The position numbers and the translations under genes are program-made. 64,000 nucleotides of DNA from a virus: IMG/VR virus record IMGVR_UViG_3300026484_000382, positions 10,702-74,701 of that record. One strand, given 5' to 3'. This document shows, piece by piece, positions 1 through 64,000 of this stretch (its first letter is position 1; every line of letters begins with the position of its first letter). The notes under the pieces were generated by a model. That model was given only the letters and a program-made list of their open reading frames with translations. It did not search any database and was not told the DNA's origin.

Positions 1-1
1 A

Positions 2-226
2 AAAAGACTTGAAGGATGGCAAGAAAAAAAACTTATTGACTTAAAAAATCAAAAAGTATTTGCACTAGCAGGAGACAATAAAGAACTTGCTACAAAATTA
101 CACAGAAGAGTTTGGAGTTTATTTAAAAAAAATTTTAGTTTACCTAGATATAATGAATTACCTGCGGTTAAATTCAATGAAGGTGTAATGTTTATTAATA
201 AAATAAAATTAGAAGATATGTTATAA
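2..226 (+). CDS. C-terminal fragment of an ORF6C-domain (antirepressor-type) protein, truncated by the window edge
   Basis: Open frame from position 2 to TAA at 224-226 reads ...KLHRRVWSLFKKNFSLPRYNELPAVKFNEGVMFINKI, matching the ORF6C pattern (F-x-x-x-x-Y-x-x-L/I-P-x-x-x-F-x-E). Not in the ORF track. Confidence 0.6.
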   Translation, partial: KRLEGWQEKKLIDLKNQKVFALAGDNKELATKLHRRVWSLFKKNFSLPRYNELPAVKFNEGVMFINKIKLEDML

Positions 227-237
227 AAAGGATTAAT

Positions 238-762
238 ATGGATGAATTAAAAGAATACAAATCTATTAAAGTAGTTAAAGCAAAACCAATGAAATATCAC
301 GAAGCAGGTCATTGGGGATATGTTAGAGATTATGATGTGGGGAAAGACGAACAAGAAGGGTATTATGTTGAATATGAAGATGGTTACAAAAGTTGGAGTC
401 CAAAAGAGGCTTTTGAGAAAGGTTATGTGGAGATAGAGAAAGAATCAAAAACATATGGAAATACTTGTGCTAATGCTGTAAAGAAAAATGTAAAAGATAT
501 TAAGATTTGGGGTAATGGTGATTTGTTTGAATTAATAAGCAAAGCATCTAGTGAAAGTGAAGGTTGGATGAAATCAACAAAAGCTATGGAAATTCCAAGA
601 ATAGGAGTGGTTATTCAAGTTACTACTCAACAAGGTGATAATGTAGCTGAAGCTGTAACTTTTGTTCCTGGAGCTAAAATCGATAGAGAGTTGGAAACGG
701 ATGAGAATGGTAAAAAAATAGTTATATCAAGAAGAATTATAAAGGATTCAATGTGGAGTTAA
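238..762 (+). CDS. Two-domain phage protein (GYxVxYEDGYxSWSPK domain plus WMKSTKAM domain)
   Basis: AAAAGGA SD. The N-terminal GYYVEYEDGYKSWSPKEAFEKGY motif is a common phage domain often fused or adjacent to DUF2829. Confidence 0.6.
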   Translation: MDELKEYKSIKVVKAKPMKYHEAGHWGYVRDYDVGKDEQEGYYVEYEDGYKSWSPKEAFEKGYVEIEKESKTYGNTCANAVKKNVKDIKIWGNGDLFELISKASSESEGWMKSTKAMEIPRIGVVIQVTTQQGDNVAEAVTFVPGAKIDRELETDENGKKIVISRRIIKDSMWS

Positions 763-1313
763 AACAATATTTAAGAGATGGAAGAATACACACAGGGTTA
801 GAAGTAACAAGATTGGATTTAGATAATCTGCTAAAGAAATATGACTTTATTGGTGTAGCAAAAGCAGACAAGCCTGCTATTGTGGAAGCGTTATCAGGAG
901 ATGTTGTTGGTGTAATTATGGGGGATATAAATAATATAGACGAGATACATAATAATGAAGAACCTATTGCAGAAAATCCAGATTGTTGGTTTGTTAGCAA
1001 CAGAGCGATGAAGCCATACAAATCATTAGATGGTGAGTTTAATATTGGTGAAGCAAAAGAATTATTGAAATTAGGTTACAGAGTGAGACATAAGCTCTGG
1101 AAAGATAGTTTTTTAATTTATGTGCCAGGAAGTAAATTTAAGGTAAACAGACCGCCTTTATTAGGTGTATTTGAAGAAGGTACGGAAGTGAATTATGAAG
1201 CCCATATCGATGTTGTTGATATTTGTCCTATAACACAAAAAATCTTTGTTAAACCTTATGTGTTTACACAAGATGACATAATGCGTTATAAATGGGTTAT
1301 AGAGAAAGAATAA
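753..1313 (+). CDS. DUF2829 / Tad2-like protein with an extra N-terminal domain
   Basis: C-terminal FNIGEAKELLKLGYRVRHKLW...VPGSKFKVNRPPLLG...YEAHID...PYVFTQDDIMRYKW follows the DUF2829 pattern. Confidence 0.75.
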   Translation: MELKQYLRDGRIHTGLEVTRLDLDNLLKKYDFIGVAKADKPAIVEALSGDVVGVIMGDINNIDEIHNNEEPIAENPDCWFVSNRAMKPYKSLDGEFNIGEAKELLKLGYRVRHKLWKDSFLIYVPGSKFKVNRPPLLGVFEEGTEVNYEAHIDVVDICPITQKIFVKPYVFTQDDIMRYKWVIEKE

Positions 1314-1343
1314 TTTCTTTCTTTATAACTTAAAGGATTTAAA

Positions 1344-1544
1344 ATGTGCTGTGATAAAATAAAACAAATAGAAGTTGAAATAGGAATGTTGGATAGAAGG
1401 ATTGCTACTTTGGAATATCGTGAAACACAAGTAAAGAAAAATGAAAGAGAGATAGAAGAAATTAAAAATGAATTAAAAGAAACTATCGACGAATTGTATA
1501 GATTGGGTAATGAGTTCGAAAAAATCTACAAAAAAGGAAAATGA
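1344..1544 (+). CDS. Small coiled-coil protein
   Basis: AAAGGA SD; E/K-rich heptad pattern. Confidence 0.6.
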   Translation: MCCDKIKQIEVEIGMLDRRIATLEYRETQVKKNEREIEEIKNELKETIDELYRLGNEFEKIYKKGK

Positions 1545-1600
1545 TGGAAGTTTTAGAAATTGGTGCAATAAATAATGCTTTTAATAAAAAAGGAGAAAAG

Positions 1601-2176
1601 ATGAATACAGTAAAACAATTAGAAGAATTAAGAAACAATATCTCTGAATGGGGTAGAAAAAATGGTATTACTATTAATGGTAAAGTAGAAGGACAAATGT
1701 TAAAACTTAACAGTGAAGCAAGTGAAATATCTGAAGCTATATTAGAAGGTGATGGTTCTAAATTTATTGATGCAATTGGAGATACTTTTGTTGTAATGGT
1801 TATGGTAGCAGATATCCTAAAAAGAGAACTAAATAGTGATGAGTTAGATTTGAGAATGGTTGGGTATGATAAAACGCTTGAAGAACTACGCGATGATATT
1901 GATTTTGTAATATTACTTAAAATTCAGGTTGAATTAGGAGAACTTAATGATTTAATTGCAAAAGGAAGATATGAAACTTCTTTTACTACATTAAATAAAA
2001 TGTTAAGTGTTTTAAATGCTCTTGCAGAAGATAGTGATAATAAGTTAGTTGAATGTATTGAAGCGGCTTATAATGAAATTAAAGACAGAGTAGGTTTTTT
2101 AACTCCTGATGGGGTGTTTGTGAAAAGCACAGACCCAGAATATGAGAATGTAGTTAAGCAGTTTAAAGGCAAATAA
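1601..2176 (+). CDS. mazG: MazG-like nucleotide pyrophosphohydrolase
   Basis: QMLKLNSEASE...DAIGD and ECIEAAYNEIKDRxG...GVFVK motifs, with a degenerate second repeat (ELGEL). Start moved to the ATG at 1601 behind AAAGGAG; 1541 is an alternative. Confidence 0.8.
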   Translation: MNTVKQLEELRNNISEWGRKNGITINGKVEGQMLKLNSEASEISEAILEGDGSKFIDAIGDTFVVMVMVADILKRELNSDELDLRMVGYDKTLEELRDDIDFVILLKIQVELGELNDLIAKGRYETSFTTLNKMLSVLNALAEDSDNKLVECIEAAYNEIKDRVGFLTPDGVFVKSTDPEYENVVKQFKGK

Positions 2177-2177
2177 C

Positions 2178-2366
2178 ATGGAAGACATGAGAATGAAAAT
2201 AATTATGGTCTTTGTAATAGTATATGCAATGGGATATGTTACATCAATTGCTTCTAATTATGTAAAAGGAACAGTATTAAAATTATTAGTTCCTTTTCTG
2301 TCTGGAATAATAAGTGGTGCTATCATTGGATATTTTACTAGAATAATGGTTGCATCATGTATGTGA
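2178..2366 (+). CDS. Small membrane protein with two predicted TM segments
   Basis: Two hydrophobic stretches; tight operon packing. Confidence 0.55.
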   Translation: MEDMRMKIIMVFVIVYAMGYVTSIASNYVKGTVLKLLVPFLSGIISGAIIGYFTRIMVASCM

Positions 2367-2626
2367 TAAAAGATTTCAAAGGGACTAAATATAAAGCAAG
2401 AACTAAATTTGCTTGGTTGCCGAAACAGTTAGATGATGGCTATAAAGCTTTCTTCAGTTTTTATGTAGCCATTGAAAAACTTTGTTATCCATGTCAGGAT
2501 TTGCCTTTCTGGGTTGAGATATACTCAATGACATTGCCAGACATACCAGTGGATATAAAATCTGTATTAGAAGTAGAGCTTGAAGAATGTATAGAAAAAT
2601 TAAAAATAAAAGATAAGGAAAAATAA
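2357..2626 (+). CDS. Hypothetical phage protein
   Basis: Overlapping start/stop packing in the operon. Confidence 0.55.
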   Translation: MYVIKDFKGTKYKARTKFAWLPKQLDDGYKAFFSFYVAIEKLCYPCQDLPFWVEIYSMTLPDIPVDIKSVLEVELEECIEKLKIKDKEK

Positions 2627-3111
2627 TGCTAAAAAATAAAATTGTTAAAAAAGGTATGGATGCTTTAAAAGTGGGAACTGTAGTTGTGTTTAGATTACCT
2701 GCTATTACAAATGAAAATCATTTAGGGTATTGGCCCAAAGAAATTGTATCAGATAAAGATATAAAAGAAATAAAAAAATCTGTTGATAAGACAGAACCAT
2801 TAATTGGTGTTATTAGAAGAAGAATTGAAACTGATGACGGAATGACATTTGATGTTGCGTTTTTCACAAGAAGACATGATGGAACTATTTCCGGTTACAT
2901 AGAACTAAAAGAGGTTATGATTTGGAGATACTTTGTTGACCCTTGTAGTTCTGGAATACCACCTAAATGGTTTAAGGAAATTGTTAGAACATCTCAAAAA
3001 GAAGAAGGTTATTTTGTTGAAATTCCTGCCGATAAGATTCATTATCTAAAAGAATGTAAAAAGAAACCGAAATACGCAAAAGTTAAATATATTGTAAAGG
3101 ATGAAAAATGA
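2626..3111 (+). CDS. Hypothetical phage protein
   Basis: TAATG coupling; AAGGA SD. Confidence 0.6.
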   Translation: MLKNKIVKKGMDALKVGTVVVFRLPAITNENHLGYWPKEIVSDKDIKEIKKSVDKTEPLIGVIRRRIETDDGMTFDVAFFTRRHDGTISGYIELKEVMIWRYFVDPCSSGIPPKWFKEIVRTSQKEEGYFVEIPADKIHYLKECKKKPKYAKVKYIVKDEK

Positions 3112-3314
3112 AAGTAATATTAGAACACGACGAAATTTTAGATGCAATAGCAGAATATGCTGCTAAAAAGTTAAATGTAAAACCAAGTGAAATTACTATT
3201 AGACTTAATGCAAGAAAAGGTAGAAGTTTTGATGCCGATATAGAAATGGTTGAGTATGTAAAAACTGATGATAAACCTTTAACAGATAATGTGTTAGAAG
3301 AGGAACATCACTAA
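3108..3314 (+). CDS. Hypothetical phage protein
   Basis: ATGA overlap; AAAGGA SD. Confidence 0.6.
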   Translation: MKVILEHDEILDAIAEYAAKKLNVKPSEITIRLNARKGRSFDADIEMVEYVKTDDKPLTDNVLEEEHH

Positions 3315-3946
3315 TGTTTGATTTCTTTAATGTAAAAAAACGAGTAAATGAGTTTGATGACTCTTTTATTCGTTTTAGGCTTTATCTGAACTTTATTTAT
3401 GCAATAGGTCTTGCTTTTGCATCACCTGTATCTACAGCTCTTAAAGGGATAGAATTTCAAGGCATTTTGTGGTTAATTCCATTTTTTACATTACTTGGTG
3501 TAATCCTATCTAAATACACTGAATTCCTTGTTAAGAAGTTAACGATACAAATTGCTCATAAATTAATAGGAGTATCTACATTGCTTATAGTTTTTATTCC
3601 ATTTATTTATGCTTATAATCACTTTTTAGCAGCCATATATCTATCTGCATTGATTGTTTTTGATGGATTGATATTTGGTGTTTATGGTGTATTTTTAACT
3701 AACTACATAACAAAAATTAATCCCGAGTTGATAAGCAAATATCAAACAACAAGAATTCATGTTTGGGCAGATGGGGCTTTAATAGGAGGAGTTTTAGCGT
3801 TATTTATCATAGGTAATGATGATATTTGGTATGGAATGTTAGCAGCTGCTGTTGTAGATACAACTATTGTAATAATGTTTATAAATAATTACAAACATAT
3901 AAAAGACATAAAAGAAGAGGAATACAAAATAAAGGATAAAAAATGA
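3314..3946 (+). CDS. Polytopic membrane protein (about 6 TM, resembles half an MFS transporter)
   Basis: Six hydrophobic segments; GAGGA SD. Confidence 0.6.
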   Translation: MFDFFNVKKRVNEFDDSFIRFRLYLNFIYAIGLAFASPVSTALKGIEFQGILWLIPFFTLLGVILSKYTEFLVKKLTIQIAHKLIGVSTLLIVFIPFIYAYNHFLAAIYLSALIVFDGLIFGVYGVFLTNYITKINPELISKYQTTRIHVWADGALIGGVLALFIIGNDDIWYGMLAAAVVDTTIVIMFINNYKHIKDIKEEEYKIKDKK

Positions 3947-4719
3947 TTAGAGAAATAGAATTACTAGGAAACGCAGGAGCATTTGATTTTGATAAGGTGT
4001 CATCAAGTTTCTTAATGAGAAAAGAAAATGATTCCCTTGCACTTATTGATTGTGGACACGGAGTAAATAATGTATTAAAAAAGAGAGGTCTTATAGGGCA
4101 AATCGAGGAAGTTTATATCACTCATACTCATTTTGACCATATAGCTGATTTAGAAGGTTTAATTTATTGTAGATATTTTGTTTACGGTAAAAAAACAACT
4201 ATTAGAACATCAACTACTATTATTGAAGAGTTAAAAAACATATTTGGTAATAGATTTGATACAGAATATTTTAATGGTGAGAATATTCCTGCTCGAATGG
4301 TTGAATATAAAAAAGTAGGAAAGTGTAATGACTATAGACATGGAGATTATGCAGAAGAGTGTTATTTTGATGTAAATCATGGAACTATGAATGCTGTTGG
4401 GTTTAAATTTGTGTCTTATAAACAAGCAGATGGTTATAAAAAAGCAAACAATGTAGTTATAGTATCAGGAGATACAAAAGCTTGTAAAACAATACTTAAT
4501 GAGATTGAAACAATGCCGCAGTGGGTAAATGGTAAATTTATTGTTTTCCACGATTACAGTATGTTTAATAATCCTTGTAAGAATATTCATATGTGCGAGA
4601 TTGATTATGATTTAATGTATGAGAAAGCAGTAGAAGAAGCTAAAGAAAAATGCAAAGATTTTCAACTTTTATTATATCATGATAACTTTAATAATAAATT
4701 ACATAAGGTAGTATTATGA
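3943..4719 (+). CDS. Metallo-beta-lactamase-fold hydrolase (RNase Z / Apyc1-like)
   Basis: LIDCG, THTHFDH (HxHxDH), NHG and SGDT motifs plus distal HD/H ligands. Confidence 0.85.
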   Translation: MIREIELLGNAGAFDFDKVSSSFLMRKENDSLALIDCGHGVNNVLKKRGLIGQIEEVYITHTHFDHIADLEGLIYCRYFVYGKKTTIRTSTTIIEELKNIFGNRFDTEYFNGENIPARMVEYKKVGKCNDYRHGDYAEECYFDVNHGTMNAVGFKFVSYKQADGYKKANNVVIVSGDTKACKTILNEIETMPQWVNGKFIVFHDYSMFNNPCKNIHMCEIDYDLMYEKAVEEAKEKCKDFQLLLYHDNFNNKLHKVVL

Positions 4720-5171
4720 ATATAGATATAATAAAAATCTTTTTAATAATATTTAGTATTATAATGATACTACTTATTAGTGTATTGATAATGGATGTAA
4801 AAAATTCACCTACTCTTTTAAACTTTTATGTGTTTATGCTGATTTTTTATTCTTATATTCTTGGTAATTTTTTGGGTAAAGATAAAGAGATAGAAACTTG
4901 TTATCGCGAAAAGAAAATGTTACTGGAAAGTGAAATGACTTGTCTTAAGGCCTTTAATAAACGCACAGATAGTTTACTAAAAGACTTGTTGTATGAATAT
5001 AAAGGGAAGAGATATGTTTTACTTGAAAATGTAGAATTTAAACCTACAACAAACGGAAGTAATAGAGATTGGGTTGAAGGTGTAGCTTATGCTCCTATAG
5101 ATGACAGTTTTAAAACATATGTAAGAGATAAAGAAGAATTTTTTGATAGATTTAAAAAGGTGGAGCAATAA
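4716..5171 (+). CDS. Membrane-anchored protein with C-terminal DUF1653-like domain
   Basis: Two N-terminal TM segments; YEYKGKRY...VAY...TYVRDKEEFFDRF. Confidence 0.6.
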   Translation: MNIDIIKIFLIIFSIIMILLISVLIMDVKNSPTLLNFYVFMLIFYSYILGNFLGKDKEIETCYREKKMLLESEMTCLKAFNKRTDSLLKDLLYEYKGKRYVLLENVEFKPTTNGSNRDWVEGVAYAPIDDSFKTYVRDKEEFFDRFKKVEQ

Positions 5172-5183
5172 ATGTTTCCCTTT

Positions 5184-5285
5184 TTAAGGTTCTATTTTAC
5201 ACTTCCAATTAAATTCCCCTAAAAATCTTTTAAACTTCTGAAGTTTTACATTTATTCTTTTACATTGTTTTTTTAGTTTTGGCAT
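5184..5285 (-). CDS. 33-aa cationic micropeptide A (MPKLKKQCKRINVKLQKFKRFLGEFNWKCKIEP)
   Basis: Own TATAAT box (5317-5322, minus strand) and AAAGGA SD; homologous to 7262..7357. Confidence 0.7.
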   Translation of the reverse strand: MPKLKKQCKRINVKLQKFKRFLGEFNWKCKIEP

Positions 5286-5316
5286 GTTTTAGTCCTTTAT
5301 TTTTTTTGAAGTTGGA

Positions 5317-5352
5317 ATTATATCTAAAAAAAATAATATTTTTTTGTATAAT
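5317..5352. promoter_or_regulatory. Divergent -10 boxes
   Basis: TATAAT on the minus strand at 5317-5322 and on the plus strand at 5347-5352, each followed by an A-run and AAGGA. Confidence 0.6.
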
Positions 5353-5372
5353 TTTAAAAAAAAAGGAATAAA

Positions 5373-6251
5373 ATGGGAGCTAATCGTTTTCTATTGTATA
5401 AACAAGCTATAACAGAACAAGAACTTATAAAATCTATAAATAGACGAATTTCTGGGATAAAGAAAAAAAATAAAGACTTTTCAGTTTTAACACATTCTCA
5501 GCTATTTAATTTTTTTGATTTGAAAAGAAAGTATTTAGATTGGATAAAAGAAAAGAAAAATTCTTTAGATGGTTTTTTAGAAAATGCAAAAGGTGGGATG
5601 AATAAAAATTACTTTAATAGTTTATTAAAAGATTATCAAGAAATTGAAGAGAAAAAACCAGATTTAGTAAACAAAGCTGCTTACAAAGCATTAGATGATT
5701 TACTTGATGATGGTTTTTTTCAAGCGAGAGGTATAGGTGGAAAATATTTTAGAGATAAAGGTATAATAATAGGAAAACAAAAACAAACAAATGGAAGAAG
5801 ATCTACTCTATTCCATGAATTAAATGAACACTCTAATAGAAATAAGAAAGTAAATTGGTATGATTTGAACAAATCAAAAGATGATGAAATTACACATTAC
5901 AATGTGTCCAATGTAAAGGGATTAGACCATAATTTGTTAGTAACAGCAAAGGGTAAATTAAGAAAAGATTTAGAGTTAGTTGGTAAATACTCGAAAAATA
6001 ATGGAGGTTATACACTAGAAAAACTTGTTAGGAGAGTTCTTGGAAAGGACAATCCAGAATTTTTAAACTGGGAGTATGGAAAAGGAAGAAAATTAAATAG
6101 ACATCACAGAAAAAAACTTTTAGAGTTTGAACATAAGCATGCTAGTAACTTTCAAAGCCCTTTAAATGATTCTTACTTAAGAAACATTAAAAATAAAAAT
6201 AGAAACAAAAAGAAAAAAGCAATTTTTTCAGAATATATAAAATACATTTAA
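5373..6251 (+). CDS. Basic protein with KxA leader (MGANRFLLYKQA); putative internal head cargo
   Basis: Leader motif shared with other genes; own promoter; K/N-rich body containing FHELNE. Confidence 0.6.
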   Translation: MGANRFLLYKQAITEQELIKSINRRISGIKKKNKDFSVLTHSQLFNFFDLKRKYLDWIKEKKNSLDGFLENAKGGMNKNYFNSLLKDYQEIEEKKPDLVNKAAYKALDDLLDDGFFQARGIGGKYFRDKGIIIGKQKQTNGRRSTLFHELNEHSNRNKKVNWYDLNKSKDDEITHYNVSNVKGLDHNLLVTAKGKLRKDLELVGKYSKNNGGYTLEKLVRRVLGKDNPEFLNWEYGKGRKLNRHHRKKLLEFEHKHASNFQSPLNDSYLRNIKNKNRNKKKKAIFSEYIKYI

Positions 6252-6262
6252 AAGGAACAAAT

Positions 6263-6581
6263 ATGAGTAAATAGCACACACAAGAGAATATGGGATGTGG
6301 ATAGCAAAAATAATTAGAAGAGATAAAACTTATTTAATTTGTGGTTCTATTAAAAATAGAAGGGCTCATCATATTAATTCTGGTAGTTACCTTCCTGAAG
6401 ATAGGTATAGAGAGAAAAATGGTGTGTGTTTATGTGAAAAACATCATAAATTGTTTCATACATCTTACAAGAACTCTTTTAGAGAGAAATGTACAAAAAA
6501 AAAGATTTTAGTAATTTTTTAGAATTTATATTGAAATTTGTTCCTGTTGATGAAGATTGTGGTATTATAACAGCAACTTGA
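6263..6581 (+). pseudogene. Decayed HNH endonuclease paralogue of 6912..7253
   Basis: SD and ATG at 6263. Codon 4 is TAG where the paralogue has TGG, followed by a 1-nt deletion. A later poly-A run has 9 A against 7 in the paralogue (frameshift). The middle aligns closely with the intact copy. Confidence 0.8.
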
Positions 6582-6635
6582 CATATATGTAAGAGAGAAA
6601 AAAGAGTTTTTTAGAAAATTTAAACGAATAACCCC

Positions 6636-6664
6636 TTGATTTAATTTGAACTATAAGGTATAAT
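6636..6664 (+). promoter_or_regulatory. Sigma70-type promoter with no immediate downstream ORF
   Basis: TTGATT (6636-6641), 17-nt spacer, TATAAT (6659-6664). Confidence 0.7.
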
Positions 6665-6670
6665 CTCTAT

Positions 6671-6827
6671 CGTCCTGAGAATAGTTAATTTTTACAATTT
6701 TTTTACCTTGTTTGTAATAATTTTTAACTCATATTTCTTGCTATTAAAAGTTTTAATTTTTTTAACAAGGGTATCCCCCTTTGTGTGTTCCTTATAATAT
6801 TTTACATTTTAGTTTCTTCTCAGGACG
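6671..6827 (+). ncRNA. Candidate ~157-nt small RNA closed by an 11-bp terminal stem
   Basis: Begins about 7 nt after the -10 box. CGTCCTGAGAA (6671-6681) is the exact reverse complement of TTCTCAGGACG (6817-6827). Internal hairpins have U-rich/CCUU loops and there is no meaningful ORF. Confidence 0.55.
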
Positions 6828-6852
6828 CACTCTTTATTCTCCTCCATATATT

Positions 6853-6883
6853 TAGTATAATGCACTATTAGTGCATTATACTA
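6853..6883. repeat. Perfect 15-1-15 palindrome containing TATAAT on both strands
   Basis: TAGTATAATGCACTA-T-TAGTGCATTATACTA. Confidence 0.9.
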
Positions 6884-6911
6884 TCAAACAAAATCAAGAA
6901 AAAGGAATATT

Positions 6912-7253
6912 ATGGCAACATGGCATTCAAGTAGAGAATATAGAATTTGGAGAGCAAAAATAATTAGAACACAAAAAGAATGTTTAATTTGTTCATCTAT
7001 AAAAAAAAGAGCTGCTCATCACATGGATAGTGGTAGTTATTTCCCAGATGAAAGATATAAAATGGATAATGGTGTATGTTTATGCGGAAAACATCACAGA
7101 ATGTTTCATAATTCCTACAAAAATAGTTATAGAGAAAAGTGTACAAAAAAAGACTTTGCTAATTTTTTAGAATTAATGATTAAAATTTCAAATGAAACAG
7201 GTTGCTATAATAAAGAAAAAATGATAGAATTCCGTTCAAAAATTTTAAAATAG
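6912..7253 (+). CDS. HNH endonuclease
   Basis: CxxC, AHH, DNGVCLCGKHHRMFH; AAAGGA SD. Confidence 0.85.
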   Translation: MATWHSSREYRIWRAKIIRTQKECLICSSIKKRAAHHMDSGSYFPDERYKMDNGVCLCGKHHRMFHNSYKNSYREKCTKKDFANFLELMIKISNETGCYNKEKMIEFRSKILK

Positions 7254-7261
7254 GAAAGTAC

Positions 7262-7357
7262 ATGAAAAAGATGCATAAACTAAAAAGAGTTTGTAAAGTT
7301 AAAGTAGAGAAAACAAAAAGGTTTTTAAAGACCTTTAATTGGAAATGTGAATTTTAA
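7262..7357 (+). CDS. 31-aa cationic micropeptide B (MKKMHKLKRVCKVKVEKTKRFLKTFNWKCEF)
   Basis: AGGA SD; shares KLK..C, VK, KRFL and FNWKC with peptide A. Confidence 0.7.
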   Translation: MKKMHKLKRVCKVKVEKTKRFLKTFNWKCEF

Positions 7358-7893
7358 TATCCATTTTCCTCTCTGTTTTGTCTAGCTTTGTAAACACCAT
7401 ACCCACCTGCTAATGTTAGAGCACCAGCCCCAATACCAGTCTTTATTTTATTCTCTTTCATCCAGTTTAAAACACTATTACCTGATTTAGTTGTAGTATC
7501 TATATTTGTATTGTATATCTTTTGCTTAAATCTTTTTCTTTCTTCTGCTTTGTTTTTTAATTTTTTGATAGAAATAGGTGTTTCATTGTTAAGGTTAATT
7601 TCTTGTTGTATATTTTTAACTTCAGGTGTTTCTTTTTGTGATGCCCTATATTGATCTCTTTCTGCTTTAAACTTTGTTTTAGACCCCTGTCCAGAAATAT
7701 GTTTTAACTCTTTATGTTCTTCTGGGGTAATTAAACCATTTGCTAGCATTTCATCTAGCTTTTTGTGTAATTTGTTTTGTTTCCCGTTAAATTCATTACT
7801 ATTAACAAAATCCATTATAAACTTATTATTACCGAATCTATCTTTTATTTTATTATAATAAGCCGTTTTAATTAAGTATTGTGTTGCATTCAT
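7354..7893 (-). CDS. KxA-leader protein (MNATQYLIKTA) with C-terminal Gly-rich hydrophobic helix
   Basis: Leader motif; C-terminal TGIGAGALTLAGGYGVY; A-run AAGGA SD. Confidence 0.7.
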   Translation of the reverse strand: MNATQYLIKTAYYNKIKDRFGNNKFIMDFVNSNEFNGKQNKLHKKLDEMLANGLITPEEHKELKHISGQGSKTKFKAERDQYRASQKETPEVKNIQQEINLNNETPISIKKLKNKAEERKRFKQKIYNTNIDTTTKSGNSVLNWMKENKIKTGIGAGALTLAGGYGVYKARQNREENGY

Positions 7894-7920
7894 GTTTTTC
7901 CTTTTTTTTTATTTATTATA

Positions 7921-8349
7921 CTAAAGATTGTTTATTGTTGCAATTATTTTATCTGCATCTTCTTCTGTTAATCCATTGTCTCCGTTAATATGATAGAAAT
8001 TTGATTTGTTTATATAGTTGTGTTTTTCTGAACATATGTAAGTATCATCATCATCAACAACTAAAAATTTATCTATATTATATTTTTTAATTGTATTTTT
8101 TATTTGCCCACCTTTTATAACATGAGTATCTAATGTTGTCCCTATTATTTTATCTTTATTTTTTAAAGATGAATTTAATAAGATTTTTTGTACTTCATAT
8201 TTTAGAGATGAATGTATAATAACATTACTATTAGTTTTATCTATTATTAAATTTAATAATTCTAATTTTGAATTTACACTATTTAAATCGTTATTCTTAT
8301 GTGGCAATATAACACCATCAAAATCTAAAAACAATATTTTTTTATACAC
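7921..8349 (-). CDS. HAD-family protein (Swiss-Army-Knife RNA-repair HAD_SAK_2-like)
   Basis: FLDFDGVI, IHSS, VVDDDD and GLTEEDA motifs. Confidence 0.8.
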   Translation of the reverse strand: MYKKILFLDFDGVILPHKNNDLNSVNSKLELLNLIIDKTNSNVIIHSSLKYEVQKILLNSSLKNKDKIIGTTLDTHVIKGGQIKNTIKKYNIDKFLVVDDDDTYICSEKHNYINKSNFYHINGDNGLTEEDADKIIATINNL

Positions 8350-8429
8350 AACTAAATCCTTTTTTTCTAGATTTTAACATTTTTTTGTTATTTAGTAAAT
8401 TATTTTTGTGTTTATATTAAAAATAATAT

Positions 8430-8458
8430 TTGACTAACAAAAAATAGTAAGTTATAAT
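8430..8458 (+). promoter_or_regulatory. Sigma70-type promoter of the structural operon
   Basis: TTGACT, 17-nt spacer, TATAAT, then A-run AAGGAT. Confidence 0.7.
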
Positions 8459-8479
8459 AAACAAAAAAAGGATTTAGTT

Positions 8480-8902
8480 ATGCCAACTATTTCAACAATG
8501 TTTGATAAACCATTAGAAGAAGATATTGCTTTAGAAACAAAATCTACTTCGGCTTCTAGTATAGTTGATACTTTAAAAAATGCTGAAAACACATATAAAG
8601 CATTTTTATATTTAAGAGCTATGTATTCATTGTATCCAAATAAAGAAACAATACTTAAAATGGATACAGTTAAAAGTGATGATTATGTAGAGATAGATAA
8701 ACCTGTTAATGCAAACAGAATATTTGTGGTTAATACGGGAGATGGTAGTTGTTACATTAAATTTAATGATGAAGAGTTTGAGATTGTTGCTGGGAAAGAA
8801 TATGAATTTCCTGTTATTCCTAAAACAGATGAAAATGATGGTGATAAAGTTGAAGTTAAAGGAACACTTTCCTATTACATGAAAAACGTACAGGAGTTCT
8901 AA
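8480..8902 (+). CDS. Putative virion structural protein, paralogue of 8904..9311
   Basis: Shares FDxPLEED and LKNxENxYKAFLY with the next gene. Confidence 0.6.
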   Translation: MPTISTMFDKPLEEDIALETKSTSASSIVDTLKNAENTYKAFLYLRAMYSLYPNKETILKMDTVKSDDYVEIDKPVNANRIFVVNTGDGSCYIKFNDEEFEIVAGKEYEFPVIPKTDENDGDKVEVKGTLSYYMKNVQEF

Positions 8903-8903
8903 C

Positions 8904-9311
8904 ATGGGAAATACTATAAAAACAAGATTTGACTCACCTTTAGAAGAAGATGTTACATTTGAACAAACAGAAAATCAACAAGAAATAAGTGATTTATTAA
9001 AAAACACTGAAAATATATATAAAGCTTTTTTATATATGAAAGAAATGTTTTCTAGTGCACCTGTGTTTAATAAAATCGTTAATATTACTTATGTTGATGA
9101 TGTTACTGACGAAGATATCTCAATTAATGAAGAAGCTAATTTATTAACATTTAAAAACAACAACAAAGACACATCTGAAATTTACTATAATGACAATGAT
9201 AAATTAGTGTTGTACGCATATGAACAAATTGATATACCTGTTTTTAGTGGAGACACTATTAAAATTACAGGGACTATGAATATTATACAAATGAAATACG
9301 AAATTAGATAA
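8904..9311 (+). CDS. Putative virion structural protein, paralogue of 8480..8902
   Basis: Shares FDxPLEED and LKNxENxYKAFLY with the previous gene. Confidence 0.6.
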   Translation: MGNTIKTRFDSPLEEDVTFEQTENQQEISDLLKNTENIYKAFLYMKEMFSSAPVFNKIVNITYVDDVTDEDISINEEANLLTFKNNNKDTSEIYYNDNDKLVLYAYEQIDIPVFSGDTIKITGTMNIIQMKYEIR

Positions 9312-9324
9312 TAAAGGATAAAAA

Positions 9325-11388
9325 ATGGCTAATATTTATTATGTTGATCCAGCTAATGGAGATAATGCAAATGATGGTTTAAGTGTAGACAAACCAATAA
9401 AAGATTTATGGAGTGATAATGTAGATTATGGAGATAAGGATAATATATCAATATTTTACATTAAAAGAGGTACAGAATTAATAATTCCAGAGGATACCAG
9501 TAAATCTCTGCCTTTCGGTATTGTAATGTCTTGGCCGCACTCTAATGATGGTGAGTATTGGGATAATAGACCAGATGATGGTAAGGATTGGGATGATGAT
9601 GATAGTTCAAAAGCAAATTTTGCAGCAGAGAACAAATCGTATATTAGTGTAGATGATGAAAAAATAGTTTATTTTAAAAATATAGACATGCATTACCCAG
9701 ATAGAGACACAAACCCAAGTTTTATAATAAAAAACTCAATAATAGGTTTTATTGATTGTGATATATCTGCTGGTTCATGGCCTGAAGGTCGTGACTATGC
9801 TTTTGTTAGGGTTAATGGAACAAGTAATGACACAAAATTAAATAAAACAATAGAAATAACTAGAACAAATATTAGTTTTGATTCTGGTGGTACAGTTATG
9901 TCATATAATGGTGATGATGATGTTAGAAGTTTTACTAAAAGGGTAAATGTTGTAGATTCAGATATAAACGTTTATAGATTTTTTTGTGCTGATAGTGACT
10001 ATGATGCTGAATACGGAACTTCTGTGTTTAATATTGTTAATTCAACAATTAAAACCAGCAACGACACATTTAGATGTTATGGTGATAAGAATGGAAGTGA
10101 TCGAGCAGGAACAATATATTTAAAAATAAAAGAAACTGAATTTATTTCAGATAGTGTTTTTTTTAAGTTTGGTGATAGTTATTACACAATGTATCTTCTT
10201 GATGTTAATATCGAAAATAGTTCTATTAAAACAGATAAATATATTTTTTATACAAATGCAGATAGTAGTGATATTGTTAACTATTTAAGAATAAATACAA
10301 TAAACACAAAATATAAGTCAACTAAATCATGGATTTATCATAACAATTCAACAGACGATATGCATTTCCGTTTAAATGCGATAAGAAATACTTTCAGTAA
10401 CCAGGATTGTGTAATGGATTTAAATAGGTTGTATGTTTCTGAAGGTATTACACTTATAAATAATAAATATGAAAATATAGGAACTATATTAAAAGAGAGA
10501 TCACATGGTAGTGTAGCCTTTGATAAAGTTAAAATGTTTGAATCAAATCTTAAGGTTGAACATATTGTTGATGGTATAACACTAAATTCAACTTACCATT
10601 TAAATAATTGTGTTGTAAATGGATATGCGTTTAATAATATATCTAATAGTAATGTTGTGTTGAAAAATTGTAAAGTAGGGCAAATAAATTCTGACTCGCT
10701 TACATCAATAAGAGCAATAAATTGTGAGATAAGTCAAGATGATAGATCACCTATTACCAATGGGGATATTTATTTAGAGAATTGCAAAATAAATAATGAT
10801 GATTATTTGTTGTTTGATGGTGCTTTAAAAGTTAACGGGATTATTGTTGATTCTAACATATCAGGTGATGTTGCATCATCATCATCGTTAGCTGTTTTTA
10901 GTAAAATTTATAATACTAAAATATCAGGAGAAACCGTTTCTTATAGATGCGAAAAAGAAAAGGTGCAAATAATGACAGCTTCCCCTTATAGAGATGGTGG
11001 CTCTAAATTTTCATTAATGCTATATAAGAAAAAATCAGGCATTTACCCTGCAGTAATAGATGAATTATTTACACAATATGATTCAGAAAAAACAACATTA
11101 ACATTGTATTTTGCAACAGCGGCTGAAATTAATATTAATAATTATGATATACAGGTTAGTATTTCATATAAAGACAAGACAGATGGGTACACATTTAAAG
11201 ATTGCAATATAGAAAAAGACCCAGATAGTGAATGGGATGGTCTTTCTGATGAAGTTAAATATTATAAAGCTACTATTGATATTAGTGATGCTGATTTAGA
11301 CAATGGGGACAAAATTGCTTTTATTTTTACTTCTGTATTAGATAGCATATCTAAATATTATATAGATGCAATTATAAAGAAAAGTTAA
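9325..11388 (+). CDS. Right-handed beta-helix (pectin-lyase-like) tailspike or appendage protein
   Basis: N-terminal YYVDPANGDNANDGLSVDKP motif; repeated I/V-x-N-S/C-x-I beta-helix turns. Confidence 0.7.
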   Translation: MANIYYVDPANGDNANDGLSVDKPIKDLWSDNVDYGDKDNISIFYIKRGTELIIPEDTSKSLPFGIVMSWPHSNDGEYWDNRPDDGKDWDDDDSSKANFAAENKSYISVDDEKIVYFKNIDMHYPDRDTNPSFIIKNSIIGFIDCDISAGSWPEGRDYAFVRVNGTSNDTKLNKTIEITRTNISFDSGGTVMSYNGDDDVRSFTKRVNVVDSDINVYRFFCADSDYDAEYGTSVFNIVNSTIKTSNDTFRCYGDKNGSDRAGTIYLKIKETEFISDSVFFKFGDSYYTMYLLDVNIENSSIKTDKYIFYTNADSSDIVNYLRINTINTKYKSTKSWIYHNNSTDDMHFRLNAIRNTFSNQDCVMDLNRLYVSEGITLINNKYENIGTILKERSHGSVAFDKVKMFESNLKVEHIVDGITLNSTYHLNNCVVNGYAFNNISNSNVVLKNCKVGQINSDSLTSIRAINCEISQDDRSPITNGDIYLENCKINNDDYLLFDGALKVNGIIVDSNISGDVASSSSLAVFSKIYNTKISGETVSYRCEKEKVQIMTASPYRDGGSKFSLMLYKKKSGIYPAVIDELFTQYDSEKTTLTLYFATAAEININNYDIQVSISYKDKTDGYTFKDCNIEKDPDSEWDGLSDEVKYYKATIDISDADLDNGDKIAFIFTSVLDSISKYYIDAIIKKS

Positions 11389-11834
11389 TGATTGTCTTAT
11401 CTTGTAAAGATTATTTTAACCCAACTAATGAGGATAATTATGTAGAATTATTCTCGTTGGGTGAGACTAATTCCGATAGTAGATTAAATAGTAGGGGTGA
11501 TACAACAGTAATTGTGTTTTATCTTAATGATTTACTAAATAAAGTTCTCACAGAAAAAGACACAGATAGATTAAAAAACAGAAGTGATAATATGTTTGTT
11601 GCCCCATACCTTAGTGTTGTGTTAAATAAAATTCTTACAAAAAAAGACACAGATAGATTAAAAAGTAGAGGTAACGAGTTTATTATGGAAGAATTTATCG
11701 AATTTAATTTTTTAAATGATGTTTATATGAAGAATATTGGTTCTAGATTTAAAAGGTTGTTTTTAAAAATAAATAGGGTACTTTACCCTAAAACTGTACT
11801 ACAAAACTATGGTAGGTTGCAAAAAAAAATTTAA
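11388..11834 (+). CDS. Hypothetical protein with 29-aa internal repeat
   Basis: LNKVLTEKDTDRLKNR and LNKILTKKDTDRLKSR. Confidence 0.55.
   Translation: MIVLSCKDYFNPTNEDNYVELFSLGETNSDSRLNSRGDTTVIVFYLNDLLNKVLTEKDTDRLKNRSDNMFVAPYLSVVLNKILTKKDTDRLKSRGNEFIMEEFIEFNFLNDVYMKNIGSRFKRLFLKINRVLYPKTVLQNYGRLQKKI
11554..11664 (+). repeat. 24-nt direct repeat with 87-nt period
   Basis: AAAAAGACACAGATAGATTAAAAA at 11554 and 11641. Confidence 0.8.
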
Positions 11835-11865
11835 TATGTTAAAATTAACAAAAAAAGGATTAACA

Positions 11866-12303
11866 ATGAGAAGTTTTAATTTAATTAAGACAGCGGCTAA
11901 GAAAAAAGATAATGGACTTAACACAGCTGAAAAAGCTGCTATAGCAAGTGCAGGAGTTGGGGCAGCTGCTTTATCACCTTATGCAGCGAAAAGTGTTATG
12001 AAAATGTTAGCAGAAAGAAGTGGTAAAAAAGCAGATAAATTATTAGCAAAAGCTGATACTTATAAAAATGCTAACAAATCAGGATGGTTCGGTGGTCTAA
12101 GAGAAGGTCACAAGAAAGAACATGAAGAGTTAATGGAAGTTTATAGAAAACAAGCAGAAGCAGCAAATAGAGCTCAAGGTAGAGCAGATTCTGTTGCAGG
12201 GTTTGTAGACAAACATGGTAAAAAATTAAAATATGCCGCAGGTGCAGGTGCCGCAGGTGCAGGAACTGGTTTAGTATATGGACAAGGACAAAGAAGAAGT
12301 TAA
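11866..12303 (+). CDS. KxA-leader protein (MRSFNLIKTA) with Gly/Ala-rich helices
   Basis: True start is behind AAAAAAGGATTAACA; similar to 48924..49328. Confidence 0.75.
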   Translation: MRSFNLIKTAAKKKDNGLNTAEKAAIASAGVGAAALSPYAAKSVMKMLAERSGKKADKLLAKADTYKNANKSGWFGGLREGHKKEHEELMEVYRKQAEAANRAQGRADSVAGFVDKHGKKLKYAAGAGAAGAGTGLVYGQGQRRS

Positions 12304-12414
12304 TCATTCCTCTTTCTCTTCTTTTTTCTTCACAAAAAAATAATCTTATAATTAATATTTCATTTTTATAAAACACTTTTTTATGTTATAATTAACAAAA
12401 AAAAGGATTTATAT

Positions 12415-13254
12415 ATGGAAAGATTTGGATTTAAATTGTTTAAAGACCCTGATTTAAATTATGAATTGGTTGCAGGTGATGTTAAAATTGCACTTAACTC
12501 TGTAAACCAACAAGAACAAACTGTTACAGTTTATTTTGGGGCTTGGGATCAATATGATCCAGCAAAACAAAAATCAATTAGAACGAAACTTACTTTGTCG
12601 CCAAATGACACCTTACTATGGACATTGGTTAGACTGGTGGATGATGGAGATGGAGGATTAAAAGAAATTCCCGCTGTTGAATTTGTTAAATCTGTAAAAG
12701 TAACTGCTCCTGATGAAGAAGATTTAATCTCTTTAAATCCTAATAATCATGTTGCTAACTTTTATTACAACGATGATGATGATAAGAAATTATCAGAAGA
12801 TGGAGATGATGTTATTTGGGGATTTTTTAATGTAGGTGAATATAAATTTGGATGGTCAACTTCTACAAATGTTGAGGCTGGGTATTTTAGAGCTGCAAAA
12901 AGAGATGATGATGATTCTTCTAAAGAAATTATTATGACTAGAAGAGATGTTTATGGTGATGATGATGACCACCCTGATAGATTTATGTTATGGTCTCATG
13001 GAGACAGATTACCACATGGTTGGTATATTAAGGACTTTTGGGCATATACTTACCCTAATGATGACGATGATGAAACACAAGCTAATGATATTATCCCTAA
13101 ATTAAAAACAATATCAACAGGAGTTGGTAATGCTATTAGATTTGATGTTACTTTTTATATTCCAGAAAATTATACTGGAGATAGTCAAGACCTATCGTTT
13201 AAATTTAAGATACTTGGTCTACAAAATGTTCTTGTTGAACAGAATGAAATCTAA
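12415..13254 (+). CDS. Asp-rich virion appendage protein, paralogue of 13357..14049
   Basis: FGFKLFKDPDLNYEL...STGVGNAIRFDVTF; own TGTTATAAT promoter. Confidence 0.6.
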   Translation: MERFGFKLFKDPDLNYELVAGDVKIALNSVNQQEQTVTVYFGAWDQYDPAKQKSIRTKLTLSPNDTLLWTLVRLVDDGDGGLKEIPAVEFVKSVKVTAPDEEDLISLNPNNHVANFYYNDDDDKKLSEDGDDVIWGFFNVGEYKFGWSTSTNVEAGYFRAAKRDDDDSSKEIIMTRRDVYGDDDDHPDRFMLWSHGDRLPHGWYIKDFWAYTYPNDDDDETQANDIIPKLKTISTGVGNAIRFDVTFYIPENYTGDSQDLSFKFKILGLQNVLVEQNEI

Positions 13255-13356
13255 TAGAGAGTCTTTGTTTTTTTTGCTGGTAAAGTAAAAACAGTATATT
13301 AATCGGCGGCACAGGATAGCCGCTATAACAAACAATAATTAAAAAAAGGATAAAAA

Positions 13357-14049
13357 ATGGCAATTAGTGGTAATGTTAATTTATTTGAATTAGGGTTTAG
13401 GTTTTATCATGATCCAAATTTGAGATACGAAATAACTCCGGATTCTCAAATAAGAATAGATCCAGCAACGGGTAAAGCAACAATGTTCTTTGGTATGAGA
13501 GACTATTTGGTTGATGGTGTAAGAACAAGAAAACAGCTAAAAGTTGTTCAAGGTGCTCCAACATTTTTTCTTGAAGCTATAGATGAAACTGGTCAAAGAA
13601 ATTGGGATGGTGTAAAAGGAATTCGTTGGGATGACAAAGGAACTATGACGTCTTACAATGATGCCCTTACTGCACCAGAAAGAATAAGTGATTATTACAA
13701 TGCCGACACTGCTTGTCCTAATGATAATACACAAGCTAGAGTTGCATTTGTATTTTGTTATGATAATAACGATACAAGATATAAAATTAAAAACTCTGAC
13801 GATGGTTCAACTAGAGAAGTTTATGCAAGAAACACAACAACTATTACATTAAATAAAAATGAGTACATTTATGGTATTAATTCTCATAGGAGTAGGCTTT
13901 TATCCGAATTGAAATCAGGAATAGATAATGCTTTTAAAATAGAAATTACATTTGATTTGGCTTATGATTTTACTGGACAGCAAAGAGGTTTAAATTTTTT
14001 TACAATGCCTGATACAGTTATTCAAGTTATAGAATATGTATTGGATTAA
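13357..14049 (+). CDS. Virion appendage protein, paralogue of 12415..13254
   Basis: LGFRFYHDPNLRYEI...KSGIDNAFKIEITF. Confidence 0.6.
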   Translation: MAISGNVNLFELGFRFYHDPNLRYEITPDSQIRIDPATGKATMFFGMRDYLVDGVRTRKQLKVVQGAPTFFLEAIDETGQRNWDGVKGIRWDDKGTMTSYNDALTAPERISDYYNADTACPNDNTQARVAFVFCYDNNDTRYKIKNSDDGSTREVYARNTTTITLNKNEYIYGINSHRSRLLSELKSGIDNAFKIEITFDLAYDFTGQQRGLNFFTMPDTVIQVIEYVLD

Positions 14050-14061
14050 TAAAGGGTTCTT

Positions 14062-15456
14062 ATGTTAATAACACTAGATTCAATAGGAATGAGGCTAACT
14101 TATGATAGGGAAGGGAGATACCCTATAGATATCTCCGAACCTATTGATTTACCATCTTATCAAAAAGAATTTGATTGTTACATGTCTTTAAAACAACCAA
14201 AACAATTAGAAGATGGAAGTTGGGAGTGGTATTATAACGACACTATGTTTCAAAATAATGTTGATACAAATTGGGGTTATAATTTTAATAGGATTACTAC
14301 TTGTGGAGGGCCATTTGGTGTAAAAGTTGGGCATAAGTTAGTTAAAAACAAGAGAAATATAAGTATAAATAATATCACCATAGAAGAAATGGTTTGGGCA
14401 GAAAAAGCCATAGATGTTTCTATATTTAAGAATTGGTTTAAAGATAAAGCCCCTTTAATATCTAGTTCTGATGGAGTTATGAATTATGATGAAGCAAAAT
14501 CTCATCAAATTTTCTCTTATTTTAAGCCAGATGGTAATACAGCATTAAGATATGAAGATTACTTTGGTGAAGAATTTTTTTTCTTAGAAAAGCCATATTA
14601 TATATCTGGGATTAACTATGAGTCAGTTGCTTTAAAAAATAATGAATTGTTTTTCAAAAAAACACTTAACAATAAAGAATTTTCATTTGGCGCAAGACTA
14701 ATGATACCATCAAGTGTTTGGGACAGTGAAAATACTGTAGATATATACGAGGATAATTATATTAAGATATATGTGGATTTAGCAAATAAAAATATTGTGT
14801 TCGTTACTAAAGGTTTACTAAATACTTCTGCCGAAAAATACATATACTTACCAAATACTTCTAATGAGTTTTTTAATGTATGGCTAACTTATAATAACGG
14901 GGTGGTTAAAGCGGGAGTAAACGATAATATTGAAACTTATTTTTCTAAAGCTATCCTTAAACCAAAGTATATTTTAAATAGAGAAGAGCTGTCTAATATA
15001 AGGGTAGAAGTTGTTGAAAGTGTTGGAAGAGTTGGAAGATCAAAATATTCATTAAAAATTATAAACGATGAAGATGATAAATTCTTAAAGTATTTATATT
15101 ATAATGATTATGATGAATTAAGCTACAAATATGATTTATGCCAAGGATATCGTTCAACTTCAAGATGCGGTCATAAATATCATTATTCTAACGAATATGA
15201 AGTACACAAATATGGATTGTCAAATATGGTATATCGCTCTTATGGATGTTGTTCGGGTGGTAATGCAATAGAAACATTGCGTTCACCAATAATTGGAAAA
15301 GGTTCTAAAATAAAAATAAGTAACATAGATGGACCATTCTATTTATGGCCATGGTTAAATGTAGGTGTAAAACAAAGAATATATAAAAATATACAAAGAA
15401 TACATCCAATATCTGGAAAATTAGAAACAGTTTCTTCGGAGTTAATTATAGTATGA
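14062..15456 (+). CDS. Putative tail appendage protein with LamG/ConA-like segment
   Basis: FSFGARLM...FFNVWLTYNNGVVKAGVND pattern. Confidence 0.5.
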   Translation: MLITLDSIGMRLTYDREGRYPIDISEPIDLPSYQKEFDCYMSLKQPKQLEDGSWEWYYNDTMFQNNVDTNWGYNFNRITTCGGPFGVKVGHKLVKNKRNISINNITIEEMVWAEKAIDVSIFKNWFKDKAPLISSSDGVMNYDEAKSHQIFSYFKPDGNTALRYEDYFGEEFFFLEKPYYISGINYESVALKNNELFFKKTLNNKEFSFGARLMIPSSVWDSENTVDIYEDNYIKIYVDLANKNIVFVTKGLLNTSAEKYIYLPNTSNEFFNVWLTYNNGVVKAGVNDNIETYFSKAILKPKYILNREELSNIRVEVVESVGRVGRSKYSLKIINDEDDKFLKYLYYNDYDELSYKYDLCQGYRSTSRCGHKYHYSNEYEVHKYGLSNMVYRSYGCCSGGNAIETLRSPIIGKGSKIKISNIDGPFYLWPWLNVGVKQRIYKNIQRIHPISGKLETVSSELIIV

Positions 15457-17579
15457 GTAATAATGTAGAAAATATAATGACTCAAGATATTCTCCAATAT
15501 TTTTCTATTTATGGGGATGAACAATTAACTAGGGAAATTGGAGCAAATGATATAATTGATTTGTGTGATATTGACAACACAATAACATTGTATATAACCC
15601 TTAATGATTATTTATCTATCAATGATCAAGGCCAATTGTGTATGGTTATTGATGGGGAATATAGGGTTGTTTTTTTTGATATAGTAAGAGAAATTGAAGG
15701 TAAATTTTTTAGAAATTATGATTTAGTGGAGAGTATAGAAACAGAATTTTTTTTTGACACAAAGCCATTAATAGAAAACCTAATTAAAAAAATAGATGGA
15801 GAACCTTTTATAAATGTAATGGGAGTTCTTAATTTTTTTAGTTTTAAATCTTTGAGTTTTAAAGAAATAAAACCTGATTATATAAAAGGTGAAGGGTATT
15901 CATATAGTTCGGAGGAGATATTTAATTATACTAATAAAATAATGACAGGAAATTTCTTAGTTCCTTCGTTTGATAAAAAAATAGGAGACCTAGCATCAGT
16001 TTTTCCAAAAGGAAATGTGGAGATGGATAAAGTCTATTTCTCTAAAAATGAGTTGGATAAGTTATTTTATTTAGATGTGTATTTAAAAAAGAAAGTTTAT
16101 TCTTTCCCAATTATTAGGGATGAAGTTACAGTTGGATATATAAAACAAAAGTATTACGAAGAACAAGTTAAAAATAATTTTTTTTTAACAGAGATTCCTG
16201 AAGGGTCAGATGTTAACCCAGATTATTTAACTTTAATAGAAAAAATATACAATACTAATTACATTAAAGATTGTTTACAGATAGAACCTATAAAAGAATA
16301 TCCAGGTTTATCTATAAGCGATTTATTTACACACTCGGCTTTATATTGGAATGGTTGTCTTGGAAAAGCACATATTAATATATTGGGGGACATAAAACCT
16401 ACTTGTTATATAGTGCAAGACAAGTTTAAAAATTATATGGGTGATTTTAGTTCTGATTATAGATTAGGGCTTTCATCTCATGAAGTGTTTCAACGATGGG
16501 CTTGGTATATAGAGAAAGGAATGGAAAGAACTTTAGATGAGAACGAAACAAATGATGAAATATTTATCTACAATACAAAAACAAAAGGTAATCTTAAACG
16601 AAAATTAATGAACGAGTCAATAGCAACTGGCTTATTGGGGTTAGGTAGAGTATCGACTATTGAAAGATACAACTCACTATATCCTTATTTAGAGAAAGAC
16701 GGTGCCATGAGAGATATGACGATTCGACCTAATTACTTTTTATTTAAAACACCTCCTTATGGGAAAGAACAATATAAAGAAGGAGAAAGGGGGAGTATTT
16801 GGAGTGACTTTTCAATGCAAAAAATAATATATGCTGCAATACATAATAATGGTGATATGTATATGCAAGATAGGGTTAAAAACGTATTAGATTCGCATGG
16901 TGGTGGGACAGAGTATAATTTTTTTGTTTCTTATGATACTTTTTGCAAAAAACACGACATTAATCTTAATTATATAACTAAAACGGATAATGAAGGGATA
17001 GCTGAAAAATCATATATTTTAATGGAAAGCTTAAGAGCTAATACAGAAATCCCAACTAAAGTATATTGTGAGTTTTATGACAGAAATCACCCTGCTCCAT
17101 TAGATAATATTTATGCTTACGTCCCAATCCCATTAACTCCAGGAAACTATAAATATAAAAATATTCCTTTAAAAGACGAACATGGTATTATTATTTACAA
17201 TAACAAAGGAAAGCCTATTGTAGACATAAATAAAGGTTTATACAGAATAGAAGATAAAATTGCTATGAAAGAAGATATAGGGTCTAATCTAATAATACAC
17301 AAAAGAAAAAGAAGTGAAGATTCCGATGGAAATGTTACAATAGAAGATTTAGGGGAAGTTGAATATCCTGGAAACACATGGAAAATACCTTTTAATGAAG
17401 GGGAGTATTTGTATAAGTGTAAGTGTAATGCTGTGCATACTTTTATTTCTAGAGACATGAAATTTAAGATAAAAATAAAATTTAAAAAAACACCAAATAG
17501 AGAACAAAATATATATTTTAGATTGTTTGCGCATGATTATACTTTTGGTAGAATGTTTTGCATAAAAAGGAAAAGATGA
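15453..17579 (+). CDS. Large putative tail/appendage protein
   Basis: Operon context; N-terminal FSIYGDEQLTREI motif. Confidence 0.5.
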   Translation: MSNNVENIMTQDILQYFSIYGDEQLTREIGANDIIDLCDIDNTITLYITLNDYLSINDQGQLCMVIDGEYRVVFFDIVREIEGKFFRNYDLVESIETEFFFDTKPLIENLIKKIDGEPFINVMGVLNFFSFKSLSFKEIKPDYIKGEGYSYSSEEIFNYTNKIMTGNFLVPSFDKKIGDLASVFPKGNVEMDKVYFSKNELDKLFYLDVYLKKKVYSFPIIRDEVTVGYIKQKYYEEQVKNNFFLTEIPEGSDVNPDYLTLIEKIYNTNYIKDCLQIEPIKEYPGLSISDLFTHSALYWNGCLGKAHINILGDIKPTCYIVQDKFKNYMGDFSSDYRLGLSSHEVFQRWAWYIEKGMERTLDENETNDEIFIYNTKTKGNLKRKLMNESIATGLLGLGRVSTIERYNSLYPYLEKDGAMRDMTIRPNYFLFKTPPYGKEQYKEGERGSIWSDFSMQKIIYAAIHNNGDMYMQDRVKNVLDSHGGGTEYNFFVSYDTFCKKHDINLNYITKTDNEGIAEKSYILMESLRANTEIPTKVYCEFYDRNHPAPLDNIYAYVPIPLTPGNYKYKNIPLKDEHGIIIYNNKGKPIVDINKGLYRIEDKIAMKEDIGSNLIIHKRKRSEDSDGNVTIEDLGEVEYPGNTWKIPFNEGEYLYKCKCNAVHTFISRDMKFKIKIKFKKTPNREQNIYFRLFAHDYTFGRMFCIKRKR

Positions 17580-18712
17580 TGGGTTGTTGTTCGTCTAGAG
17601 ATTTGTATTGCACGAATGATTATAGTGGTTTTATAGTTTTTAAACCTGACAACTTTACAGTTAAAGGAGTCTATTTTTCTGGGTATGAAGCAAATGGAGT
17701 AGAAACAGCAAATGGTTTTATTTTTTCAGCAGGGAAAGATGGTGTATTTGGGGGTGTTGTAAAAAACGATGAATTTAATGCTATTTTTAATGTTTCTATA
17801 GATGATTGGTTTCCTGATGTTGATGTCAGTGAATGCAATATAGCTATGATAAAGGCTCTTCCTGTAACTATGGATAAGGTTTATGTTTGTGTTATTGCGT
17901 ATAGTGGGTATGATTTGTATTTTTATAGTAAAATAGTAAATGTTTTTACAATATTCAATAATTCGACTATAGAACTAAACAAACAAGAAGAAATTGAGCC
18001 AATTGTAGAATATCAAGCAAACAGTGACAACGAGGAAGTGGTTGACGTAACATCTTCTATTAATAATGATTTTAATGTAGATGAAGCTAGAACTGTTATA
18101 ATGGGAAAAATAAAGGATGATTTAGAAGATATTTTTGATACAAAATTACCTTCTTTTATTGAATTAAAAACTATTTTTTCATTAAACTCAAATGGAGGTT
18201 TTGATGGTATATTATATATGTTAGATGTCGACTGTTTAACTATAAAAAAAAGGAGAATATTTACAGATTTAGATATTAACGCGGGAGATAATATTGAAAC
18301 CGTTAAAACATTAGAAAAGCCTATTGTTATACCTGACAAATATGCTTTCACTAATTTTGCTACATATGGGTTAAGGAATGGTACTTGTTCTAAAATGTAT
18401 AGTGTTGTTAAGAATTCGGATGAAAGTAGTTTTTTGTATTTATTTACGACAGACAAAATAACATTTTTTGGTTATTCAGATGAGAACACTCTTATTTACT
18501 CTAACACACAAAGCAAAGCAATGTTTTTTAAATGTGATACGGATAAGGTGGATGAGTTTAATATATTTAATAATATTATCATTAACCCAAAAGATGGTGT
18601 TTATGCTAAAACTTTAGATGCGCCCATTGCTTTACCGAGTGGAACATTAGAGCAACAAGATGAAGATATTACTTTTATTAGTTGTTTTGATATTTATTTT
18701 AATTATAAATAA
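17558..18712 (+). CDS. Hypothetical structural protein
   Basis: Long ORF in the structural operon; true start probably at the ATGATG near 17576. Confidence 0.5.
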   Translation: MHKKEKMMGCCSSRDLYCTNDYSGFIVFKPDNFTVKGVYFSGYEANGVETANGFIFSAGKDGVFGGVVKNDEFNAIFNVSIDDWFPDVDVSECNIAMIKALPVTMDKVYVCVIAYSGYDLYFYSKIVNVFTIFNNSTIELNKQEEIEPIVEYQANSDNEEVVDVTSSINNDFNVDEARTVIMGKIKDDLEDIFDTKLPSFIELKTIFSLNSNGGFDGILYMLDVDCLTIKKRRIFTDLDINAGDNIETVKTLEKPIVIPDKYAFTNFATYGLRNGTCSKMYSVVKNSDESSFLYLFTTDKITFFGYSDENTLIYSNTQSKAMFFKCDTDKVDEFNIFNNIIINPKDGVYAKTLDAPIALPSGTLEQQDEDITFISCFDIYFNYK

Positions 18713-18724
18713 AAAGGAGATTAT

Positions 18725-20374
18725 ATGTTATCAGTACCCATGGAAGTTTACTTAGATTTTTCTTTAAGAAAAAAAGTAAATAATATAAATATAAATGTAA
18801 ATCAGTTAAAATCTCAAATGTCAAATATGGATGTTTTTTATTTATCTAATAGATTCAAACCTACTTCTGACGGGAGAGTGGTGAATACTAAAATAGTAAC
18901 AGACTCTACTTTTTTTATAAGATTTACAGATGAAACAAATAATTTAAATTTTACAATGTTACGATATGCTTATTTTGGTAATGTTTTTGAAAGTGATTTT
19001 GAAACAATGTCTTTTACTCCTCCAGATCCAGAGAATTACGCTAACTATTATGGGGATAAAGTTGTAGAGTTTGAAGAAGGGGATTGGCTTTATTTTGCTT
19101 ATGTTCCTTTTGGGAGAAATGTTATAGAGTTAAATGATGGAAAAACTATTACAACTTGTGGAACGCAAGGTAAAGTGTGGATAGAGAAAGGGCAGGCATT
19201 TAAAAGATATGTTAGTATACCAAAAGTTCCTGAATTGTTTGCTATGGGACCATATAAAATAATGAAGTTAGTAATAGGGTCAATGTGGGAAAAATATGGG
19301 CCACAAAGATATTCTGTATCTATTTTTTCTCCAGATATGAAAGAAGTAGAAGAAAGTGCTTATGATCTTATTCCTATGGATGATGTGCTTTCTTATGTTA
19401 ATAATACAGTTGCAACTACAGAAAGGGGTTTACATTTGGTGGATTGGAAAAATCCAGAAACTCCAATAAGAGCAAATGCCTCTATACAAACAGGAACACC
19501 TATAAGAAATCTAAAAAACAAATTAATTTTAAGTAAAAGTGGATATGTGAATATGAACCATATTGGACCAAAAATAAAAGAAGAATTTACTATTCATATG
19601 AATTTCTCAGCATATAACACTAACCACAGAGGGACAATCCTTTTTGAGGCCGCTTATGGAATAGATGACGATGGAAATCAAACGCATCATATTACAATAT
19701 GGGCAAATAAAGACGGTTTTATTTGTTATAACTGTAAATTTAATGATGAATATGTGAATACAGGAGAGAAATTACCAACAAATATCTACACAACAATGAC
19801 TTTTGTTTTAGCTAATGTGCAGATTAATCCAGAAAAAATGGATGAAAAAAAATATATGGGATTTATATTTATAAATGGGAGGCAGATATGGCCTAAAGAG
19901 ACATATTTAAACCCAGACGAAGTACAAGTTTTAAGTAGGGGATATAAAGCGTATAGAACATATACTGATGTATGTATGAATTTAGAAGCAAACACAACAA
20001 CAATGGCATACATAGATGCAAAAAGTTTATGTATTAAAAAACTACTAAAAGAGTCAGGGTTTGTTTCTATTGAGACTTTAAATCAAGTATATCAACTGTA
20101 TTTAAACGCACCATCTCCAACAAAAGTAGATATAGATAAAGAATTTGTGATTGGGGATGATGATAAAACTACAATAAAAAAGTTATATTTTGGACAAGAC
20201 TCTTATGAAGATATTTTAGACCAAGAATATTATTTTGAAGGTGAAATTTATGAAATTGTAGTATTAAATAGGGCATATACAAGAAGAGAGGTGGAAAATA
20301 TTAACTTAATCTCATCGTTAGGATATAGTGTAGTTGATATTTATTCACAAGAAATAGAGAAAAAAGATGAATAA
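18725..20374 (+). CDS. LamG/concanavalin-A-like domain protein (putative receptor binding)
   Basis: EFTIHMNF...IFINGRQ...FEGEIYEIVVLNRAYTRREVENI. Confidence 0.7.
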   Translation: MLSVPMEVYLDFSLRKKVNNININVNQLKSQMSNMDVFYLSNRFKPTSDGRVVNTKIVTDSTFFIRFTDETNNLNFTMLRYAYFGNVFESDFETMSFTPPDPENYANYYGDKVVEFEEGDWLYFAYVPFGRNVIELNDGKTITTCGTQGKVWIEKGQAFKRYVSIPKVPELFAMGPYKIMKLVIGSMWEKYGPQRYSVSIFSPDMKEVEESAYDLIPMDDVLSYVNNTVATTERGLHLVDWKNPETPIRANASIQTGTPIRNLKNKLILSKSGYVNMNHIGPKIKEEFTIHMNFSAYNTNHRGTILFEAAYGIDDDGNQTHHITIWANKDGFICYNCKFNDEYVNTGEKLPTNIYTTMTFVLANVQINPEKMDEKKYMGFIFINGRQIWPKETYLNPDEVQVLSRGYKAYRTYTDVCMNLEANTTTMAYIDAKSLCIKKLLKESGFVSIETLNQVYQLYLNAPSPTKVDIDKEFVIGDDDKTTIKKLYFGQDSYEDILDQEYYFEGEIYEIVVLNRAYTRREVENINLISSLGYSVVDIYSQEIEKKDE

Positions 20375-21167
20375 TCAATATATATTACCTGTAAAAATAA
20401 TACTTAATCCCCCAGATGTTTTTTATAAAGCAATTTATTTTAAACAATTTGATTATGTTAAAACCACTTACAAAACTTATAAGCATTATTCCGGCATTAG
20501 TGCTATTAGATTTCCCGGTTTTTACAACGAAGAAGATTTTGATGAATTAAGAATAAAAGACACTTACTTAAAATGGAATAGAAGTAATTATGAAAGTGAA
20601 ATTATAACATTCACAAATTTAAAAGAGCTGGCTAATCAAAAGGTGTTTTATGTTGAAAGAGCGATTTTTTTAAAGATAATAAAATATTTTAATTCAGCTT
20701 TTAAAGTAATTGATGTAAAATATAAAGGTAAGAATATATTGTTTTTTAAAGATAAACCTTTCACAAAAATAATAGAACCTACTATAAAAACCATAGATAT
20801 ATCTTTAAAGAAAAAACAATGTGTTGCGTTGGATATTAATTATATTGGAATTGATTTTTCAAATATGATTCAGGTTAATGAATACAAGAATTACCGAATG
20901 TTTACCACAAGTAATAATGTGAAGGGCAAAATTTCTCCTGATATAGTAAAAGAGATAAAGCCTTTTCTGTTTGGAATAAGCTTTAAAATAGAGAATATTT
21001 ATGATAAAATACAAGAATATTGTTCTAATTATTTTATAAATTTGGTTTACAGAGGGATTGATAATATAGACACAAAAGAAATGATTTTCAATCGTTTTAT
21101 AAAAGTTAAAATCTCTATTAAAACAAAAGAATATATGGGGCCAACCCATTATTTAATCTTAAATTAA
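20367..21167 (+). CDS. Hypothetical protein
   Basis: Long ORF with overlap coupling. Confidence 0.5.
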   Translation: MNNQYILPVKIILNPPDVFYKAIYFKQFDYVKTTYKTYKHYSGISAIRFPGFYNEEDFDELRIKDTYLKWNRSNYESEIITFTNLKELANQKVFYVERAIFLKIIKYFNSAFKVIDVKYKGKNILFFKDKPFTKIIEPTIKTIDISLKKKQCVALDINYIGIDFSNMIQVNEYKNYRMFTTSNNVKGKISPDIVKEIKPFLFGISFKIENIYDKIQEYCSNYFINLVYRGIDNIDTKEMIFNRFIKVKISIKTKEYMGPTHYLILN

Positions 21168-21183
21168 AAAAAAGGAATACAAA

Positions 21184-22149
21184 ATGATTACATATGAAGA
21201 TGTGAAATTTTACAAATCAGAGCATGTTGATTTTGGTGATGACAAAAAGAATGGTGGTTTAATAGGACTAGACCCTATCCCTTCAGGAGAGGTTAATAAC
21301 ATTTTACCAGAAGTTACAGCATCAGAAAGAGAAGATGGAGCAGTTAAAAGAATTAAAGTCTATATTAAAAATGAATCAGATGATAGAAATATGAAAGATT
21401 GTTTTATTTCTATTTCTAAAGATTGTGATTTACCGGACAATATTAAACTTTACGAAGCAACAAAGTTAGAACATTTTCAGTTTGTTTTTGATCAAGATGT
21501 AGATGACGGTACTGAAGCAGGAACTCATATAAAATATAAAGACAATGTTCCTGATGATGCAGAAGCTTTTTCTGATATAAGAGACAGAATGATAAAAGTT
21601 AATGAACAGTATTTGACTATAGATGATTTAGATACAGATAATAATGAAATATGGTTTAAGGAAGATACTGATGGTAGTATTGCTAATGGAGATGTAGCTG
21701 ATACGGCAGATGATGACAATAAATATGAGTCTGATGAAGATTGGGACAATATGACTTATTATATTAATGCACCAATAATTAGAACATTGAATAATGGTGA
21801 GGACAAAATAACAGTAAAAAAAGAAGATGCTGACAATATGGTTGAAGGAATGAATATTTTAATTGTTAATAATTATAGAAGACCTATGTTTAGAACACAA
21901 ATAGATTCTATTGATAGTGATGATGATGATGATAGCATTAAATATATAGTCTTTAAAAAACCTTATTCTAATGCAACAATACCAGCAATGTATGGTTATG
22001 TTTGCTCATCCCCTAGTGTAGATATAGGTAGCCACGAATATACTCCTATTTGGTTAGAATTAAATGTTGTAGCTTCAAATGCTTTAGAGGCAGAGCTAAC
22101 AAATTCTTTTCAATTGCAACTTACTTTTGATGATGTGGCTGCTGAGTAA
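21184..22149 (+). CDS. Asp-rich virion structural protein
   Basis: DVKFYKS...NGG...NNILPEVTASEREDG...KVYIKN N-terminus typical of phage tail-associated proteins. Confidence 0.6.
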   Translation: MITYEDVKFYKSEHVDFGDDKKNGGLIGLDPIPSGEVNNILPEVTASEREDGAVKRIKVYIKNESDDRNMKDCFISISKDCDLPDNIKLYEATKLEHFQFVFDQDVDDGTEAGTHIKYKDNVPDDAEAFSDIRDRMIKVNEQYLTIDDLDTDNNEIWFKEDTDGSIANGDVADTADDDNKYESDEDWDNMTYYINAPIIRTLNNGEDKITVKKEDADNMVEGMNILIVNNYRRPMFRTQIDSIDSDDDDDSIKYIVFKKPYSNATIPAMYGYVCSSPSVDIGSHEYTPIWLELNVVASNALEAELTNSFQLQLTFDDVAAE

Positions 22150-23984
22150 TGAGTTTTAGTGAAATAACTTTTGTTTCTTTGTTTGAGAAAATAGGTTTTA
22201 GAGTTGTAAAAATGGATGCTAGTTATAAGATCCGTTCTTATAACTCAAAACCAGTTATAAATATAGAATATAGAAACGCTATGAGTTCAAGTGTTTTAAA
22301 ATTGTTCTTTAACTATGAAAAATCATATATAAATATGGATGGTATATACAAAAATGGAAATATATTTATATATGATTTTTTTTATGAAAATGTAAAAATT
22401 AATAACATTAAGTTTAATTCTATTTATTCTAAAAGAAAATTAAGTCATTTTAATATTAAATGTGTTTATTCTGAAGTAGTGCACAATGGAATAACATTTA
22501 AAGCCAAATACATTAAACGCTCTTATAAAAATAAAATAAGAAATGTTTTTTGGACTAACAATGGAATTTATTATCACACCATGAAAGTTGTATTCTCTAT
22601 TGAAAAAAAGAAAGAACTTGTTGTAGAAGAATTTGATAAAAAATATTTAAGTTTTAAATTTGAATATAAATTACCATATAAAAAAATGTATAACCTTCAT
22701 AGTTCGTATGCAGATATTAGTTTTAAGATAAAAAATTTAAGAATAAATACTAACGATTATGTTTACAATAAAAATATCCCTCTTTTGTTTAAAAAATCGA
22801 TTAACACAAAAAGTGTCGGCAACATGTTAAAGATGTCTATAAATAATTATATACATTTATTTGGTATTTATTCACCTTACCAGACATATAAATATGCTAT
22901 TCTAATATCATTAACTGGATATGAATTAGGTATGAATTTTTCTTTAGTAAATACACCTTTAAGAGATTTTTATAGTCATCAGGCTGTTTTAAGAGTAAAC
23001 ATGCATAGAATGAAGTGGAGAGAACCTATAGGGGATATAATTGATATACCTTTAAATGTTAAGCAATACAAATTTAAATCAAGTTGCATGGTGTCAATAT
23101 TTCCAAATGTCTGGAAAGACTGTAAAACAAAATACCCAGATGGTTTTATCTTCCCTCCTTTAAGAGATTACAAATATGTTACAAACAAGAAGTTACTTTC
23201 TTGTTTTAAAATAGAACAAAAAAAATATTATAAAAAAGTTATTTCTAATGTAAAAAGTGGAACTTTTAATTATTTAAACAAAATAGATAAATACAAAGGG
23301 ACTTCTGCTTCATTTTTATCTCTATTCTATTTATTCTATTCAAGAAAATATCATTTATTTAATTTTGGCTACTTATTTGTTTTGTCTCAAACTAGCGGTG
23401 TAAGCATTGGTTATCTTTTAAAAAAAGAAACAGATATTTATAATATATATTATAAAGTAAATAATTATTCCTATAAAAACATATTTAAATTGATACACAA
23501 TATGGTTGTTCCTTACTGTAATGTTGGTAGCAGTAAATGTAATTTTGTTGTTAATTTTTACTTAGATGAATTAAATGATTTGACAACAAATGTTCCAATA
23601 GGTTATCATCGGTATTTCTTGTCTAACAAGAATATATATAACACTTATGTTGCGAAACAAACAAGAAACAAGGATTTAAAGCAAATAAAAAGCAATCAGA
23701 TGAAAATAAATATTTCAACACAACAAAATTTGAGTAGTATTTATTCTTTTGGTCAATCGTTTACTCTTAATAAAAATACTAATTTATTATCTCTTGTTAA
23801 GAGTTTTGTTAAAGTAATACTACCAATAAGGCTTAAAAAATGGTATAGTGATACATATTATATTCCTTATAATTATAAAATAAATATTAATGGAAAATAT
23901 AATCAATGGGATTTATCTATACATTCATCTAACTTAGAATGTTATTATGGTCCGATTATGGAGGTTAATCACAAATGGTATTAG
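22149..23984 (+). CDS. Hypothetical F/Y/K/N/I-rich protein
   Basis: 611-aa ORF with TAATG coupling. Confidence 0.5.
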   Translation: MSFSEITFVSLFEKIGFRVVKMDASYKIRSYNSKPVINIEYRNAMSSSVLKLFFNYEKSYINMDGIYKNGNIFIYDFFYENVKINNIKFNSIYSKRKLSHFNIKCVYSEVVHNGITFKAKYIKRSYKNKIRNVFWTNNGIYYHTMKVVFSIEKKKELVVEEFDKKYLSFKFEYKLPYKKMYNLHSSYADISFKIKNLRINTNDYVYNKNIPLLFKKSINTKSVGNMLKMSINNYIHLFGIYSPYQTYKYAILISLTGYELGMNFSLVNTPLRDFYSHQAVLRVNMHRMKWREPIGDIIDIPLNVKQYKFKSSCMVSIFPNVWKDCKTKYPDGFIFPPLRDYKYVTNKKLLSCFKIEQKKYYKKVISNVKSGTFNYLNKIDKYKGTSASFLSLFYLFYSRKYHLFNFGYLFVLSQTSGVSIGYLLKKETDIYNIYYKVNNYSYKNIFKLIHNMVVPYCNVGSSKCNFVVNFYLDELNDLTTNVPIGYHRYFLSNKNIYNTYVAKQTRNKDLKQIKSNQMKINISTQQNLSSIYSFGQSFTLNKNTNLLSLVKSFVKVILPIRLKKWYSDTYYIPYNYKININGKYNQWDLSIHSSNLECYYGPIMEVNHKWY

Positions 23985-26900
23985 GGTATCTTAATTTAAA
24001 TACTTTCGAGGTTCTTTATATAGAAGCTCACTTTAATATACAAACATTAAACACTTTAACTATTGAATGTATATCTTTTCAAATAAAAAAAGAAAAATTA
24101 AAAGGTTTTGTAACTCCAGAATGTTATTTGTCAGCAAATAATGTAGTTCAATTTGTTGGAGAGTATTACAATTTTAATGAATATTATATTGATTATATAG
24201 ATTTTTCTATTTCTAATTTCGCTAAAAACAAAAAATTAAAAGAAGTTTATAGTTATAATTGTTTTTATTCAACACTAAGAAACCCATTTAACAGAACTCA
24301 CTTTCATGATGTTGGAGCTTTATTTTCAATAAAATCTGTGCTTATGAGAGCCAACTTTGAGTGTAAAATAAATGATTATAAAGTAGATTTTGTTTTACCT
24401 TCTTCAATGTTTTATTTAAAAAACTTAAATCTAAAAGCTTTTGTATTTACGGATTTATGGGGTGTTATTAAAAATGCCAAATTGTTTTTTATGGGTTGCG
24501 ATTTTCCTACGTTAACAAGATTAAATGAGAAAAATGAATATACCGGTATGTGGACAAACAGTAAAAACCATTCTTATTATATTACAAATAAAAATTATTT
24601 TTTTAGAATACCATTAAATCCATACATTGGGATAGGAAATATTCCTGTATTAACAGAAGTTGAAGATAATTACACTATAGAAGAACCTACAACCATTTCT
24701 TTAAATTACATTATTAAACCATTTGTTAGGAATGTTAAATTAGACAATGATTTACTTCCTGTAACTTCAAAAGAGCAACATTTAAATATATCTTTGCTTT
24801 ATAATTTAAACTCAGTGTATTCATTGAAATTAAAATACAAAGATACATATAATTTAAAATCATTAACTTCGGCTTGTTTACATATAATTCCTGTTGTTGC
24901 ACCAAAAGGAAAATATCGTATTATAGACACAAAGGATTTTTATAAACAAATATTCGAAGTTAGTAAAGTTAAAAGTGGAAATGTTGTAAATTTAAACGGG
25001 GTTAGCTTATATCTGTGTGATATGTGGGGTATTTACCAATTAAATGTAGTATATGGAGAGACATCCGAATTTATTCTTAAAACAAAAATAGATAAAATAG
25101 AGGCACTAGATGAAATAATTGGTGATTTTGCTGATTTAAATATTGTTATCTACAAAAAAATAATTAATCTAAGGCCTATTGGAATAAACAATCTAATAAG
25201 ACTAAGAATATATTCCACATCAGAATTTCAAAAAAAAGGAATCTATAGAAGTATAAGATTTAATAAAGTACAAAAAAAACCAAACAAAGCTGTCCCTTTT
25301 TATGAGACTGATTGGGTGAAATTAGTTAACTATTCTATGACTAATATAATATTTGATAATTTAATTTCTGGGGACGCATACAAAAGTATGAGAGGGCCTT
25401 ATAAAAAAATATTCCATATGCCAATATATTATTCGTTAAAGAGTTCTTCTTGCATTGGTAAACTTTCTTTAATTAAAAAAGGCATTGGTTTTTATGTTGT
25501 TAACAAAAACAACAACAATACTTACAATAAATTATTTGTGTATTTGTATTCTAATAATGGACAAATATCAGGGTATTTACAAAATATATTATATTCTTCT
25601 GATGGGTTAGAAATAGACAAGAAAACTATTTCATCTGTGGAATTGATTTATTTATTAAATGTGTATTTACATCCTTCATATAGAAGAGCTGCCTACATAT
25701 TTAAAACTAAACAAGATGGCACTTTTGACTGGGATGAAGAAACTATGGAGCATTATAGAAAAATACTTCTTTCTGAAGATGTTATAAAAGCAAATAATGA
25801 GTGTAAACGCATGGGTATATCCCCTTATGGAATAAGAAAGGTGGTTGGTTTTGAATTGTCAAAAAAAGAAATGAATAATGTGTATTATTTTGATAATAAA
25901 GAAACTCATTTTAATTATAAAGGAGTGGAGTATTATATAGACACTTATCCTATAGAGAAACAAAATGTATTTTATTCATTTCTTAAAAATTATGAATTCA
26001 TTAAAAATGTAGGGAGCTCTTATTGTTCGTTTACTATAAAAAACGAAGTAACAACCATCAATTCTTCAAAAATAAGTATCGAAGCCAAGACATCAGTGTT
26101 TTATTTACATAAATCAAATTTTTACATTAAAAGTAGCGACATTAGATATTTAAGAGCAATAGATGGCAACAAGGAATATAAAGTATCTTTTGATTATTTT
26201 AGTCAAAGAATTATGGATTTAAAACCTGTTGTGAAAAATTTTGTTTCCACATCAAAACTTTTAAATCTACATAATTTTAAATATCCTTTTTATTTACAAA
26301 TAATAGAAGTAAACATAAAAGATACTTTATTTGATTATTATAATGTGTATATAAATATGCCTAGATCTTTAAATCCTTATTATTCTAAAGAACAAAAATT
26401 TAGATTAGATAAACCAATATTTTTAAATGAGATTGTATTTAAAGATATTTTTAGGTATAAGTTTATACATATTCTTAAAAAATACAAGGGAGTGTATTCT
26501 AATGTGTTTCATATTAAAATAGCACAAAGAAAAACATTAAAAGAAGTGTATTCAAAATATGATAGCGTTTGGATGCAAATATATTTCTCAAATTATTCTG
26601 ACATGGCAATGGATGAAACAATTTTATTTTTATTTAATAAAAATAATGACGAATTTGGTATAGATATGCCAATAAGACATGGGTTTATTGATGAAGTAGG
26701 TGGAGTGGAGGAAATAAAAAAAGACAAATATTGGCCTAGTTTTCTTCAAGACGGAGAACCAGAATATGGGAAATTTTTAGTGGAAGATGTCCCGAACCGC
26801 AAGGCAGAACCAACGAGAGATTGTATAAATGTGTATAATAAGTTATCTTATAGTGGATTTGACTTTGAAATAGAAAGAGATGATAAGGTGTTAGTAGGGA

Positions 26901-27388
26901 ATCTTGTTTATAAGACAACAAAAAGATTATATGGGTCAAATATAGAAGAAAAACAATCTTTAATGGTAGAAGGTCGTTCAATTTCAGATAATGGTATGTT
27001 CCATGAAAACTTACAAGAACATATTGCTGCTATTGTTGATAAAGAAAAAGTTAAAGATTTTAGAGAAGAAGATATGAGATTTACTGAGGAAGATTTAAAG
27101 GGGTATACATATCCTAACGAATATATAAAATCTTTAAATAATCAATTAATTAAAGGTGTTGAAGGGGTTAATACTAGTATATCTGCTGAAGATGTGGTCT
27201 CTACTCAGGATGAACAGGTATTGTCAGAAGAAACAATCGAAGAAATAAGAAGATATATTGATGACCTGGGAGATGTTTCAGACTCTATAGTTTATGATAT
27301 GGTTCCAACTAGGCCTATTATTGATGGTAAACTATTGAAAAAAATAATAGTTCCACAAAACATAAATATAACGGACAGGGAGGAGTAA
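23975..27388 (+). CDS. Large hypothetical (putative tail-associated) protein
   Basis: 1137-aa ORF; GGAGG SD; acidic C-terminus. Confidence 0.5.
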   Translation: MVLGYLNLNTFEVLYIEAHFNIQTLNTLTIECISFQIKKEKLKGFVTPECYLSANNVVQFVGEYYNFNEYYIDYIDFSISNFAKNKKLKEVYSYNCFYSTLRNPFNRTHFHDVGALFSIKSVLMRANFECKINDYKVDFVLPSSMFYLKNLNLKAFVFTDLWGVIKNAKLFFMGCDFPTLTRLNEKNEYTGMWTNSKNHSYYITNKNYFFRIPLNPYIGIGNIPVLTEVEDNYTIEEPTTISLNYIIKPFVRNVKLDNDLLPVTSKEQHLNISLLYNLNSVYSLKLKYKDTYNLKSLTSACLHIIPVVAPKGKYRIIDTKDFYKQIFEVSKVKSGNVVNLNGVSLYLCDMWGIYQLNVVYGETSEFILKTKIDKIEALDEIIGDFADLNIVIYKKIINLRPIGINNLIRLRIYSTSEFQKKGIYRSIRFNKVQKKPNKAVPFYETDWVKLVNYSMTNIIFDNLISGDAYKSMRGPYKKIFHMPIYYSLKSSSCIGKLSLIKKGIGFYVVNKNNNNTYNKLFVYLYSNNGQISGYLQNILYSSDGLEIDKKTISSVELIYLLNVYLHPSYRRAAYIFKTKQDGTFDWDEETMEHYRKILLSEDVIKANNECKRMGISPYGIRKVVGFELSKKEMNNVYYFDNKETHFNYKGVEYYIDTYPIEKQNVFYSFLKNYEFIKNVGSSYCSFTIKNEVTTINSSKISIEAKTSVFYLHKSNFYIKSSDIRYLRAIDGNKEYKVSFDYFSQRIMDLKPVVKNFVSTSKLLNLHNFKYPFYLQIIEVNIKDTLFDYYNVYINMPRSLNPYYSKEQKFRLDKPIFLNEIVFKDIFRYKFIHILKKYKGVYSNVFHIKIAQRKTLKEVYSKYDSVWMQIYFSNYSDMAMDETILFLFNKNNDEFGIDMPIRHGFIDEVGGVEEIKKDKYWPSFLQDGEPEYGKFLVEDVPNRKAEPTRDCINVYNKLSYSGFDFEIERDDKVLVGNLVYKTTKRLYGSNIEEKQSLMVEGRSISDNGMFHENLQEHIAAIVDKEKVKDFREEDMRFTEEDLKGYTYPNEYIKSLNNQLIKGVEGVNTSISAEDVVSTQDEQVLSEETIEEIRRYIDDLGDVSDSIVYDMVPTRPIIDGKLLKKIIVPQNINITDREE

Positions 27389-27389
27389 T

Positions 27390-28163
27390 ATGTTTGAAAT
27401 AAGCTTTGATTCTGTTAAAGTTATGGGTTGTGTAATAGGATTGAAAGATGGAGAAAATAGTGTTTATTTAAACCCATCGAATGGTAACATTGTGTCTTAC
27501 CAAAAAGAAGATTATATTAAAATAGCAACCATAAATTATGATAAAAAAACAAAAACAGTAAAAATAGAGAGTGAGACAGAACTTTTTTCTGATGATATTA
27601 AAGATGATTTTGATTTTAAAAAGTATCATAACTGTAGAAATCTAGGAAATGGAAGGATGATAGCAAATGGTCCATATTACGGCAATAGCGCCCTTATGGG
27701 GTCAACAGAATTTCTAGAAGGGCTACCTATTTCATTTAATTACAACAGTTTTATTATGTCAAGCATATCCATAGCTTCATATAACTGGGCTGGTGGGAGA
27801 ATGTGCTTTAATACAACTTTAACAAGAGCTAATGTGCATAATCCTCCATTTACAGGACACAGTCCTGGTTGTAGTATTCCTTCATCATTTTCAGTGCCTC
27901 AAATATCTCTTGCAATACCAATGACTTTATTTTATGGTAATTGGTTGGCCGCAATGAAATGGATTAATGGAATGACTAGTATAGTTGATTTTTTTTACAC
28001 TCACAGACAATATACAAATGTTGAAATAAACAAAAATGATTTATTTAGACTTAAAATAAAAGATAGTGAGATAAAAATTAACCCAATAGCATTAGACAAG
28101 GTATCCGCTTCTACTTCACCTGATTGGGCTGCATCAATGTCTATGTTAAATATATTAAAATAA
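27390..28163 (+). CDS. Hypothetical structural protein
   Basis: GGAGGAG SD; operon context. Confidence 0.5.
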   Translation: MFEISFDSVKVMGCVIGLKDGENSVYLNPSNGNIVSYQKEDYIKIATINYDKKTKTVKIESETELFSDDIKDDFDFKKYHNCRNLGNGRMIANGPYYGNSALMGSTEFLEGLPISFNYNSFIMSSISIASYNWAGGRMCFNTTLTRANVHNPPFTGHSPGCSIPSSFSVPQISLAIPMTLFYGNWLAAMKWINGMTSIVDFFYTHRQYTNVEINKNDLFRLKIKDSEIKINPIALDKVSASTSPDWAASMSMLNILK

Positions 28164-28179
28164 AAAAAAAAGGAATAGA

Positions 28180-29556
28180 ATGGCTAGTCTGTTTATATCA
28201 ACAGTAAAACCAAAAACATTAGAAGTTATACCAGGCCAAAAACCATGGTTAACAAATATACCTGATGAACAAAAAGACATTATATTGTATAAATTGGTAG
28301 GTCCATGTCCCCCTCCAGAACAAGGTGGGTGCGGTAAATACAAAAATGAAAAAAAAATAGTAATTAAAGTCCCAGCAATGAGAGAAATGTTAACTCCATT
28401 TTTAATGGACTCAATTGAAAAAGAAATGAAAAACAAATATTACCACAATATTAGATATATAGAAGTAGATAATAAAACATTTTACAAAAGATTAAAAAAA
28501 TACAAAACACATAAATTTAGATATTTCTATAAAGGCGAGTTTAGAACATTGTATTTTAATTTACAATCAAAATCTTTAGTATTGAAGGAAAATTTTGCTG
28601 TTCATTTAACTTTATTTGCTTCTTTTCCTGCAAGAGGTTTAACAGCTGGATTACCAACCCCTTGCAAAACAGCTGGTTCATACAAATCACCTTGTGCATG
28701 TGATGCATCTGATTGGGCAGTAGCTACATGGCTAAAAGGACTTGACCCATTAAAAGATGAGTGGTGGCAAATACATGGGGAACCAGAATTGGATAAATAT
28801 TGTAGACCAGCCGGAAAACCTTGTTATGGTGCCCCATTGGAATTAGAACATGACACATATTATTATACAAAACCAGGTGACAATGATTATATTGTTGAGT
28901 GTTTTACTGAAGAAATTGTGAATAATAATTTAGAAGGTTGGGCTAAAACTAAATATTTTATATTGGATAGAGAAGGTGAGTATTTTAAAAAAGGAACAAA
29001 AAATAAAGCAAGATATTCCGAATGGATTTTAGATTCATATAATAGTCAAAAATACCAAAGAATAGAATTGTATCATGACAAAAAAAAAGAAGTTAAAGCT
29101 AGATTTGTTGTTGATAACTTTAAAAGTATTGATGAACTGTTTAAAAAAATAGGGTATTCATGGTTTGGTAGACATAATACTTTTTATTTTATGTGGTTAG
29201 GGTGTGTTAATTATTTTAATAATGAAATTATGGAAGGGTTCTACTGCCCTCCAGACCCAGAACTCAAAATAATTGGAGGGGATGGTGCTAAATTAATAGT
29301 TCCTGATGGTGGCGGAATAGAAGCAGATGGTTTTAATGAAATTAGCGATGATAAAGAATTCCTTATTCAACAAACAATAGAATGGTATGAGCAACCAGAT
29401 TTATCTATAAAACATTTAGATGATATAAAAATATTTCAACAAGAACAAATATTGTATTTTAATATAAACACAGATAAATATTTAAACAAAATAAGAATTA
29501 ATGGAAATACAAACGATGATTTTATGGATTATGCTGTGGTAAACTATTTTACTTAA
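28180..29556 (+). CDS. Cys/Pro-rich putative tail-tip protein
   Basis: GPCPPPEQGGCG, PCKTAGSYKSPCACDA and CRPAGKPCYG segments. Confidence 0.5.
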   Translation: MASLFISTVKPKTLEVIPGQKPWLTNIPDEQKDIILYKLVGPCPPPEQGGCGKYKNEKKIVIKVPAMREMLTPFLMDSIEKEMKNKYYHNIRYIEVDNKTFYKRLKKYKTHKFRYFYKGEFRTLYFNLQSKSLVLKENFAVHLTLFASFPARGLTAGLPTPCKTAGSYKSPCACDASDWAVATWLKGLDPLKDEWWQIHGEPELDKYCRPAGKPCYGAPLELEHDTYYYTKPGDNDYIVECFTEEIVNNNLEGWAKTKYFILDREGEYFKKGTKNKARYSEWILDSYNSQKYQRIELYHDKKKEVKARFVVDNFKSIDELFKKIGYSWFGRHNTFYFMWLGCVNYFNNEIMEGFYCPPDPELKIIGGDGAKLIVPDGGGIEADGFNEISDDKEFLIQQTIEWYEQPDLSIKHLDDIKIFQQEQILYFNINTDKYLNKIRINGNTNDDFMDYAVVNYFT

Positions 29557-29596
29557 TAATTTTTTATGTTATAATTAAGAAAAAAAAGGAAAAAAA

Positions 29597-30118
29597 ATGA
29601 CTTTTACGAACATAAGTAAAGCAGTTTTAGTGTTAAATGGTAGATTAATAGATCCTAGTAAATCTATCTTTGTAAGTGATGATAGTTTAAAATCAAATGC
29701 TCACAAAGTTCTTCAATATTGTGTTACTAACAAAGGTATTGTAAAAGATGTTACAGGAAAACAAATGTCTGTTGAAACACTTAAAGAATATATTGAACAT
29801 AGTGTATCAACAAAAAACGAACAAGTAGAAAAAGAAAAGGATGATTATCTTGATATACTTAAAGAAACTATTAAAGAGGAAGAAGCAAAAGAAAAGTCTG
29901 TCGCTGAAACTAAAAAAGAAACTGTTAAAGTGGAAAAAGAAAAAGAAGAACCTGTTACTGAAGTAAAAGAGCCTGTTGTTGAAGAAACAAAAGAACCTGT
30001 TGTTGAAGTAAAAGAACCTGTTGTTGAAGTAAAAGAGCCTGTTGTTGAAGAAACAAAAGAACCTGTTGTTGAAACTAAAAAAACTAATTCAAGAAAAACA
30101 ACATCAAGAAGAAAATAA
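29597..30118 (+). CDS. Protein with EPVVE(E/V)(T)K repeat tail
   Basis: Own TGTTATAAT promoter; six tandem units. Confidence 0.65.
   Translation: MTFTNISKAVLVLNGRLIDPSKSIFVSDDSLKSNAHKVLQYCVTNKGIVKDVTGKQMSVETLKEYIEHSVSTKNEQVEKEKDDYLDILKETIKEEEAKEKSVAETKKETVKVEKEKEEPVTEVKEPVVEETKEPVVEVKEPVVEVKEPVVEETKEPVVETKKTNSRKTTSRRK
29948..30079 (+). repeat. Coding tandem repeat with 21/24-nt units
   Basis: GA(A/G)CCTGTT...GAA unit repeated six times. Confidence 0.9.
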
Positions 30119-30121
30119 CAC

Positions 30122-30592
30122 ATGGCTCTATATGTAGATATTGATGACATTAAAGAATTTATTCAAGACAAACCAGAATTAAATTTCCTTAATGACAATA
30201 TGGAACAGTTTAGAGATGATTTGTACGACGTGATATTACCTATGGTAGAAGATGAGATATTGACTCAATATCCTTCTTTGTCAGGTCGTAAAATAAGAAA
30301 AAGCATTATAATGTTTTTAGTTATAGCTAACTTAATGGGGTCAGAGGCTTTTATTCAAGTTAGAAATCAAGTGAGTGTGGCTGACACAAACAATAATGGT
30401 ACTTCATTGTATGGAAAGCAAGGCGAATATTTGCAATTAGAACAAATATATAGACAAAGAGCTAATCTAATGCTCAATGCTATGGCTAAATCTTCTTTCT
30501 ATAACGAATGTTGGGGAAGTGTTCGTTCTAATTCATCAGATATGGAAAGTAGTAATGAAATGTACGATGGTTTAATTACTATAGGATATTAG
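30122..30592 (+). CDS. Putative head-tail adaptor
   Basis: First of three neck-type genes before the sheath; MALYVDIDDIKEFI N-terminus. Confidence 0.5.
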   Translation: MALYVDIDDIKEFIQDKPELNFLNDNMEQFRDDLYDVILPMVEDEILTQYPSLSGRKIRKSIIMFLVIANLMGSEAFIQVRNQVSVADTNNNGTSLYGKQGEYLQLEQIYRQRANLMLNAMAKSSFYNECWGSVRSNSSDMESSNEMYDGLITIGY

Positions 30593-31408
30593 ATGATTAG
30601 ATTAATAAAAGATACAGTTAATTCTATTATTGTTTATATTTGGGATGAAGATGTAATGGCAGATACTTTACGGGTATGGACAAAGCATTCTTCATCTGAA
30701 AAAAAAATAGTTGGTGAGTTGCCTTACAATAAAGATAAAATAGATTATTTATTTTCAGGGTTTTCTAATTTTATTGACTACAATGTTGATTTTTTTCCTT
30801 TTGAAGTGGAATTTTTAAAAGACAATAAGGTTGTAAAGAATGTTACTGTTAGTACAACTAATTACAAATTAAAACCGTTTCAAAGAGGAGTTTATAGGGT
30901 AAAAAGACAAGAGTTTTACATAAAAGCAAAAAACGTAAATGGAATGAGATTGCTTTTATTTAAAAAACAAAATAAAGAACATTGCCCTGATTGTTGGGAT
31001 GAGGATTATAAATCTTCGAATAATAGCAACTGTAAAACATGTGGTGGGACTGGTTATGTAGATAAATACTCATTACCTGTTTTTAGTTATGGATTTTATT
31101 TTAATGACCAACCAGTAGATTCTCCAACTATTGAAAGCGGTAAACAACCATTAAATCCTGCGGTAGGAAACAATGCATATATTACTTTACTTCCTGATAT
31201 TGTTTTAACTCAATCGGATTTAATCTATTCTATAGATATTGGTGATTTAAGTATTATACACAAAACAACATTAACGCTTTTCAACAATAACCCTATAAGT
31301 CAAAAAGTATTTACTTCATCACTGCCAACGAATTCCAATGCTTATAAAGCTATAAAAGAAAATTTACATAACAAGATGAAGGAGGTGATGGGTGGCATTG
31401 GACAATAA
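30593..31408 (+). CDS. Putative neck/head-closure protein with Zn-binding motif
   Basis: CPDCWD...CKTCGGTGYV; position in the neck cluster. Confidence 0.55.
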   Translation: MIRLIKDTVNSIIVYIWDEDVMADTLRVWTKHSSSEKKIVGELPYNKDKIDYLFSGFSNFIDYNVDFFPFEVEFLKDNKVVKNVTVSTTNYKLKPFQRGVYRVKRQEFYIKAKNVNGMRLLLFKKQNKEHCPDCWDEDYKSSNNSNCKTCGGTGYVDKYSLPVFSYGFYFNDQPVDSPTIESGKQPLNPAVGNNAYITLLPDIVLTQSDLIYSIDIGDLSIIHKTTLTLFNNNPISQKVFTSSLPTNSNAYKAIKENLHNKMKEVMGGIGQ

Positions 31409-32105
31409 CTCTGTAAAAGTAATAGATGTTGTAGAGAAACAAAAAAATATAGATATTTCTTTTTCCACATCTACAATAAATTCATTTAACAGAAAGGTAA
31501 CCAACCCTAAGGAAATGATTGGTTATTATATGGCATTAACAAACCTGTATCTTTCTGATATAGGTAGAGAAGACATTGAAACTGATGTTTTCTTTAATGA
31601 AAATAAAGCTAGAGAAAATCCAGTTTACATATTATTTAACAGGGGAACATTATCTCCTGCTAATTTAGCTGTGCCTGGCTCAAGCTTTAATCCTGTTGGT
31701 ACAGAAAACATATCCGTACATATAAATTCTGGCGAAAACATAAACCCTAATGAAAGTTTGTTGGGAGTTCATATGTTAAATGCTCAAATGCAGATTAAAT
31801 TATATGCACATAACAGGGTTGAGTTAGAAGAATTAGGTTATAAAATCTATAATTTAGTTCTTTCTGTTTCGGACAATATTTTATCTCAAATGTTTTCTGA
31901 TATATCAAGAGTTATGGAACCTTCAATGTCTTCTATTATACCTACTAAAGATTATGATGATATGTACGAATGTGAAATAGATTGGAGTATTTACTATATA
32001 GAAAGCAATATTTTACTTTTTAAAGAAAAAATGTTAAAATACAATAACTTCATAGTGTTTGACCAACAGGCACAAGATGAAATAAAAATAAATAAAAAAG
32101 GATAA
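31392..32105 (+). CDS. Putative tail terminator/completion protein
   Basis: Immediately upstream of the sheath; QIKLYAHNRVELEELG pattern. Confidence 0.5.
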   Translation: MALDNNSVKVIDVVEKQKNIDISFSTSTINSFNRKVTNPKEMIGYYMALTNLYLSDIGREDIETDVFFNENKARENPVYILFNRGTLSPANLAVPGSSFNPVGTENISVHINSGENINPNESLLGVHMLNAQMQIKLYAHNRVELEELGYKIYNLVLSVSDNILSQMFSDISRVMEPSMSSIIPTKDYDDMYECEIDWSIYYIESNILLFKEKMLKYNNFIVFDQQAQDEIKINKKG

Positions 32106-32108
32106 ATA

Positions 32109-34247
32109 ATGATTTCTATTAGACCTTATGTATCCATACAAGAGGGTATAATTGCTTCTGCACCGGTTATGTTAGACTCTTTACTTAAAGGGTTAATTGT
32201 AGGTCCAGCAATGGATGAATTTCATTCTATTTCTGAAAGTTTTAATTTTTCTGCTTTAAATAGTGTAACTATTGCAGAATTAAATGATCAAATAGGTGAT
32301 AAAGGTAAATATTTTAAAATGGCTGGAGCCAGAGAAGGTAGTACAGTAGATGTTAATTCTATTGAATGGGGTGCTTCTATCGCAAAGTTCTTGTTTGATT
32401 TTGGTGACAATGACTTAAAAGGACATGTTAAAGATAAAGACCATAAATATATCTTTATTCAAGAAACAGGTGAAGATGGTCAAGCATCAGAAAGTGATTT
32501 AATTGATCAAGGATTGCAAAAAGGAGATACTCTTAGAGTACACGATCCAGATGATGATAGCAAGTTTACTGATATAGTTATTAGGGATTTTGATAGAGAT
32601 GGAGATGACTTATCTATTCTTTTATGGGACGAGATTCCTTATGATGTTGATGAAACTAAATCTTTAAAAGCTGATGTTGTTAAAGAATTTAAAGATGTTG
32701 AATTAGCACAAAAAGATTATAGTTATTCGTCTGCAGCGTACAGTGGAACGGATGTTCTAATTAAAGGTGATGGTAAGCTTTATTTAACTTATTTTGTTTA
32801 TAAGCCTACAGATAAAGATGCTGATTTAAACAACATTGTTGTATCTACAACAAATATGGTAATTCCTAATTACAGTGAGAATGCTTTAACAGTAAAAGTT
32901 TTTGATGGATTTTTAAATAACTTTTTTGATGCATACAGAACGGATTTAGAAAACCAAATTCTTACAGTAAATTATTCTAATTACAGAGAATTATTAGGAA
33001 AGCCTTCTAAGAAAAATAAACTAGGCACAGCATTGCATTTAATTGCCCAAGAAGTGCCAGGTTTTGAAATTAAAGTTATGCCAACAATGAGAGATGATTT
33101 GGAGAGCTATTCTAAAGTTTTTGATTCACTTGTGAATGTAGAGGATTTTTATAGTTTAACTCCACTTACATCGGATAAAAAAGTTATTGGATTATTAAAT
33201 AAATTCACAGAACAAGTATCGAGCGGTGAAATATCTAACTTTAAAATGGGTGTAGCTTCGATTAAGATGCCAATTATTACTAAAAAATTAGAAACATCTT
33301 CTTATAATGTGGAAGATAACGATGACGGTACATATACTATAACATTAGATAACGGTGGTTTTAGTAATAGTGATACTCGTGTGGGTGATTATATTTTTGG
33401 GAACAAAGATATTGAACTTGCGGATGAAGAATATTATGATGACATAGGAGAAACATACTCAGGAAAAGCTGTAGCGAAAATTCAAGATGTTGTAACTGAT
33501 AAAAAAATTATAGTAACTCCTATTATAGAAGGATTAAAAGTAGATGAAGTTTTAGATGGTCAAGATTTAGTTGTTGCTAAATTAAATACAAAAAACGAAA
33601 TCAAAAAAATTATAAAAGAATATCCTGAATCTTTCAATAACATGCATATGGTATTAGTTTTCCCAGATAAATTTGTAAAAGATAACAAAGTGTATGCTGG
33701 TTACTATGGTGCTGCTGTTATTCAAGCTGTTATGGCTCATTTACCGCCTCAACAAGGTTTATCAAATATGGCTATTACTGTTTTTGATAGAGTAATTAAT
33801 TCTTCTTACTATTTTCAAGAATCAGAATTAGATGAAATAGCTAGTGCCGGAATCATGGTAATTTCTCAAAAATCATTTAATTCTTACCCATACATTATAA
33901 GACAATTAACTACAAACATGAATTCTATAGAAGAAATGGAAGTTTCTAAAGTTAGATGTTTGGATTATGTTGCTATTCAAATTAAGCAATCAGTTGATGG
34001 TTATGTAGGAAAAAGAAATGTAACACATGATAATAAAGATGAAATACTTCAAAAAATTGAAGTATTATTAAAAGGTATCATTAAAGATACTTCAAATATA
34101 TTATTAGGACCAATTATTTTATCTTACTCTAATTTAGTTGTTGAAATAGACACTAATGAAGTTGGAGCAATAGAAGGTTCAGTAGAAGTTGTAACACCTA
34201 CTTCATTAAATGCAATTAAATTAGGTGTAAAATCTAAAAGTAAATAA
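32109..34247 (+). CDS. Contractile tail sheath protein
   Basis: RPYVSI...LIVGPA N-terminus; C-terminal AA...PPQQGLSN...FQESELDEIASAG...IRQLTT...EVSKVRCLDYV. Confidence 0.85.
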   Translation: MISIRPYVSIQEGIIASAPVMLDSLLKGLIVGPAMDEFHSISESFNFSALNSVTIAELNDQIGDKGKYFKMAGAREGSTVDVNSIEWGASIAKFLFDFGDNDLKGHVKDKDHKYIFIQETGEDGQASESDLIDQGLQKGDTLRVHDPDDDSKFTDIVIRDFDRDGDDLSILLWDEIPYDVDETKSLKADVVKEFKDVELAQKDYSYSSAAYSGTDVLIKGDGKLYLTYFVYKPTDKDADLNNIVVSTTNMVIPNYSENALTVKVFDGFLNNFFDAYRTDLENQILTVNYSNYRELLGKPSKKNKLGTALHLIAQEVPGFEIKVMPTMRDDLESYSKVFDSLVNVEDFYSLTPLTSDKKVIGLLNKFTEQVSSGEISNFKMGVASIKMPIITKKLETSSYNVEDNDDGTYTITLDNGGFSNSDTRVGDYIFGNKDIELADEEYYDDIGETYSGKAVAKIQDVVTDKKIIVTPIIEGLKVDEVLDGQDLVVAKLNTKNEIKKIIKEYPESFNNMHMVLVFPDKFVKDNKVYAGYYGAAVIQAVMAHLPPQQGLSNMAITVFDRVINSSYYFQESELDEIASAGIMVISQKSFNSYPYIIRQLTTNMNSIEEMEVSKVRCLDYVAIQIKQSVDGYVGKRNVTHDNKDEILQKIEVLLKGIIKDTSNILLGPIILSYSNLVVEIDTNEVGAIEGSVEVVTPTSLNAIKLGVKSKSK

Positions 34248-34263
34248 AAAAAAAGGATAAAAG

Positions 34264-34599
34264 ATGGCTTTAACAAAAGGAACTATGAGTTCAACTAATG
34301 CTCCTGCAACTGGTATTATTATAAACTACAGTTTAACATATGGAGAAGACCCGCAACCATTATATGAGGCGGGTAGTTCAGAAATACATGCTGTATTAAG
34401 AATGGAATCAATGTTACAGTTACAAGTAAGTAAGGCAATGTTTAATAATGGTGATGCTATTCAAAGTGTAAATGGGATACAATTAATAGGGGCTCCTAGT
34501 AAAACAATTCAAAACCCTGCTATAAAATACACTTATTCTGCATCTTCTGGACAAGTTTATGTTGTTGAAAATTTTATGGCAATTGGAAAAGAAGCATAG
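34264..34599 (+). CDS. Tail tube protein (unusually short)
   Basis: Directly after the sheath with a strong SD; QPLYEAGS motif. Confidence 0.6.
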   Translation: MALTKGTMSSTNAPATGIIINYSLTYGEDPQPLYEAGSSEIHAVLRMESMLQLQVSKAMFNNGDAIQSVNGIQLIGAPSKTIQNPAIKYTYSASSGQVYVVENFMAIGKEA

Positions 34600-34602
34600 T
34601 TT

Positions 34603-36363
34603 ATGTCAAAAGGGCTCGAAAATACAAAAACCCATCTCTTTTTGGGTTTCGTAACAAAAATAGATCCATTGTATAATACTGTAGAAATAGATTCTGCTTT
34701 ATACGGAAAAATATATACTCAATACAACCCTGTTTTAGGATTAGAGAAAAATGATTTAGTGTTAGTTTCTAAGATAGAGGGGTTTTTTAGTGTAATAGAA
34801 AAAACTATAGTGGATTATGATGAGAAACAATTATATATAATTGATACTGAAAAGAAAAATATTGATGAAAGAATAAAAGAAATAAACTCAGAAGATTTGC
34901 CCGAGGAAGTTAAATATCCAGCTGATTTTTATATAAAAAAAGAAGAAGGTGATAAATCTGACAATGTTGGCACAAATGGATATAGAATAACTAAAAAGTT
35001 TATAGAATTTTTTTCAGGTTTAGCAACTATGAGAGTTGATTTTAACAGTGTCAGAATTTTAAGTAAAGCATTTCTATTTTTTGGAATAAAAACAAAGGCT
35101 TTATTTAAAGTTACTGAAAACAAAACAGAAGATAACTCTTACACTTTATTTATACCTAAAAACAATAATAAACCATATTTGATAAATATCAAAGGAGATG
35201 TTAAGTCTGCGCTACTTGAGCACAAAATAAAAGTTGAATTACCCATACCAACAGAAGATATTGTTTTGTTAAATGCTGTAATATCAGATGTAAAAAACAT
35301 TATTTATGATTTAACTGAAACATCTTATGTTTATGATGATAATAAAAATACATTAACGGTAACAGATAAAGACAAAATGCACAAAATATCAAGAGAAGCA
35401 ATAAACCTGTTTACAGAAAATATAAATAAAAAATTATACAAATACTTTTCTTATGGATGTGTAATAGATGATAACAGGTATCAGATAGTGAGTTATGAAG
35501 CGATAGACAAAAAAGGGAATAAGTATAATTTTAACAACAATGTTTTCAATGTGTTAAAAAACAAAGAAGAGATTATTGTTGAAAAAGAAAAAATATACTC
35601 GTCTGATATGATTAGAATATGGGGAAATTCTATGTATATTAAAAATACACCCATATCTGAAAGCCCATGGTATATGGAAATTTTATATAAGAAAGCTATA
35701 ATTAACTTTTATTGTAATTTACAGGTAAATGTATCTGAAGCTGTTTATCTAAATTCAAAAAATACTACATTGAACACATATAAACAATATAAATCGTATT
35801 TTAATATAAATACAAATATTGTAAATGCTAAATCTAACATTATAAATATATCATTAGATGATTCGCTTGAAGATAAAGCATCATATATATTGAACATTAA
35901 AGATAGTGTAAATATTGTTTCAAATAAAAACAATATATTTGTTGTGCAATCTTTAAAAAGTGGAGATGCAATAAGTTTTTCTATTACAAAAAACAATAAT
36001 GTATATTTTACAAAAACAAATCAAATATATTCTGATTGTAAAACATTTGTTGTTCCTTCTGGGCAAATTATCGCGAAATCACTATATATAAAAAAATTTT
36101 TAATTGTAAAAGATGTTTTTACTGCGTTCGAAAAAGGAGTTTATTTAACTGCTCCAACAACTTACATAAAAGCAGACGATATGTTTTATGTTGACACAGG
36201 GAAAAGTTATGTAAAAGCAAAAACTAATATTGTTTTATATATTGAAAAAGAAAAAATAAATGATGAAGATAAGAATACGACAATGTCATATATTTCTATG
36301 TCTAAATCAAGTATAATAGGGAATGCGAGTAGTGTTGTTATTCCTAATTTGAATAAAGGTTAA
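34603..36363 (+). CDS. Baseplate central spike-like protein (gp5/gpV OB-fold N-terminus)
   Basis: GFVTKIDPLYNTVEI...LEKNDLVLV; beta-rich C-terminus. Confidence 0.55.
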   Translation: MSKGLENTKTHLFLGFVTKIDPLYNTVEIDSALYGKIYTQYNPVLGLEKNDLVLVSKIEGFFSVIEKTIVDYDEKQLYIIDTEKKNIDERIKEINSEDLPEEVKYPADFYIKKEEGDKSDNVGTNGYRITKKFIEFFSGLATMRVDFNSVRILSKAFLFFGIKTKALFKVTENKTEDNSYTLFIPKNNNKPYLINIKGDVKSALLEHKIKVELPIPTEDIVLLNAVISDVKNIIYDLTETSYVYDDNKNTLTVTDKDKMHKISREAINLFTENINKKLYKYFSYGCVIDDNRYQIVSYEAIDKKGNKYNFNNNVFNVLKNKEEIIVEKEKIYSSDMIRIWGNSMYIKNTPISESPWYMEILYKKAIINFYCNLQVNVSEAVYLNSKNTTLNTYKQYKSYFNINTNIVNAKSNIINISLDDSLEDKASYILNIKDSVNIVSNKNNIFVVQSLKSGDAISFSITKNNNVYFTKTNQIYSDCKTFVVPSGQIIAKSLYIKKFLIVKDVFTAFEKGVYLTAPTTYIKADDMFYVDTGKSYVKAKTNIVLYIEKEKINDEDKNTTMSYISMSKSSIIGNASSVVIPNLNKG

Positions 36364-36368
36364 TTATT

Positions 36369-36803
36369 GTGGTTATAGATGTGAATAATGTTGAAGTTAA
36401 ATCAATTTTAAATCAATTCCAATCTTTCGTTAAAATAGAAACGGTTTCTTTTGTAGAAGCGGAACTAAATAAAAAAACTATAATAGAAGCACTAAATGAT
36501 GATAGAGTAAAAATAAAAGTTTTTTCTGATTGTATTAGCGATGTTGAATTTGTTGGGGAGAAAATTGTATTGCCTAGTTTTTATACGCTAAATAACGAAT
36601 CTCAGAAAAATTTAATATCCGTATTTGAATTTGTTATCAATAAAATAAAGTCCATTCCTCCTTACAATAAAGAGAATGGAATATTGGTTGATATAAATAA
36701 AGATAATATAAAAATAATAGATAATGGATCTTTTTTTGAAAAAGAAACGATATTATTGTATAATTTACTAACAATACAATTATGCGAAAAACTAAAAAAA
36801 TAA
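36369..36803 (+). CDS. Hypothetical tail-module protein
   Basis: GTG start with AAAGG SD. Confidence 0.45.
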   Translation: MVIDVNNVEVKSILNQFQSFVKIETVSFVEAELNKKTIIEALNDDRVKIKVFSDCISDVEFVGEKIVLPSFYTLNNESQKNLISVFEFVINKIKSIPPYNKENGILVDINKDNIKIIDNGSFFEKETILLYNLLTIQLCEKLKK

Positions 36804-36818
36804 AAAGGAGCAAAAAAA

Positions 36819-37373
36819 ATGAACGATACAATTAATACGGAGTTATTTAAAAACAACAATGCAAACCAAAATAAGGAAGTAAAGAGTGGTACAGACAATA
36901 AAGATAAGTCTAAAAAAGAGGAATACGATGTTTTTTTTGACAAAACAATGGAAGAGTTAAAATTAAGTGAAGAAGATATTGTTTACAGAATTGTAGAATT
37001 AGTAGACAAAGGCTATATTGAAGATAAAGTAGCTATTTTAAACAAAATACATGTTACCTTAAGAACTGGTTTTATATCAGAAACAGAAATACTTTATGAG
37101 TATATGGAACAAGAAGCTGATAATTCTGTGGGAGTTTTTGAATTTAAAGTGGCATTAGCTGGTGTTGCTATGTGTTTATTTGAATATAAAGACAAAAAGT
37201 TCGAACCAGTAAAAACACTTCATGATCTAAATAAAAAAGTTGCTTGGATTGAAGAAAATATTCCATTAGCAATACATACCCAAATTCAAATAAAGTTAAA
37301 CCGTTTAAAAAAAATAAGCACATTACTTGGCCACGAAAAGATAAATGATATGCTGGGAAAGTTGGGTGGTTAA
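36819..37373 (+). CDS. Tail assembly chaperone (gpG-like)
   Basis: Upstream of the tape measure gene; ends in an in-phase G GGA AAG slippery site. Confidence 0.75.
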   Translation: MNDTINTELFKNNNANQNKEVKSGTDNKDKSKKEEYDVFFDKTMEELKLSEEDIVYRIVELVDKGYIEDKVAILNKIHVTLRTGFISETEILYEYMEQEADNSVGVFEFKVALAGVAMCLFEYKDKKFEPVKTLHDLNKKVAWIEENIPLAIHTQIQIKLNRLKKISTLLGHEKINDMLGKLGG

Positions 37374-37654
37374 TAGACTATATTAAAGCTTATGTTGACA
37401 ACAAGACAACCAATGGTACTCTAAAAAAATTATTATTGGCTTGTTTTGTTATTGAAAACTTAAATAAAAAAAGATATTTAAAAATGAAAGCTTTAAATGA
37501 AGTTATGATTGCATCTTTGAAAAAAAGTGATGACTATAAAGCGACTTATTCTTCTATTTTAGAAAATATAGACAAATATTTTAATGTAAAAAAAGAAGAA
37601 AAGAAAGTGACAGAAAAAGATATGTTATTAGGTATAGAATTTTTAAAGGAATAA
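37355..37654 (+). CDS. -1 frameshift extension of the tail chaperone (gpGT-like)
   Basis: The -1 frame from 37355 is open (GKVGWLIDYIKAY...) into the ORF 37436..37654, which has a TTG start and no SD. Confidence 0.75.
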   Translation, partial: GKVGWLIDYIKAYVDNKTTNGTLKKLLLACFVIENLNKKRYLKMKALNEVMIASLKKSDDYKATYSSILENIDKYFNVKKEEKKVTEKDMLLGIEFLKE

Positions 37655-37655
37655 A

Positions 37656-40600
37656 ATGAATGATAATTTTATGAATGACCCATATATGATGATGATGATG
37701 ATGCAACATCCTCAAACAAATACATCCCATATGTTTAATAGTATGATGGGTTACAATCAATTCTTTATGCCAAATGCTAATACAGGTTATAACATAACAG
37801 GGAATATGTCGTTTTTAGACAAACAATATAATAATTATGATTTCGGATTATTAGATTATGTTACTCATAATTTATTAGGACTACATAGACATATAGGTAT
37901 GAATGGGGTTGATACTCAACTTGCTGCATCAGCACAACATGATTTATCTATGGCTCATGCCGGTACTTATGGTTTAGAAATGGGGTTAGGTGCCTTAGCC
38001 ATGGGATTACCTATGTTTCCAGGTTTAATTATAGGAGCTGGAGTTAGTGTTGCAGCAGATCAAGTAAGAGAAAATATAGATGATAGATACAAAAACTTTC
38101 AAAAAACTGCCCTTATTACGTCTAATTTTATAGGGAAAGATGGGAGCGAAGGGTTTGATAGTGATACAATTAAAGAAATAAATAAACAAATTAGAGATGA
38201 AGCTGCTGATGATACAATGTTTTCTGTAGATGACATTCAAGAAATGATGAAAAAATTTAACTCACATGGATTTCTTAATGATGTTAATTCTAGTAGACAA
38301 TACAAGGATATTATTGGAACATTAAAAGACAGAGTTAGAGATTTGGCGGAATTCTTAGGCGAAACTAATCCTAGTAAATTATTAGATGGTTTAACTAAAT
38401 ATAAATCAATAGGGTTTACTAGAGCCGAAACATTTGAAATTATGAAGCAGATAAAAGGAGTATCAAATATATCAGGTATTTCTAAAGAAATTATAGAACA
38501 ACAAATAGGAATGGAAGTAGCGCAGAAAGATAATGTAGGAACGGATGAAAGGATTATAACAAAGAGAGTTTTATCTGAAGCGGCTCAAATAAATGCCTTA
38601 AGTAGAAGTGGGTTTATGCCAGGTGCTTTTTCTGATAAAAAAAAGGCCTTATCTGTGTATTCTTCCTTAAATCAAGCTGCAAACGAAATTATGCAAAGTG
38701 AGCAAGGAATGGGGCAAAATCAATTAATGTTTCTTGCTATGAATTTGCAAAAAGAAAAAGGAGGATCATTAAATAAAAATTACCAAAAAATACTTGATAT
38801 GGACTATTCTGAAAGAAATAAACTTATAGCACATTTTCAGCAAACAAACAAAGAATTCGCTTCTTTCTTCTACGATAATGACTTACTTAGTACAGCAATT
38901 CAAAACAATAAAGAAGTGGGAAGTGTTGAACAATATAAAAATCCAATTATTCAACTAATAAAACATATAAAAAAAGAAATGCCGCATGCAGATAAAAATG
39001 AAATCCTTAAGGCTCTTAAATATAGGGGGATAAGAGGTGAACAATTAAGTATGGCGGGTGTTTTAGTGCAAGGCTATGAAACTTATGGAAATTTTAATTG
39101 GCTTACAAGTCAAAATGATTCAGTTAAGTCAAATACTGATATTAGAAATGCATTTAACAAGTATTCTCTTGCAAGAGAAAAAACTAGTACGGTTGCATAT
39201 ATTGGAAGAAAATGGAGACATACTACAGAGTGGTTAGGTGATATGTTTGGTGGGGATTATGGAGAAGAGATTGCCGCTGAAATTCAAGATATGAATAGGA
39301 AAATAACAGCTTACCCTAAAGAAAATAAAAGTTTTATTTTACGACATAAAATTGCTGATTTTAAAACAAAACTTGGGGTTAAAAATATTTATAAGTTTTT
39401 AGCAAAAAATTATAGTGATATTATGGATATTTCAAAAGAAGACCCATTAAAAGAAAAAGAAGATCTATTTAAAGATATTCAAAATAATGTATTAGTTAGG
39501 TCTGGTTCAATAGATGCAACAGCAGCATACAAGATGGCTTTCAAGAAAAAATATAAAAATGATAGTAGTATGTCTGCCATTGATTATTTTAAACAAGTAT
39601 ACGGAGAAAAAGCGAAAACTTACCATATGTCTCCTTTTACAGGAATGTTTCATGTTTTTGATAGTGATTATATAAAAGCTATGACTGCAGACAATGTTTT
39701 AACAGGGGATTATATATCTGTATTTAAAAAATCTAATGAATTTAAACATGTAAAGAAATCATGGGGAGACATTATAAAAGACAAAGGTAACACAGGATTA
39801 GAGGAAATGTACCTATTAGAAAGAAATACTCCAAAAACAAAGAAAAAAGCAAAAAGACTAATACAGGGGTATGAGTATTATAATGAATTTTTAGAAGAAA
39901 AAAAAGAAAACAAAGATATTACTTTTAAAGATTTTTTAGTTAAACAAAGAAAGATAAAAAATAATAAACTTGTTCGTAGTTTTGTGTCTAATGAGAACGA
40001 ATTTAAAGAAATAAAAAATTTAGGTAAAAATCAAGTTAATAAATTATATTTAGCCGCTTCAAAAGGTAATGTGTCTGATTTTAAAGAATTAATTAAATCT
40101 CCTAAAATGGATTTAGTTACAAACCAAAAAGTTTTAGACAGGTTAAGAGCTAATATAAAAAATAGTAAAACCATAGATGGTGAAGATAAAATAGAAATGA
40201 TTGCCGAAATAGATAAAACTGTAGCAATGAGAAATGTAAAATTCTTTACTCCAAAAAAAATAAAAGAGTTGGAAGATGGTGGGGCAATCAAATTTGCTGT
40301 AGGATTACGAACATTAAATAAAGAACAAAGAAATAAGATGCTTGAAGCTGTAAAAAATAACGATACAAAAACTATGTTATCTATAGCAACAGATTCTGGT
40401 GATGGCAACTTATTGCAAAACACTAGACAATTTGTTGCTTCTTACGGTGGCGGTGATATGGCCAAAGTATTAAAAAGTGGTATTGGTGCAGCTAGACAAA
40501 AAGAGTTAGGAATTGTTAACGATATGAAAGATCTTCTTAATGTTAAAGACGATGATGTAATGCAAAAAGTGTTATCCAAAATGGGTGATGGAGATATGTA

Positions 40601-40853
40601 TGGGGCATATTCTATAGTTAAAAAACAGCAAGGTAACCAAAATATGAGTTACGAAGACTTTACTAGAATTCAAAGTTTAGCTAATGTAAGTTCTGAATTT
40701 GGATTTGAAAATAAGGAAGATAAAAAAACACTGGCATCAACAGCTCATCTTACAGATAAACAAACAAAACAAGTAACTTTAGCATTAACAAAAAAGCAAA
40801 CAAGTTTATTAACTGAAATCAAAGATATTTTAGATAAAATAGAAAAAAAATAG
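37656..40853 (+). CDS. Tape measure protein
   Basis: 1065-aa helical protein with an N-proximal hydrophobic segment, directly after the chaperone frameshift pair. Confidence 0.75.
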   Translation: MNDNFMNDPYMMMMMMQHPQTNTSHMFNSMMGYNQFFMPNANTGYNITGNMSFLDKQYNNYDFGLLDYVTHNLLGLHRHIGMNGVDTQLAASAQHDLSMAHAGTYGLEMGLGALAMGLPMFPGLIIGAGVSVAADQVRENIDDRYKNFQKTALITSNFIGKDGSEGFDSDTIKEINKQIRDEAADDTMFSVDDIQEMMKKFNSHGFLNDVNSSRQYKDIIGTLKDRVRDLAEFLGETNPSKLLDGLTKYKSIGFTRAETFEIMKQIKGVSNISGISKEIIEQQIGMEVAQKDNVGTDERIITKRVLSEAAQINALSRSGFMPGAFSDKKKALSVYSSLNQAANEIMQSEQGMGQNQLMFLAMNLQKEKGGSLNKNYQKILDMDYSERNKLIAHFQQTNKEFASFFYDNDLLSTAIQNNKEVGSVEQYKNPIIQLIKHIKKEMPHADKNEILKALKYRGIRGEQLSMAGVLVQGYETYGNFNWLTSQNDSVKSNTDIRNAFNKYSLAREKTSTVAYIGRKWRHTTEWLGDMFGGDYGEEIAAEIQDMNRKITAYPKENKSFILRHKIADFKTKLGVKNIYKFLAKNYSDIMDISKEDPLKEKEDLFKDIQNNVLVRSGSIDATAAYKMAFKKKYKNDSSMSAIDYFKQVYGEKAKTYHMSPFTGMFHVFDSDYIKAMTADNVLTGDYISVFKKSNEFKHVKKSWGDIIKDKGNTGLEEMYLLERNTPKTKKKAKRLIQGYEYYNEFLEEKKENKDITFKDFLVKQRKIKNNKLVRSFVSNENEFKEIKNLGKNQVNKLYLAASKGNVSDFKELIKSPKMDLVTNQKVLDRLRANIKNSKTIDGEDKIEMIAEIDKTVAMRNVKFFTPKKIKELEDGGAIKFAVGLRTLNKEQRNKMLEAVKNNDTKTMLSIATDSGDGNLLQNTRQFVASYGGGDMAKVLKSGIGAARQKELGIVNDMKDLLNVKDDDVMQKVLSKMGDGDMYGAYSIVKKQQGNQNMSYEDFTRIQSLANVSSEFGFENKEDKKTLASTAHLTDKQTKQVTLALTKKQTSLLTEIKDILDKIEKK

Positions 40854-40864
40854 GACGGTAGAAG

Positions 40865-41218
40865 ATGGGAGATTTAAAAAGAGGAATTATTAACGAAAAA
40901 AAAGAAGATAAAGTAGAAGATTTAATTGTAAGCAAAAATGTTGGTTTACGATATGATTTAGCCATAGATAGAACAATTAGTGGAGATGTGGGCATAAGAA
41001 AAGACATTGATTCTAAAAAAGGTCTTATAAGAGGAACTATTTTAACAATAAATAAAAAAACGCCAAATGAAACAATAAATATTAATGGCATGTTGTTTTC
41101 AGATAAATTCTCAGGAGAGTATATTGCGAACAATATAACAAAAGAAGTTAGTGGGGGTGAAATATCTGCTCCATATAAAAACACATCAGTTGGATTTGTA
41201 GGTGTTTCTAATGGGTAA
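40865..41218 (+). CDS. Putative baseplate/tube-initiator protein
   Basis: Position after the tape measure gene; beta-rich. Confidence 0.4.
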   Translation: MGDLKRGIINEKKEDKVEDLIVSKNVGLRYDLAIDRTISGDVGIRKDIDSKKGLIRGTILTINKKTPNETININGMLFSDKFSGEYIANNITKEVSGGEISAPYKNTSVGFVGVSNG

Positions 41219-42929
41219 TATAACGCTTCAAGACAAAATGCCAAAAAAAACAAATGTTATCACAAGAAGTAGTATATCTCACGTTGCTACAACACAAGAA
41301 TTTTCACCAATAGGTGATAACAAAAAAATATTTTATTACGGAAAGGACATATCTTCTATTAATCTTACTGTGCAATCTTTAGACAAGAAAGGTTTTTCTC
41401 CTGACAAACAATTTAAATTATTTTCAGATGAATTCTCAGGAGAAATAAAATTAGATTCTATAAATGTTAATGAATATTCTGAATTACCATATACTATTAC
41501 ACAAATATCAGGGATAGGAAAAAGTAATGAACAGATAAAGGTAGTTAACTCTAACAATATAAAAATAATTAAAGGGTTAGAAGATATTTATAGTTTAAAT
41601 TGGCAAACAACATATACACCACATTTGGGAACAGGTTATAGTTTTAGTGTATCAGCTAAAACAAAAGAACTAGCAAATAAAGAAACATTTAGTTTTAGTG
41701 TAGGGGAAAAAACGTTTAATATAGGTAAAAAAAGTGCTAAATTATTAAATATAACAAAACAATTGAATAGAGTGTATTCAGGAGTAGCTATTTCTAAATC
41801 AGACCCTTTACCGCTAGTTTTATCAAAAACAGTAGTAATTTCTACAACTGAAAACCCTTTGTTATCTAATATAGTTGATGGGGATAAAGTATTATTTTAT
41901 TCAGCAACAAAAATAAATAATTTATTTCATACTTATATAAAAAAAGGAGATGTTGTAGGTTTTTTATCAGAACTTATAGGGAATGAGATAAAGATAACAG
42001 AAGGGAAAAACATTTCTCCTGTTTTACAAGCTTTAAAAAATACTTCTACAGCAGGTGGAAGTCTTGTAAATAACAGAATCAATGAGGCTATTACAAAATT
42101 TCTACAACCTAAAATTTGTACAGTTGGGGATATAATTTCCCAAATACTAAATTTTATAGGAATGGAATTTTATTATTCTTATCAAACTGATAGTTATACA
42201 ATAGACTCTCCTAGAATTTTATATTTTGAAGGCAACAAATCTGATATTACTTTATCAAAAGATGATGTTATTTCAATTAATTCTCACAATAACCTAGCTT
42301 CAACTCCATCATTAATGATACCTAATATAGATTTTAAAAATATGACACTTTCGAGTATAGCGCAAAATTGTTCACAAATGTTAGCAGGGTATATTTTAAA
42401 GAAGATGAGTAAGATTAAAGATTTGCCTGTTTTTAAAATAGAAACATTTAGTGTCCCTGAAATATTGTTCCCTGTTGAAAAAGAATTAAATAAGAAAAGT
42501 CTATTTGAAAAAATGAATGGATATTTTTCTGATGTCTGGTTATATTATGCTGGATTATCAATGAGAAGTGTTTTTTCTAATATAAACAATGGAAGCATTC
42601 AAATAGTGCCTAATTTTGATATAATAGAACCCCATAAATGGTATAAAATAGAAGATACTTGGTATTATGTGACAAGTATATCTATTTCTTTTAGTAGGGG
42701 TAGCATAATTATGAACTTGCAGTATTCTGGAATTTATGACCAGGATTTATACAAGATTCTTGATGAATTAAAACAAATAATGGGTAATAGTACTCAATGT
42801 GAAAAAACATTTAATGATTTTTTCAAAGACAAACATACGCCCTTTAACCAAAAAGTAAGTAATAAATCAAAACCATCAGAGGTGATTAAGGATATTAAAA
42901 ATCAGAATATTAAGCAATTAGATTTTTAA
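41211..42929 (+). CDS. Putative baseplate hub protein
   Basis: Position; C-terminal GSIQIVPNFDI...YYVTSISISFS pattern typical of gp27/gpD-like hubs. Confidence 0.5.
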   Translation: MGNITLQDKMPKKTNVITRSSISHVATTQEFSPIGDNKKIFYYGKDISSINLTVQSLDKKGFSPDKQFKLFSDEFSGEIKLDSINVNEYSELPYTITQISGIGKSNEQIKVVNSNNIKIIKGLEDIYSLNWQTTYTPHLGTGYSFSVSAKTKELANKETFSFSVGEKTFNIGKKSAKLLNITKQLNRVYSGVAISKSDPLPLVLSKTVVISTTENPLLSNIVDGDKVLFYSATKINNLFHTYIKKGDVVGFLSELIGNEIKITEGKNISPVLQALKNTSTAGGSLVNNRINEAITKFLQPKICTVGDIISQILNFIGMEFYYSYQTDSYTIDSPRILYFEGNKSDITLSKDDVISINSHNNLASTPSLMIPNIDFKNMTLSSIAQNCSQMLAGYILKKMSKIKDLPVFKIETFSVPEILFPVEKELNKKSLFEKMNGYFSDVWLYYAGLSMRSVFSNINNGSIQIVPNFDIIEPHKWYKIEDTWYYVTSISISFSRGSIIMNLQYSGIYDQDLYKILDELKQIMGNSTQCEKTFNDFFKDKHTPFNQKVSNKSKPSEVIKDIKNQNIKQLDF

Positions 42930-42982
42930 TTCCTTGACCATTTTGAATTATTATGATAAAATAAACAAAAAAAGGATAGAAA

Positions 42983-43354
42983 ATGGATTTACTAAAAGTA
43001 GCAAACGACCCATATGCGAGTTATTTAACAAAAACAGCCGCGGTGATCAGTGATTTTGAACAAGGAAGAATTACTGCTGATGAAGCGTTTGGAGCAGCTC
43101 AAGAAATGGGAATTGCACCACAAGATTTAGTTGCAGCTCAAGAAGTTTTATTTAAAGAAGCTTCAGAAAGTGCTAGCCTTGAAAAAGTAGCATCAATTGT
43201 AGATGACCCTTATTGCACACCACTTGAAAAAGTAGCAGCGATTGTAGACGGTATTGCTGCAGGAACTGTTGATTATGATGCAGGAACTCAAGTTGCAGCT
43301 CAATTAGGATTTGATGCTCAAGACATGGAATATATCTACGCACAAACTCACTAA
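42983..43354 (+). CDS. Acidic protein with five KxA sites and an internal duplication (scaffold/core-like)
   Basis: LLKVA, LTKTA, LFKEA and LEKVA twice; promoter TTGACC-17-TAAAAT. Confidence 0.7.
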   Translation: MDLLKVANDPYASYLTKTAAVISDFEQGRITADEAFGAAQEMGIAPQDLVAAQEVLFKEASESASLEKVASIVDDPYCTPLEKVAAIVDGIAAGTVDYDAGTQVAAQLGFDAQDMEYIYAQTH

Positions 43355-43366
43355 GCTAACCTAAAA

Positions 43367-43394
43367 AAAAGGAGGGTGCTTATACCCCCCTTTT
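43367..43394. terminator. Probable bidirectional intrinsic terminator
   Basis: AAAAGGAGGGT-gcttat-ACCCCCCTTTT between convergent genes. Confidence 0.6.
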
Positions 43395-43502
43395 AAGAAC
43401 CATCAAAATAAATAAAACCAACTTAACTACTAATTTAACTGAATCAAGTATAGTTTTTTTTAATATCATGATGGATGCACTAGGCTTACTTACATCAAAC
43501 AT
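43380..43502 (-). CDS. 40-aa hydrophobic peptide
   Basis: AAAGGA SD; MFDVSKPSASIMILKKTILDSVKLVVKLVLFILMVLKRGV. Confidence 0.4.
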   Translation of the reverse strand: MFDVSKPSASIMILKKTILDSVKLVVKLVLFILMVLKRGV

Positions 43503-43577
43503 TTTATTCCTTTATCTTAAATTTCTCTTTTAATATAGAGATTCCTTTGATAAGGGCCTAGTGCACAAATATATAAC

Positions 43578-44300
43578 TTATTTTGTTTTAATATTTTGAG
43601 TTGAAGAATTGCTTTTAACTAATATTTTAGTGTTTGGCGTAATGTGTTTTGTAGAGTTTGTTTGGTTTATTCTATACATTTCTGAAGTCGATAAAGTTGT
43701 GGGGTTACTAGCTGGTTTCATTCCTGGGGTTATGTTGATAGTTTGTTCAACAATATTATTAGGCTTATTATTACAATCAAATAAATCTTTTTTTGTTTTT
43801 GTTAATTCATTTTGACATTTAGTTAATTGGTCTAGCTCTTTATAACACAAATTACAAACTGTATTTACCCCAAAACTCTGATTTATTTTAATTATTTCAT
43901 TGTCTTCAATCTCATTATAAGAAGCAAAATAAAATCCATATTTTAATTCTGTTAATTGACCTCTTATGTTTTTTGTTATTGACTCCCAGGACAATGAAAG
44001 ACCCTCTTCGCTGTTGAAAGCAGAATAAATTATCCTTTTTTTCCCATCTCCATATTTTAAAACAACGGCATCAGTTTTTTCGTCGGAGAATACTATTTGA
44101 ATTAAAATATACCCGTTTTTATATGGTGGTTGTATTGTTAGAATAATATAATTATCTCTTTGCAGTGATGGTATAATTTCTGTTCTGTATGTGTTATCAT
44201 CAAAAAAATAAATAGCATTATTTGTTTTGTAAAACTTACTATCTACAATTATTGATTTTTTTTTGTCTATAGGTAAACAAGGAGCAAAAGAAAAACTCAT
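43578..44300 (-). CDS. Hypothetical protein
   Basis: Start coupled to the stop of the upstream gene (MSFSFAP...). Confidence 0.5.
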   Translation of the reverse strand: MSFSFAPCLPIDKKKSIIVDSKFYKTNNAIYFFDDNTYRTEIIPSLQRDNYIILTIQPPYKNGYILIQIVFSDEKTDAVVLKYGDGKKRIIYSAFNSEEGLSLSWESITKNIRGQLTELKYGFYFASYNEIEDNEIIKINQSFGVNTVCNLCYKELDQLTKCQNELTKTKKDLFDCNNKPNNIVEQTINITPGMKPASNPTTLSTSEMYRINQTNSTKHITPNTKILVKSNSSTQNIKTK

Positions 44301-45352
44301 TGTTCTTGTTTCTCTTTTTTGTGTTTTACCCATAATTCAGGTAATTTAACTAATCCATAACCTAACATACCTCCCCATAAAGCTTTACCAGCTGTATGCC
44401 CAAGTAATGACTTATCTAACACAGGACTACCTTTCATTCCTTTATATAAATCAATATCATCACTATTGTAGCCATGTTTTATTTTTGACATCATATTAGG
44501 CAGAAGATATTTTGATAAAGAATGTAATAGTTTTTTTGAACCTTTGGCTCTTTCCCCCGCTTTAGACCATACTTCACCTTTTTTTACATCTTTTAATTCA
44601 TTTTTATCAAAGTAAGTGTCTGGGGTTGAACCAACAGATTTGTAGGCTCTTCCTAATAGTCTTAAAGTTAAAGGTTCTACTCCAGCACCTATTGCCATAC
44701 CTGCTCCACTTAATACTGCAGGAGAAAGAACATTTTCTTCTTTATTGTCTAATTCGGCTGTTGCTGCTGAATTAGCTCCTCCCATAACAGCCATTGGAAC
44801 AAAACCTTTAAGAAATCCTTTTCCCCTAAAGGAACTTATAACACCGCCCATTACACCTCCAACGCCTCCACCGAATAAAGCGGCTTTACCTACATCTTCC
44901 TGGCCTTCTTTTCTTTTTCTTTTTTGTTCATCAAGTTCATCTGTTGCTAATTCAGCAGACCTAGATAAACCAGCTGTTTTCACAATTAAATAATTACCAG
45001 CAGAACTTTGTTTTACCAAATCTATCTTTTTTTTTAAGTATTGGTTTGAAACTCTTTTACCTGCTAATAATTTCCTTGCTTCAATAGCTTTATCTACCTT
45101 TTTATTATTGGATACTTTACCATATGCTCCACCTGCTGCTGCACCAGTTCCAATGTGAGCAAGTGTGCCTATTAATCCAGTTTTCTTACTTCTTGCTGAA
45201 TCAAAAATCCTCAACCCAAGCCCACCAACAAGGGCACCTTTATATGCTCCTTCTAGCACAGGTTCAACGTCTTTCCTTGTGTGTGGGTAGAGAGCATCGG
45301 CTTTAGCTTGTTCTTCAAGAATGTATCCATCAATACTTCTATTTTTATCCAT
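44297..45352 (-). CDS. Multi-glycine-zipper membrane-like protein with internal KxA site
   Basis: GALVGGLG, GTGAAAGGAYG, GGGVGGVMGG, GAGMAIGAG and WGGMLGYG helices; YLIVKTA site. Confidence 0.65.
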   Translation of the reverse strand: MDKNRSIDGYILEEQAKADALYPHTRKDVEPVLEGAYKGALVGGLGLRIFDSARSKKTGLIGTLAHIGTGAAAGGAYGKVSNNKKVDKAIEARKLLAGKRVSNQYLKKKIDLVKQSSAGNYLIVKTAGLSRSAELATDELDEQKRKRKEGQEDVGKAALFGGGVGGVMGGVISSFRGKGFLKGFVPMAVMGGANSAATAELDNKEENVLSPAVLSGAGMAIGAGVEPLTLRLLGRAYKSVGSTPDTYFDKNELKDVKKGEVWSKAGERAKGSKKLLHSLSKYLLPNMMSKIKHGYNSDDIDLYKGMKGSPVLDKSLLGHTAGKALWGGMLGYGLVKLPELWVKHKKEKQEQ

Positions 45353-45369
45353 TTTTATATCCTTAGAAT

Positions 45370-45777
45370 TTATCTAGACAAACTTCCTGCTGTTTGAATG
45401 TATTTTAATGCTTTTTCTGTTTTAGAACCTCTATTAATATCAGCAATAATTTTAGCTGTTGCTAAATCAACATTACCACCATATTGATGAATTTGATATA
45501 TAGCATCTGCCATCAATTCTTTATTATCAGCCATTCTAGGAGATAAAGTATAAACTGCTCCAGCCCATGCTTTTAATTTACTGTCAGACACTTCTCCTAA
45601 CTCTGGATGTTTTCTTTTAGCATATTTAACAATACTATTTAATCTAATCTTAAACATTAAATCATCTGTTTGCTGAATTACCTTTTCAGCTCCTACTAAT
45701 GTTGCCGTTGTTCCACCTACTGTCATAGCAATATCTTCTAATTTACTTTTCTCAGCTATTTTTTCTAAATAAGACAT
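45370..45777 (-). CDS. KxA-leader head-associated protein (MSYLEKIA)
   Basis: Leader motif; own promoter and SD. Confidence 0.6.
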   Translation of the reverse strand: MSYLEKIAEKSKLEDIAMTVGGTTATLVGAEKVIQQTDDLMFKIRLNSIVKYAKRKHPELGEVSDSKLKAWAGAVYTLSPRMADNKELMADAIYQIHQYGGNVDLATAKIIADINRGSKTEKALKYIQTAGSLSR

Positions 45778-45843
45778 TTGAAATCCTTTTTTTGTATTAA
45801 TTATAACATATTTTGATATAATATTTAAAAAAAGGATTTTGTA

Positions 45844-47109
45844 ATGTTGAATACGAACGACATATTAGATTCATTTAAAATGATAAATCCAAAAATAATA
45901 CAAAAAACAATAGACAAATACACAACTATATATAAAAATAAGTATCCCCAAATTGATTTTTCAAAACAAGAAAATATAGATTTTATTGTAATGCCTGTAG
46001 TTGCAGCTGAGCTTACAATAGAACTAAACAAAAATAAATTATTATCAACTAATACAATAAATGGTGTTATAGACTCAAACATGACAGAAGATGAAAAACT
46101 TTCAGCATTAAAAGCATATGCTAAATTAATAGGATTTAAACCTATTTCTAATTCGTGGGAGAATTTGTATAATGAAATTATTCAATTTACACAAAACAAT
46201 TGGTACAATCTAAAAACACCTATCTCTAATTTTATTTTAAACAAGTTTAATTATATTGAAAACATATACATATCTGATAGCAATTCTTCAGAAATGGTAA
46301 GAAATAGAGTTTACTATATCCAAATACCTGGTATGAAAATAAACACATTTGAACTATCAGACAACAATCAAACTAATTTATTTAATTACGCTTTCTCTAT
46401 AGATGATTATGAAAAATACAAAGCAGCAAAAGAAGGCGGTTTTTTCAGTTTACCTAGCTGTATAGATTTATATTTATTTACAGAAATAAAAGAAAGTACT
46501 TTAAAAGTAACTCCTATTGATAATTATTTTTCTTTGAAAGAAGGCTATTATGTTAGTGTAGAATGTGATGAACATCAAATAATCCATTCAAATTTTAATG
46601 ATAAAAATGTTGATGGAATTATTTTTTGTAAACCAAGATTTTATGTTGATACAGAAGAAGAAATAGAGATTAAAATAAGAGAATACATTCTGCCCAATAA
46701 AGACGAAATAAAAGTAGACGAGCTAGTTACTACATCCGATATTTTAATAAAAGCACCTTATCCAATCTTTATTTCACTACTTTGTTACAGTTCTGAAAAA
46801 TATTCTTCTTCCGATAAAGAAAATATGAAAAACATTTTAAATGAGTATCTTAAGTCGAAACATAGAAATCCTAAAGAGATATCTTTGAAAGATATGTCTA
46901 ATGTTTTGTTAAGTAATAATTATAATGTAGATTTGCAGCCAAAAGTAAATATAGAATTATATCCTTATATAAATTATCAAGTTAAAAAAGAAGCAATTTT
47001 TCCATTAACAAAAAAAGACTACAGATTAAACAATGCTGATTTATATAACCAAATTTCAAACAATACATCTGTATTCTACATAAAGGATATAAATGTTATA
47101 CCAGAATAA
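45844..47109 (+). CDS. Putative baseplate wedge protein (J-like)
   Basis: IDFIVMP N-terminus; SEMVRNR and CIDLY segments; divergent promoter. Confidence 0.5.
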   Translation: MLNTNDILDSFKMINPKIIQKTIDKYTTIYKNKYPQIDFSKQENIDFIVMPVVAAELTIELNKNKLLSTNTINGVIDSNMTEDEKLSALKAYAKLIGFKPISNSWENLYNEIIQFTQNNWYNLKTPISNFILNKFNYIENIYISDSNSSEMVRNRVYYIQIPGMKINTFELSDNNQTNLFNYAFSIDDYEKYKAAKEGGFFSLPSCIDLYLFTEIKESTLKVTPIDNYFSLKEGYYVSVECDEHQIIHSNFNDKNVDGIIFCKPRFYVDTEEEIEIKIREYILPNKDEIKVDELVTTSDILIKAPYPIFISLLCYSSEKYSSSDKENMKNILNEYLKSKHRNPKEISLKDMSNVLLSNNYNVDLQPKVNIELYPYINYQVKKEAIFPLTKKDYRLNNADLYNQISNNTSVFYIKDINVIPE

Positions 47110-48865
47110 TCAAAATAGTATATTGTTTTATTCCTTATTGGGAGACTATTATATATATATGTATAAAAAAAATGAAAAAAGCGACTGTATAAACACAGGG
47201 ACATCTATTTTGCTTGAAGAAATATTTGAAGACACTTCACATATAATAAATAGTAGTTTTTTATATAAAAATACAACATCTTTGTTTTTTATAGGAACAA
47301 TAGAGTATATTGATAGTAATACAATTAGATACTTTGATATTAATGGAAAAGAAATAAACCCAACATCCGTATATATATTAAATAAAGAAAATGATATTAT
47401 TTTTAACACTTTAGAGCAAGATGAAATAATAAAATATTTACAAAAAAATAAACTTTCGTTATCTCTTATTTATTATACAAAAGAACAAAAACTAAATGCA
47501 GATGAAATAGCTGCTATGTTTAATGTAACAGATATAGATGTAAGTAAGTTTATTGCGTATTTAATGTATAAGATGATTCAACATAATGTTTACAATAAGA
47601 AACTAGTTAACAATTTAATAGCAATATATTTCAATACCCCATTCTGTTTAACAGAAAAAGAAAAGATATTAAAATATCAAGACGGAAAAGTTATTACAGA
47701 TGTGAATGAATATGAAATAATTCATGATGTATACATAAAGAAAAAAGGTGATATTAAATTTGGAGAACCTTTATATTATATATCCAAGATTAACAATTCA
47801 AATTCTAGTGTAATCAATAATATTATTGATAAAATGTTTTATATCGATAACTATTCAAATGCTTTTTATTTGAATAAGCTAAAAACATATGTAACATCTA
47901 CCTTTCTTAACGCCAGTATATCTGTTGATGTGCTTATTCAGAATCCAAAAAAAGGAACCGTATTAGCAAATATTTTTAGAAATATTTCTTACATAGATGC
48001 TTCTTTAAATACCTACAAAGAGAAAGAGGAAGAAATTAAGGTTTCGCTTGAAAGTAATTTGAAGTTAATAGAAAAAGGATTATTTGAAGCAAAAGAGACC
48101 ACAGTAATAACAACACATTATTATGATGAAAATGTTAATGCTGTTACATTATTAGATGAAAAACTTAAAATTATAGAGAAAGGGAAAGTAGATACACTTG
48201 AAACTGAATTCAAGAAAGGTATGTCCCTAGAAAAAAATATAATAGATGCAATAGGAGAAGATAAAAACAAAGAATATGTAAAAGAAAATTTATCAAGTGT
48301 TGAAAATTCAAGATTAACAGCATTATGGGAAAAATTTAATTTAAAAAATTTAATAGAAAAAGGTGTTAAAAAAATTATCTATAGTGATACTTTAAAATAT
48401 CCAAAAAACGATAATTTAAAATACAAGTATGTTATTACTCCTACATACAATGTTATTGAAAAATACATAGAAAATATTAGTTATTTTGCTTTTGATTTTA
48501 CCACATTGCCTACTGACGATATTTTAACAAAAATATATGATATTAATACCCCACATACTTATGAAACCTTAAAAAAACAAGGGCTTGTTGAAAGAAGTGA
48601 AAGTAATAAAATGAAAGGGAAAGAAACATTAAAATATTTGTCATTATCTCTTTTTAGTGGAACAGAATTGACTAAAAACAAGACTACTATTGATAGGTCT
48701 CTTTTAAGAACCAGGGATACATTAGGTGGAAACGTTTATTTAAACAAAGAAGAAGTTAACAATCTATTGTCATCAAACAAATTAAGCAAAAAGATTTCTA
48801 ATGTGTTTATACAAAAAGACGAATTAACAATGGACAGTAATACACTAATAGACGAGAAAAAATAA
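47093..48865 (+). CDS. Putative baseplate wedge protein
   Basis: Follows the J-like gene; C-terminal LKxIEKG-type repeats. Confidence 0.45.
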   Translation: MLYQNNQNSILFYSLLGDYYIYMYKKNEKSDCINTGTSILLEEIFEDTSHIINSSFLYKNTTSLFFIGTIEYIDSNTIRYFDINGKEINPTSVYILNKENDIIFNTLEQDEIIKYLQKNKLSLSLIYYTKEQKLNADEIAAMFNVTDIDVSKFIAYLMYKMIQHNVYNKKLVNNLIAIYFNTPFCLTEKEKILKYQDGKVITDVNEYEIIHDVYIKKKGDIKFGEPLYYISKINNSNSSVINNIIDKMFYIDNYSNAFYLNKLKTYVTSTFLNASISVDVLIQNPKKGTVLANIFRNISYIDASLNTYKEKEEEIKVSLESNLKLIEKGLFEAKETTVITTHYYDENVNAVTLLDEKLKIIEKGKVDTLETEFKKGMSLEKNIIDAIGEDKNKEYVKENLSSVENSRLTALWEKFNLKNLIEKGVKKIIYSDTLKYPKNDNLKYKYVITPTYNVIEKYIENISYFAFDFTTLPTDDILTKIYDINTPHTYETLKKQGLVERSESNKMKGKETLKYLSLSLFSGTELTKNKTTIDRSLLRTRDTLGGNVYLNKEEVNNLLSSNKLSKKISNVFIQKDELTMDSNTLIDEKK

Positions 48866-48923
48866 AATAAATTGCAAAATAAAATATTTTATGCTACAAT
48901 AAACAAAAAAAAAGGATTAACAG

Positions 48924-49328
48924 ATGAGAGCATTTGACCTTATCAAAACTGCAGGTGCAGAATATGGATACGACGAACAAGACAATGAAGGACTATCTCC
49001 AGTAGCTAAAGCAGCAATCGCAGCAGGGCTTCTTACAGCAGGTGGAGCAGGATTAAAATATGGTGGTCCTAAATTAGCAGACCACATGATGGATAAAGTT
49101 AATAAATTAGGCGATGAAAGTGAAAAAATTAAAGCAATGTTAAAAAAGAAAAAAGATGATAAACCTCTTTATGAAAATGCTAGTAAGGCTAAAGAAGCTT
49201 TAAATAAAAAATGGCAAAAATTAAAAGAGATCGGTGAGCACAAACATGGTGGGAAAGCACTTATTGGTGGAGGTGTTACAACTGCAGCTCTTGCTGGAAC
49301 AGATTACTACCAAAGAAATAGAGGGTAA
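48924..49328 (+). CDS. KxA-leader protein (MRAFDLIKTA) with two Gly/Ala helices
   Basis: Promoter TTGCAA-17-TACAAT; similar to 11866..12303. Confidence 0.75.
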   Translation: MRAFDLIKTAGAEYGYDEQDNEGLSPVAKAAIAAGLLTAGGAGLKYGGPKLADHMMDKVNKLGDESEKIKAMLKKKKDDKPLYENASKAKEALNKKWQKLKEIGEHKHGGKALIGGGVTTAALAGTDYYQRNRG

Positions 49329-49415
49329 TCTCTCTTTTCTTCTCCTATTATTTTCTTTACTTACTTCTTTTAATAAAATCAAAATTATGCTACAATAAAT
49401 AAAAAAAGGATTACA

Positions 49416-49877
49416 ATGAATTCAAAAAGTTACTTTTTATTTAAAACAGCTGATGACAATAATAATGGTGTTGGGACAGGAACTATTGCAGGAGGTGCTT
49501 TAGCATTAGGTGGGCTTGGAAGTATGGGATACGGACATAATTTAATTAATAAAGCTACACCTGATACTCCACTATTTTCAAAAGGAAACCAACTTGGTAC
49601 ATTAGGATATGGTGCTGCAAATATCCAACAAACTAAAACAATTGGAGAAGCAAATACAAAAAAAATTAATGATTTTGTTGAGTTTAATGGTGGAAAAGAA
49701 AAATTTGATGTTAACAATCTAGATGAAACAGGAAAGAAGACATATAATAAAATGTTAACAGAAGGTGAAAATATAGCTAATTTAGGAAAAGGTTCTAAAT
49801 TTATGCATTATGGGAAAATTGGTGGACTACTTGGTGGTGGAATGATGTTAGGATCAATGCTAACCAATAATAATTAA
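49416..49877 (+). CDS. KxA-leader protein (MNSKSYFLFKTA) with glycine-zipper helices
   Basis: GTIAGGALALGGLG and GGLLGGGMMLG; own TGCTACAAT box. Confidence 0.75.
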   Translation: MNSKSYFLFKTADDNNNGVGTGTIAGGALALGGLGSMGYGHNLINKATPDTPLFSKGNQLGTLGYGAANIQQTKTIGEANTKKINDFVEFNGGKEKFDVNNLDETGKKTYNKMLTEGENIANLGKGSKFMHYGKIGGLLGGGMMLGSMLTNNN

Positions 49878-49889
49878 AAAGGATATAAA

Positions 49890-50144
49890 ATGAAGATAGA
49901 ACAAATTTCTGAACTATTAGAAAAAACAGCTGCTCATATAGAGATGCTTGAAAATGAAAACAATATGTTAAGAAAAAAATTAGAAGAAAGTGTTTCTGCA
50001 GTTAATTTAAACAAAGAAGCTTCTTTTGATTTTTCAGATGTAGTAAATAACGACTATGATTCTTTAGGGCAACCTTCTAATTATTCCCCGAGTAATCAAC
50101 TTTCTTCTGGGCAAAAATTAGAAGAGTTCTTAAATAATTTATAA
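49890..50144 (+). CDS. Small scaffold-like coiled-coil protein with KxA sites
   Basis: LLEKTA and LNKEA; upstream of the capsid genes. Confidence 0.6.
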   Translation: MKIEQISELLEKTAAHIEMLENENNMLRKKLEESVSAVNLNKEASFDFSDVVNNDYDSLGQPSNYSPSNQLSSGQKLEEFLNNL

Positions 50145-50230
50145 AAAAACTCTCTATAAATAAGAGCATTTCTTATTTTTGTTTTTTTTGTATAAAATAA
50201 TGGTAATAAAACCAAAAAAAGGATAAGCAA

Positions 50231-50617
50231 ATGAAGAATATTGATATTGTAAGAGGTTATAGAACCTTTAGTCATGAAGACTTATATGATGCTGATGCAA
50301 CTGTAACAATTGTGCCGGGAGATGTTATAGGTCTTGACGGAAACAAAATAACATTAGAAAAAACGCATAAAGAAGCTGGAATCGCTCTTGAGTCAAACAA
50401 AGATATTGCTGGTAATAAACCAAGTGGAAAAATCCCAGTATGTGTTAGTAATTTTGTTGTAAGATTTTATAGACCGGTTCCGGATGAGGTTAATTTAGGT
50501 GATCCTGTTACAGTTATTGATGGAAAACCATCTAAAACAGACGATGACCATACGGTAATTTGGGGATATGTTACAAGAATAGACGAAACATCTTTTGATG
50601 TTAGAGTAAATTATTAA
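50231..50617 (+). CDS. Putative capsid decoration/cement protein
   Basis: 128-aa beta protein directly before the major capsid gene. Confidence 0.6.
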   Translation: MKNIDIVRGYRTFSHEDLYDADATVTIVPGDVIGLDGNKITLEKTHKEAGIALESNKDIAGNKPSGKIPVCVSNFVVRFYRPVPDEVNLGDPVTVIDGKPSKTDDDHTVIWGYVTRIDETSFDVRVNY

Positions 50618-50634
50618 AAAAAAAAGGATAAGAC

Positions 50635-51570
50635 ATGAGTATTAATGTAGAAACTCCAGTAATTCAACAAAACACAGGGTTAATTAAAGCAGCTTATGCT
50701 GGTGGTGACCTTTTAAAACAAGCTATGGATAACAGCACATACTTTATTAGGGATAAAGTAAGAGAACTTGGTTTTGCTAGAAAAGTGATTGAACCCATTT
50801 TTGTTACAAGTGCAGATTTAGATAGAGTTCCAAACAATGAACAACCTGCTATCATCTTAGAAAAAGATATCGAAAGTAAAGGGATGACAGTGCCATTCAG
50901 AGGGCAAGGAGAACAAAGATATTGGGAAAGAGAAGACATGGTTGTTAATTTCCAAAAAATTGAATCAGAAAGAATTAACAAATCTAAATTCGAAATGATG
51001 ACTTCTAAAACTCCATATACTGAAGTTCTTAAAAAAAGAATTGTTGAAGAAGTGCAAAAAGTTGAAGATGAAACTTTAATGAACGGATTTAATGCTATCA
51101 TAGAAAAAGCAGAAGAAGAAGCTCCTGGTACACAATATCAAGAATTAGAAGGTGGATTAAATAAAACAAACATTAAGATATTAATCCAAATGCTTTCAAG
51201 ATTAAAAATGATTCCACCAACAGGTCCAAAACCAAAAATCTTAATGACACAAAACCTTAAATTAGAACTAATTGAATTAGGTATGATTGAGATTGGTGAT
51301 TCTAATGTTGGAAAATATTGGAATGAAGGTGTAGTTGGGGTAGATAAATTATTCAATATCCCTGTAGTATCTACAATTAAAAATGATTTAGTAAAAGATG
51401 ATGAAGTGTTTATTATTGCTCCTCAAGATTACTTCGGAAGATTCTTTATTTTACAAGACCACACAATGGTTATTGAGACTAAAGCAGATATGATGAATAT
51501 GTATACTTATGCTGCTATGGGAATGGGATTCGTTAATACAAAAGGTGTATGTAAGATTAAATTATCTTAA
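50635..51570 (+). CDS. Major capsid protein (HK97 fold)
   Basis: IRDKVRELGFARKVIEP...EEVQKVED backbone helix; KILM, LFNIPVVSTIK and YAAMGMGFVN; strongly biased codons; LLKQA site near the N-terminus. Confidence 0.8.
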   Translation: MSINVETPVIQQNTGLIKAAYAGGDLLKQAMDNSTYFIRDKVRELGFARKVIEPIFVTSADLDRVPNNEQPAIILEKDIESKGMTVPFRGQGEQRYWEREDMVVNFQKIESERINKSKFEMMTSKTPYTEVLKKRIVEEVQKVEDETLMNGFNAIIEKAEEEAPGTQYQELEGGLNKTNIKILIQMLSRLKMIPPTGPKPKILMTQNLKLELIELGMIEIGDSNVGKYWNEGVVGVDKLFNIPVVSTIKNDLVKDDEVFIIAPQDYFGRFFILQDHTMVIETKADMMNMYTYAAMGMGFVNTKGVCKIKLS

Positions 51571-51646
51571 TCTTACTCCTCTTTTGGAATTATTAAGAGA
51601 TATTTATTTATATGTTTTAATAATTCACAAAAAAAAAAGGATAAAT

Positions 51647-52600
51647 ATGATTTTTGGTAATGCTCAAAAGTATGTATCGATAGCAAAACAAATTATTAAT
51701 GAAATAAGTCATGGGGGAGACAACCCAGAGGAATTATTGAATAAGTATGCTAAAGAATACAATCTAAATGACAACATGAAACAAAGAGTTGTAGAAGAAT
51801 ATAATGTAAATATGTTTTTAAGTAAATTGAAAGATGGTAGTCACCAAGAGCATTACGTATTATTGAATCCTGTTATTGATGAAACACAAAAATGGAATTC
51901 TATCATTGAAAAAAATAATAAAGAAAATGAACATAAAAAGAATATGACTAAAACAGCTTTTTACAATGAAGAAGCTAATATTGTGTTTAAAAATAATTCA
52001 ATGGAATATGACCATGACCCACTTTTAAATGGTTCTTTTTCCGATAAAACATTGGTAAGTTCTTTTGAGTACGGAGATACTTCTGATTTACTTAAAGATG
52101 CTTCTTACAGAGAAAAACGTAGAGAAGAAGAGAAGTTTAAAGAGTTAGTAAAAACTGCTCACTATAAAGGTCATGAAGTTATAAATCAATTAGCAAATGA
52201 TTTAATAAAAGTAGCAAACATTTCAACAGGAGCTACAAAAACTATAATTTATGATTTAATTAAAGAAGGGCATGAAGATATTGCTAATACTGTTATGGAA
52301 AACTGCAAATACAAACCAAACGAAATACTTGCAGCAAAAATGACAGATGGTATATTTGAGCAAGATTTGCCTTTATTAAAAACATCTCAAGAACTTATAA
52401 AAGAAGCAACTATAAGTAAATTAATTATGAGAGTAATATCAGAAAAAGGTATGGAACATATTGGAAGTGCTTTAAACAAAATAAAAACTATGGTAGGGCC
52501 TAAAAATAGAGCAAAAATATATATGGCTTATGTAATGAGCAAATTCCTTACAGATAAAAAGCCTGGCGCATTACACAATAGTTTTATTCAGAACGCTTAA
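51647..52600 (+). CDS. Head core/scaffold-like protein with many KxA sites
   Basis: Start behind A-run AAGGAT; MTKTA, LLKDA, LVKTA, LIKVA and LIKEA. Confidence 0.65.
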   Translation: MIFGNAQKYVSIAKQIINEISHGGDNPEELLNKYAKEYNLNDNMKQRVVEEYNVNMFLSKLKDGSHQEHYVLLNPVIDETQKWNSIIEKNNKENEHKKNMTKTAFYNEEANIVFKNNSMEYDHDPLLNGSFSDKTLVSSFEYGDTSDLLKDASYREKRREEEKFKELVKTAHYKGHEVINQLANDLIKVANISTGATKTIIYDLIKEGHEDIANTVMENCKYKPNEILAAKMTDGIFEQDLPLLKTSQELIKEATISKLIMRVISEKGMEHIGSALNKIKTMVGPKNRAKIYMAYVMSKFLTDKKPGALHNSFIQNA

Positions 52601-52611
52601 AAGGATATAAT

Positions 52612-52746
52612 ATGGAAAACAATCAAAATTTAATTAAAATAGCTCAGGTAGTTAAAGAGCACGCAAAAAAATGGTATTTAAAAAAAATGGCAGCGTTAAA
52701 AATAATAGACACTATAGATGCATATAAAGAGGCAATGAAGAACTGA
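52612..52746 (+). CDS. 44-aa KxA peptide (MENNQNLIKIA...)
   Basis: AAAAGGAT SD; LIKIA, LKKMA and YKEA; below the ORF-track cutoff. Confidence 0.6.
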   Translation: MENNQNLIKIAQVVKEHAKKWYLKKMAALKIIDTIDAYKEAMKN

Positions 52747-52773
52747 TTTACTAATTCAGCTTTCTCAAGCCAT

Positions 52774-52800
52774 AGGCCCCAACTTTAATTTATGGGGCTT
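52774..52800. terminator. Hairpin between convergent genes
   Basis: AGGCCCCA...TGGGGCTT. Confidence 0.5.
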
Positions 52801-53329
52801 ACTGCTCTTTTTTGCTGTTATTGACTGCTTTGTGTGCAAAATAAGCTTGAGCGGCTCCTACAGTACCTATTCCACCCATAGTTTGTCCTTGTAATTTAGC
52901 TTCTTGTTTTATTAATTTTTTAAACAGATCTTTACTTTCAGCTAACAACTCATTTTTTTCACTTTTCGGTATCTCGTCAAGTACTTTTGTTGCCTGTTTA
53001 AGATTATAAATACGGTGTAACCCTTTTCCTAGTGCACCTGCTATTACACCTATCCCCGCACTTCTATTTATCTCAGCATCACTAGAACCCATTTGTTTTG
53101 CTAATAATGGAGCAGCTACAGACCCTCCTAATAAACCTAACTCAACTGGTAAAGAAAAACTTTTATATCCTTTTTTGCCTTGCAAAACTTGAACAAGATA
53201 AGGAATATCTTCTTGTAGTAGAACCCCTGATGCAGCACCTCCAGCTGCAGAAATCCCATCACTTATCATTTTTTTACTTTTATCAGAATCTTTTTTGTTT
53301 GCTGTTTTAATTAAATAAAAACTTCTCAT
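52799..53329 (-). CDS. KxA-leader protein (MRSFYLIKTA) with Gly/Ala helices
   Basis: True start at 53329; SAAGGAASG, GLLGGSVAA, AGIGVIAGALG and GGIGTVGAA. Confidence 0.75.
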   Translation of the reverse strand: MRSFYLIKTANKKDSDKSKKMISDGISAAGGAASGVLLQEDIPYLVQVLQGKKGYKSFSLPVELGLLGGSVAAPLLAKQMGSSDAEINRSAGIGVIAGALGKGLHRIYNLKQATKVLDEIPKSEKNELLAESKDLFKKLIKQEAKLQGQTMGGIGTVGAAQAYFAHKAVNNSKKEQ

Positions 53330-53334
53330 TGTTA

Positions 53335-53371
53335 ATCCTTTTTTAGATATAATTATATCTAAAAAAAGGAT
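53335..53371. promoter_or_regulatory. Palindromic bidirectional promoter/RBS unit
   Basis: ATCC-T6-AGATATAATTATATCT-A7-GGAT, with TATAAT and AAGGAT on both strands. Confidence 0.75.
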
Positions 53372-53375
53372 ATTT

Positions 53376-54821
53376 ATGGCGTTAAATAATTTTGTCAATA
53401 TAATAACAGACACATATAATCCAAGTTCTGTGGATAGTTTATTTGAACAATATGGGGTAGAAGGGTTTAGTGGAACGGATGCTAGTCTAGTTTCTATGAA
53501 TGCACCAGCTTGGTTGTTTGTTATTGCATATAAGACTCAAGCAGATAATGGAGATGATGATGGAAAAATTAAAAACTCTGTTTCAAATATTCTATCAAAG
53601 AAAAATAGCGACAATATTGTCTTATACAAAGAGCATAACTATAGTAGCCAAAACATACTAGCACAAGCACTTTTATACTTTAGAGGCTCTAATTATAAAG
53701 TAGACAGTATTGTTGATTATTATAACGATGTAACTGGTGATGACAAGACAATTGAAGCTATATTACATCAAGATACAAATAATGCATCAGTTGCAACTAT
53801 AATCTTTTCAGATGTTAAGTATATTAAAGGACTGGATGTTGATAAAACTATTTCGACATACAGAGATGCTTTCGTTGATGTTAATTATAAAAACGATTAC
53901 CCTTTAGCAGGATTAATATTTAAGGCTTTATTTAACGATAGTATACAAGATAAAGTTAAAGAAATTATTGATAAATTAAAAGACAGCAATGCTTCCGGTA
54001 GATTTGGTAAACACGATTCTATTTTTAAAAAATTTTCAACAAATAACACTGAACCAGTAATAGAAGAACTGTGTCAATTGATATCTGTGTTGTCAAATGA
54101 AAAAGCAGATGAAGTTTTAAGTAAAGATGGTTATTTGTATGACATATTAGTAAGTTTAACGGACGATGTCAACACATCATCAAGCCCTATTGTTGAATCT
54201 ATAGATTTTAGTAAATGCACTGGGTTTTCGTATTTAGAAACAGGTTTTTCTCTTTCTACTTATAAAAATAAAGTGGCAGATTACTACCCTGTGTTTGGTT
54301 TAATGAATGTTTATGTTTACAATAGGGGAGCAACAATTAACACTGATATTATTAATACTTTTATTGATAATAAATTAAGTAATCCTTACACATTTCCATA
54401 TGAAGACACAATAGTGTCAGGAGTTAATTTGATATCTCAATTAGCTTACACTTGGTCTTTTGATAATGAAATAGAAGGGTTGTCTGACTTATTAATAAAG
54501 CTATTTTCTCAAATAGACTCAGATATTACATTTGACGATGATGACTCTAATTTTCAAAAAACAGTGAAAGTTAATGCTGTAGCAGGATTTATATCTGAGT
54601 TTACAGAAGGTTCACAAATAAACATGTATGGAGCAATTAATATTTTGTTTAATAAAATAAACGCTAAACATAAAAAATGGTGTAACGATAATGATAAAAA
54701 TTTTGATGATTATGATTCTGACGAAGGATATTCTAGCGATAGAGACAAAGTTTTTGGATTAGACTATATTGATTTTGATAGTTACAAAAAATGGTGCCAA
54801 AACTTTGGGAAAGACTTTTAA
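53376..54821 (+). CDS. Acidic hypothetical protein
   Basis: 481-aa ORF with SD. Confidence 0.55.
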   Translation: MALNNFVNIITDTYNPSSVDSLFEQYGVEGFSGTDASLVSMNAPAWLFVIAYKTQADNGDDDGKIKNSVSNILSKKNSDNIVLYKEHNYSSQNILAQALLYFRGSNYKVDSIVDYYNDVTGDDKTIEAILHQDTNNASVATIIFSDVKYIKGLDVDKTISTYRDAFVDVNYKNDYPLAGLIFKALFNDSIQDKVKEIIDKLKDSNASGRFGKHDSIFKKFSTNNTEPVIEELCQLISVLSNEKADEVLSKDGYLYDILVSLTDDVNTSSSPIVESIDFSKCTGFSYLETGFSLSTYKNKVADYYPVFGLMNVYVYNRGATINTDIINTFIDNKLSNPYTFPYEDTIVSGVNLISQLAYTWSFDNEIEGLSDLLIKLFSQIDSDITFDDDDSNFQKTVKVNAVAGFISEFTEGSQINMYGAINILFNKINAKHKKWCNDNDKNFDDYDSDEGYSSDRDKVFGLDYIDFDSYKKWCQNFGKDF

Positions 54822-55126
54822 GTTTCTTCTTCCCCTATTGTTTTTTCTAAATAATCTACAACCCTAATACACTCCCCATTTTGTGTCCAACTTTCTTTTT
54901 CTCTTATGATATGAAACCTATTTGGATTATGAAGTATATTTGTCATAAATTCTGCAAATTCCGACGCAGAAGTGTCTTCTGCTATTAAAAACACTTTAGT
55001 TTTGTATTCAAACCCTTTAAAGGGATTGGTCTTCATTTCTGCTCCACTTGGTCTAGGCATTCCACTTAAATGCGTTTGCAACCTTTCGGCACTATTGTTT
55101 AATATTTTATTTATTTCTTGAAACAT
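54818..55126 (-). CDS. Hypothetical head-module protein
   Basis: AAAGG SD; part of a minus-strand operon. Confidence 0.55.
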   Translation of the reverse strand: MFQEINKILNNSAERLQTHLSGMPRPSGAEMKTNPFKGFEYKTKVFLIAEDTSASEFAEFMTNILHNPNRFHIIREKESWTQNGECIRVVDYLEKTIGEEET

Positions 55127-55129
55127 GTT

Positions 55130-55375
55130 TTACCTTTTTTCTTCTGTTAAATGATTGTATAGTTTAATTGAAACTTTTCTATATTTTTTAAAATCTTCCA
55201 GAGTGATATTAGAGAAAGGAATTTTATCACTCAATCCAATAAAGAACATAACAATATTATAAATCTCATTAGTTGTTTTGAACCTATTATCTGATATAAA
55301 AGATAATTCATCGGGTGTTAGTTTTTTTTGTTTATGTAGATTTAACAGTTTATTGTTGAATTGTTTTAAGGTCAT
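55130..55375 (-). CDS. Hypothetical protein
   Basis: GGGAG SD; part of a minus-strand operon. Confidence 0.5.
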   Translation of the reverse strand: MTLKQFNNKLLNLHKQKKLTPDELSFISDNRFKTTNEIYNIVMFFIGLSDKIPFSNITLEDFKKYRKVSIKLYNHLTEEKR

Positions 55376-55621
55376 TTAACTCCCTTTAAAAGAGGCCACC
55401 TCTGACAATGTTTTTCTTGCCCCATCACCAGATTTAAACATTCCAACTCCTCCCATTAACAATGAACCACGACCAATTACTTTATTTAACATTGATGTTT
55501 TACCAAACCCATTGTTATGTATTAAATTTTTACCAAAGTTACCTAACATTTTAACACCGCTTATAGCCGGACTAAGCAAATTAGGAAATGCCTTTTTTTC
55601 TAAATAAGTATGTGCTTTCAT
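55376..55621 (-). CDS. KxA-leader small amphipathic protein (MKAHTYLEKKA)
   Basis: Leader motif; Gly/Lys amphipathic body. Confidence 0.6.
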   Translation of the reverse strand: MKAHTYLEKKAFPNLLSPAISGVKMLGNFGKNLIHNNGFGKTSMLNKVIGRGSLLMGGVGMFKSGDGARKTLSEVASFKGS

Positions 55622-55623
55622 TT

Positions 55624-55899
55624 TTACGCATCCCATTTTAAAATTTTATCTGATCTATGAAAAGCAATAGTTTTCATTGCAGGAAGTGTTTTTTTACAGT
55701 TTGTTAAAGCACATCTTTTTTTGCTTATTGTTTTTACATAAAATTTACCAAGTCCCTTTAAATAAATAACACCTTCACTTTTCCCTCTCATGTTCTTTAC
55801 TATGTCAATAAAATTATCCATAACTTTTCTAACTACAGCTTCATCAATATTTGTATTTCTGGATATGTCTTTAACCAGTTCAGTGTATATCTTCTTCAT
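55624..55899 (-). CDS. hup: HU/IHF-family DNA-binding protein
   Basis: ELVKDISRNTNI...IYLKGLGKF...LPAMKTIAF. Confidence 0.85.
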   Translation of the reverse strand: MKKIYTELVKDISRNTNIDEAVVRKVMDNFIDIVKNMRGKSEGVIYLKGLGKFYVKTISKKRCALTNCKKTLPAMKTIAFHRSDKILKWDA

Positions 55900-55996
55900 A
55901 TGTAGAACCTTTTTTCATATATTTTAACAAAATAATAAAAACATTACAATAAAAAAAATAAATTTGCTATAATAATCACAAAAAAAAGGATAAAAA

Positions 55997-56494
55997 ATGG
56001 ATAGAAATGAACTATTATCTGAGATAGTTGCTTCAGCTGAACAAGAAGTGATGGGGCTTGATAAAACAGCTAGTTACACTGAAAACCCTGAAGCTGTAAA
56101 AAAAATACCTGTAGACAAACCAACAAGTGTTATTACTAAATTGAAAGAAAGAAGTTTCCATAATCAAGCAACTTACACAGAGGATTTACATGAAATAAAC
56201 AATGTAGAAGGCGGACCAAACACTTCCCCTGAAATGGTTTACCCTAAACTATCTGTTGATAAAGAAACAAGTATAACAAAACTAGCTCATTCTAGCGATG
56301 AAATAGTTTCCTTAATAAGAGAAACTGAACAAGAATTAAATAAAGAAGCTTCTGTTGATGAAACAAATATTTCTTATTTTTTAGAAAAAACAGCAGCAGA
56401 GACAATAGCTGAGATTAATGATTTAGAAAAAACTGCTGAAGAATTTGGAACTATGGTTGCTAGAGCATTTTTAAGTGAAATAGGGAGATATTAA
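55997..56494 (+). CDS. Acidic scaffold-like protein with five KxA sites
   Basis: LDKTA, ITKLA, LNKEA and LEKTA twice; TGCTATAAT promoter. Confidence 0.7.
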   Translation: MDRNELLSEIVASAEQEVMGLDKTASYTENPEAVKKIPVDKPTSVITKLKERSFHNQATYTEDLHEINNVEGGPNTSPEMVYPKLSVDKETSITKLAHSSDEIVSLIRETEQELNKEASVDETNISYFLEKTAAETIAEINDLEKTAEEFGTMVARAFLSEIGRY

Positions 56495-56655
56495 TGAAAA
56501 AAAATACTTCGAAAGTAGCTAATGAATTAAGAAAGTTGACAAACAATATATCTTCAGGAAAAATACAAATTGAAGGCAATTTGTCTTTTAAAGAACTTTC
56601 TAAAACTGCTACAATCAATAGATTACAAATATTAATGGGTGTTATTAAAAACTAA
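56494..56655 (+). CDS. 53-aa peptide with KxA sites
   Basis: TAATG coupling at both ends; TSKVA and LSKTA. Confidence 0.6.
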   Translation: MKKNTSKVANELRKLTNNISSGKIQIEGNLSFKELSKTATINRLQILMGVIKN

Positions 56656-58124
56656 TGGCTATAACGGTAAATGATGACATCATTTATGTGGATGATGGGG
56701 AATATTCTTTTAATGACATATACGAGAAAGTAAAATCGCCCCTTAATGATGATGCTCAAAAAGCAGGTGATAACTTTTTTTATTTTAACTACAATATTGT
56801 AGTAGGTAAAAATACTGCGGCTACATTAAAAGATTTAAATGTGTCAGTTTGGATTGATAAAGAAAATTTTCAAATTCATCAAGGCTCAACTCTCCAATTA
56901 GGGGAGTTAATTAATGACAAGCCTGCCAATGGGTGTAGGATAAATATGCCTAATGTTAAATTAGGGTATGGTTTTGGATGTTCCGACAAAGACGGTGATT
57001 ATACATTGTCTGGCGATTTATATGCTTACGATAGTTATCTTGATATATTTGGCTTTTGGGGTTTTTTTAATGATCCAGAAAAACAAAAAGTGGAAATAAT
57101 AGATACTACAATAAATGGATTTGGAAGATTTTCTGGCAAAGATTCTATAATTGAAAATATTATTTTTATTAATGCTCATAAAAAATATGGAACAGTATCA
57201 ACTCTTGGAGTAATAAAAAAAATGAGCAATATTCAGATAAATCACACAGATAAAGATAATGATGGTGTGTGTTTTTATTTTAATGGGGATATATCTGGAG
57301 ATTGCTTAATTAGTAACATTTTTTTACCTGAAGATTATAAAACTTTACTTTATTGTGAAGAAACTGATGAAGACAAATTTTTTACAATTCTTGACACAAA
57401 TATTGAGAATGCTGAATGTGATTTTAAAGACGAACACAGTTACTTACTAATAAAGAGTTCTATTACCTTATTGCCCGATGAGAATGATTATAATATACAA
57501 ATATTTGATTCATCAAATAATAAAATAGATGAATTTGATACAAACGATAGGGTTAGAACAGAGTTACTGTATAGAAAGAAAAATAAAGATAATGATATTT
57601 TTTACAAAAATTATAAAATAATTATAAATAATAATATAGAATTTAGAATAACACCTTCTGAAACTCTAGTTATCCCTATACCATCTATTTATAAAAAAAT
57701 GAGACCACTTTGGGACACTCCATTTTTTTACGGAGAGAAAGAAACTATCTATTTAGGAGATTTGTATTCATTTATTGTTAAGTCTTATAATAAGCCAGAA
57801 ATAAAACTGTATAAAACAGGTAATGGTGTTATGTGTGAACCAGACAGTATAACTGAACAAAGTGTAGAAAATTTATGGAAAGTAACATTCTTAATAGGGG
57901 AATTGGGAGAAGAAACTGAAGATGGAGAAAAATGGGTTGATGGTGTTTATTATCTAAAAGGGGTAGATAATAGTAATAACCAGGTATTTACTAAAGAAAT
58001 TTACATCAAAAGAGAAGAAGAGAAAGAGTTAAATAAAATAGACGTTAATAAAATAATTAATTTAATTAGAGACACCTCCAGCACTCTTTCTTCAAGTAAT
58101 AATGGCGGTAAAATAATTATGTAA
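56655..58124 (+). CDS. Putative virion protein with beta-helix-like N-half
   Basis: Repeating beta-turn pattern; acidic. Confidence 0.5.
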   Translation: MAITVNDDIIYVDDGEYSFNDIYEKVKSPLNDDAQKAGDNFFYFNYNIVVGKNTAATLKDLNVSVWIDKENFQIHQGSTLQLGELINDKPANGCRINMPNVKLGYGFGCSDKDGDYTLSGDLYAYDSYLDIFGFWGFFNDPEKQKVEIIDTTINGFGRFSGKDSIIENIIFINAHKKYGTVSTLGVIKKMSNIQINHTDKDNDGVCFYFNGDISGDCLISNIFLPEDYKTLLYCEETDEDKFFTILDTNIENAECDFKDEHSYLLIKSSITLLPDENDYNIQIFDSSNNKIDEFDTNDRVRTELLYRKKNKDNDIFYKNYKIIINNNIEFRITPSETLVIPIPSIYKKMRPLWDTPFFYGEKETIYLGDLYSFIVKSYNKPEIKLYKTGNGVMCEPDSITEQSVENLWKVTFLIGELGEETEDGEKWVDGVYYLKGVDNSNNQVFTKEIYIKREEEKELNKIDVNKIINLIRDTSSTLSSSNNGGKIIM

Positions 58125-58191
58125 AACATCTTTTTGTAAAAAAAAATAAAATAGGTATAATATATTTCTTATATCAAGAAAAGGATAGAAA

Positions 58192-58839
58192 ATGACAAGA
58201 TGGCCCATAAATAAATCAAATAGATTTTTGATTACTACCGACAGAGATAGTATGAATGTTAACGATTGGGAAGTTTTTATAACTGACATAGTTGAAAAGA
58301 CTTCTAATGAAGAAACATCAAATGTTGAGATAAGCGAAATCATTGTTGATGTTGAAGATGTGGAAGGTTCTATAGCTTCAGACTCTGCTGCTGGAACAAG
58401 AATCATTCATTTGAATACAGATGAAGGAGCTAAGTTTAAAGTTGGAGACAAAATAAAAATACCTACAGTTGATGGTGATGATTACAGAGAAATAAAATCA
58501 ATTAGTGGTGATGATATTGTTATTTACAGAAAATTATCTGCTGATGTTAAAGCTGATACAGATGACGATGGAAAAAATGATAATAAAATTACATTAGTTG
58601 GTAATACAGGTGATTATGTTGTAAAAGTTACATCTTCTGAATTGTCTACACCATTGGAAGCAGGTAAAGATTACCAAGTAATGGTACAATCTAGAAACTT
58701 ACAAATGGACATGAAATCTGAAGTATTCCATGTAACACCTTATGATATAGATGAGTTGGGTGATGACTTAGATGAGATTAAAGACAAGATTGATGTTTTA
58801 AGTAATAAGACTACAACATCAGGAAGAATATTTATTTAA
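58192..58839 (+). CDS. Acidic putative virion protein
   Basis: Own promoter and SD; C-terminal coiled segment. Confidence 0.55.
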   Translation: MTRWPINKSNRFLITTDRDSMNVNDWEVFITDIVEKTSNEETSNVEISEIIVDVEDVEGSIASDSAAGTRIIHLNTDEGAKFKVGDKIKIPTVDGDDYREIKSISGDDIVIYRKLSADVKADTDDDGKNDNKITLVGNTGDYVVKVTSSELSTPLEAGKDYQVMVQSRNLQMDMKSEVFHVTPYDIDELGDDLDEIKDKIDVLSNKTTTSGRIFI

Positions 58840-58854
58840 TTAAAAGGATAAAAA

Positions 58855-59232
58855 ATGGCTGATAAAAGTTACAGATTTTCAGAATGTTATATTAAAATAA
58901 AAAATCAAATGATTTCTATTTCTAAAACAGATTTAGTTGGTAACAAACTTCCGGAAGGAATTCAAGTTATGAGTAATGCTATTGCGGGTATGTCAATAAA
59001 AAGAATAGGGACTAAACAAGTGTTTTTTATTGATAGTTTTCTAGAACAAAAAGGGAAATTCGATTACTCTTTTGTTTTATTTGATGAAGCAGATAAAAAC
59101 AAAAAAGTTTTAGAACAAAATAAAGAAGTACTATCAAACCTTATTGATGAACTATTTATAGACATTCCACCATTCTTTCCAGTAGAAGATAGTGAAGATA
59201 GTGAAGATAGTGAAGAGAGTGAAAGTAAATAA
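58855..59232 (+). CDS. Hypothetical protein with EDS-repeat tail
   Basis: GAAGATAGT three times at 59185-59211. Confidence 0.55.
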   Translation: MADKSYRFSECYIKIKNQMISISKTDLVGNKLPEGIQVMSNAIAGMSIKRIGTKQVFFIDSFLEQKGKFDYSFVLFDEADKNKKVLEQNKEVLSNLIDELFIDIPPFFPVEDSEDSEDSEESESK

Positions 59233-59314
59233 TCTCACTTACTTTCTTTCCTTCTTTTTTTTGAATTCATTTATGTTATAATATGATTAAAAATAAATTA
59301 TTAAAGGATAATGA

Positions 59315-60076
59315 ATGAATTCTATTTCTTTTTTATACAAAAAGGCTGACTTTTATGAACAACAATCCAACAGGGAATTACCCCCTATAAACATAACTCC
59401 ACAGGAAGAAAAACAAAGTATTTTGCAAAACATTAAAAATAAATTTAATAATGCAACCGATCTTGTTGCAACAAAAACAAAGAATGGAATATTAAAACAA
59501 CAACTTAAAGAACAATCTGATAATGCTGACGAATGGAAAAGTAGACATGCAAATGTATTTGAGGAGCTAAATAAAACAAAAAGTTCTTTGGATGACTTAG
59601 AAGCTTCTAAAATGGAATTAGAGGCTAGGCTAAAAAGACAGATTGGGGCATTAAGAAGATTAAAACATGAAGATAAAATTCAAAACAAACAACAAGTTAT
59701 GGCATTGGAAAATCAAATAAATCATTTATCAGGTCAAATATCTGCTCACTCAAAAACTATTTCAAACTACAAACAACAATTAAAGTCAGCAGAGGAGATT
59801 ATTAATGATAATACTCAAGATATAATACAGAAAGAAAATACAATAAAAACATTAAAAACAACTCTTGATGGACACAAAGAAGAAATAGTTGGTTTAAATA
59901 AAAGATTGGATGAACATAAGAACACTATAGAAGAGCTAACTAAAACTCTTGGAAAAACAGAAACTTCAAATAAGTATCTTAAATGGGGAGCAGGAATTGC
60001 TATCCCAACAGTAGGAATGGGAGGATATTTAATGGGTAAATCAAGTAATTCAACAGGAGGAAATAATGCTAACTAA
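59315..60076 (+). CDS. KxA-leader coiled-coil protein (MNSISFLYKKA) with C-terminal Gly-rich anchor
   Basis: Long heptad repeat; WGAGIAIPTVGMGGYLMG; overlaps the protease start. Confidence 0.7.
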   Translation: MNSISFLYKKADFYEQQSNRELPPINITPQEEKQSILQNIKNKFNNATDLVATKTKNGILKQQLKEQSDNADEWKSRHANVFEELNKTKSSLDDLEASKMELEARLKRQIGALRRLKHEDKIQNKQQVMALENQINHLSGQISAHSKTISNYKQQLKSAEEIINDNTQDIIQKENTIKTLKTTLDGHKEEIVGLNKRLDEHKNTIEELTKTLGKTETSNKYLKWGAGIAIPTVGMGGYLMGKSSNSTGGNNAN

Positions 60077-60731
60077 ATACATTGACGGAGATGCTTACTT
60101 AGTAACGCCAGCACATGCTAAACATTGTAATGGTAGTTGTGATTGGTTACAAAAAGAAGCTAGTGTAACACCAGAATCAGTACATTTTTTTGACAATTTA
60201 AAACCAAAACCAGACCATGTGTATCTATTAACAATAGCAATGACAGCAGGAGAATTTTTTGGAGCTAACAAAAATGGAGACTATTTTAGAGAACAGGATC
60301 TAAAAAAATATTACAAAGATTTTAAAGGTGCTGGAGTTTTCTGGAATCACGACAACAAAGATATGAGTAAATCAAGTGGAAAAGTTATTGAGGCTTTCTA
60401 CAATGAACATATGCATAGAGTTGAATTAATTATAGAGTTCCATAAAGATAAAGCTAGATATATTCCTAGTTATATAAAAGATAAAAAACCTATAGCAGTT
60501 TCAATGGGATTAAAAACATCATCGGAAGTATGTTGTATATGTGGTAATGTTACAAGAAATAGTTATGCTACCAGATGTAGTCATCTTAAATATCAAATGA
60601 ATCAAGTTCTTGATGATGGAAGAAAAGTTTATGCCATAAGTAATACACCTCTTAAGATATTTGATATTTCCGTTGTCTTTAATCCAGCTGACAGAACTGC
60701 TTATACTTTATACACAAAATCAGGAACTTAA
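60066..60731 (+). CDS. Prohead maturation protease (HK97/assemblin clan) with Cys/His insert
   Basis: NKNGDYF, WNHDN (putative catalytic His), VSMG (putative catalytic Ser), CCICG...CSH and FDISVVFNPAD; LQKEA-S near the N-terminus. Confidence 0.8.
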   Translation: MLTKYIDGDAYLVTPAHAKHCNGSCDWLQKEASVTPESVHFFDNLKPKPDHVYLLTIAMTAGEFFGANKNGDYFREQDLKKYYKDFKGAGVFWNHDNKDMSKSSGKVIEAFYNEHMHRVELIIEFHKDKARYIPSYIKDKKPIAVSMGLKTSSEVCCICGNVTRNSYATRCSHLKYQMNQVLDDGRKVYAISNTPLKIFDISVVFNPADRTAYTLYTKSGT

Positions 60732-60754
60732 CCTAAAAAAAAGAACAGGAGGGA

Positions 60755-61036
60755 TTAACCCACTAGGGTCATTGTCCCATCCTCATTCAGATTATAAACG
60801 ATGCAATCGTTTATATCCTGCCCTTTTTTCCCTAACAATACTTTGAATTGGGCTTCTTTTGCCCCACTCCATGTTAGGTTTGCTGGGTCTATTGACGCCA
60901 GCGTTTCCCCTTCAGTGGTGAAGATAGACCATTGCCCATCTTGCACCCTTACTCTGAAAGGGATTGGATCTCCCCATGGAAGTTGCAATTCTGCAACCCC
61001 CATAGAGGAGAATAATTTTCTGTCAACTGCTGCCAT
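60755..61036 (-). CDS. 93-aa hypothetical protein with atypically GC-rich DNA
   Basis: AAAGGAG SD before the ATG at 61036; antisense to its neighbours. Confidence 0.6.
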   Translation of the reverse strand: MAAVDRKLFSSMGVAELQLPWGDPIPFRVRVQDGQWSIFTTEGETLASIDPANLTWSGAKEAQFKVLLGKKGQDINDCIVYNLNEDGTMTLVG

Positions 61037-61129
61037 TTTTTCTCCTTTTTTTTTGGATTTTTCGGCTATATATATATAACCCATTAAGTAAGTTTTTTTT
61101 GATATAATAATACAAAAAAAAGGATTACA

Positions 61130-64000: not shown

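What the first reader, a model, noticed from the sequence alone, without database searches (positions are those of the whole stretch)
6636..6827. Promoter-driven candidate small RNA with closing stem and anti-SD-like loops
A TTGATT-17-TATAAT promoter points at a non-coding U-rich 157-nt stretch whose first and last 11 nt pair perfectly. That stem is GC-rich against a very AT-rich background. An internal hairpin (AGTTAA..TTACAA/TTGTAA..TTAACT) presents UUUUUUUACCUUG, and UCCCCCUUUG and UGUUCCUU follow. These segments are complementary to AAGG(A/G) ribosome-binding sites. ACUCAUAUUU (6727-6736) and UGUUCCUU (6786-6793) together complement the SD/start of the upstream HNH copy (6252-6268), though this may be chance in AT-rich DNA. 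Inference: a multi-target translational-repressor sRNA.
Basis: partly seen in the sequence, partly recalled or inferred. Interest (0 to 1): 0.7.

Follow-up and report, generated by a model that had tools for sequence, protein, structure and literature searches.

The report
Structured non-coding spacer before phage HNH
A 157-base non-coding stretch in a deep-sea-vent phage really does have a promoter-like site and G+C-rich paired ends, but nothing supports a ribosome-site-blocking regulator; it is most likely a structured leader of a homing-endonuclease island, and sister phages carry a stray TnpB guide-RNA scaffold inserted in its middle.

Summary
The stem is the only G+C-rich 11-mer inverted repeat in the window (about 7% of simulated windows have one), and the fold z-score is -4.6. 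The anti-SD motifs and the match to the upstream HNH start are not beyond chance, and that start belongs to a dead 3-codon pseudogene.

There is no Rfam hit, and no copy outside one phage lineage.

Sister phages (L018/L019, about 96% identical here) have the same promoter, stem and hairpins. They also carry 134 extra bases inserted at 6727|6728, inside the proposed hairpin. That insert is a complete TnpB guide-RNA (omega/reRNA, RAGATH-18-type) scaffold ending in GGTTCAC, with no tnpB found. Its guide position reads the window's uninterrupted sequence, 19 of 20 bases, behind TTTAA. The window therefore holds the empty allele.

Best reading (about 0.4): a rightward-transcribed, structured leader or short RNA of the HNH homing-endonuclease island, not a multi-target translational repressor. 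A non-functional rearrangement relic is nearly as likely.

This scan has noted solo TnpB guide scaffolds behind phage promoters before, on other DNA.

The parts
6636..6664 (+). P1: sigma-70-like promoter, TTGATT - 17 nt - TATAAT. The predicted start falls at about 6669-6671, the first base of the closing stem.
   Evidence: 10/12 match. Conserved in L018/L019 with one spacer change. In those phages the stop codon of the upstream 151-aa gene overlaps the -35 hexamer. Promoter-like hits are frequent in this AT-rich DNA, so function is inferred, not shown.
6671..6681 (+). 5' arm of the closing stem (CGTCCTGAGAA)
   Evidence: In L018 the first base is T, which gives U.G on the + strand and an A.C mismatch on the - strand.
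6683..6729 (+). AU-rich two-tier hairpin: AGTTAA/TTAACT outside, TTACAA/TTGTAA inside, with a 14-nt U-rich loop containing ACCUUG
   Evidence: MFE fold. The outer tier loses its G-C pair in sister phages because the 134-nt insert enters at 6727|6728.
6723..6747 (+). Uninterrupted ('empty') site of the sister-phage insertion: TTTAA | CTCATATTTCTTGCTATTAA. The insert enters between 6727 and 6728. The 20 nt to its right equal the guide position of the sister phages' solo TnpB guide scaffold, 19/20 with the mismatch at C6730.
   Evidence: Alignment A1. The boundary coincides exactly with the conserved scaffold end GGTTCAC.
6765..6793 (+). GC hairpin ACAAGGG-UAUCCC-CCUUUGU followed by a U-rich tail. 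Terminator-like on the + strand only.
   Evidence: Flagged by the terminator scan (3 sites in 4 kb against 0.8 expected, two of them this hairpin). Present in the MFE and centroid folds. Stem unchanged in L018.
6817..6827 (+). 3' arm of the closing stem (TTCTCAGGACG)
   Evidence: Unchanged in L018/L019.
6853..6883 (+). Perfect 15+15 palindrome TAGTATAATGCACTA-T-TAGTGCATTATACTA. Its left arm carries TTTAGTATAAT (P2), which matches this phage's own promoter repeat.
   Evidence: (repeat family D6). A similar CTCCTC..CATATAT..TTTAGATATAAT stretch precedes HNH homologues in L005 and L003. In L018, A6878G and A6880G keep U.G pairs on + RNA and destroy the minus-strand TATAAT.
6902..7253 (+). RBS (AAGGAA, 6902-6907) and the intact 113-aa HNH endonuclease gene (6912-7253)
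   Evidence: weak HNH_2 hit. Homologues in five other viral contigs. 14 of 17 substitutions against L018 fall at third codon positions.
5139..6606 (+). 1,468-bp segment that sister phages lack: minus-strand 33-aa peptide gene, 292-aa ORF, frameshifted HNH pseudogene (6252-6581) and a second copy of the 3' end of the 151-aa gene (6578-6624)
   Evidence: Repeats D2, D13, D17 and I4. Contigs in three runs join 5138>6607 or 5103>6583. L018/L019 run from the 151-aa gene straight into P1.

Best explanation
The stretch is the non-coding spacer of a small, rearrangement-prone HNH homing-endonuclease island in an uncultured, 28% G+C phage from hydrothermal-vent metagenomes.

Most likely it is transcribed rightward from P1 (6636-6664) as a structured RNA domain:
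- an 11-bp G+C-rich helix joins the predicted 5' end to 6817-6827;
- an AU-rich hairpin and a terminator-like GC hairpin (6765-6793) lie inside it.

Inferred role: a cis-acting leader or attenuator, or a short terminated transcript. It would insulate the HNH gene from the early promoter, while the gene uses its own promoter (P2) in the palindrome at 6853-6883.

Shown rather than inferred: sister phages have a 134-nt solo TnpB guide-RNA (omega/reRNA) scaffold inserted at 6727|6728, in the + orientation, 57 nt behind the predicted P1 start. The window therefore carries the uninterrupted allele of that site, TTTAA followed by a 19/20 match to the scaffold's guide position.

The stretch is not a demonstrable anti-Shine-Dalgarno regulator.
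For: Structure:
- Fold z = -4.63, with the closing stem in both the MFE and centroid structures.
- It folds as an independent domain when HNH leader sequence is added.
- The closing stem persists in the 295-nt sister version.
- It is the only 11-mer inverted repeat in the window with 6 or more G/C.

Strand:
- The GC hairpin has a U-rich tail only on the + strand.
- All four substitutions in helices are pair-preserving on the + strand only.
- The minus-strand TATAAT is lost in L018.
- The solo guide scaffold in the sister phages sits in the + orientation just behind P1.

Constraint:
- Window and L018 are 96.2% identical in the element. HNH third codon positions differ at 12.3%, P = 0.017.
- All 6 substitutions and 3 small indels lie in unpaired positions or keep pairs.

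Context:
- An HNH-cassette promoter region similar to 6838-6861 occurs in other phages without the element.
- L017 has neither the element nor the HNH gene behind the 151-aa gene.

Insert identity:
- Rfam RAGATH-18 scores 30 bits, E = 0.0011.
- More than 80 viral loci share the 5' hairpin, RAGATH-18 stem, 3' hairpin and (A/G)GTTCAC layout.
- 8 of 8 upstream ORFs tested are TnpB.
- A covariance model built without L018 scores the insert at 89.6 bits, E = 2.5e-22, over its full length.
- RAGATH-18 is the scaffold of IS607 TnpB reRNA (PMC11061315).
- Gene-less PATE elements that encode omega RNAs are described (bioRxiv 10.1101/2023.03.14.532601).
Against: - There are no transcript data of any kind.
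- Promoter-like matches are common in this DNA.
- Only one lineage carries the element, at about 96% identity, so there is no true covariation.
- Divergence along the region is uneven: neighbouring segments are 99% identical. The low divergence could therefore reflect recent recombination rather than constraint.
- The terminator-like tail is poor (GUGUGUUCCUUA), and no canonical terminator follows the 3' arm.
- The element tolerates a 134-nt insertion and small indels.
- The predicted fold does not sequester the HNH ribosome-binding site, so the attenuator role is inference.
Confidence: 0.4

Rival explanations
1. Non-functional relic. The spacer is debris from repeated insertion, duplication and inversion of HNH cassettes at this hotspot. 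The paired ends and hairpins are leftovers or chance, and P1 is just one more promoter-like match.
For: - The island is visibly rearranged. It holds a tandem HNH copy that has decayed to a pseudogene, a duplicated 3' end of the 151-aa gene, and inverted copies of a 31-33-aa peptide gene.
- The minus strand of 6708-6758 is about 75% similar to 6236-6285. The local alignment scores 35 against 22.8 +/- 3.4 in shuffles. With lenient scoring P = 0.003, and 2.2% of other window chunks do as well.
- The element is absent from more distant HNH cassettes and from L017.
- It was not found elsewhere by pattern scans.
- It tolerates a 134-nt insertion.
Against: - The fold z-score is -4.6, and the arms are G+C-rich in 27% G+C DNA.
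- It diverges more slowly than HNH third codon positions.
- The substitutions avoid helices or preserve their pairs.
- The stem starts exactly at the predicted transcription start.
Confidence: 0.3
2. One reading: a trans-acting small RNA whose U/C-rich loops pair with AAGGA ribosome-binding sites of several phage or host mRNAs and block translation.
For: - A promoter-like site lies directly in front of a stably folded domain.
- ACCUUG and UAUCCC lie in predicted loops.
- UUCCUU (6788-6793) is complementary to the AAGGAA ribosome-binding site of the downstream HNH gene.
Against: - CCTT-type motifs are not enriched, P = 0.19.
- Any U-rich RNA complements the A-rich leaders of this phage. Shuffled versions reach longer contiguous coverage of initiation regions than the real sequence, mean 16.9 nt against 12 nt.
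- The 17-nt match is to a dead 3-codon start, is one of 26 comparable matches on the + strand, and is not conserved in L018.
- There is no Rfam family.
- There is no clear terminator at the 3' arm.
Confidence: 0.08
3. The mRNA of a type I toxin-antitoxin-like module. A small hydrophobic peptide (6785-6871, 28 aa) would have its ribosome-binding site (AAGGG) locked in the GC hairpin, with the mRNA closed by 5'-3' pairing and controlled by an antisense RNA from the palindrome's minus-strand promoter.
For: - The 28-aa ORF is hydrophobic.
- AAGGG lies 13 nt upstream, inside a hairpin.
- Its GTG start is ATG in L018.
- 5'-3' pairing of the mRNA resembles hok and aapA toxin mRNAs (my own knowledge).
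Against: - A +TT indel frameshifts the ORF after residue 10 in L018, giving 25 aa with a different tail.
- The minus-strand TATAAT is destroyed in L018.
- U-rich DNA yields hydrophobic ORFs by default.
- There is no Pfam match.
- The other ORF (6708-6797) has no ribosome-binding site and is split by the 134-nt insert.
Confidence: 0.05
4. A DNA-level element: the 11-bp inverted repeats are the ends of a miniature transposable element, the crossover sites of an invertible segment, or paired protein-binding sites.
For: - Perfect G+C-rich terminal inverted repeats bound an AT-rich 135-bp interior.
- The locus is a hotspot for mobile DNA.
Against: - It is single-copy in the 74.7-kb contig and absent from related contigs and from pattern scans of the public collections.
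- There is no convincing target-site duplication.
- No contig shows the segment inverted (table 5), although contigs drop rare variants.
- No recombinase gene lies nearby.
Confidence: 0.07

Closest known systems
Solo omega/reRNA scaffolds and gene-less PATE-like derivatives of TnpB transposons (IS200/IS605-IS607; RAGATH-18-derived reRNA of IS607 TnpB, PMC11061315; PATEs encoding omega RNAs, bioRxiv 10.1101/2023.03.14.532601)
   Same: The 134-nt insert of the sister phages has the full scaffold layout and ends at the conserved (A/G)GTTCAC. The sequence that follows it, the guide position, is the flank of the insertion site. The window shows the matching uninterrupted site behind TTTAA, as expected for a vacant donor or target site.
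   Different: This applies to the sister allele, not to the window, which has no scaffold at all. No tnpB was found in any of the four related viral contigs. The insert has no recognisable left-end hairpin. The TAM of this subfamily was not determined.
Regulatory leaders and hairpins in front of free-standing phage homing-endonuclease genes, such as the T4 I-TevI and seg/mob genes (from my own knowledge, not checked here)
   Same: A free-standing HNH gene in a variable intergenic island, with its own promoter inside a hairpin-forming palindrome, preceded by a structured non-coding stretch that an upstream promoter would transcribe.
   Different: In the T4 cases the hairpin sequesters the ribosome-binding site. 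Here the predicted fold leaves the site outside the structured domain. More distant HNH cassettes lack the element.
C/U-rich-loop small RNAs that pair with ribosome-binding sites, such as RsaE/RoxS of Firmicutes (from my own knowledge)
   Same: A promoter-driven RNA of about 100-160 nt with a UCCC-containing hairpin loop (UAUCCC, 6772-6777).
   Different: There is no motif enrichment, no conserved target pairing, no family match and no canonical terminator. This phage's ribosome-binding sites are A-rich AAGGA rather than G-rich.

Membership tests
TnpB omega/reRNA scaffold (RAGATH-18 type) | RAGATH-18 stem with the conserved GGAG...GAUGAA internal loops | tested here: not met
   Window: no Rfam hit at E <= 0.1 in 64 kb, and no hit to the custom model R1. 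Sister allele L018:4579-4647: RF03064 at 30 bits, E = 0.0011, below the gathering score of 44.9, but 89.6 bits with R1.
TnpB omega/reRNA scaffold (RAGATH-18 type) | Flanking 5' hairpin and 3' hairpin, ending in (A/G)GTTCAC, after which sequences diverge (the guide) | tested here: not met
   Absent from the window. Present in full in L018/L019 at 4546-4679.
TnpB omega/reRNA scaffold (RAGATH-18 type) | A tnpB gene directly upstream | tested here: not met
   8 of 8 comparison loci have TnpB. In L018 the upstream gene is the 151-aa ORF. PF07282 is absent from G000-G003. All of these are incomplete genomes.
Trans-acting anti-SD small RNA | Unpaired C/U-rich motifs present beyond what composition predicts | tested here: not met
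   CCTT occurs 3 times against 1.66 expected, P = 0.19. CCCCCUUUG is largely base-paired.
Trans-acting anti-SD small RNA | Conserved complementarity to real translation-initiation regions | tested here: not met
   Best coverage of 126 initiation-like regions is 12 nt, against a shuffle mean of 16.9. The 6252-6268 match is to a pseudogene start, and ACTCAT reads CCTAAT in L018.
Trans-acting anti-SD small RNA | A discrete transcript with defined 5' and 3' ends | not testable with these tools
   No RNA run holding this DNA is listed. Only contigs of DNA runs could be laid.
Any Rfam family | Covariance-model match | tested here: not met
   nothing at 6636-6827 even at E <= 10.
Intrinsic terminator | G+C-rich hairpin followed by a U tract | tested here: inconclusive
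   6765-6784 plus its tail passes the consensus scan on the + strand. The stem includes a G.U pair and the tail has only about 5 U in 8.
Type I toxin-antitoxin | Conserved small hydrophobic ORF plus a conserved antisense promoter | tested here: not met
   The ORF is frameshifted in L018. The minus-strand -10 box is destroyed in L018.
Miniature inverted-repeat transposable element | Multiple copies and a target-site duplication | tested here: not met
   Single copy. No hits in the viral or genome collections. No clear duplication at the ends.

The most novel reading that the evidence does not exclude
The window's allele is the natural target in an RNA-guided contest between sister phages. The L018-type phages use P1 to express a gene-less TnpB guide scaffold. 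Its guide (CTAATATTTCTTGCTATTAA) reads the uninterrupted site of phages like this one, behind TTTAA. A TnpB supplied by the host or from elsewhere in the phage would then cut or convert the empty allele. The single difference at guide position 3 (C6730) would be an escape change. On this reading the 157-nt RNA matters as the expression platform and target, not as a regulator.
Probability: 0.12. Interest if true: 0.6.

Novelty: new member of a known kind. Interest (0 to 1): 0.3.

Why it matters
If the leader RNA is real, it adds one more lineage-specific regulatory structure to phage homing-endonuclease cassettes. That would be a modest gain.

The more useful result is comparative. The same spot in sister phages from the same vent samples holds a solo TnpB guide-RNA scaffold placed just behind a phage promoter and aimed at the allele seen here. 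Filled and empty alleles co-occur in one habitat. That makes a testable natural case for the question of whether gene-less guide RNAs in phages work in trans with a TnpB encoded elsewhere.

The analysis also warns that U-rich 'anti-SD' segments in AT-rich phages are expected from base composition alone.

Tried and rejected
- Rfam on 5-9 kb and on the whole window found nothing at the element.
- A phage GenBank blastn of 6200-7300 gave no match.
- The pattern scan used the wrong arm spacing (100-130 instead of 135) and was wasted. One search, with the right spacing, and (GC hairpin plus 3' arm, in the genome and viral collections) found nothing.
- HNH relatives L003-L007 share the gene only. 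L003 and L005 also share the promoter-proximal stretch, but none has the element.
- The 292-aa ORF has no relatives in the viral contigs. The closest phage contig, G001 (93% identical), starts at window 7503 and misses the locus.
No further alleles were available for covariation.
- Sequencing runs: no RNA holder is listed. This says nothing about expression.
- The 134-nt insert has no other copy in G000-G002, and model R1 finds none in G000-G003. No TnpB domain is present there. All of these are partial genomes.
- The genome-wide scan for the scaffold subfamily returned mainly Firmicutes MAGs and gave no clue to a vent host.
- Cis sequestration of the HNH ribosome-binding site by the element's UUCCUU is not predicted by folding.
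- A coding reading of the small ORFs was rejected.
- A 9-nt TTTAAACGA match to L005 and a TCTTTAT repeat near the arms were judged to be chance.

Full report
**Where the window comes from.** The window is part of a 74.7-kb viral contig that is about 46% complete. It has 26-32% G+C. Its DNA is held by hydrothermal-vent metagenome runs from several studies.

**Gene layout around the finding**:
- a 151-aa gene, 4716-5171 (+);
- a 33-aa basic peptide gene, 5184-5285 (-);
- a 292-aa ORF with no family, 5373-6251 (+);
- a frameshifted HNH copy, 6252-6581;
- a 47-nt second copy of the 3' end of the 151-aa gene, 6578-6624;
- the finding, 6636-6827;
- a perfect palindrome, 6853-6883;
- an intact 113-aa HNH gene, 6912-7253;
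- a 31-aa paralogue of the basic peptide, 7262-7357 (+);
- a convergent 179-aa gene.

**Checking the observation.**
- The arms CGTCCTGAGAA and TTCTCAGGACG occur nowhere else in the window.
- The 157-nt stretch folds with z = -4.63 on the + strand and -4.15 on the - strand. The closing stem, the two-tier AU hairpin and the GC hairpin at 6765-6784 appear in the MFE structure.
- In this AT-rich DNA, perfect 11-mer inverted repeats 20-300 nt apart are common: 64 observed against about 29 simulated. This is the only one with 6 or more G/C, and about 7% of simulated windows contain such a pair. The stem is therefore unusual but not overwhelming.
- The promoter scores 10/12, but promoter-like sites are frequent: 37 found against 27 expected in 4 kb.
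- The anti-SD claim fails. CCTT occurs 3 times against 1.66 in dinucleotide shuffles, P = 0.19. Shuffled U-rich sequences cover the A-rich initiation regions of this phage at least as well as the real one.
- The two-block match to 6252-6268 is one of 26 comparable matches on the + strand. It addresses the start of a pseudogene that stops after three codons.
- The 10-nt block of that match lies inside a roughly 50-nt inverted similarity between 6708-6758 and 6236-6285. This suggests a duplication relic.

**Relatives.** No Rfam family matches. More distant HNH cassettes share only the gene, and in L005 and L003 also the promoter-proximal CTCCTC..CATATAT..TTTAGATATAAT stretch.

Laying contigs of four runs showed variant genomes that join 5138>6607 or 5103>6583. 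They lack the 1,468-bp segment that holds the pseudogene. Two JGI metagenome contigs, L018 and L019, are of this type. In them the 151-aa gene ends in a TGA that overlaps the -35 hexamer of P1, and the element follows directly. A third relative, L017, has an SSB gene directly behind the 151-aa gene and neither the element nor the HNH gene. The whole element-plus-HNH unit is therefore a variable island.

**The key comparison.** L018/L019 keep P1, both arms and the GC hairpin.

Rfam gives RAGATH-18 for the centre of the insert: 30 bits, E = 0.0011, below the gathering score. RAGATH-18 is the core of the guide RNA (reRNA) of IS607-type TnpB nucleases (PMC11061315).

Those loci share the same layout as the insert: a 5' hairpin plus GAAUUUA(A/C)G, the RAGATH-18 stem, a 3' hairpin with a UCUUUAG loop, and then (A/G)GUUCAC. 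After that point the sequences diverge. Eight of eight upstream ORFs tested are TnpB, with the OrfB_IS605, TNB and HTH domains.

A covariance model built from nine TnpB-linked scaffolds, without L018, scores the L018/L019 insert at 89.6 bits, E = 2.5e-22, over all 136 model positions. It finds nothing in the window or in four related viral contigs.

The right edge of the insert is exactly the scaffold end, GGTTCAC. The next 20 nt, the guide position, are the phage sequence that in the window reads CTCATATTTCTTGCTATTAA: 19 of 20 identical, preceded by TTTAA. No tnpB domain is present in the four partial contigs. The sister phages thus carry a solo, PATE-like guide scaffold, a kind described before (bioRxiv 10.1101/2023.03.14.532601). 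This scan has also noted such scaffolds in other phages. The window carries the uninterrupted allele.

**What this says about the 157-nt stretch.**

Against a finely tuned trans-acting RNA:
- Its interior accepts a 134-nt structured insertion and three small indels in phages that are abundant in the same samples. The depth of the variant contigs is about 72-80, against about 177 for the window type.

For a real + strand RNA:
- The scaffold sits in the + orientation, 57 nt behind the predicted P1 start.
- The GC hairpin is terminator-like only on the + strand.
- The closing stem is still predicted in the 295-nt version.
- The four substitutions in helices are pair-preserving only on the + strand: C6671T, G6785A, A6878G and A6880G. 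The last two also destroy the minus-strand TATAAT.
- The element is 96.2% identical between window and L018, while HNH third positions differ at 12.3%, P = 0.017.

A caveat applies to the last point. Neighbouring segments are 99% identical, so divergence along the region is mosaic.

**Mechanism.** I commit, at about 0.4, to the following.
- P1 transcribes a structured leader whose ends pair and which contains a weak terminator.
- It acts in cis as an insulator or attenuator in front of the HNH gene, or ends as a short by-product RNA.
- The HNH gene is served by its own promoter, P2, whose TTTAGTATAAT matches the phage's promoter repeat family.

The sequence features, their conservation, the insertion and its identity are shown. 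Transcription, termination and the cis role are inferred.

The main rival, at about 0.3, is that the stretch is a non-functional relic of cassette rearrangements.

**Novelty.** The element itself is an orphan candidate leader RNA of a known general kind. The sister-phage insert is a new example of a known kind. Interest is modest (0.3). The most novel reading still open is RNA-guided competition between sister phages at this site (probability about 0.12).

**Limits.**
- No RNA run is listed for this DNA.
- One pattern scan was wasted on a wrong spacing.

Noticed in passing
window 5139-6606; repeats 5110-5156 and 6578-6624: A 1,468-bp segment holding a minus-strand 33-aa peptide gene, a 292-aa orphan ORF and a decayed HNH copy. 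It is bracketed by two 79%-identical copies of the 3' end of the 151-aa gene and is absent from sister genomes in three sequencing runs and two JGI contigs. It looks like a recombination or homing footprint that duplicated the gene end.
   Followed up: partly
window 5184-5285 (-) and 7262-7357 (+): Two paralogous basic peptides of 31-33 aa (..KRFL..FNWKC..) in inverted orientation at the two ends of the island. The right-hand one is 99% conserved in L018, with 1 substitution in 96 nt. Neither has a Pfam family.
   Followed up: partly
window 6853-6883: A perfect 15+15 palindrome carrying TATAAT on both strands, just upstream of the HNH ribosome-binding site. In L018 two A>G changes keep U.G pairing on the + strand RNA but break the DNA symmetry and the minus-strand -10 box. 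It could be an RNA hairpin, or a promoter or operator.
   Followed up: partly
L018:4546-4679 (also L019); no counterpart in the window: A solo 134-nt TnpB omega/reRNA scaffold with no tnpB in reach and no obvious left-end hairpin. Its closest scaffold among the 80 viral loci is that of L080, which shares GTGGTTCAC and the 5' hairpin sequence. The TAM is unknown; the site is preceded by TTTAA.
   Followed up: partly
L069:3268-3326 and 3696-3754 (-); L071:988-1060 (+) and 6087-6159 (-): Some viral contigs carry two RAGATH-18-type scaffolds. In L069 there is no same-strand ORF of 100 aa or more upstream of either. These may be further solo or tandem guide scaffolds.
   Followed up: no
window 3943-4719: The 258-aa metallo-beta-lactamase-fold protein gives a sub-threshold hit to the anti-Pycsar Apyc1 family: 26.6 bits against a cut-off of 50.
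   Followed up: no
G001:C1:40-127 and 160-247 (L009/L012); L018:5573-5660: An 88-nt stretch equal to window 7503-7590 occurs twice at the start of the related contig G001 and at the very end of the L018 contig. It is probably an assembly break or repeat at this point of the 179-aa gene.
   Followed up: no

Follow-up and report, generated by a model that had tools for sequence, protein, structure and literature searches.

A ribosome-binding-site and leader tract common to two dispersed Gly-zipper genes of an uncultured hydrothermal-vent phage, and its candidate role in capsid targeting

The internal proteins of phage T4 (Ip1-3 and Alt) have in common an N-terminal leader of ∼10 residues and are otherwise dissimilar; the leader genes of the vent phage analysed here resemble them in this respect. 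The genes concerned are, in both phages, small and outside the core, and they vary from relative to relative (PMC3012670, PMC7411985); the vent phage, like T4, encodes a prohead protease of gp21 fold, as judged from its predicted structure. In T4 and SPN3US, proteases of gp21 type cleave on the C-terminal side of x-x-E (PMC7411985). While T4 leaders are Glu-terminated (L/I-x-E, A-x-E), those of the vent phage end in K-x-A and have no Glu there. The cargos differ as well: in T4 they are soluble anti-restriction proteins, whereas the candidate cargos of the vent phage are of membrane type with a single Gly-zipper architecture. Nor is the vent phage T4-like, as its 311-aa HK97-type capsid protein has no match in PHROG or Pfam. 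The leader system is probably a modest variation on what phage T4 does.

Two other kinds of systems are comparable at the DNA level. PeSL-type cassettes are likewise short conserved regulatory sequences before small accessory genes and possible substrates for recombination. Such a cassette consists of a sigma-70 promoter and a terminator stem-loop, whereas the tract common to genes A and B of the vent phage has neither and reaches into the coding region; also unlike the cassettes, the A/B tract showed no mini-circle or shuffled junction in contigs of public runs. Gene conversion between dispersed paralogues is a general process, and mosaic joints at gene starts have been seen in phages. As in short-tract gene conversion, a sharp tract of near-identity lies in diverged copies and synonymous identity is confined to the tract; the A/B tract differs in being only ∼45 nt long, in being dated from two genomes and in having a direction and mechanism that we infer.

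The nearest cultured relative, as judged by the capsid protein, is Salmonella phage Arash (OQ632216). Its gp226 is 34% identical to the capsid protein of the vent phage and has GLVKEA at residues 24–29, in the same column as the conserved K-x-A. Unlike the vent phage, Arash is an enterobacterial phage, with a genome of 181 kb, and it lacks homologues of both A and B. The virion proteome of Arash was published without an analysis of N-terminal processing (PMC10585845).

Genes A and B lie on opposite strands of the window (the whole 64,000-nt stretch analysed). The elements of the two loci are:

Promoter-like site of gene A: 11817..11845 (+); TTGCAA, 17 nt, TAAAAT with TG; absent from gene B
Shared tract, copy 1: 11851..11894 (+); A-run, GGA Shine-Dalgarno, spacer TTAACA and codons 1–10 of gene A (MRSFNLIKTA)
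Gene A: 11866..12303 (+); 145 aa, small Gly/Ala-zipper membrane-type protein
Gene B: 52799..53329 (−); 176 aa, layout of gene A plus an extra central Gly-zipper segment
Shared tract, copy 2: 53301..53344 (−); RBS and spacer as in copy 1 and codons 1–10 of gene B (MRSFYLIKTA)
Intergenic region: 53339..53372 (no strand); palindromic; its TATAAT boxes overlap back to back and its A-run/GGA sites mirror each other

Positions 11851–11894 and the reverse complement of 53301–53344 are identical at 42 of 44 nt (0 expected by chance), both mismatches falling into codons (A/T at codon 5 and G/A at codon 8); in a longer pairing, 11846–11894 with 53301–53349, 92% of 49 nt are complementary. A scan of the window with a degenerate leader pattern (up to three mismatches) returned these two loci only, and 100 shuffles returned none. 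The match reported by an earlier, sequence-only reading of this DNA is thus real and not a product of chance. The same reading had placed a drop in similarity directly after the KTA codons. In a four-way DNA alignment a sharp-edged block does run from the RBS A-run through codon 10; past this edge, however, similarity between A and B fades through a low-complexity x-K-K-D stretch to about codon 14; in this genome the stretch has an indel of one codon. The sequences that lie upstream of the A-run are unrelated, and the tract stops short of the promoter. The palindromic intergenic region serves gene B (minus strand) and the gene at 53376 (plus strand) and bears no relation to the promoter of gene A, so that a promoter, also proposed as part of the module, does not belong to it. 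The unit common to A and B is the RBS spacer plus about 10–14 codons only. RNA folding of the tract gave no significant structure or hairpin (z from −0.9 to +0.7).

The start context and the leader extend to further genes of the window:

Gene C: 48924..49328 (+); 134 aa, leader MRAFDLIKTA in codons differing from those of A
Gene D: 49416..49877 (+); 153 aa, leader MNSKSYFLFKTA, start context AGGATTACAATG
Gene E: 61130..61561 (+); 143 aa, leader MNASDFIKVA followed by SNKD, start context AGGATTACAATG
Gene F: 7354..7893 (−); 179 aa, leader MNATQYLIKTA, C-terminal Gly zipper, different RBS spacer

The pattern AGGATTA(N)CA(N)ATG has five sites in the window (11856, 48913, 49407, 53327–53339 on the minus strand and 61121) versus 0.10 expected, and all five precede small Gly-zipper genes (starting at 11866, 48924, 49416, 53329 and 61130); related starts before 48924, 49416 and 61130 had been correctly recognized in the sequence-only reading. 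Because the 15 nt upstream of the start are almost identical at gene C too, we attribute this part of the tract to a family or functional constraint. Promoter/RBS consensus sequences are dispersed in this phage (>12 sites).

All family members have one architecture, exemplified by gene A: the leader is followed by a K/D-rich linker, a Gly/Ala-rich hydrophobic helix, a polar helical middle part and a C-terminal Gly zipper. They are real genes, with dN/dS of 0.09–0.55; in comparison with the relative introduced below, gene A is under purifying selection (dN/dS 0.24), and gene B has dN/dS of 0.38 and dS of 0.39. Pfam and PHROG searches found no family for A or B, most of the neighbouring genes have no PHROG either, and the ESM Atlas offered for gene B only generic helical, membrane-like look-alikes, all scoring below 0.9. 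BLASTP gave weak N-terminal alignments between A and C (residues 1–34, E 2e-5), A and B (residues 1–35, E 4e-4) and B and C (residues 1–42, E 2e-3). Past codon 14 the A/B resemblance is of low complexity and, with the leader removed, not significant (shuffle z = 1.7; hhalign probability below 1%), so the bodies of A and B have no detectable homology to each other. When mature parts were compared by hhalign and tblastn with each other, the whole genome, a 161-kb relative and 80 related loci, nothing significant was found. Judging from these sequences, A, B and C resemble old paralogues more than they do distinct cargos, the bodies being putative paralogues only; gene C would be the oldest recognizable paralogue of A.

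No known relative turned up among 50,697 phage records, whether by megablast (12 kb) or by tblastn with protein A. A search with A and B among 5.8 billion proteins returned only the same phage, one relative with 75–92% identity and one 796-bp contig, and the degenerate leader DNA pattern, searched in IMG/VR and JGI metagenomes, was carried only by the one known close relative. The genome of this relative is collinear with ours, A and B being at identical sites with unchanged bodies. Relatives with 68–70% capsid identity have a different gene, of 204–207 aa, at the site of B and are too diverged for joints to be visible; their Gly-zipper genes have LYKIA or LYKMA leaders. The number and position of leader-bearing Gly-zipper genes vary among relatives. 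Among the more distant relatives examined, including a complete one of 161 kb, no other DNA-identical leader pair was found. Recombination across the two inverted tracts would flip the 41-kb segment that separates them and exchange the promoters of A and B. In contigs from four public vent runs two strains co-occur; a single loose end at 53301 proved to be the A locus itself, and neither an A/B hybrid nor an inversion junction was seen at this level, at which rare forms could escape.

Codon usage in the leaders was compared with that of the close relative (n = 1, ∼91% nucleotide identity), whose orthologues are denoted A′ and B′. The leaders of A and B′ have 29 of 30 nt in common, and their codons coincide at all eight comparable positions, two of which have the rare codons AAG (used for 13% of Lys) and GCG (used for 6% of Ala); the probability is 2e-4 given the codons of A and 3e-3 unconditionally. 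A′ and B′ also agree in 8/8 codons. Within this genome alone A and B agree in 6/8 codons, with 4.1/8 expected under the strong codon bias [P(6 or more) = 0.15, not significant], and the case for a DNA copy depends on a single relative. Nearly the same leader peptide is encoded in gene C by a sequence that differs from A at 11 of 30 nt and shares 2/7 codons with it. Since gene C has this leader in other codons and A and B′ agree in 8/8, peptide selection alone is insufficient to explain the identity; the earlier proposal that the tract is shared as DNA, beyond the peptide, is supported.

Synonymous change in leaders is otherwise common. Between the two phages, genes C, D and E and their orthologues differ at synonymous sites of the leader (TCA/TCG, GCA/GCG, GCT/GCC), and a 4.7-kb contig fragment of a relative contains two adjacent genes that both start with MYLYKIA in different codons. 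The bounded A/B tract, by comparison, shows synonymous identity above that predicted from peptide and codon bias (A versus B′ and A′ versus B′). Each of the four variable leader sites in the A/B comparison is private to B or to B′, which implies that at the split of the two phages the leaders of A and B were identical, at a time when their bodies could no longer be aligned. Of 30 nt, B′ has one that differs from A′ and four that differ from its orthologue B, although with two genomes no site is shared-derived within a genome. The classic signature of conversion (A = B differing from A′ = B′) is present at no variable site, and a single older partial duplication followed by slow divergence fits the variable sites equally well.

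The peptide motif of the leader recurs in three further proteins of the window:

Major capsid protein (HK97 fold): 50635..51570 (+); 311 aa, GLIKAA at residues 15–20 and LLKQA at residues 26–30
Coiled-coil scaffold-like protein: 59315..60076 (+); bears the leader MNSISFLYKKA; its gene runs into the start of the protease gene
Prohead protease: 60066..60731 (+); phrog_18299, E 1.2e-11

The motif hydrophobic-hydrophobic-K-x-A heads 11–12 of ∼91 genes, that of the capsid protein included. A strict pattern, [LIF][LIFY]K[TVQKIA]A, drawn up after the hits had been seen, has its end inside the first 25 residues in 11 of 91 genes, with two occurrences elsewhere; a looser one has 12 N-terminal occurrences versus 13 elsewhere in ∼10 times more positions (∼18,000). 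In the orthologues of the relative the K and A of the leader are kept while adjacent residues vary. The fold of the capsid protein was assigned from its AlphaFold model (pLDDT 87), for which Foldseek gave matches to HK97, T5 and encapsulins (E about 1e-8); K28 and A30 are invariant among close homologues and K-x-A is conserved in the capsid family. The protease has L-x-K-x-A in its N-terminal segment (DWLQKEA followed by S), invariant in an alignment of 14 homologues, and the top Foldseek match of its AlphaFold model (pLDDT 77) is T4 gp21 (5jbl; E 2.6e-3, probability 1.0, TM 0.52), followed by herpesvirus proteases (assemblins). From these sequence patterns the leader is most likely a capsid-targeting and prohead-protease cleavage signal, and the presence of K-x-A in leaders, protease and capsid family suggests a cut specificity unlike the Glu site of gp21.

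We favour, with moderate confidence only, the reading that the A/B tract arose by a recent short-tract copy or conversion between old paralogues and that the leader is a capsid-targeting and cleavage signal. Genes A–E, perhaps with F, would form a family of small Gly/Ala-zipper proteins that is old and evolves fast. Each member would have a promoter of its own, GGATTA(A)CA as the RBS spacer specific to the family and, at its N-terminus, a short leader ending in hydrophobic-hydrophobic-K-x-A. A short piece of DNA would recently have been copied between the dispersed, inverted paralogues A and B via gene conversion or recombination, probably A-type sequence onto B, around or shortly before the split from the one known close relative. 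The leader would then be recognized in the prohead and removed by the gp21-fold protease at or beside K-x-A, in the manner of the T4 capsid-targeting sequence. The conversion event with its direction, the cleavage, the packaging and the ejection are the parts of this reading that we infer. By phage standards the A/B event is an ordinary mosaic joint, a single short copy in two closely related metagenomic genomes.

The sequence-only reading had instead seen a module that recruits new cargo. On a reading of this kind a portable RBS-plus-leader cassette would be recombined before unrelated genes, thereby making them capsid-addressable, and B would be one such capture. T4 Ip1-3, which have only the leader in common (PMC12373910, PMC3012670), set a precedent, and several observations agree with capture: DNA identity in the tract goes with bodies that do not align, searches of the genome and of relatives detected no homologue for the body of B, B is on the opposite strand at the site holding the 204–207-aa gene in relatives with 68–70% capsid identity, and the count and placement of leader-bearing Gly-zipper genes differ among relatives. 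Yet the architecture of B is that of the family, so that the cargos are not unrelated, and B can be aligned, if weakly, with both A and C up to residue 35–42 or so; full-length A/B homology, which would have pointed to ordinary duplication, is undetectable in the bodies, the weak alignment reaching about residue 35. Besides, A and B are the only such pair, no two leaders of the complete 161-kb relative are identical as DNA, the tract excludes the promoter, and at syntenic sites of the only close relative, where different cargos had been anticipated, the cargo is invariant. We consider capture unlikely; recurrent recruitment is unsupported and a single short copy or conversion event takes its place. 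An old duplication without later exchange, in which the N-terminal signal and translation-initiation region were simply the most constrained part and codon identity reflects bias and chance, is in our judgement quite unlikely. It agrees with the match of A and B in this genome, which is within expectation (6/8 observed, 4.1/8 expected, P = 0.15), and with the near-identity of the upstream 15 nt before gene C, but not with the 8/8 match of A and B′, two rare codons included (P 2e-4 to 3e-3), or with the free change of synonymous leader sites in orthologues and paralogues (gene C and the MYLYKIA pair). With dS of 0.39 between B and B′, synonymous saturation would be expected of a leader that had the age of the unalignable bodies.

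Two further explanations concern the function of the tract. An RNA-level regulatory element (a translational operator, or a small-RNA or repressor target) could co-regulate A and B, in which case bases and not the peptide would be conserved; the identity indeed covers the RBS and the coding start, where translational operators lie. Against it, the tract has no significant fold, B has three changes in 30 nt, one of which disrupts the only weak hairpin, and ∼10 other genes have the peptide motif with different DNA, which makes such an element very improbable. Cleavage of the leader by a host protease instead of the phage one has a model in Staphylococcus phage 80alpha, whose capsid and scaffold proteins have a leader of Prp/L27 type. 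The vent-phage leader, a short N-terminal extension ending at Ala and followed by a K-rich stretch, is, we presume, superficially of this type. The K-x-A motif, however, is invariant in the N-terminal segment of the phage protease itself, and we regard host cleavage as extremely improbable. The Prp family PF04327 was above the cut-off in 0 of 41 genomes of the Nautiliales, the likely host order, while control genomes matched.

If the leader moved between A and B by copying, the exchange would keep or make genes addressable: a label that can move or be homogenized as DNA is a possible route for new or drifting genes to stay addressable. A wider proposition, which we put forward tentatively and consider possible but doubtful, is that a large and almost uncultured clade of myoviruses uses the hydrophobic-hydrophobic-K-x-A leader as address and cut site of its gp21-fold protease, with Ala in place of Glu, and so loads the head with Gly-zipper membrane proteins, a set with rapid turnover in evolution, for ejection, leader DNA being exchanged between genes in the vent phage. 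The clade would correspond to capsid-protein family A2 (485 representative clusters), which extends to Salmonella phage Arash. If the K-x-A tag is true, it would be a second, sequence-unrelated case of the ‘address label’ principle of T4, in a clade almost without cultured members, and scanning of N-termini alone would find candidate ejected proteins.

The runs containing the phage, which is uncultured, are hydrothermal-vent metagenomes. One of its genes, pilin-like, is 60% identical to a gene in a Nautiliales MAG, and the host is likely a bacterium of the order Nautiliales.

The window covers the final 64 kb of a viral contig of 74.7 kb (28% G+C). Positions 11846-11894 recur in reverse complement at 53301-53349, with 45 of 49 nt identical (42 of 44 within the frame of the sequence-only reading, which had correctly reported a near-identical 44-nt stretch at 11851 and 53301). 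A degenerate pattern of the leader DNA occurs at these two places only in the window, even with three mismatches allowed, and matched none of 100 shuffles. The shared tract consists of a ribosome-binding site (RBS; A-run plus GGA), the spacer TTAACA and the ten first codons of two small Gly/Ala-zipper genes:

11866-12303, plus strand: gene A, 145 aa, N-terminus MRSFNLIKTA
53329-52799, minus strand: gene B, 176 aa, N-terminus MRSFYLIKTA

The A-rich RBS is a genome-wide consensus (more than a dozen starts). Against 0.1 expected, the window has exactly five occurrences of the start context AGGATTA(A)CA(G)ATG, all in front of zipper genes, namely A, B and a further three, C (48924), D (49416) and E (61130); the relatedness of the latter three starts, noticed earlier, is thereby upheld.

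Block boundaries were read from a DNA alignment of A, B and their orthologues A′ and B′ in one close relative. The block is sharply bounded, from the A-run to codon 10, as had been said of the similarity ending after the KTA codons, although a weaker, low-complexity x-K-K-D continuation reaches about codon 14 in the four-way alignment. The two loci are not related upstream of the block: a promoter-like site, TTGCAA-17-TAAAAT, precedes gene A, while gene B and the divergent gene 53376 share a palindromic promoter region of 34 nt, in which two TATAAT boxes lie back to back and overlap. The promoter therefore lies outside the copied unit, contrary to the earlier proposal of a module that includes it. 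This perfect palindrome (53339-53372, TTTTTTAGATATAATTATATCTAAAAAA) takes up almost all of the 46 nt that separate gene B (minus) from gene 53376 (plus). Its TATAAT boxes face outward with a 2-nt overlap, and each gene's A-run/GGA ribosome site is supplied by one of the arms; the two promoters may be mutually exclusive.

Beyond the leaders, homology of the gene bodies is not demonstrable. BLASTP of A against B aligned residues 1-35 only; with leaders removed, the shuffle z was 1.7 for A-B and 3.0-4.7 for A-C, C-D, C-E and D-E; hhalign gave a probability below 5% for every body pair, and tblastn of the bodies found nothing in the genome or relatives. Nevertheless, the description of the bodies as different cargos is not supported, since the members all follow the same plan (a leader and a K/D-rich linker, then a Gly/Ala-rich hydrophobic helix, a polar helical middle part, a Gly zipper at the C-terminus and a short polar tail), and C aligns weakly at the N-terminus with A (residues 1-34, E 2e-5) and B (residues 1-42, E 2e-3). 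All members are under purifying selection (dN/dS 0.09-0.55). We read A-E, from these comparisons, as an old, fast-diverging paralogous family. The likeness of A to C, despite diverged codons, extends into the first helix, so A is natively related to C; the 5′ end of B is A-like only up to the tract end. The preferred direction would thus be A-type leader DNA copied onto B.

Whether DNA ancestry or selection on the peptide made the leaders alike is unclear within this genome alone, where A and B match at six of eight codons against 4.1 expected under the strong codon bias (P = 0.15). The only close relative, IMGVR_UViG_3300026484_000465 (∼91% DNA identity, collinear), carries both genes at the same sites. 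The A′ leader equals that of A, and the B′ leader differs from A by one base, with the same codon at all eight comparable positions (P = 2e-4 given A's codons; 3e-3 unconditional), including the rare AAG (13% of Lys codons) and GCG (6% of Ala codons). Four leader sites vary, each of them in B only or in B′ only; hence at the split of the two phages A and B had identical leaders but bodies that were already unalignable. Peptide selection by itself does not yield such identity: the gene C leader, MRAFDLIKTA, differs from A at 11 of 30 nt (two of seven comparable codons same), and two adjacent genes of a more distant relative (contig fragment L014, 550-1484) both start MYLYKIA with different codons. 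This pair, with a basic region after one leader and a Gly zipper after the other, is a natural case of a leader kept through peptide selection alone. Nor is leader DNA unusually constrained: the C, D and E leaders have synonymous changes between orthologues, B and B′ (dS 0.39 overall) show two synonymous differences within the leader, and no significant RNA fold of the tract was found. Taken together, these observations indicate that the tract is younger than the genes it heads and is most likely a short copy or conversion. The idea of a copied DNA tract before different bodies thus survives for one recent event, while the bodies share one architecture.

Eighty loci were collected by capsid-protein homology. 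Genome size is 161-162 kb in relatives with 68-70% capsid identity, and one of these genomes, complete at 161 kb, has direct terminal repeats, so the 74.7-kb contig probably represents only part of a genome. An 84.7-kb contig carries the same proteins. These relatives carry leaders LYKIA, LYKMA and LLKIA on Gly-zipper genes, GLVKAA on the capsid protein and a like leader on a 50-aa gene; no homologues of A or B were found in them. At the site of B, between a 44-aa and a 481-aa gene, they have a different plus-strand gene (204-207 aa), and the region upstream of A's neighbour likewise differs. Leader-bearing Gly-zipper genes therefore turn over in number and place. Recruitment of new cargo through a cassette is, in contrast, not borne out: no recurrent DNA cassette was seen among the relatives examined, the ∼91% relative keeps the same cargo, and in the 161-kb genome no two leaders are identical as DNA. 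The window phage and its ∼91% relative co-occur in one vent sample (sequencing run X1, window 48800-55000; contig depth ∼2:1) and so had the opportunity to recombine; their very uneven divergence (dS 0.03 for the protease versus 0.39 for gene B) suggests a mosaic history.

The leader belongs to a wider set. A hydrophobic-hydrophobic-K-x-A motif ending within the first 25 residues is present in 11-12 of ∼91 genes and rare elsewhere. Two of the bearers, and the protease, are:

50635-51570: major capsid protein, HK97 fold (AlphaFold pLDDT 87; Foldseek to HK97, T5 and encapsulins ∼1e-8), motif bearer
59315: coiled-coil gene overlapping the protease gene, motif bearer
60066-60731: prohead protease (phrog_18299, E 1.2e-11; best structural match T4 gp21, then herpesvirus assemblins)

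Close homologues of the capsid protein all keep K28 and A30, and a 51-sequence capsid alignment has K-x-A as its consensus. The capsid family (also at locus L103, 12001-12924) comprises 485 representative clusters and has no Pfam or PHROG model; K-x-A ending the N-terminal arm is conserved across it, and the only isolates found are Salmonella phage Arash and Vibrio phages D69, D181 and D148. The N-terminal segment of the protease has an invariant L-x-K-x-A (DWLQKEA then S here, FLVKTA in homologues), with the appearance expected of a self-processing site. The protease has no Pfam match, despite a fold closest to T4 gp21. In its family (alignment A5) the N-terminal segment also contains a conserved H-C-x-G-S-C-D-F-L, and the catalytic domain a likewise conserved C-x-x-C ... 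C-x-H cluster that could be a metal site. Acidic proteins at 42983-43354, 55997-56494 and 49890-50144 have more than one K-x-A site each (e.g. MDLLKVA then LTKTA; GLDKTA ∼25 residues in) and may be cleaved at multiple positions.

The phage probably infects a Nautiliales bacterium living at hydrothermal vents. A host clue comes from a gene upstream of the window (L099, 4687-5112): its product resembles type IV pilins, has a prepilin-type N-terminus and matches, at 60% identity along its entire length, a gene from an uncultured Nautiliales MAG; the phage gene may be host-derived. Cutting of the leader by the host protease Prp was rejected, as a search of 41 genomes of this order did not find Prp. 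With the motif on capsid protein and protease, and no Prp found in those genomes, the leader would best be explained as a capsid-targeting and cleavage signal of the T4 kind, though with another cut motif; we infer cleavage, packaging and ejection.

T4 internal proteins have the leader alone in common; packaging is directed by this capsid-targeting sequence, which gp21 cuts off (PMC12373910, PMC3012670, PMC7411985). That system is the closest: our phage likewise has a shared leader and a gp21-fold protease, but its leader lacks the Glu-terminated site, so that it would work like the T4 system without being a member by motif. Modular shuffling driven by regulatory repeats is known from PeSL cassettes (PMC2839356, PMC4122927); the A/B tract has neither their promoter nor their stem-loop. 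The shared tract is a variant of a known principle, of moderate interest; the K-x-A leader system as a whole is the more interesting object. The nearest cultured phage is the 'orphan' Arash (capsid protein 34% identical, GLVKEA at the conserved column), whose virion proteome was published without analysis of processing (PMC10585845).

Other repeats occur in the window. A 21/24-nt tandem repeat at 29939-30091, within a 173-aa gene (29597-30118), encodes at least five (E/K)-E-P-V-V-E-(V/E)-K units. Positions 6283-6539 and 6933-7187 form a local duplication (219-nt direct repeat, 76% identity, with continuation), and a second local duplication comprises 8480-8902 and 8904-9311, adjacent paralogous genes of ∼140 aa each (MPTISTMFDKPLEED and MGNTIKTRFDSPLEED).
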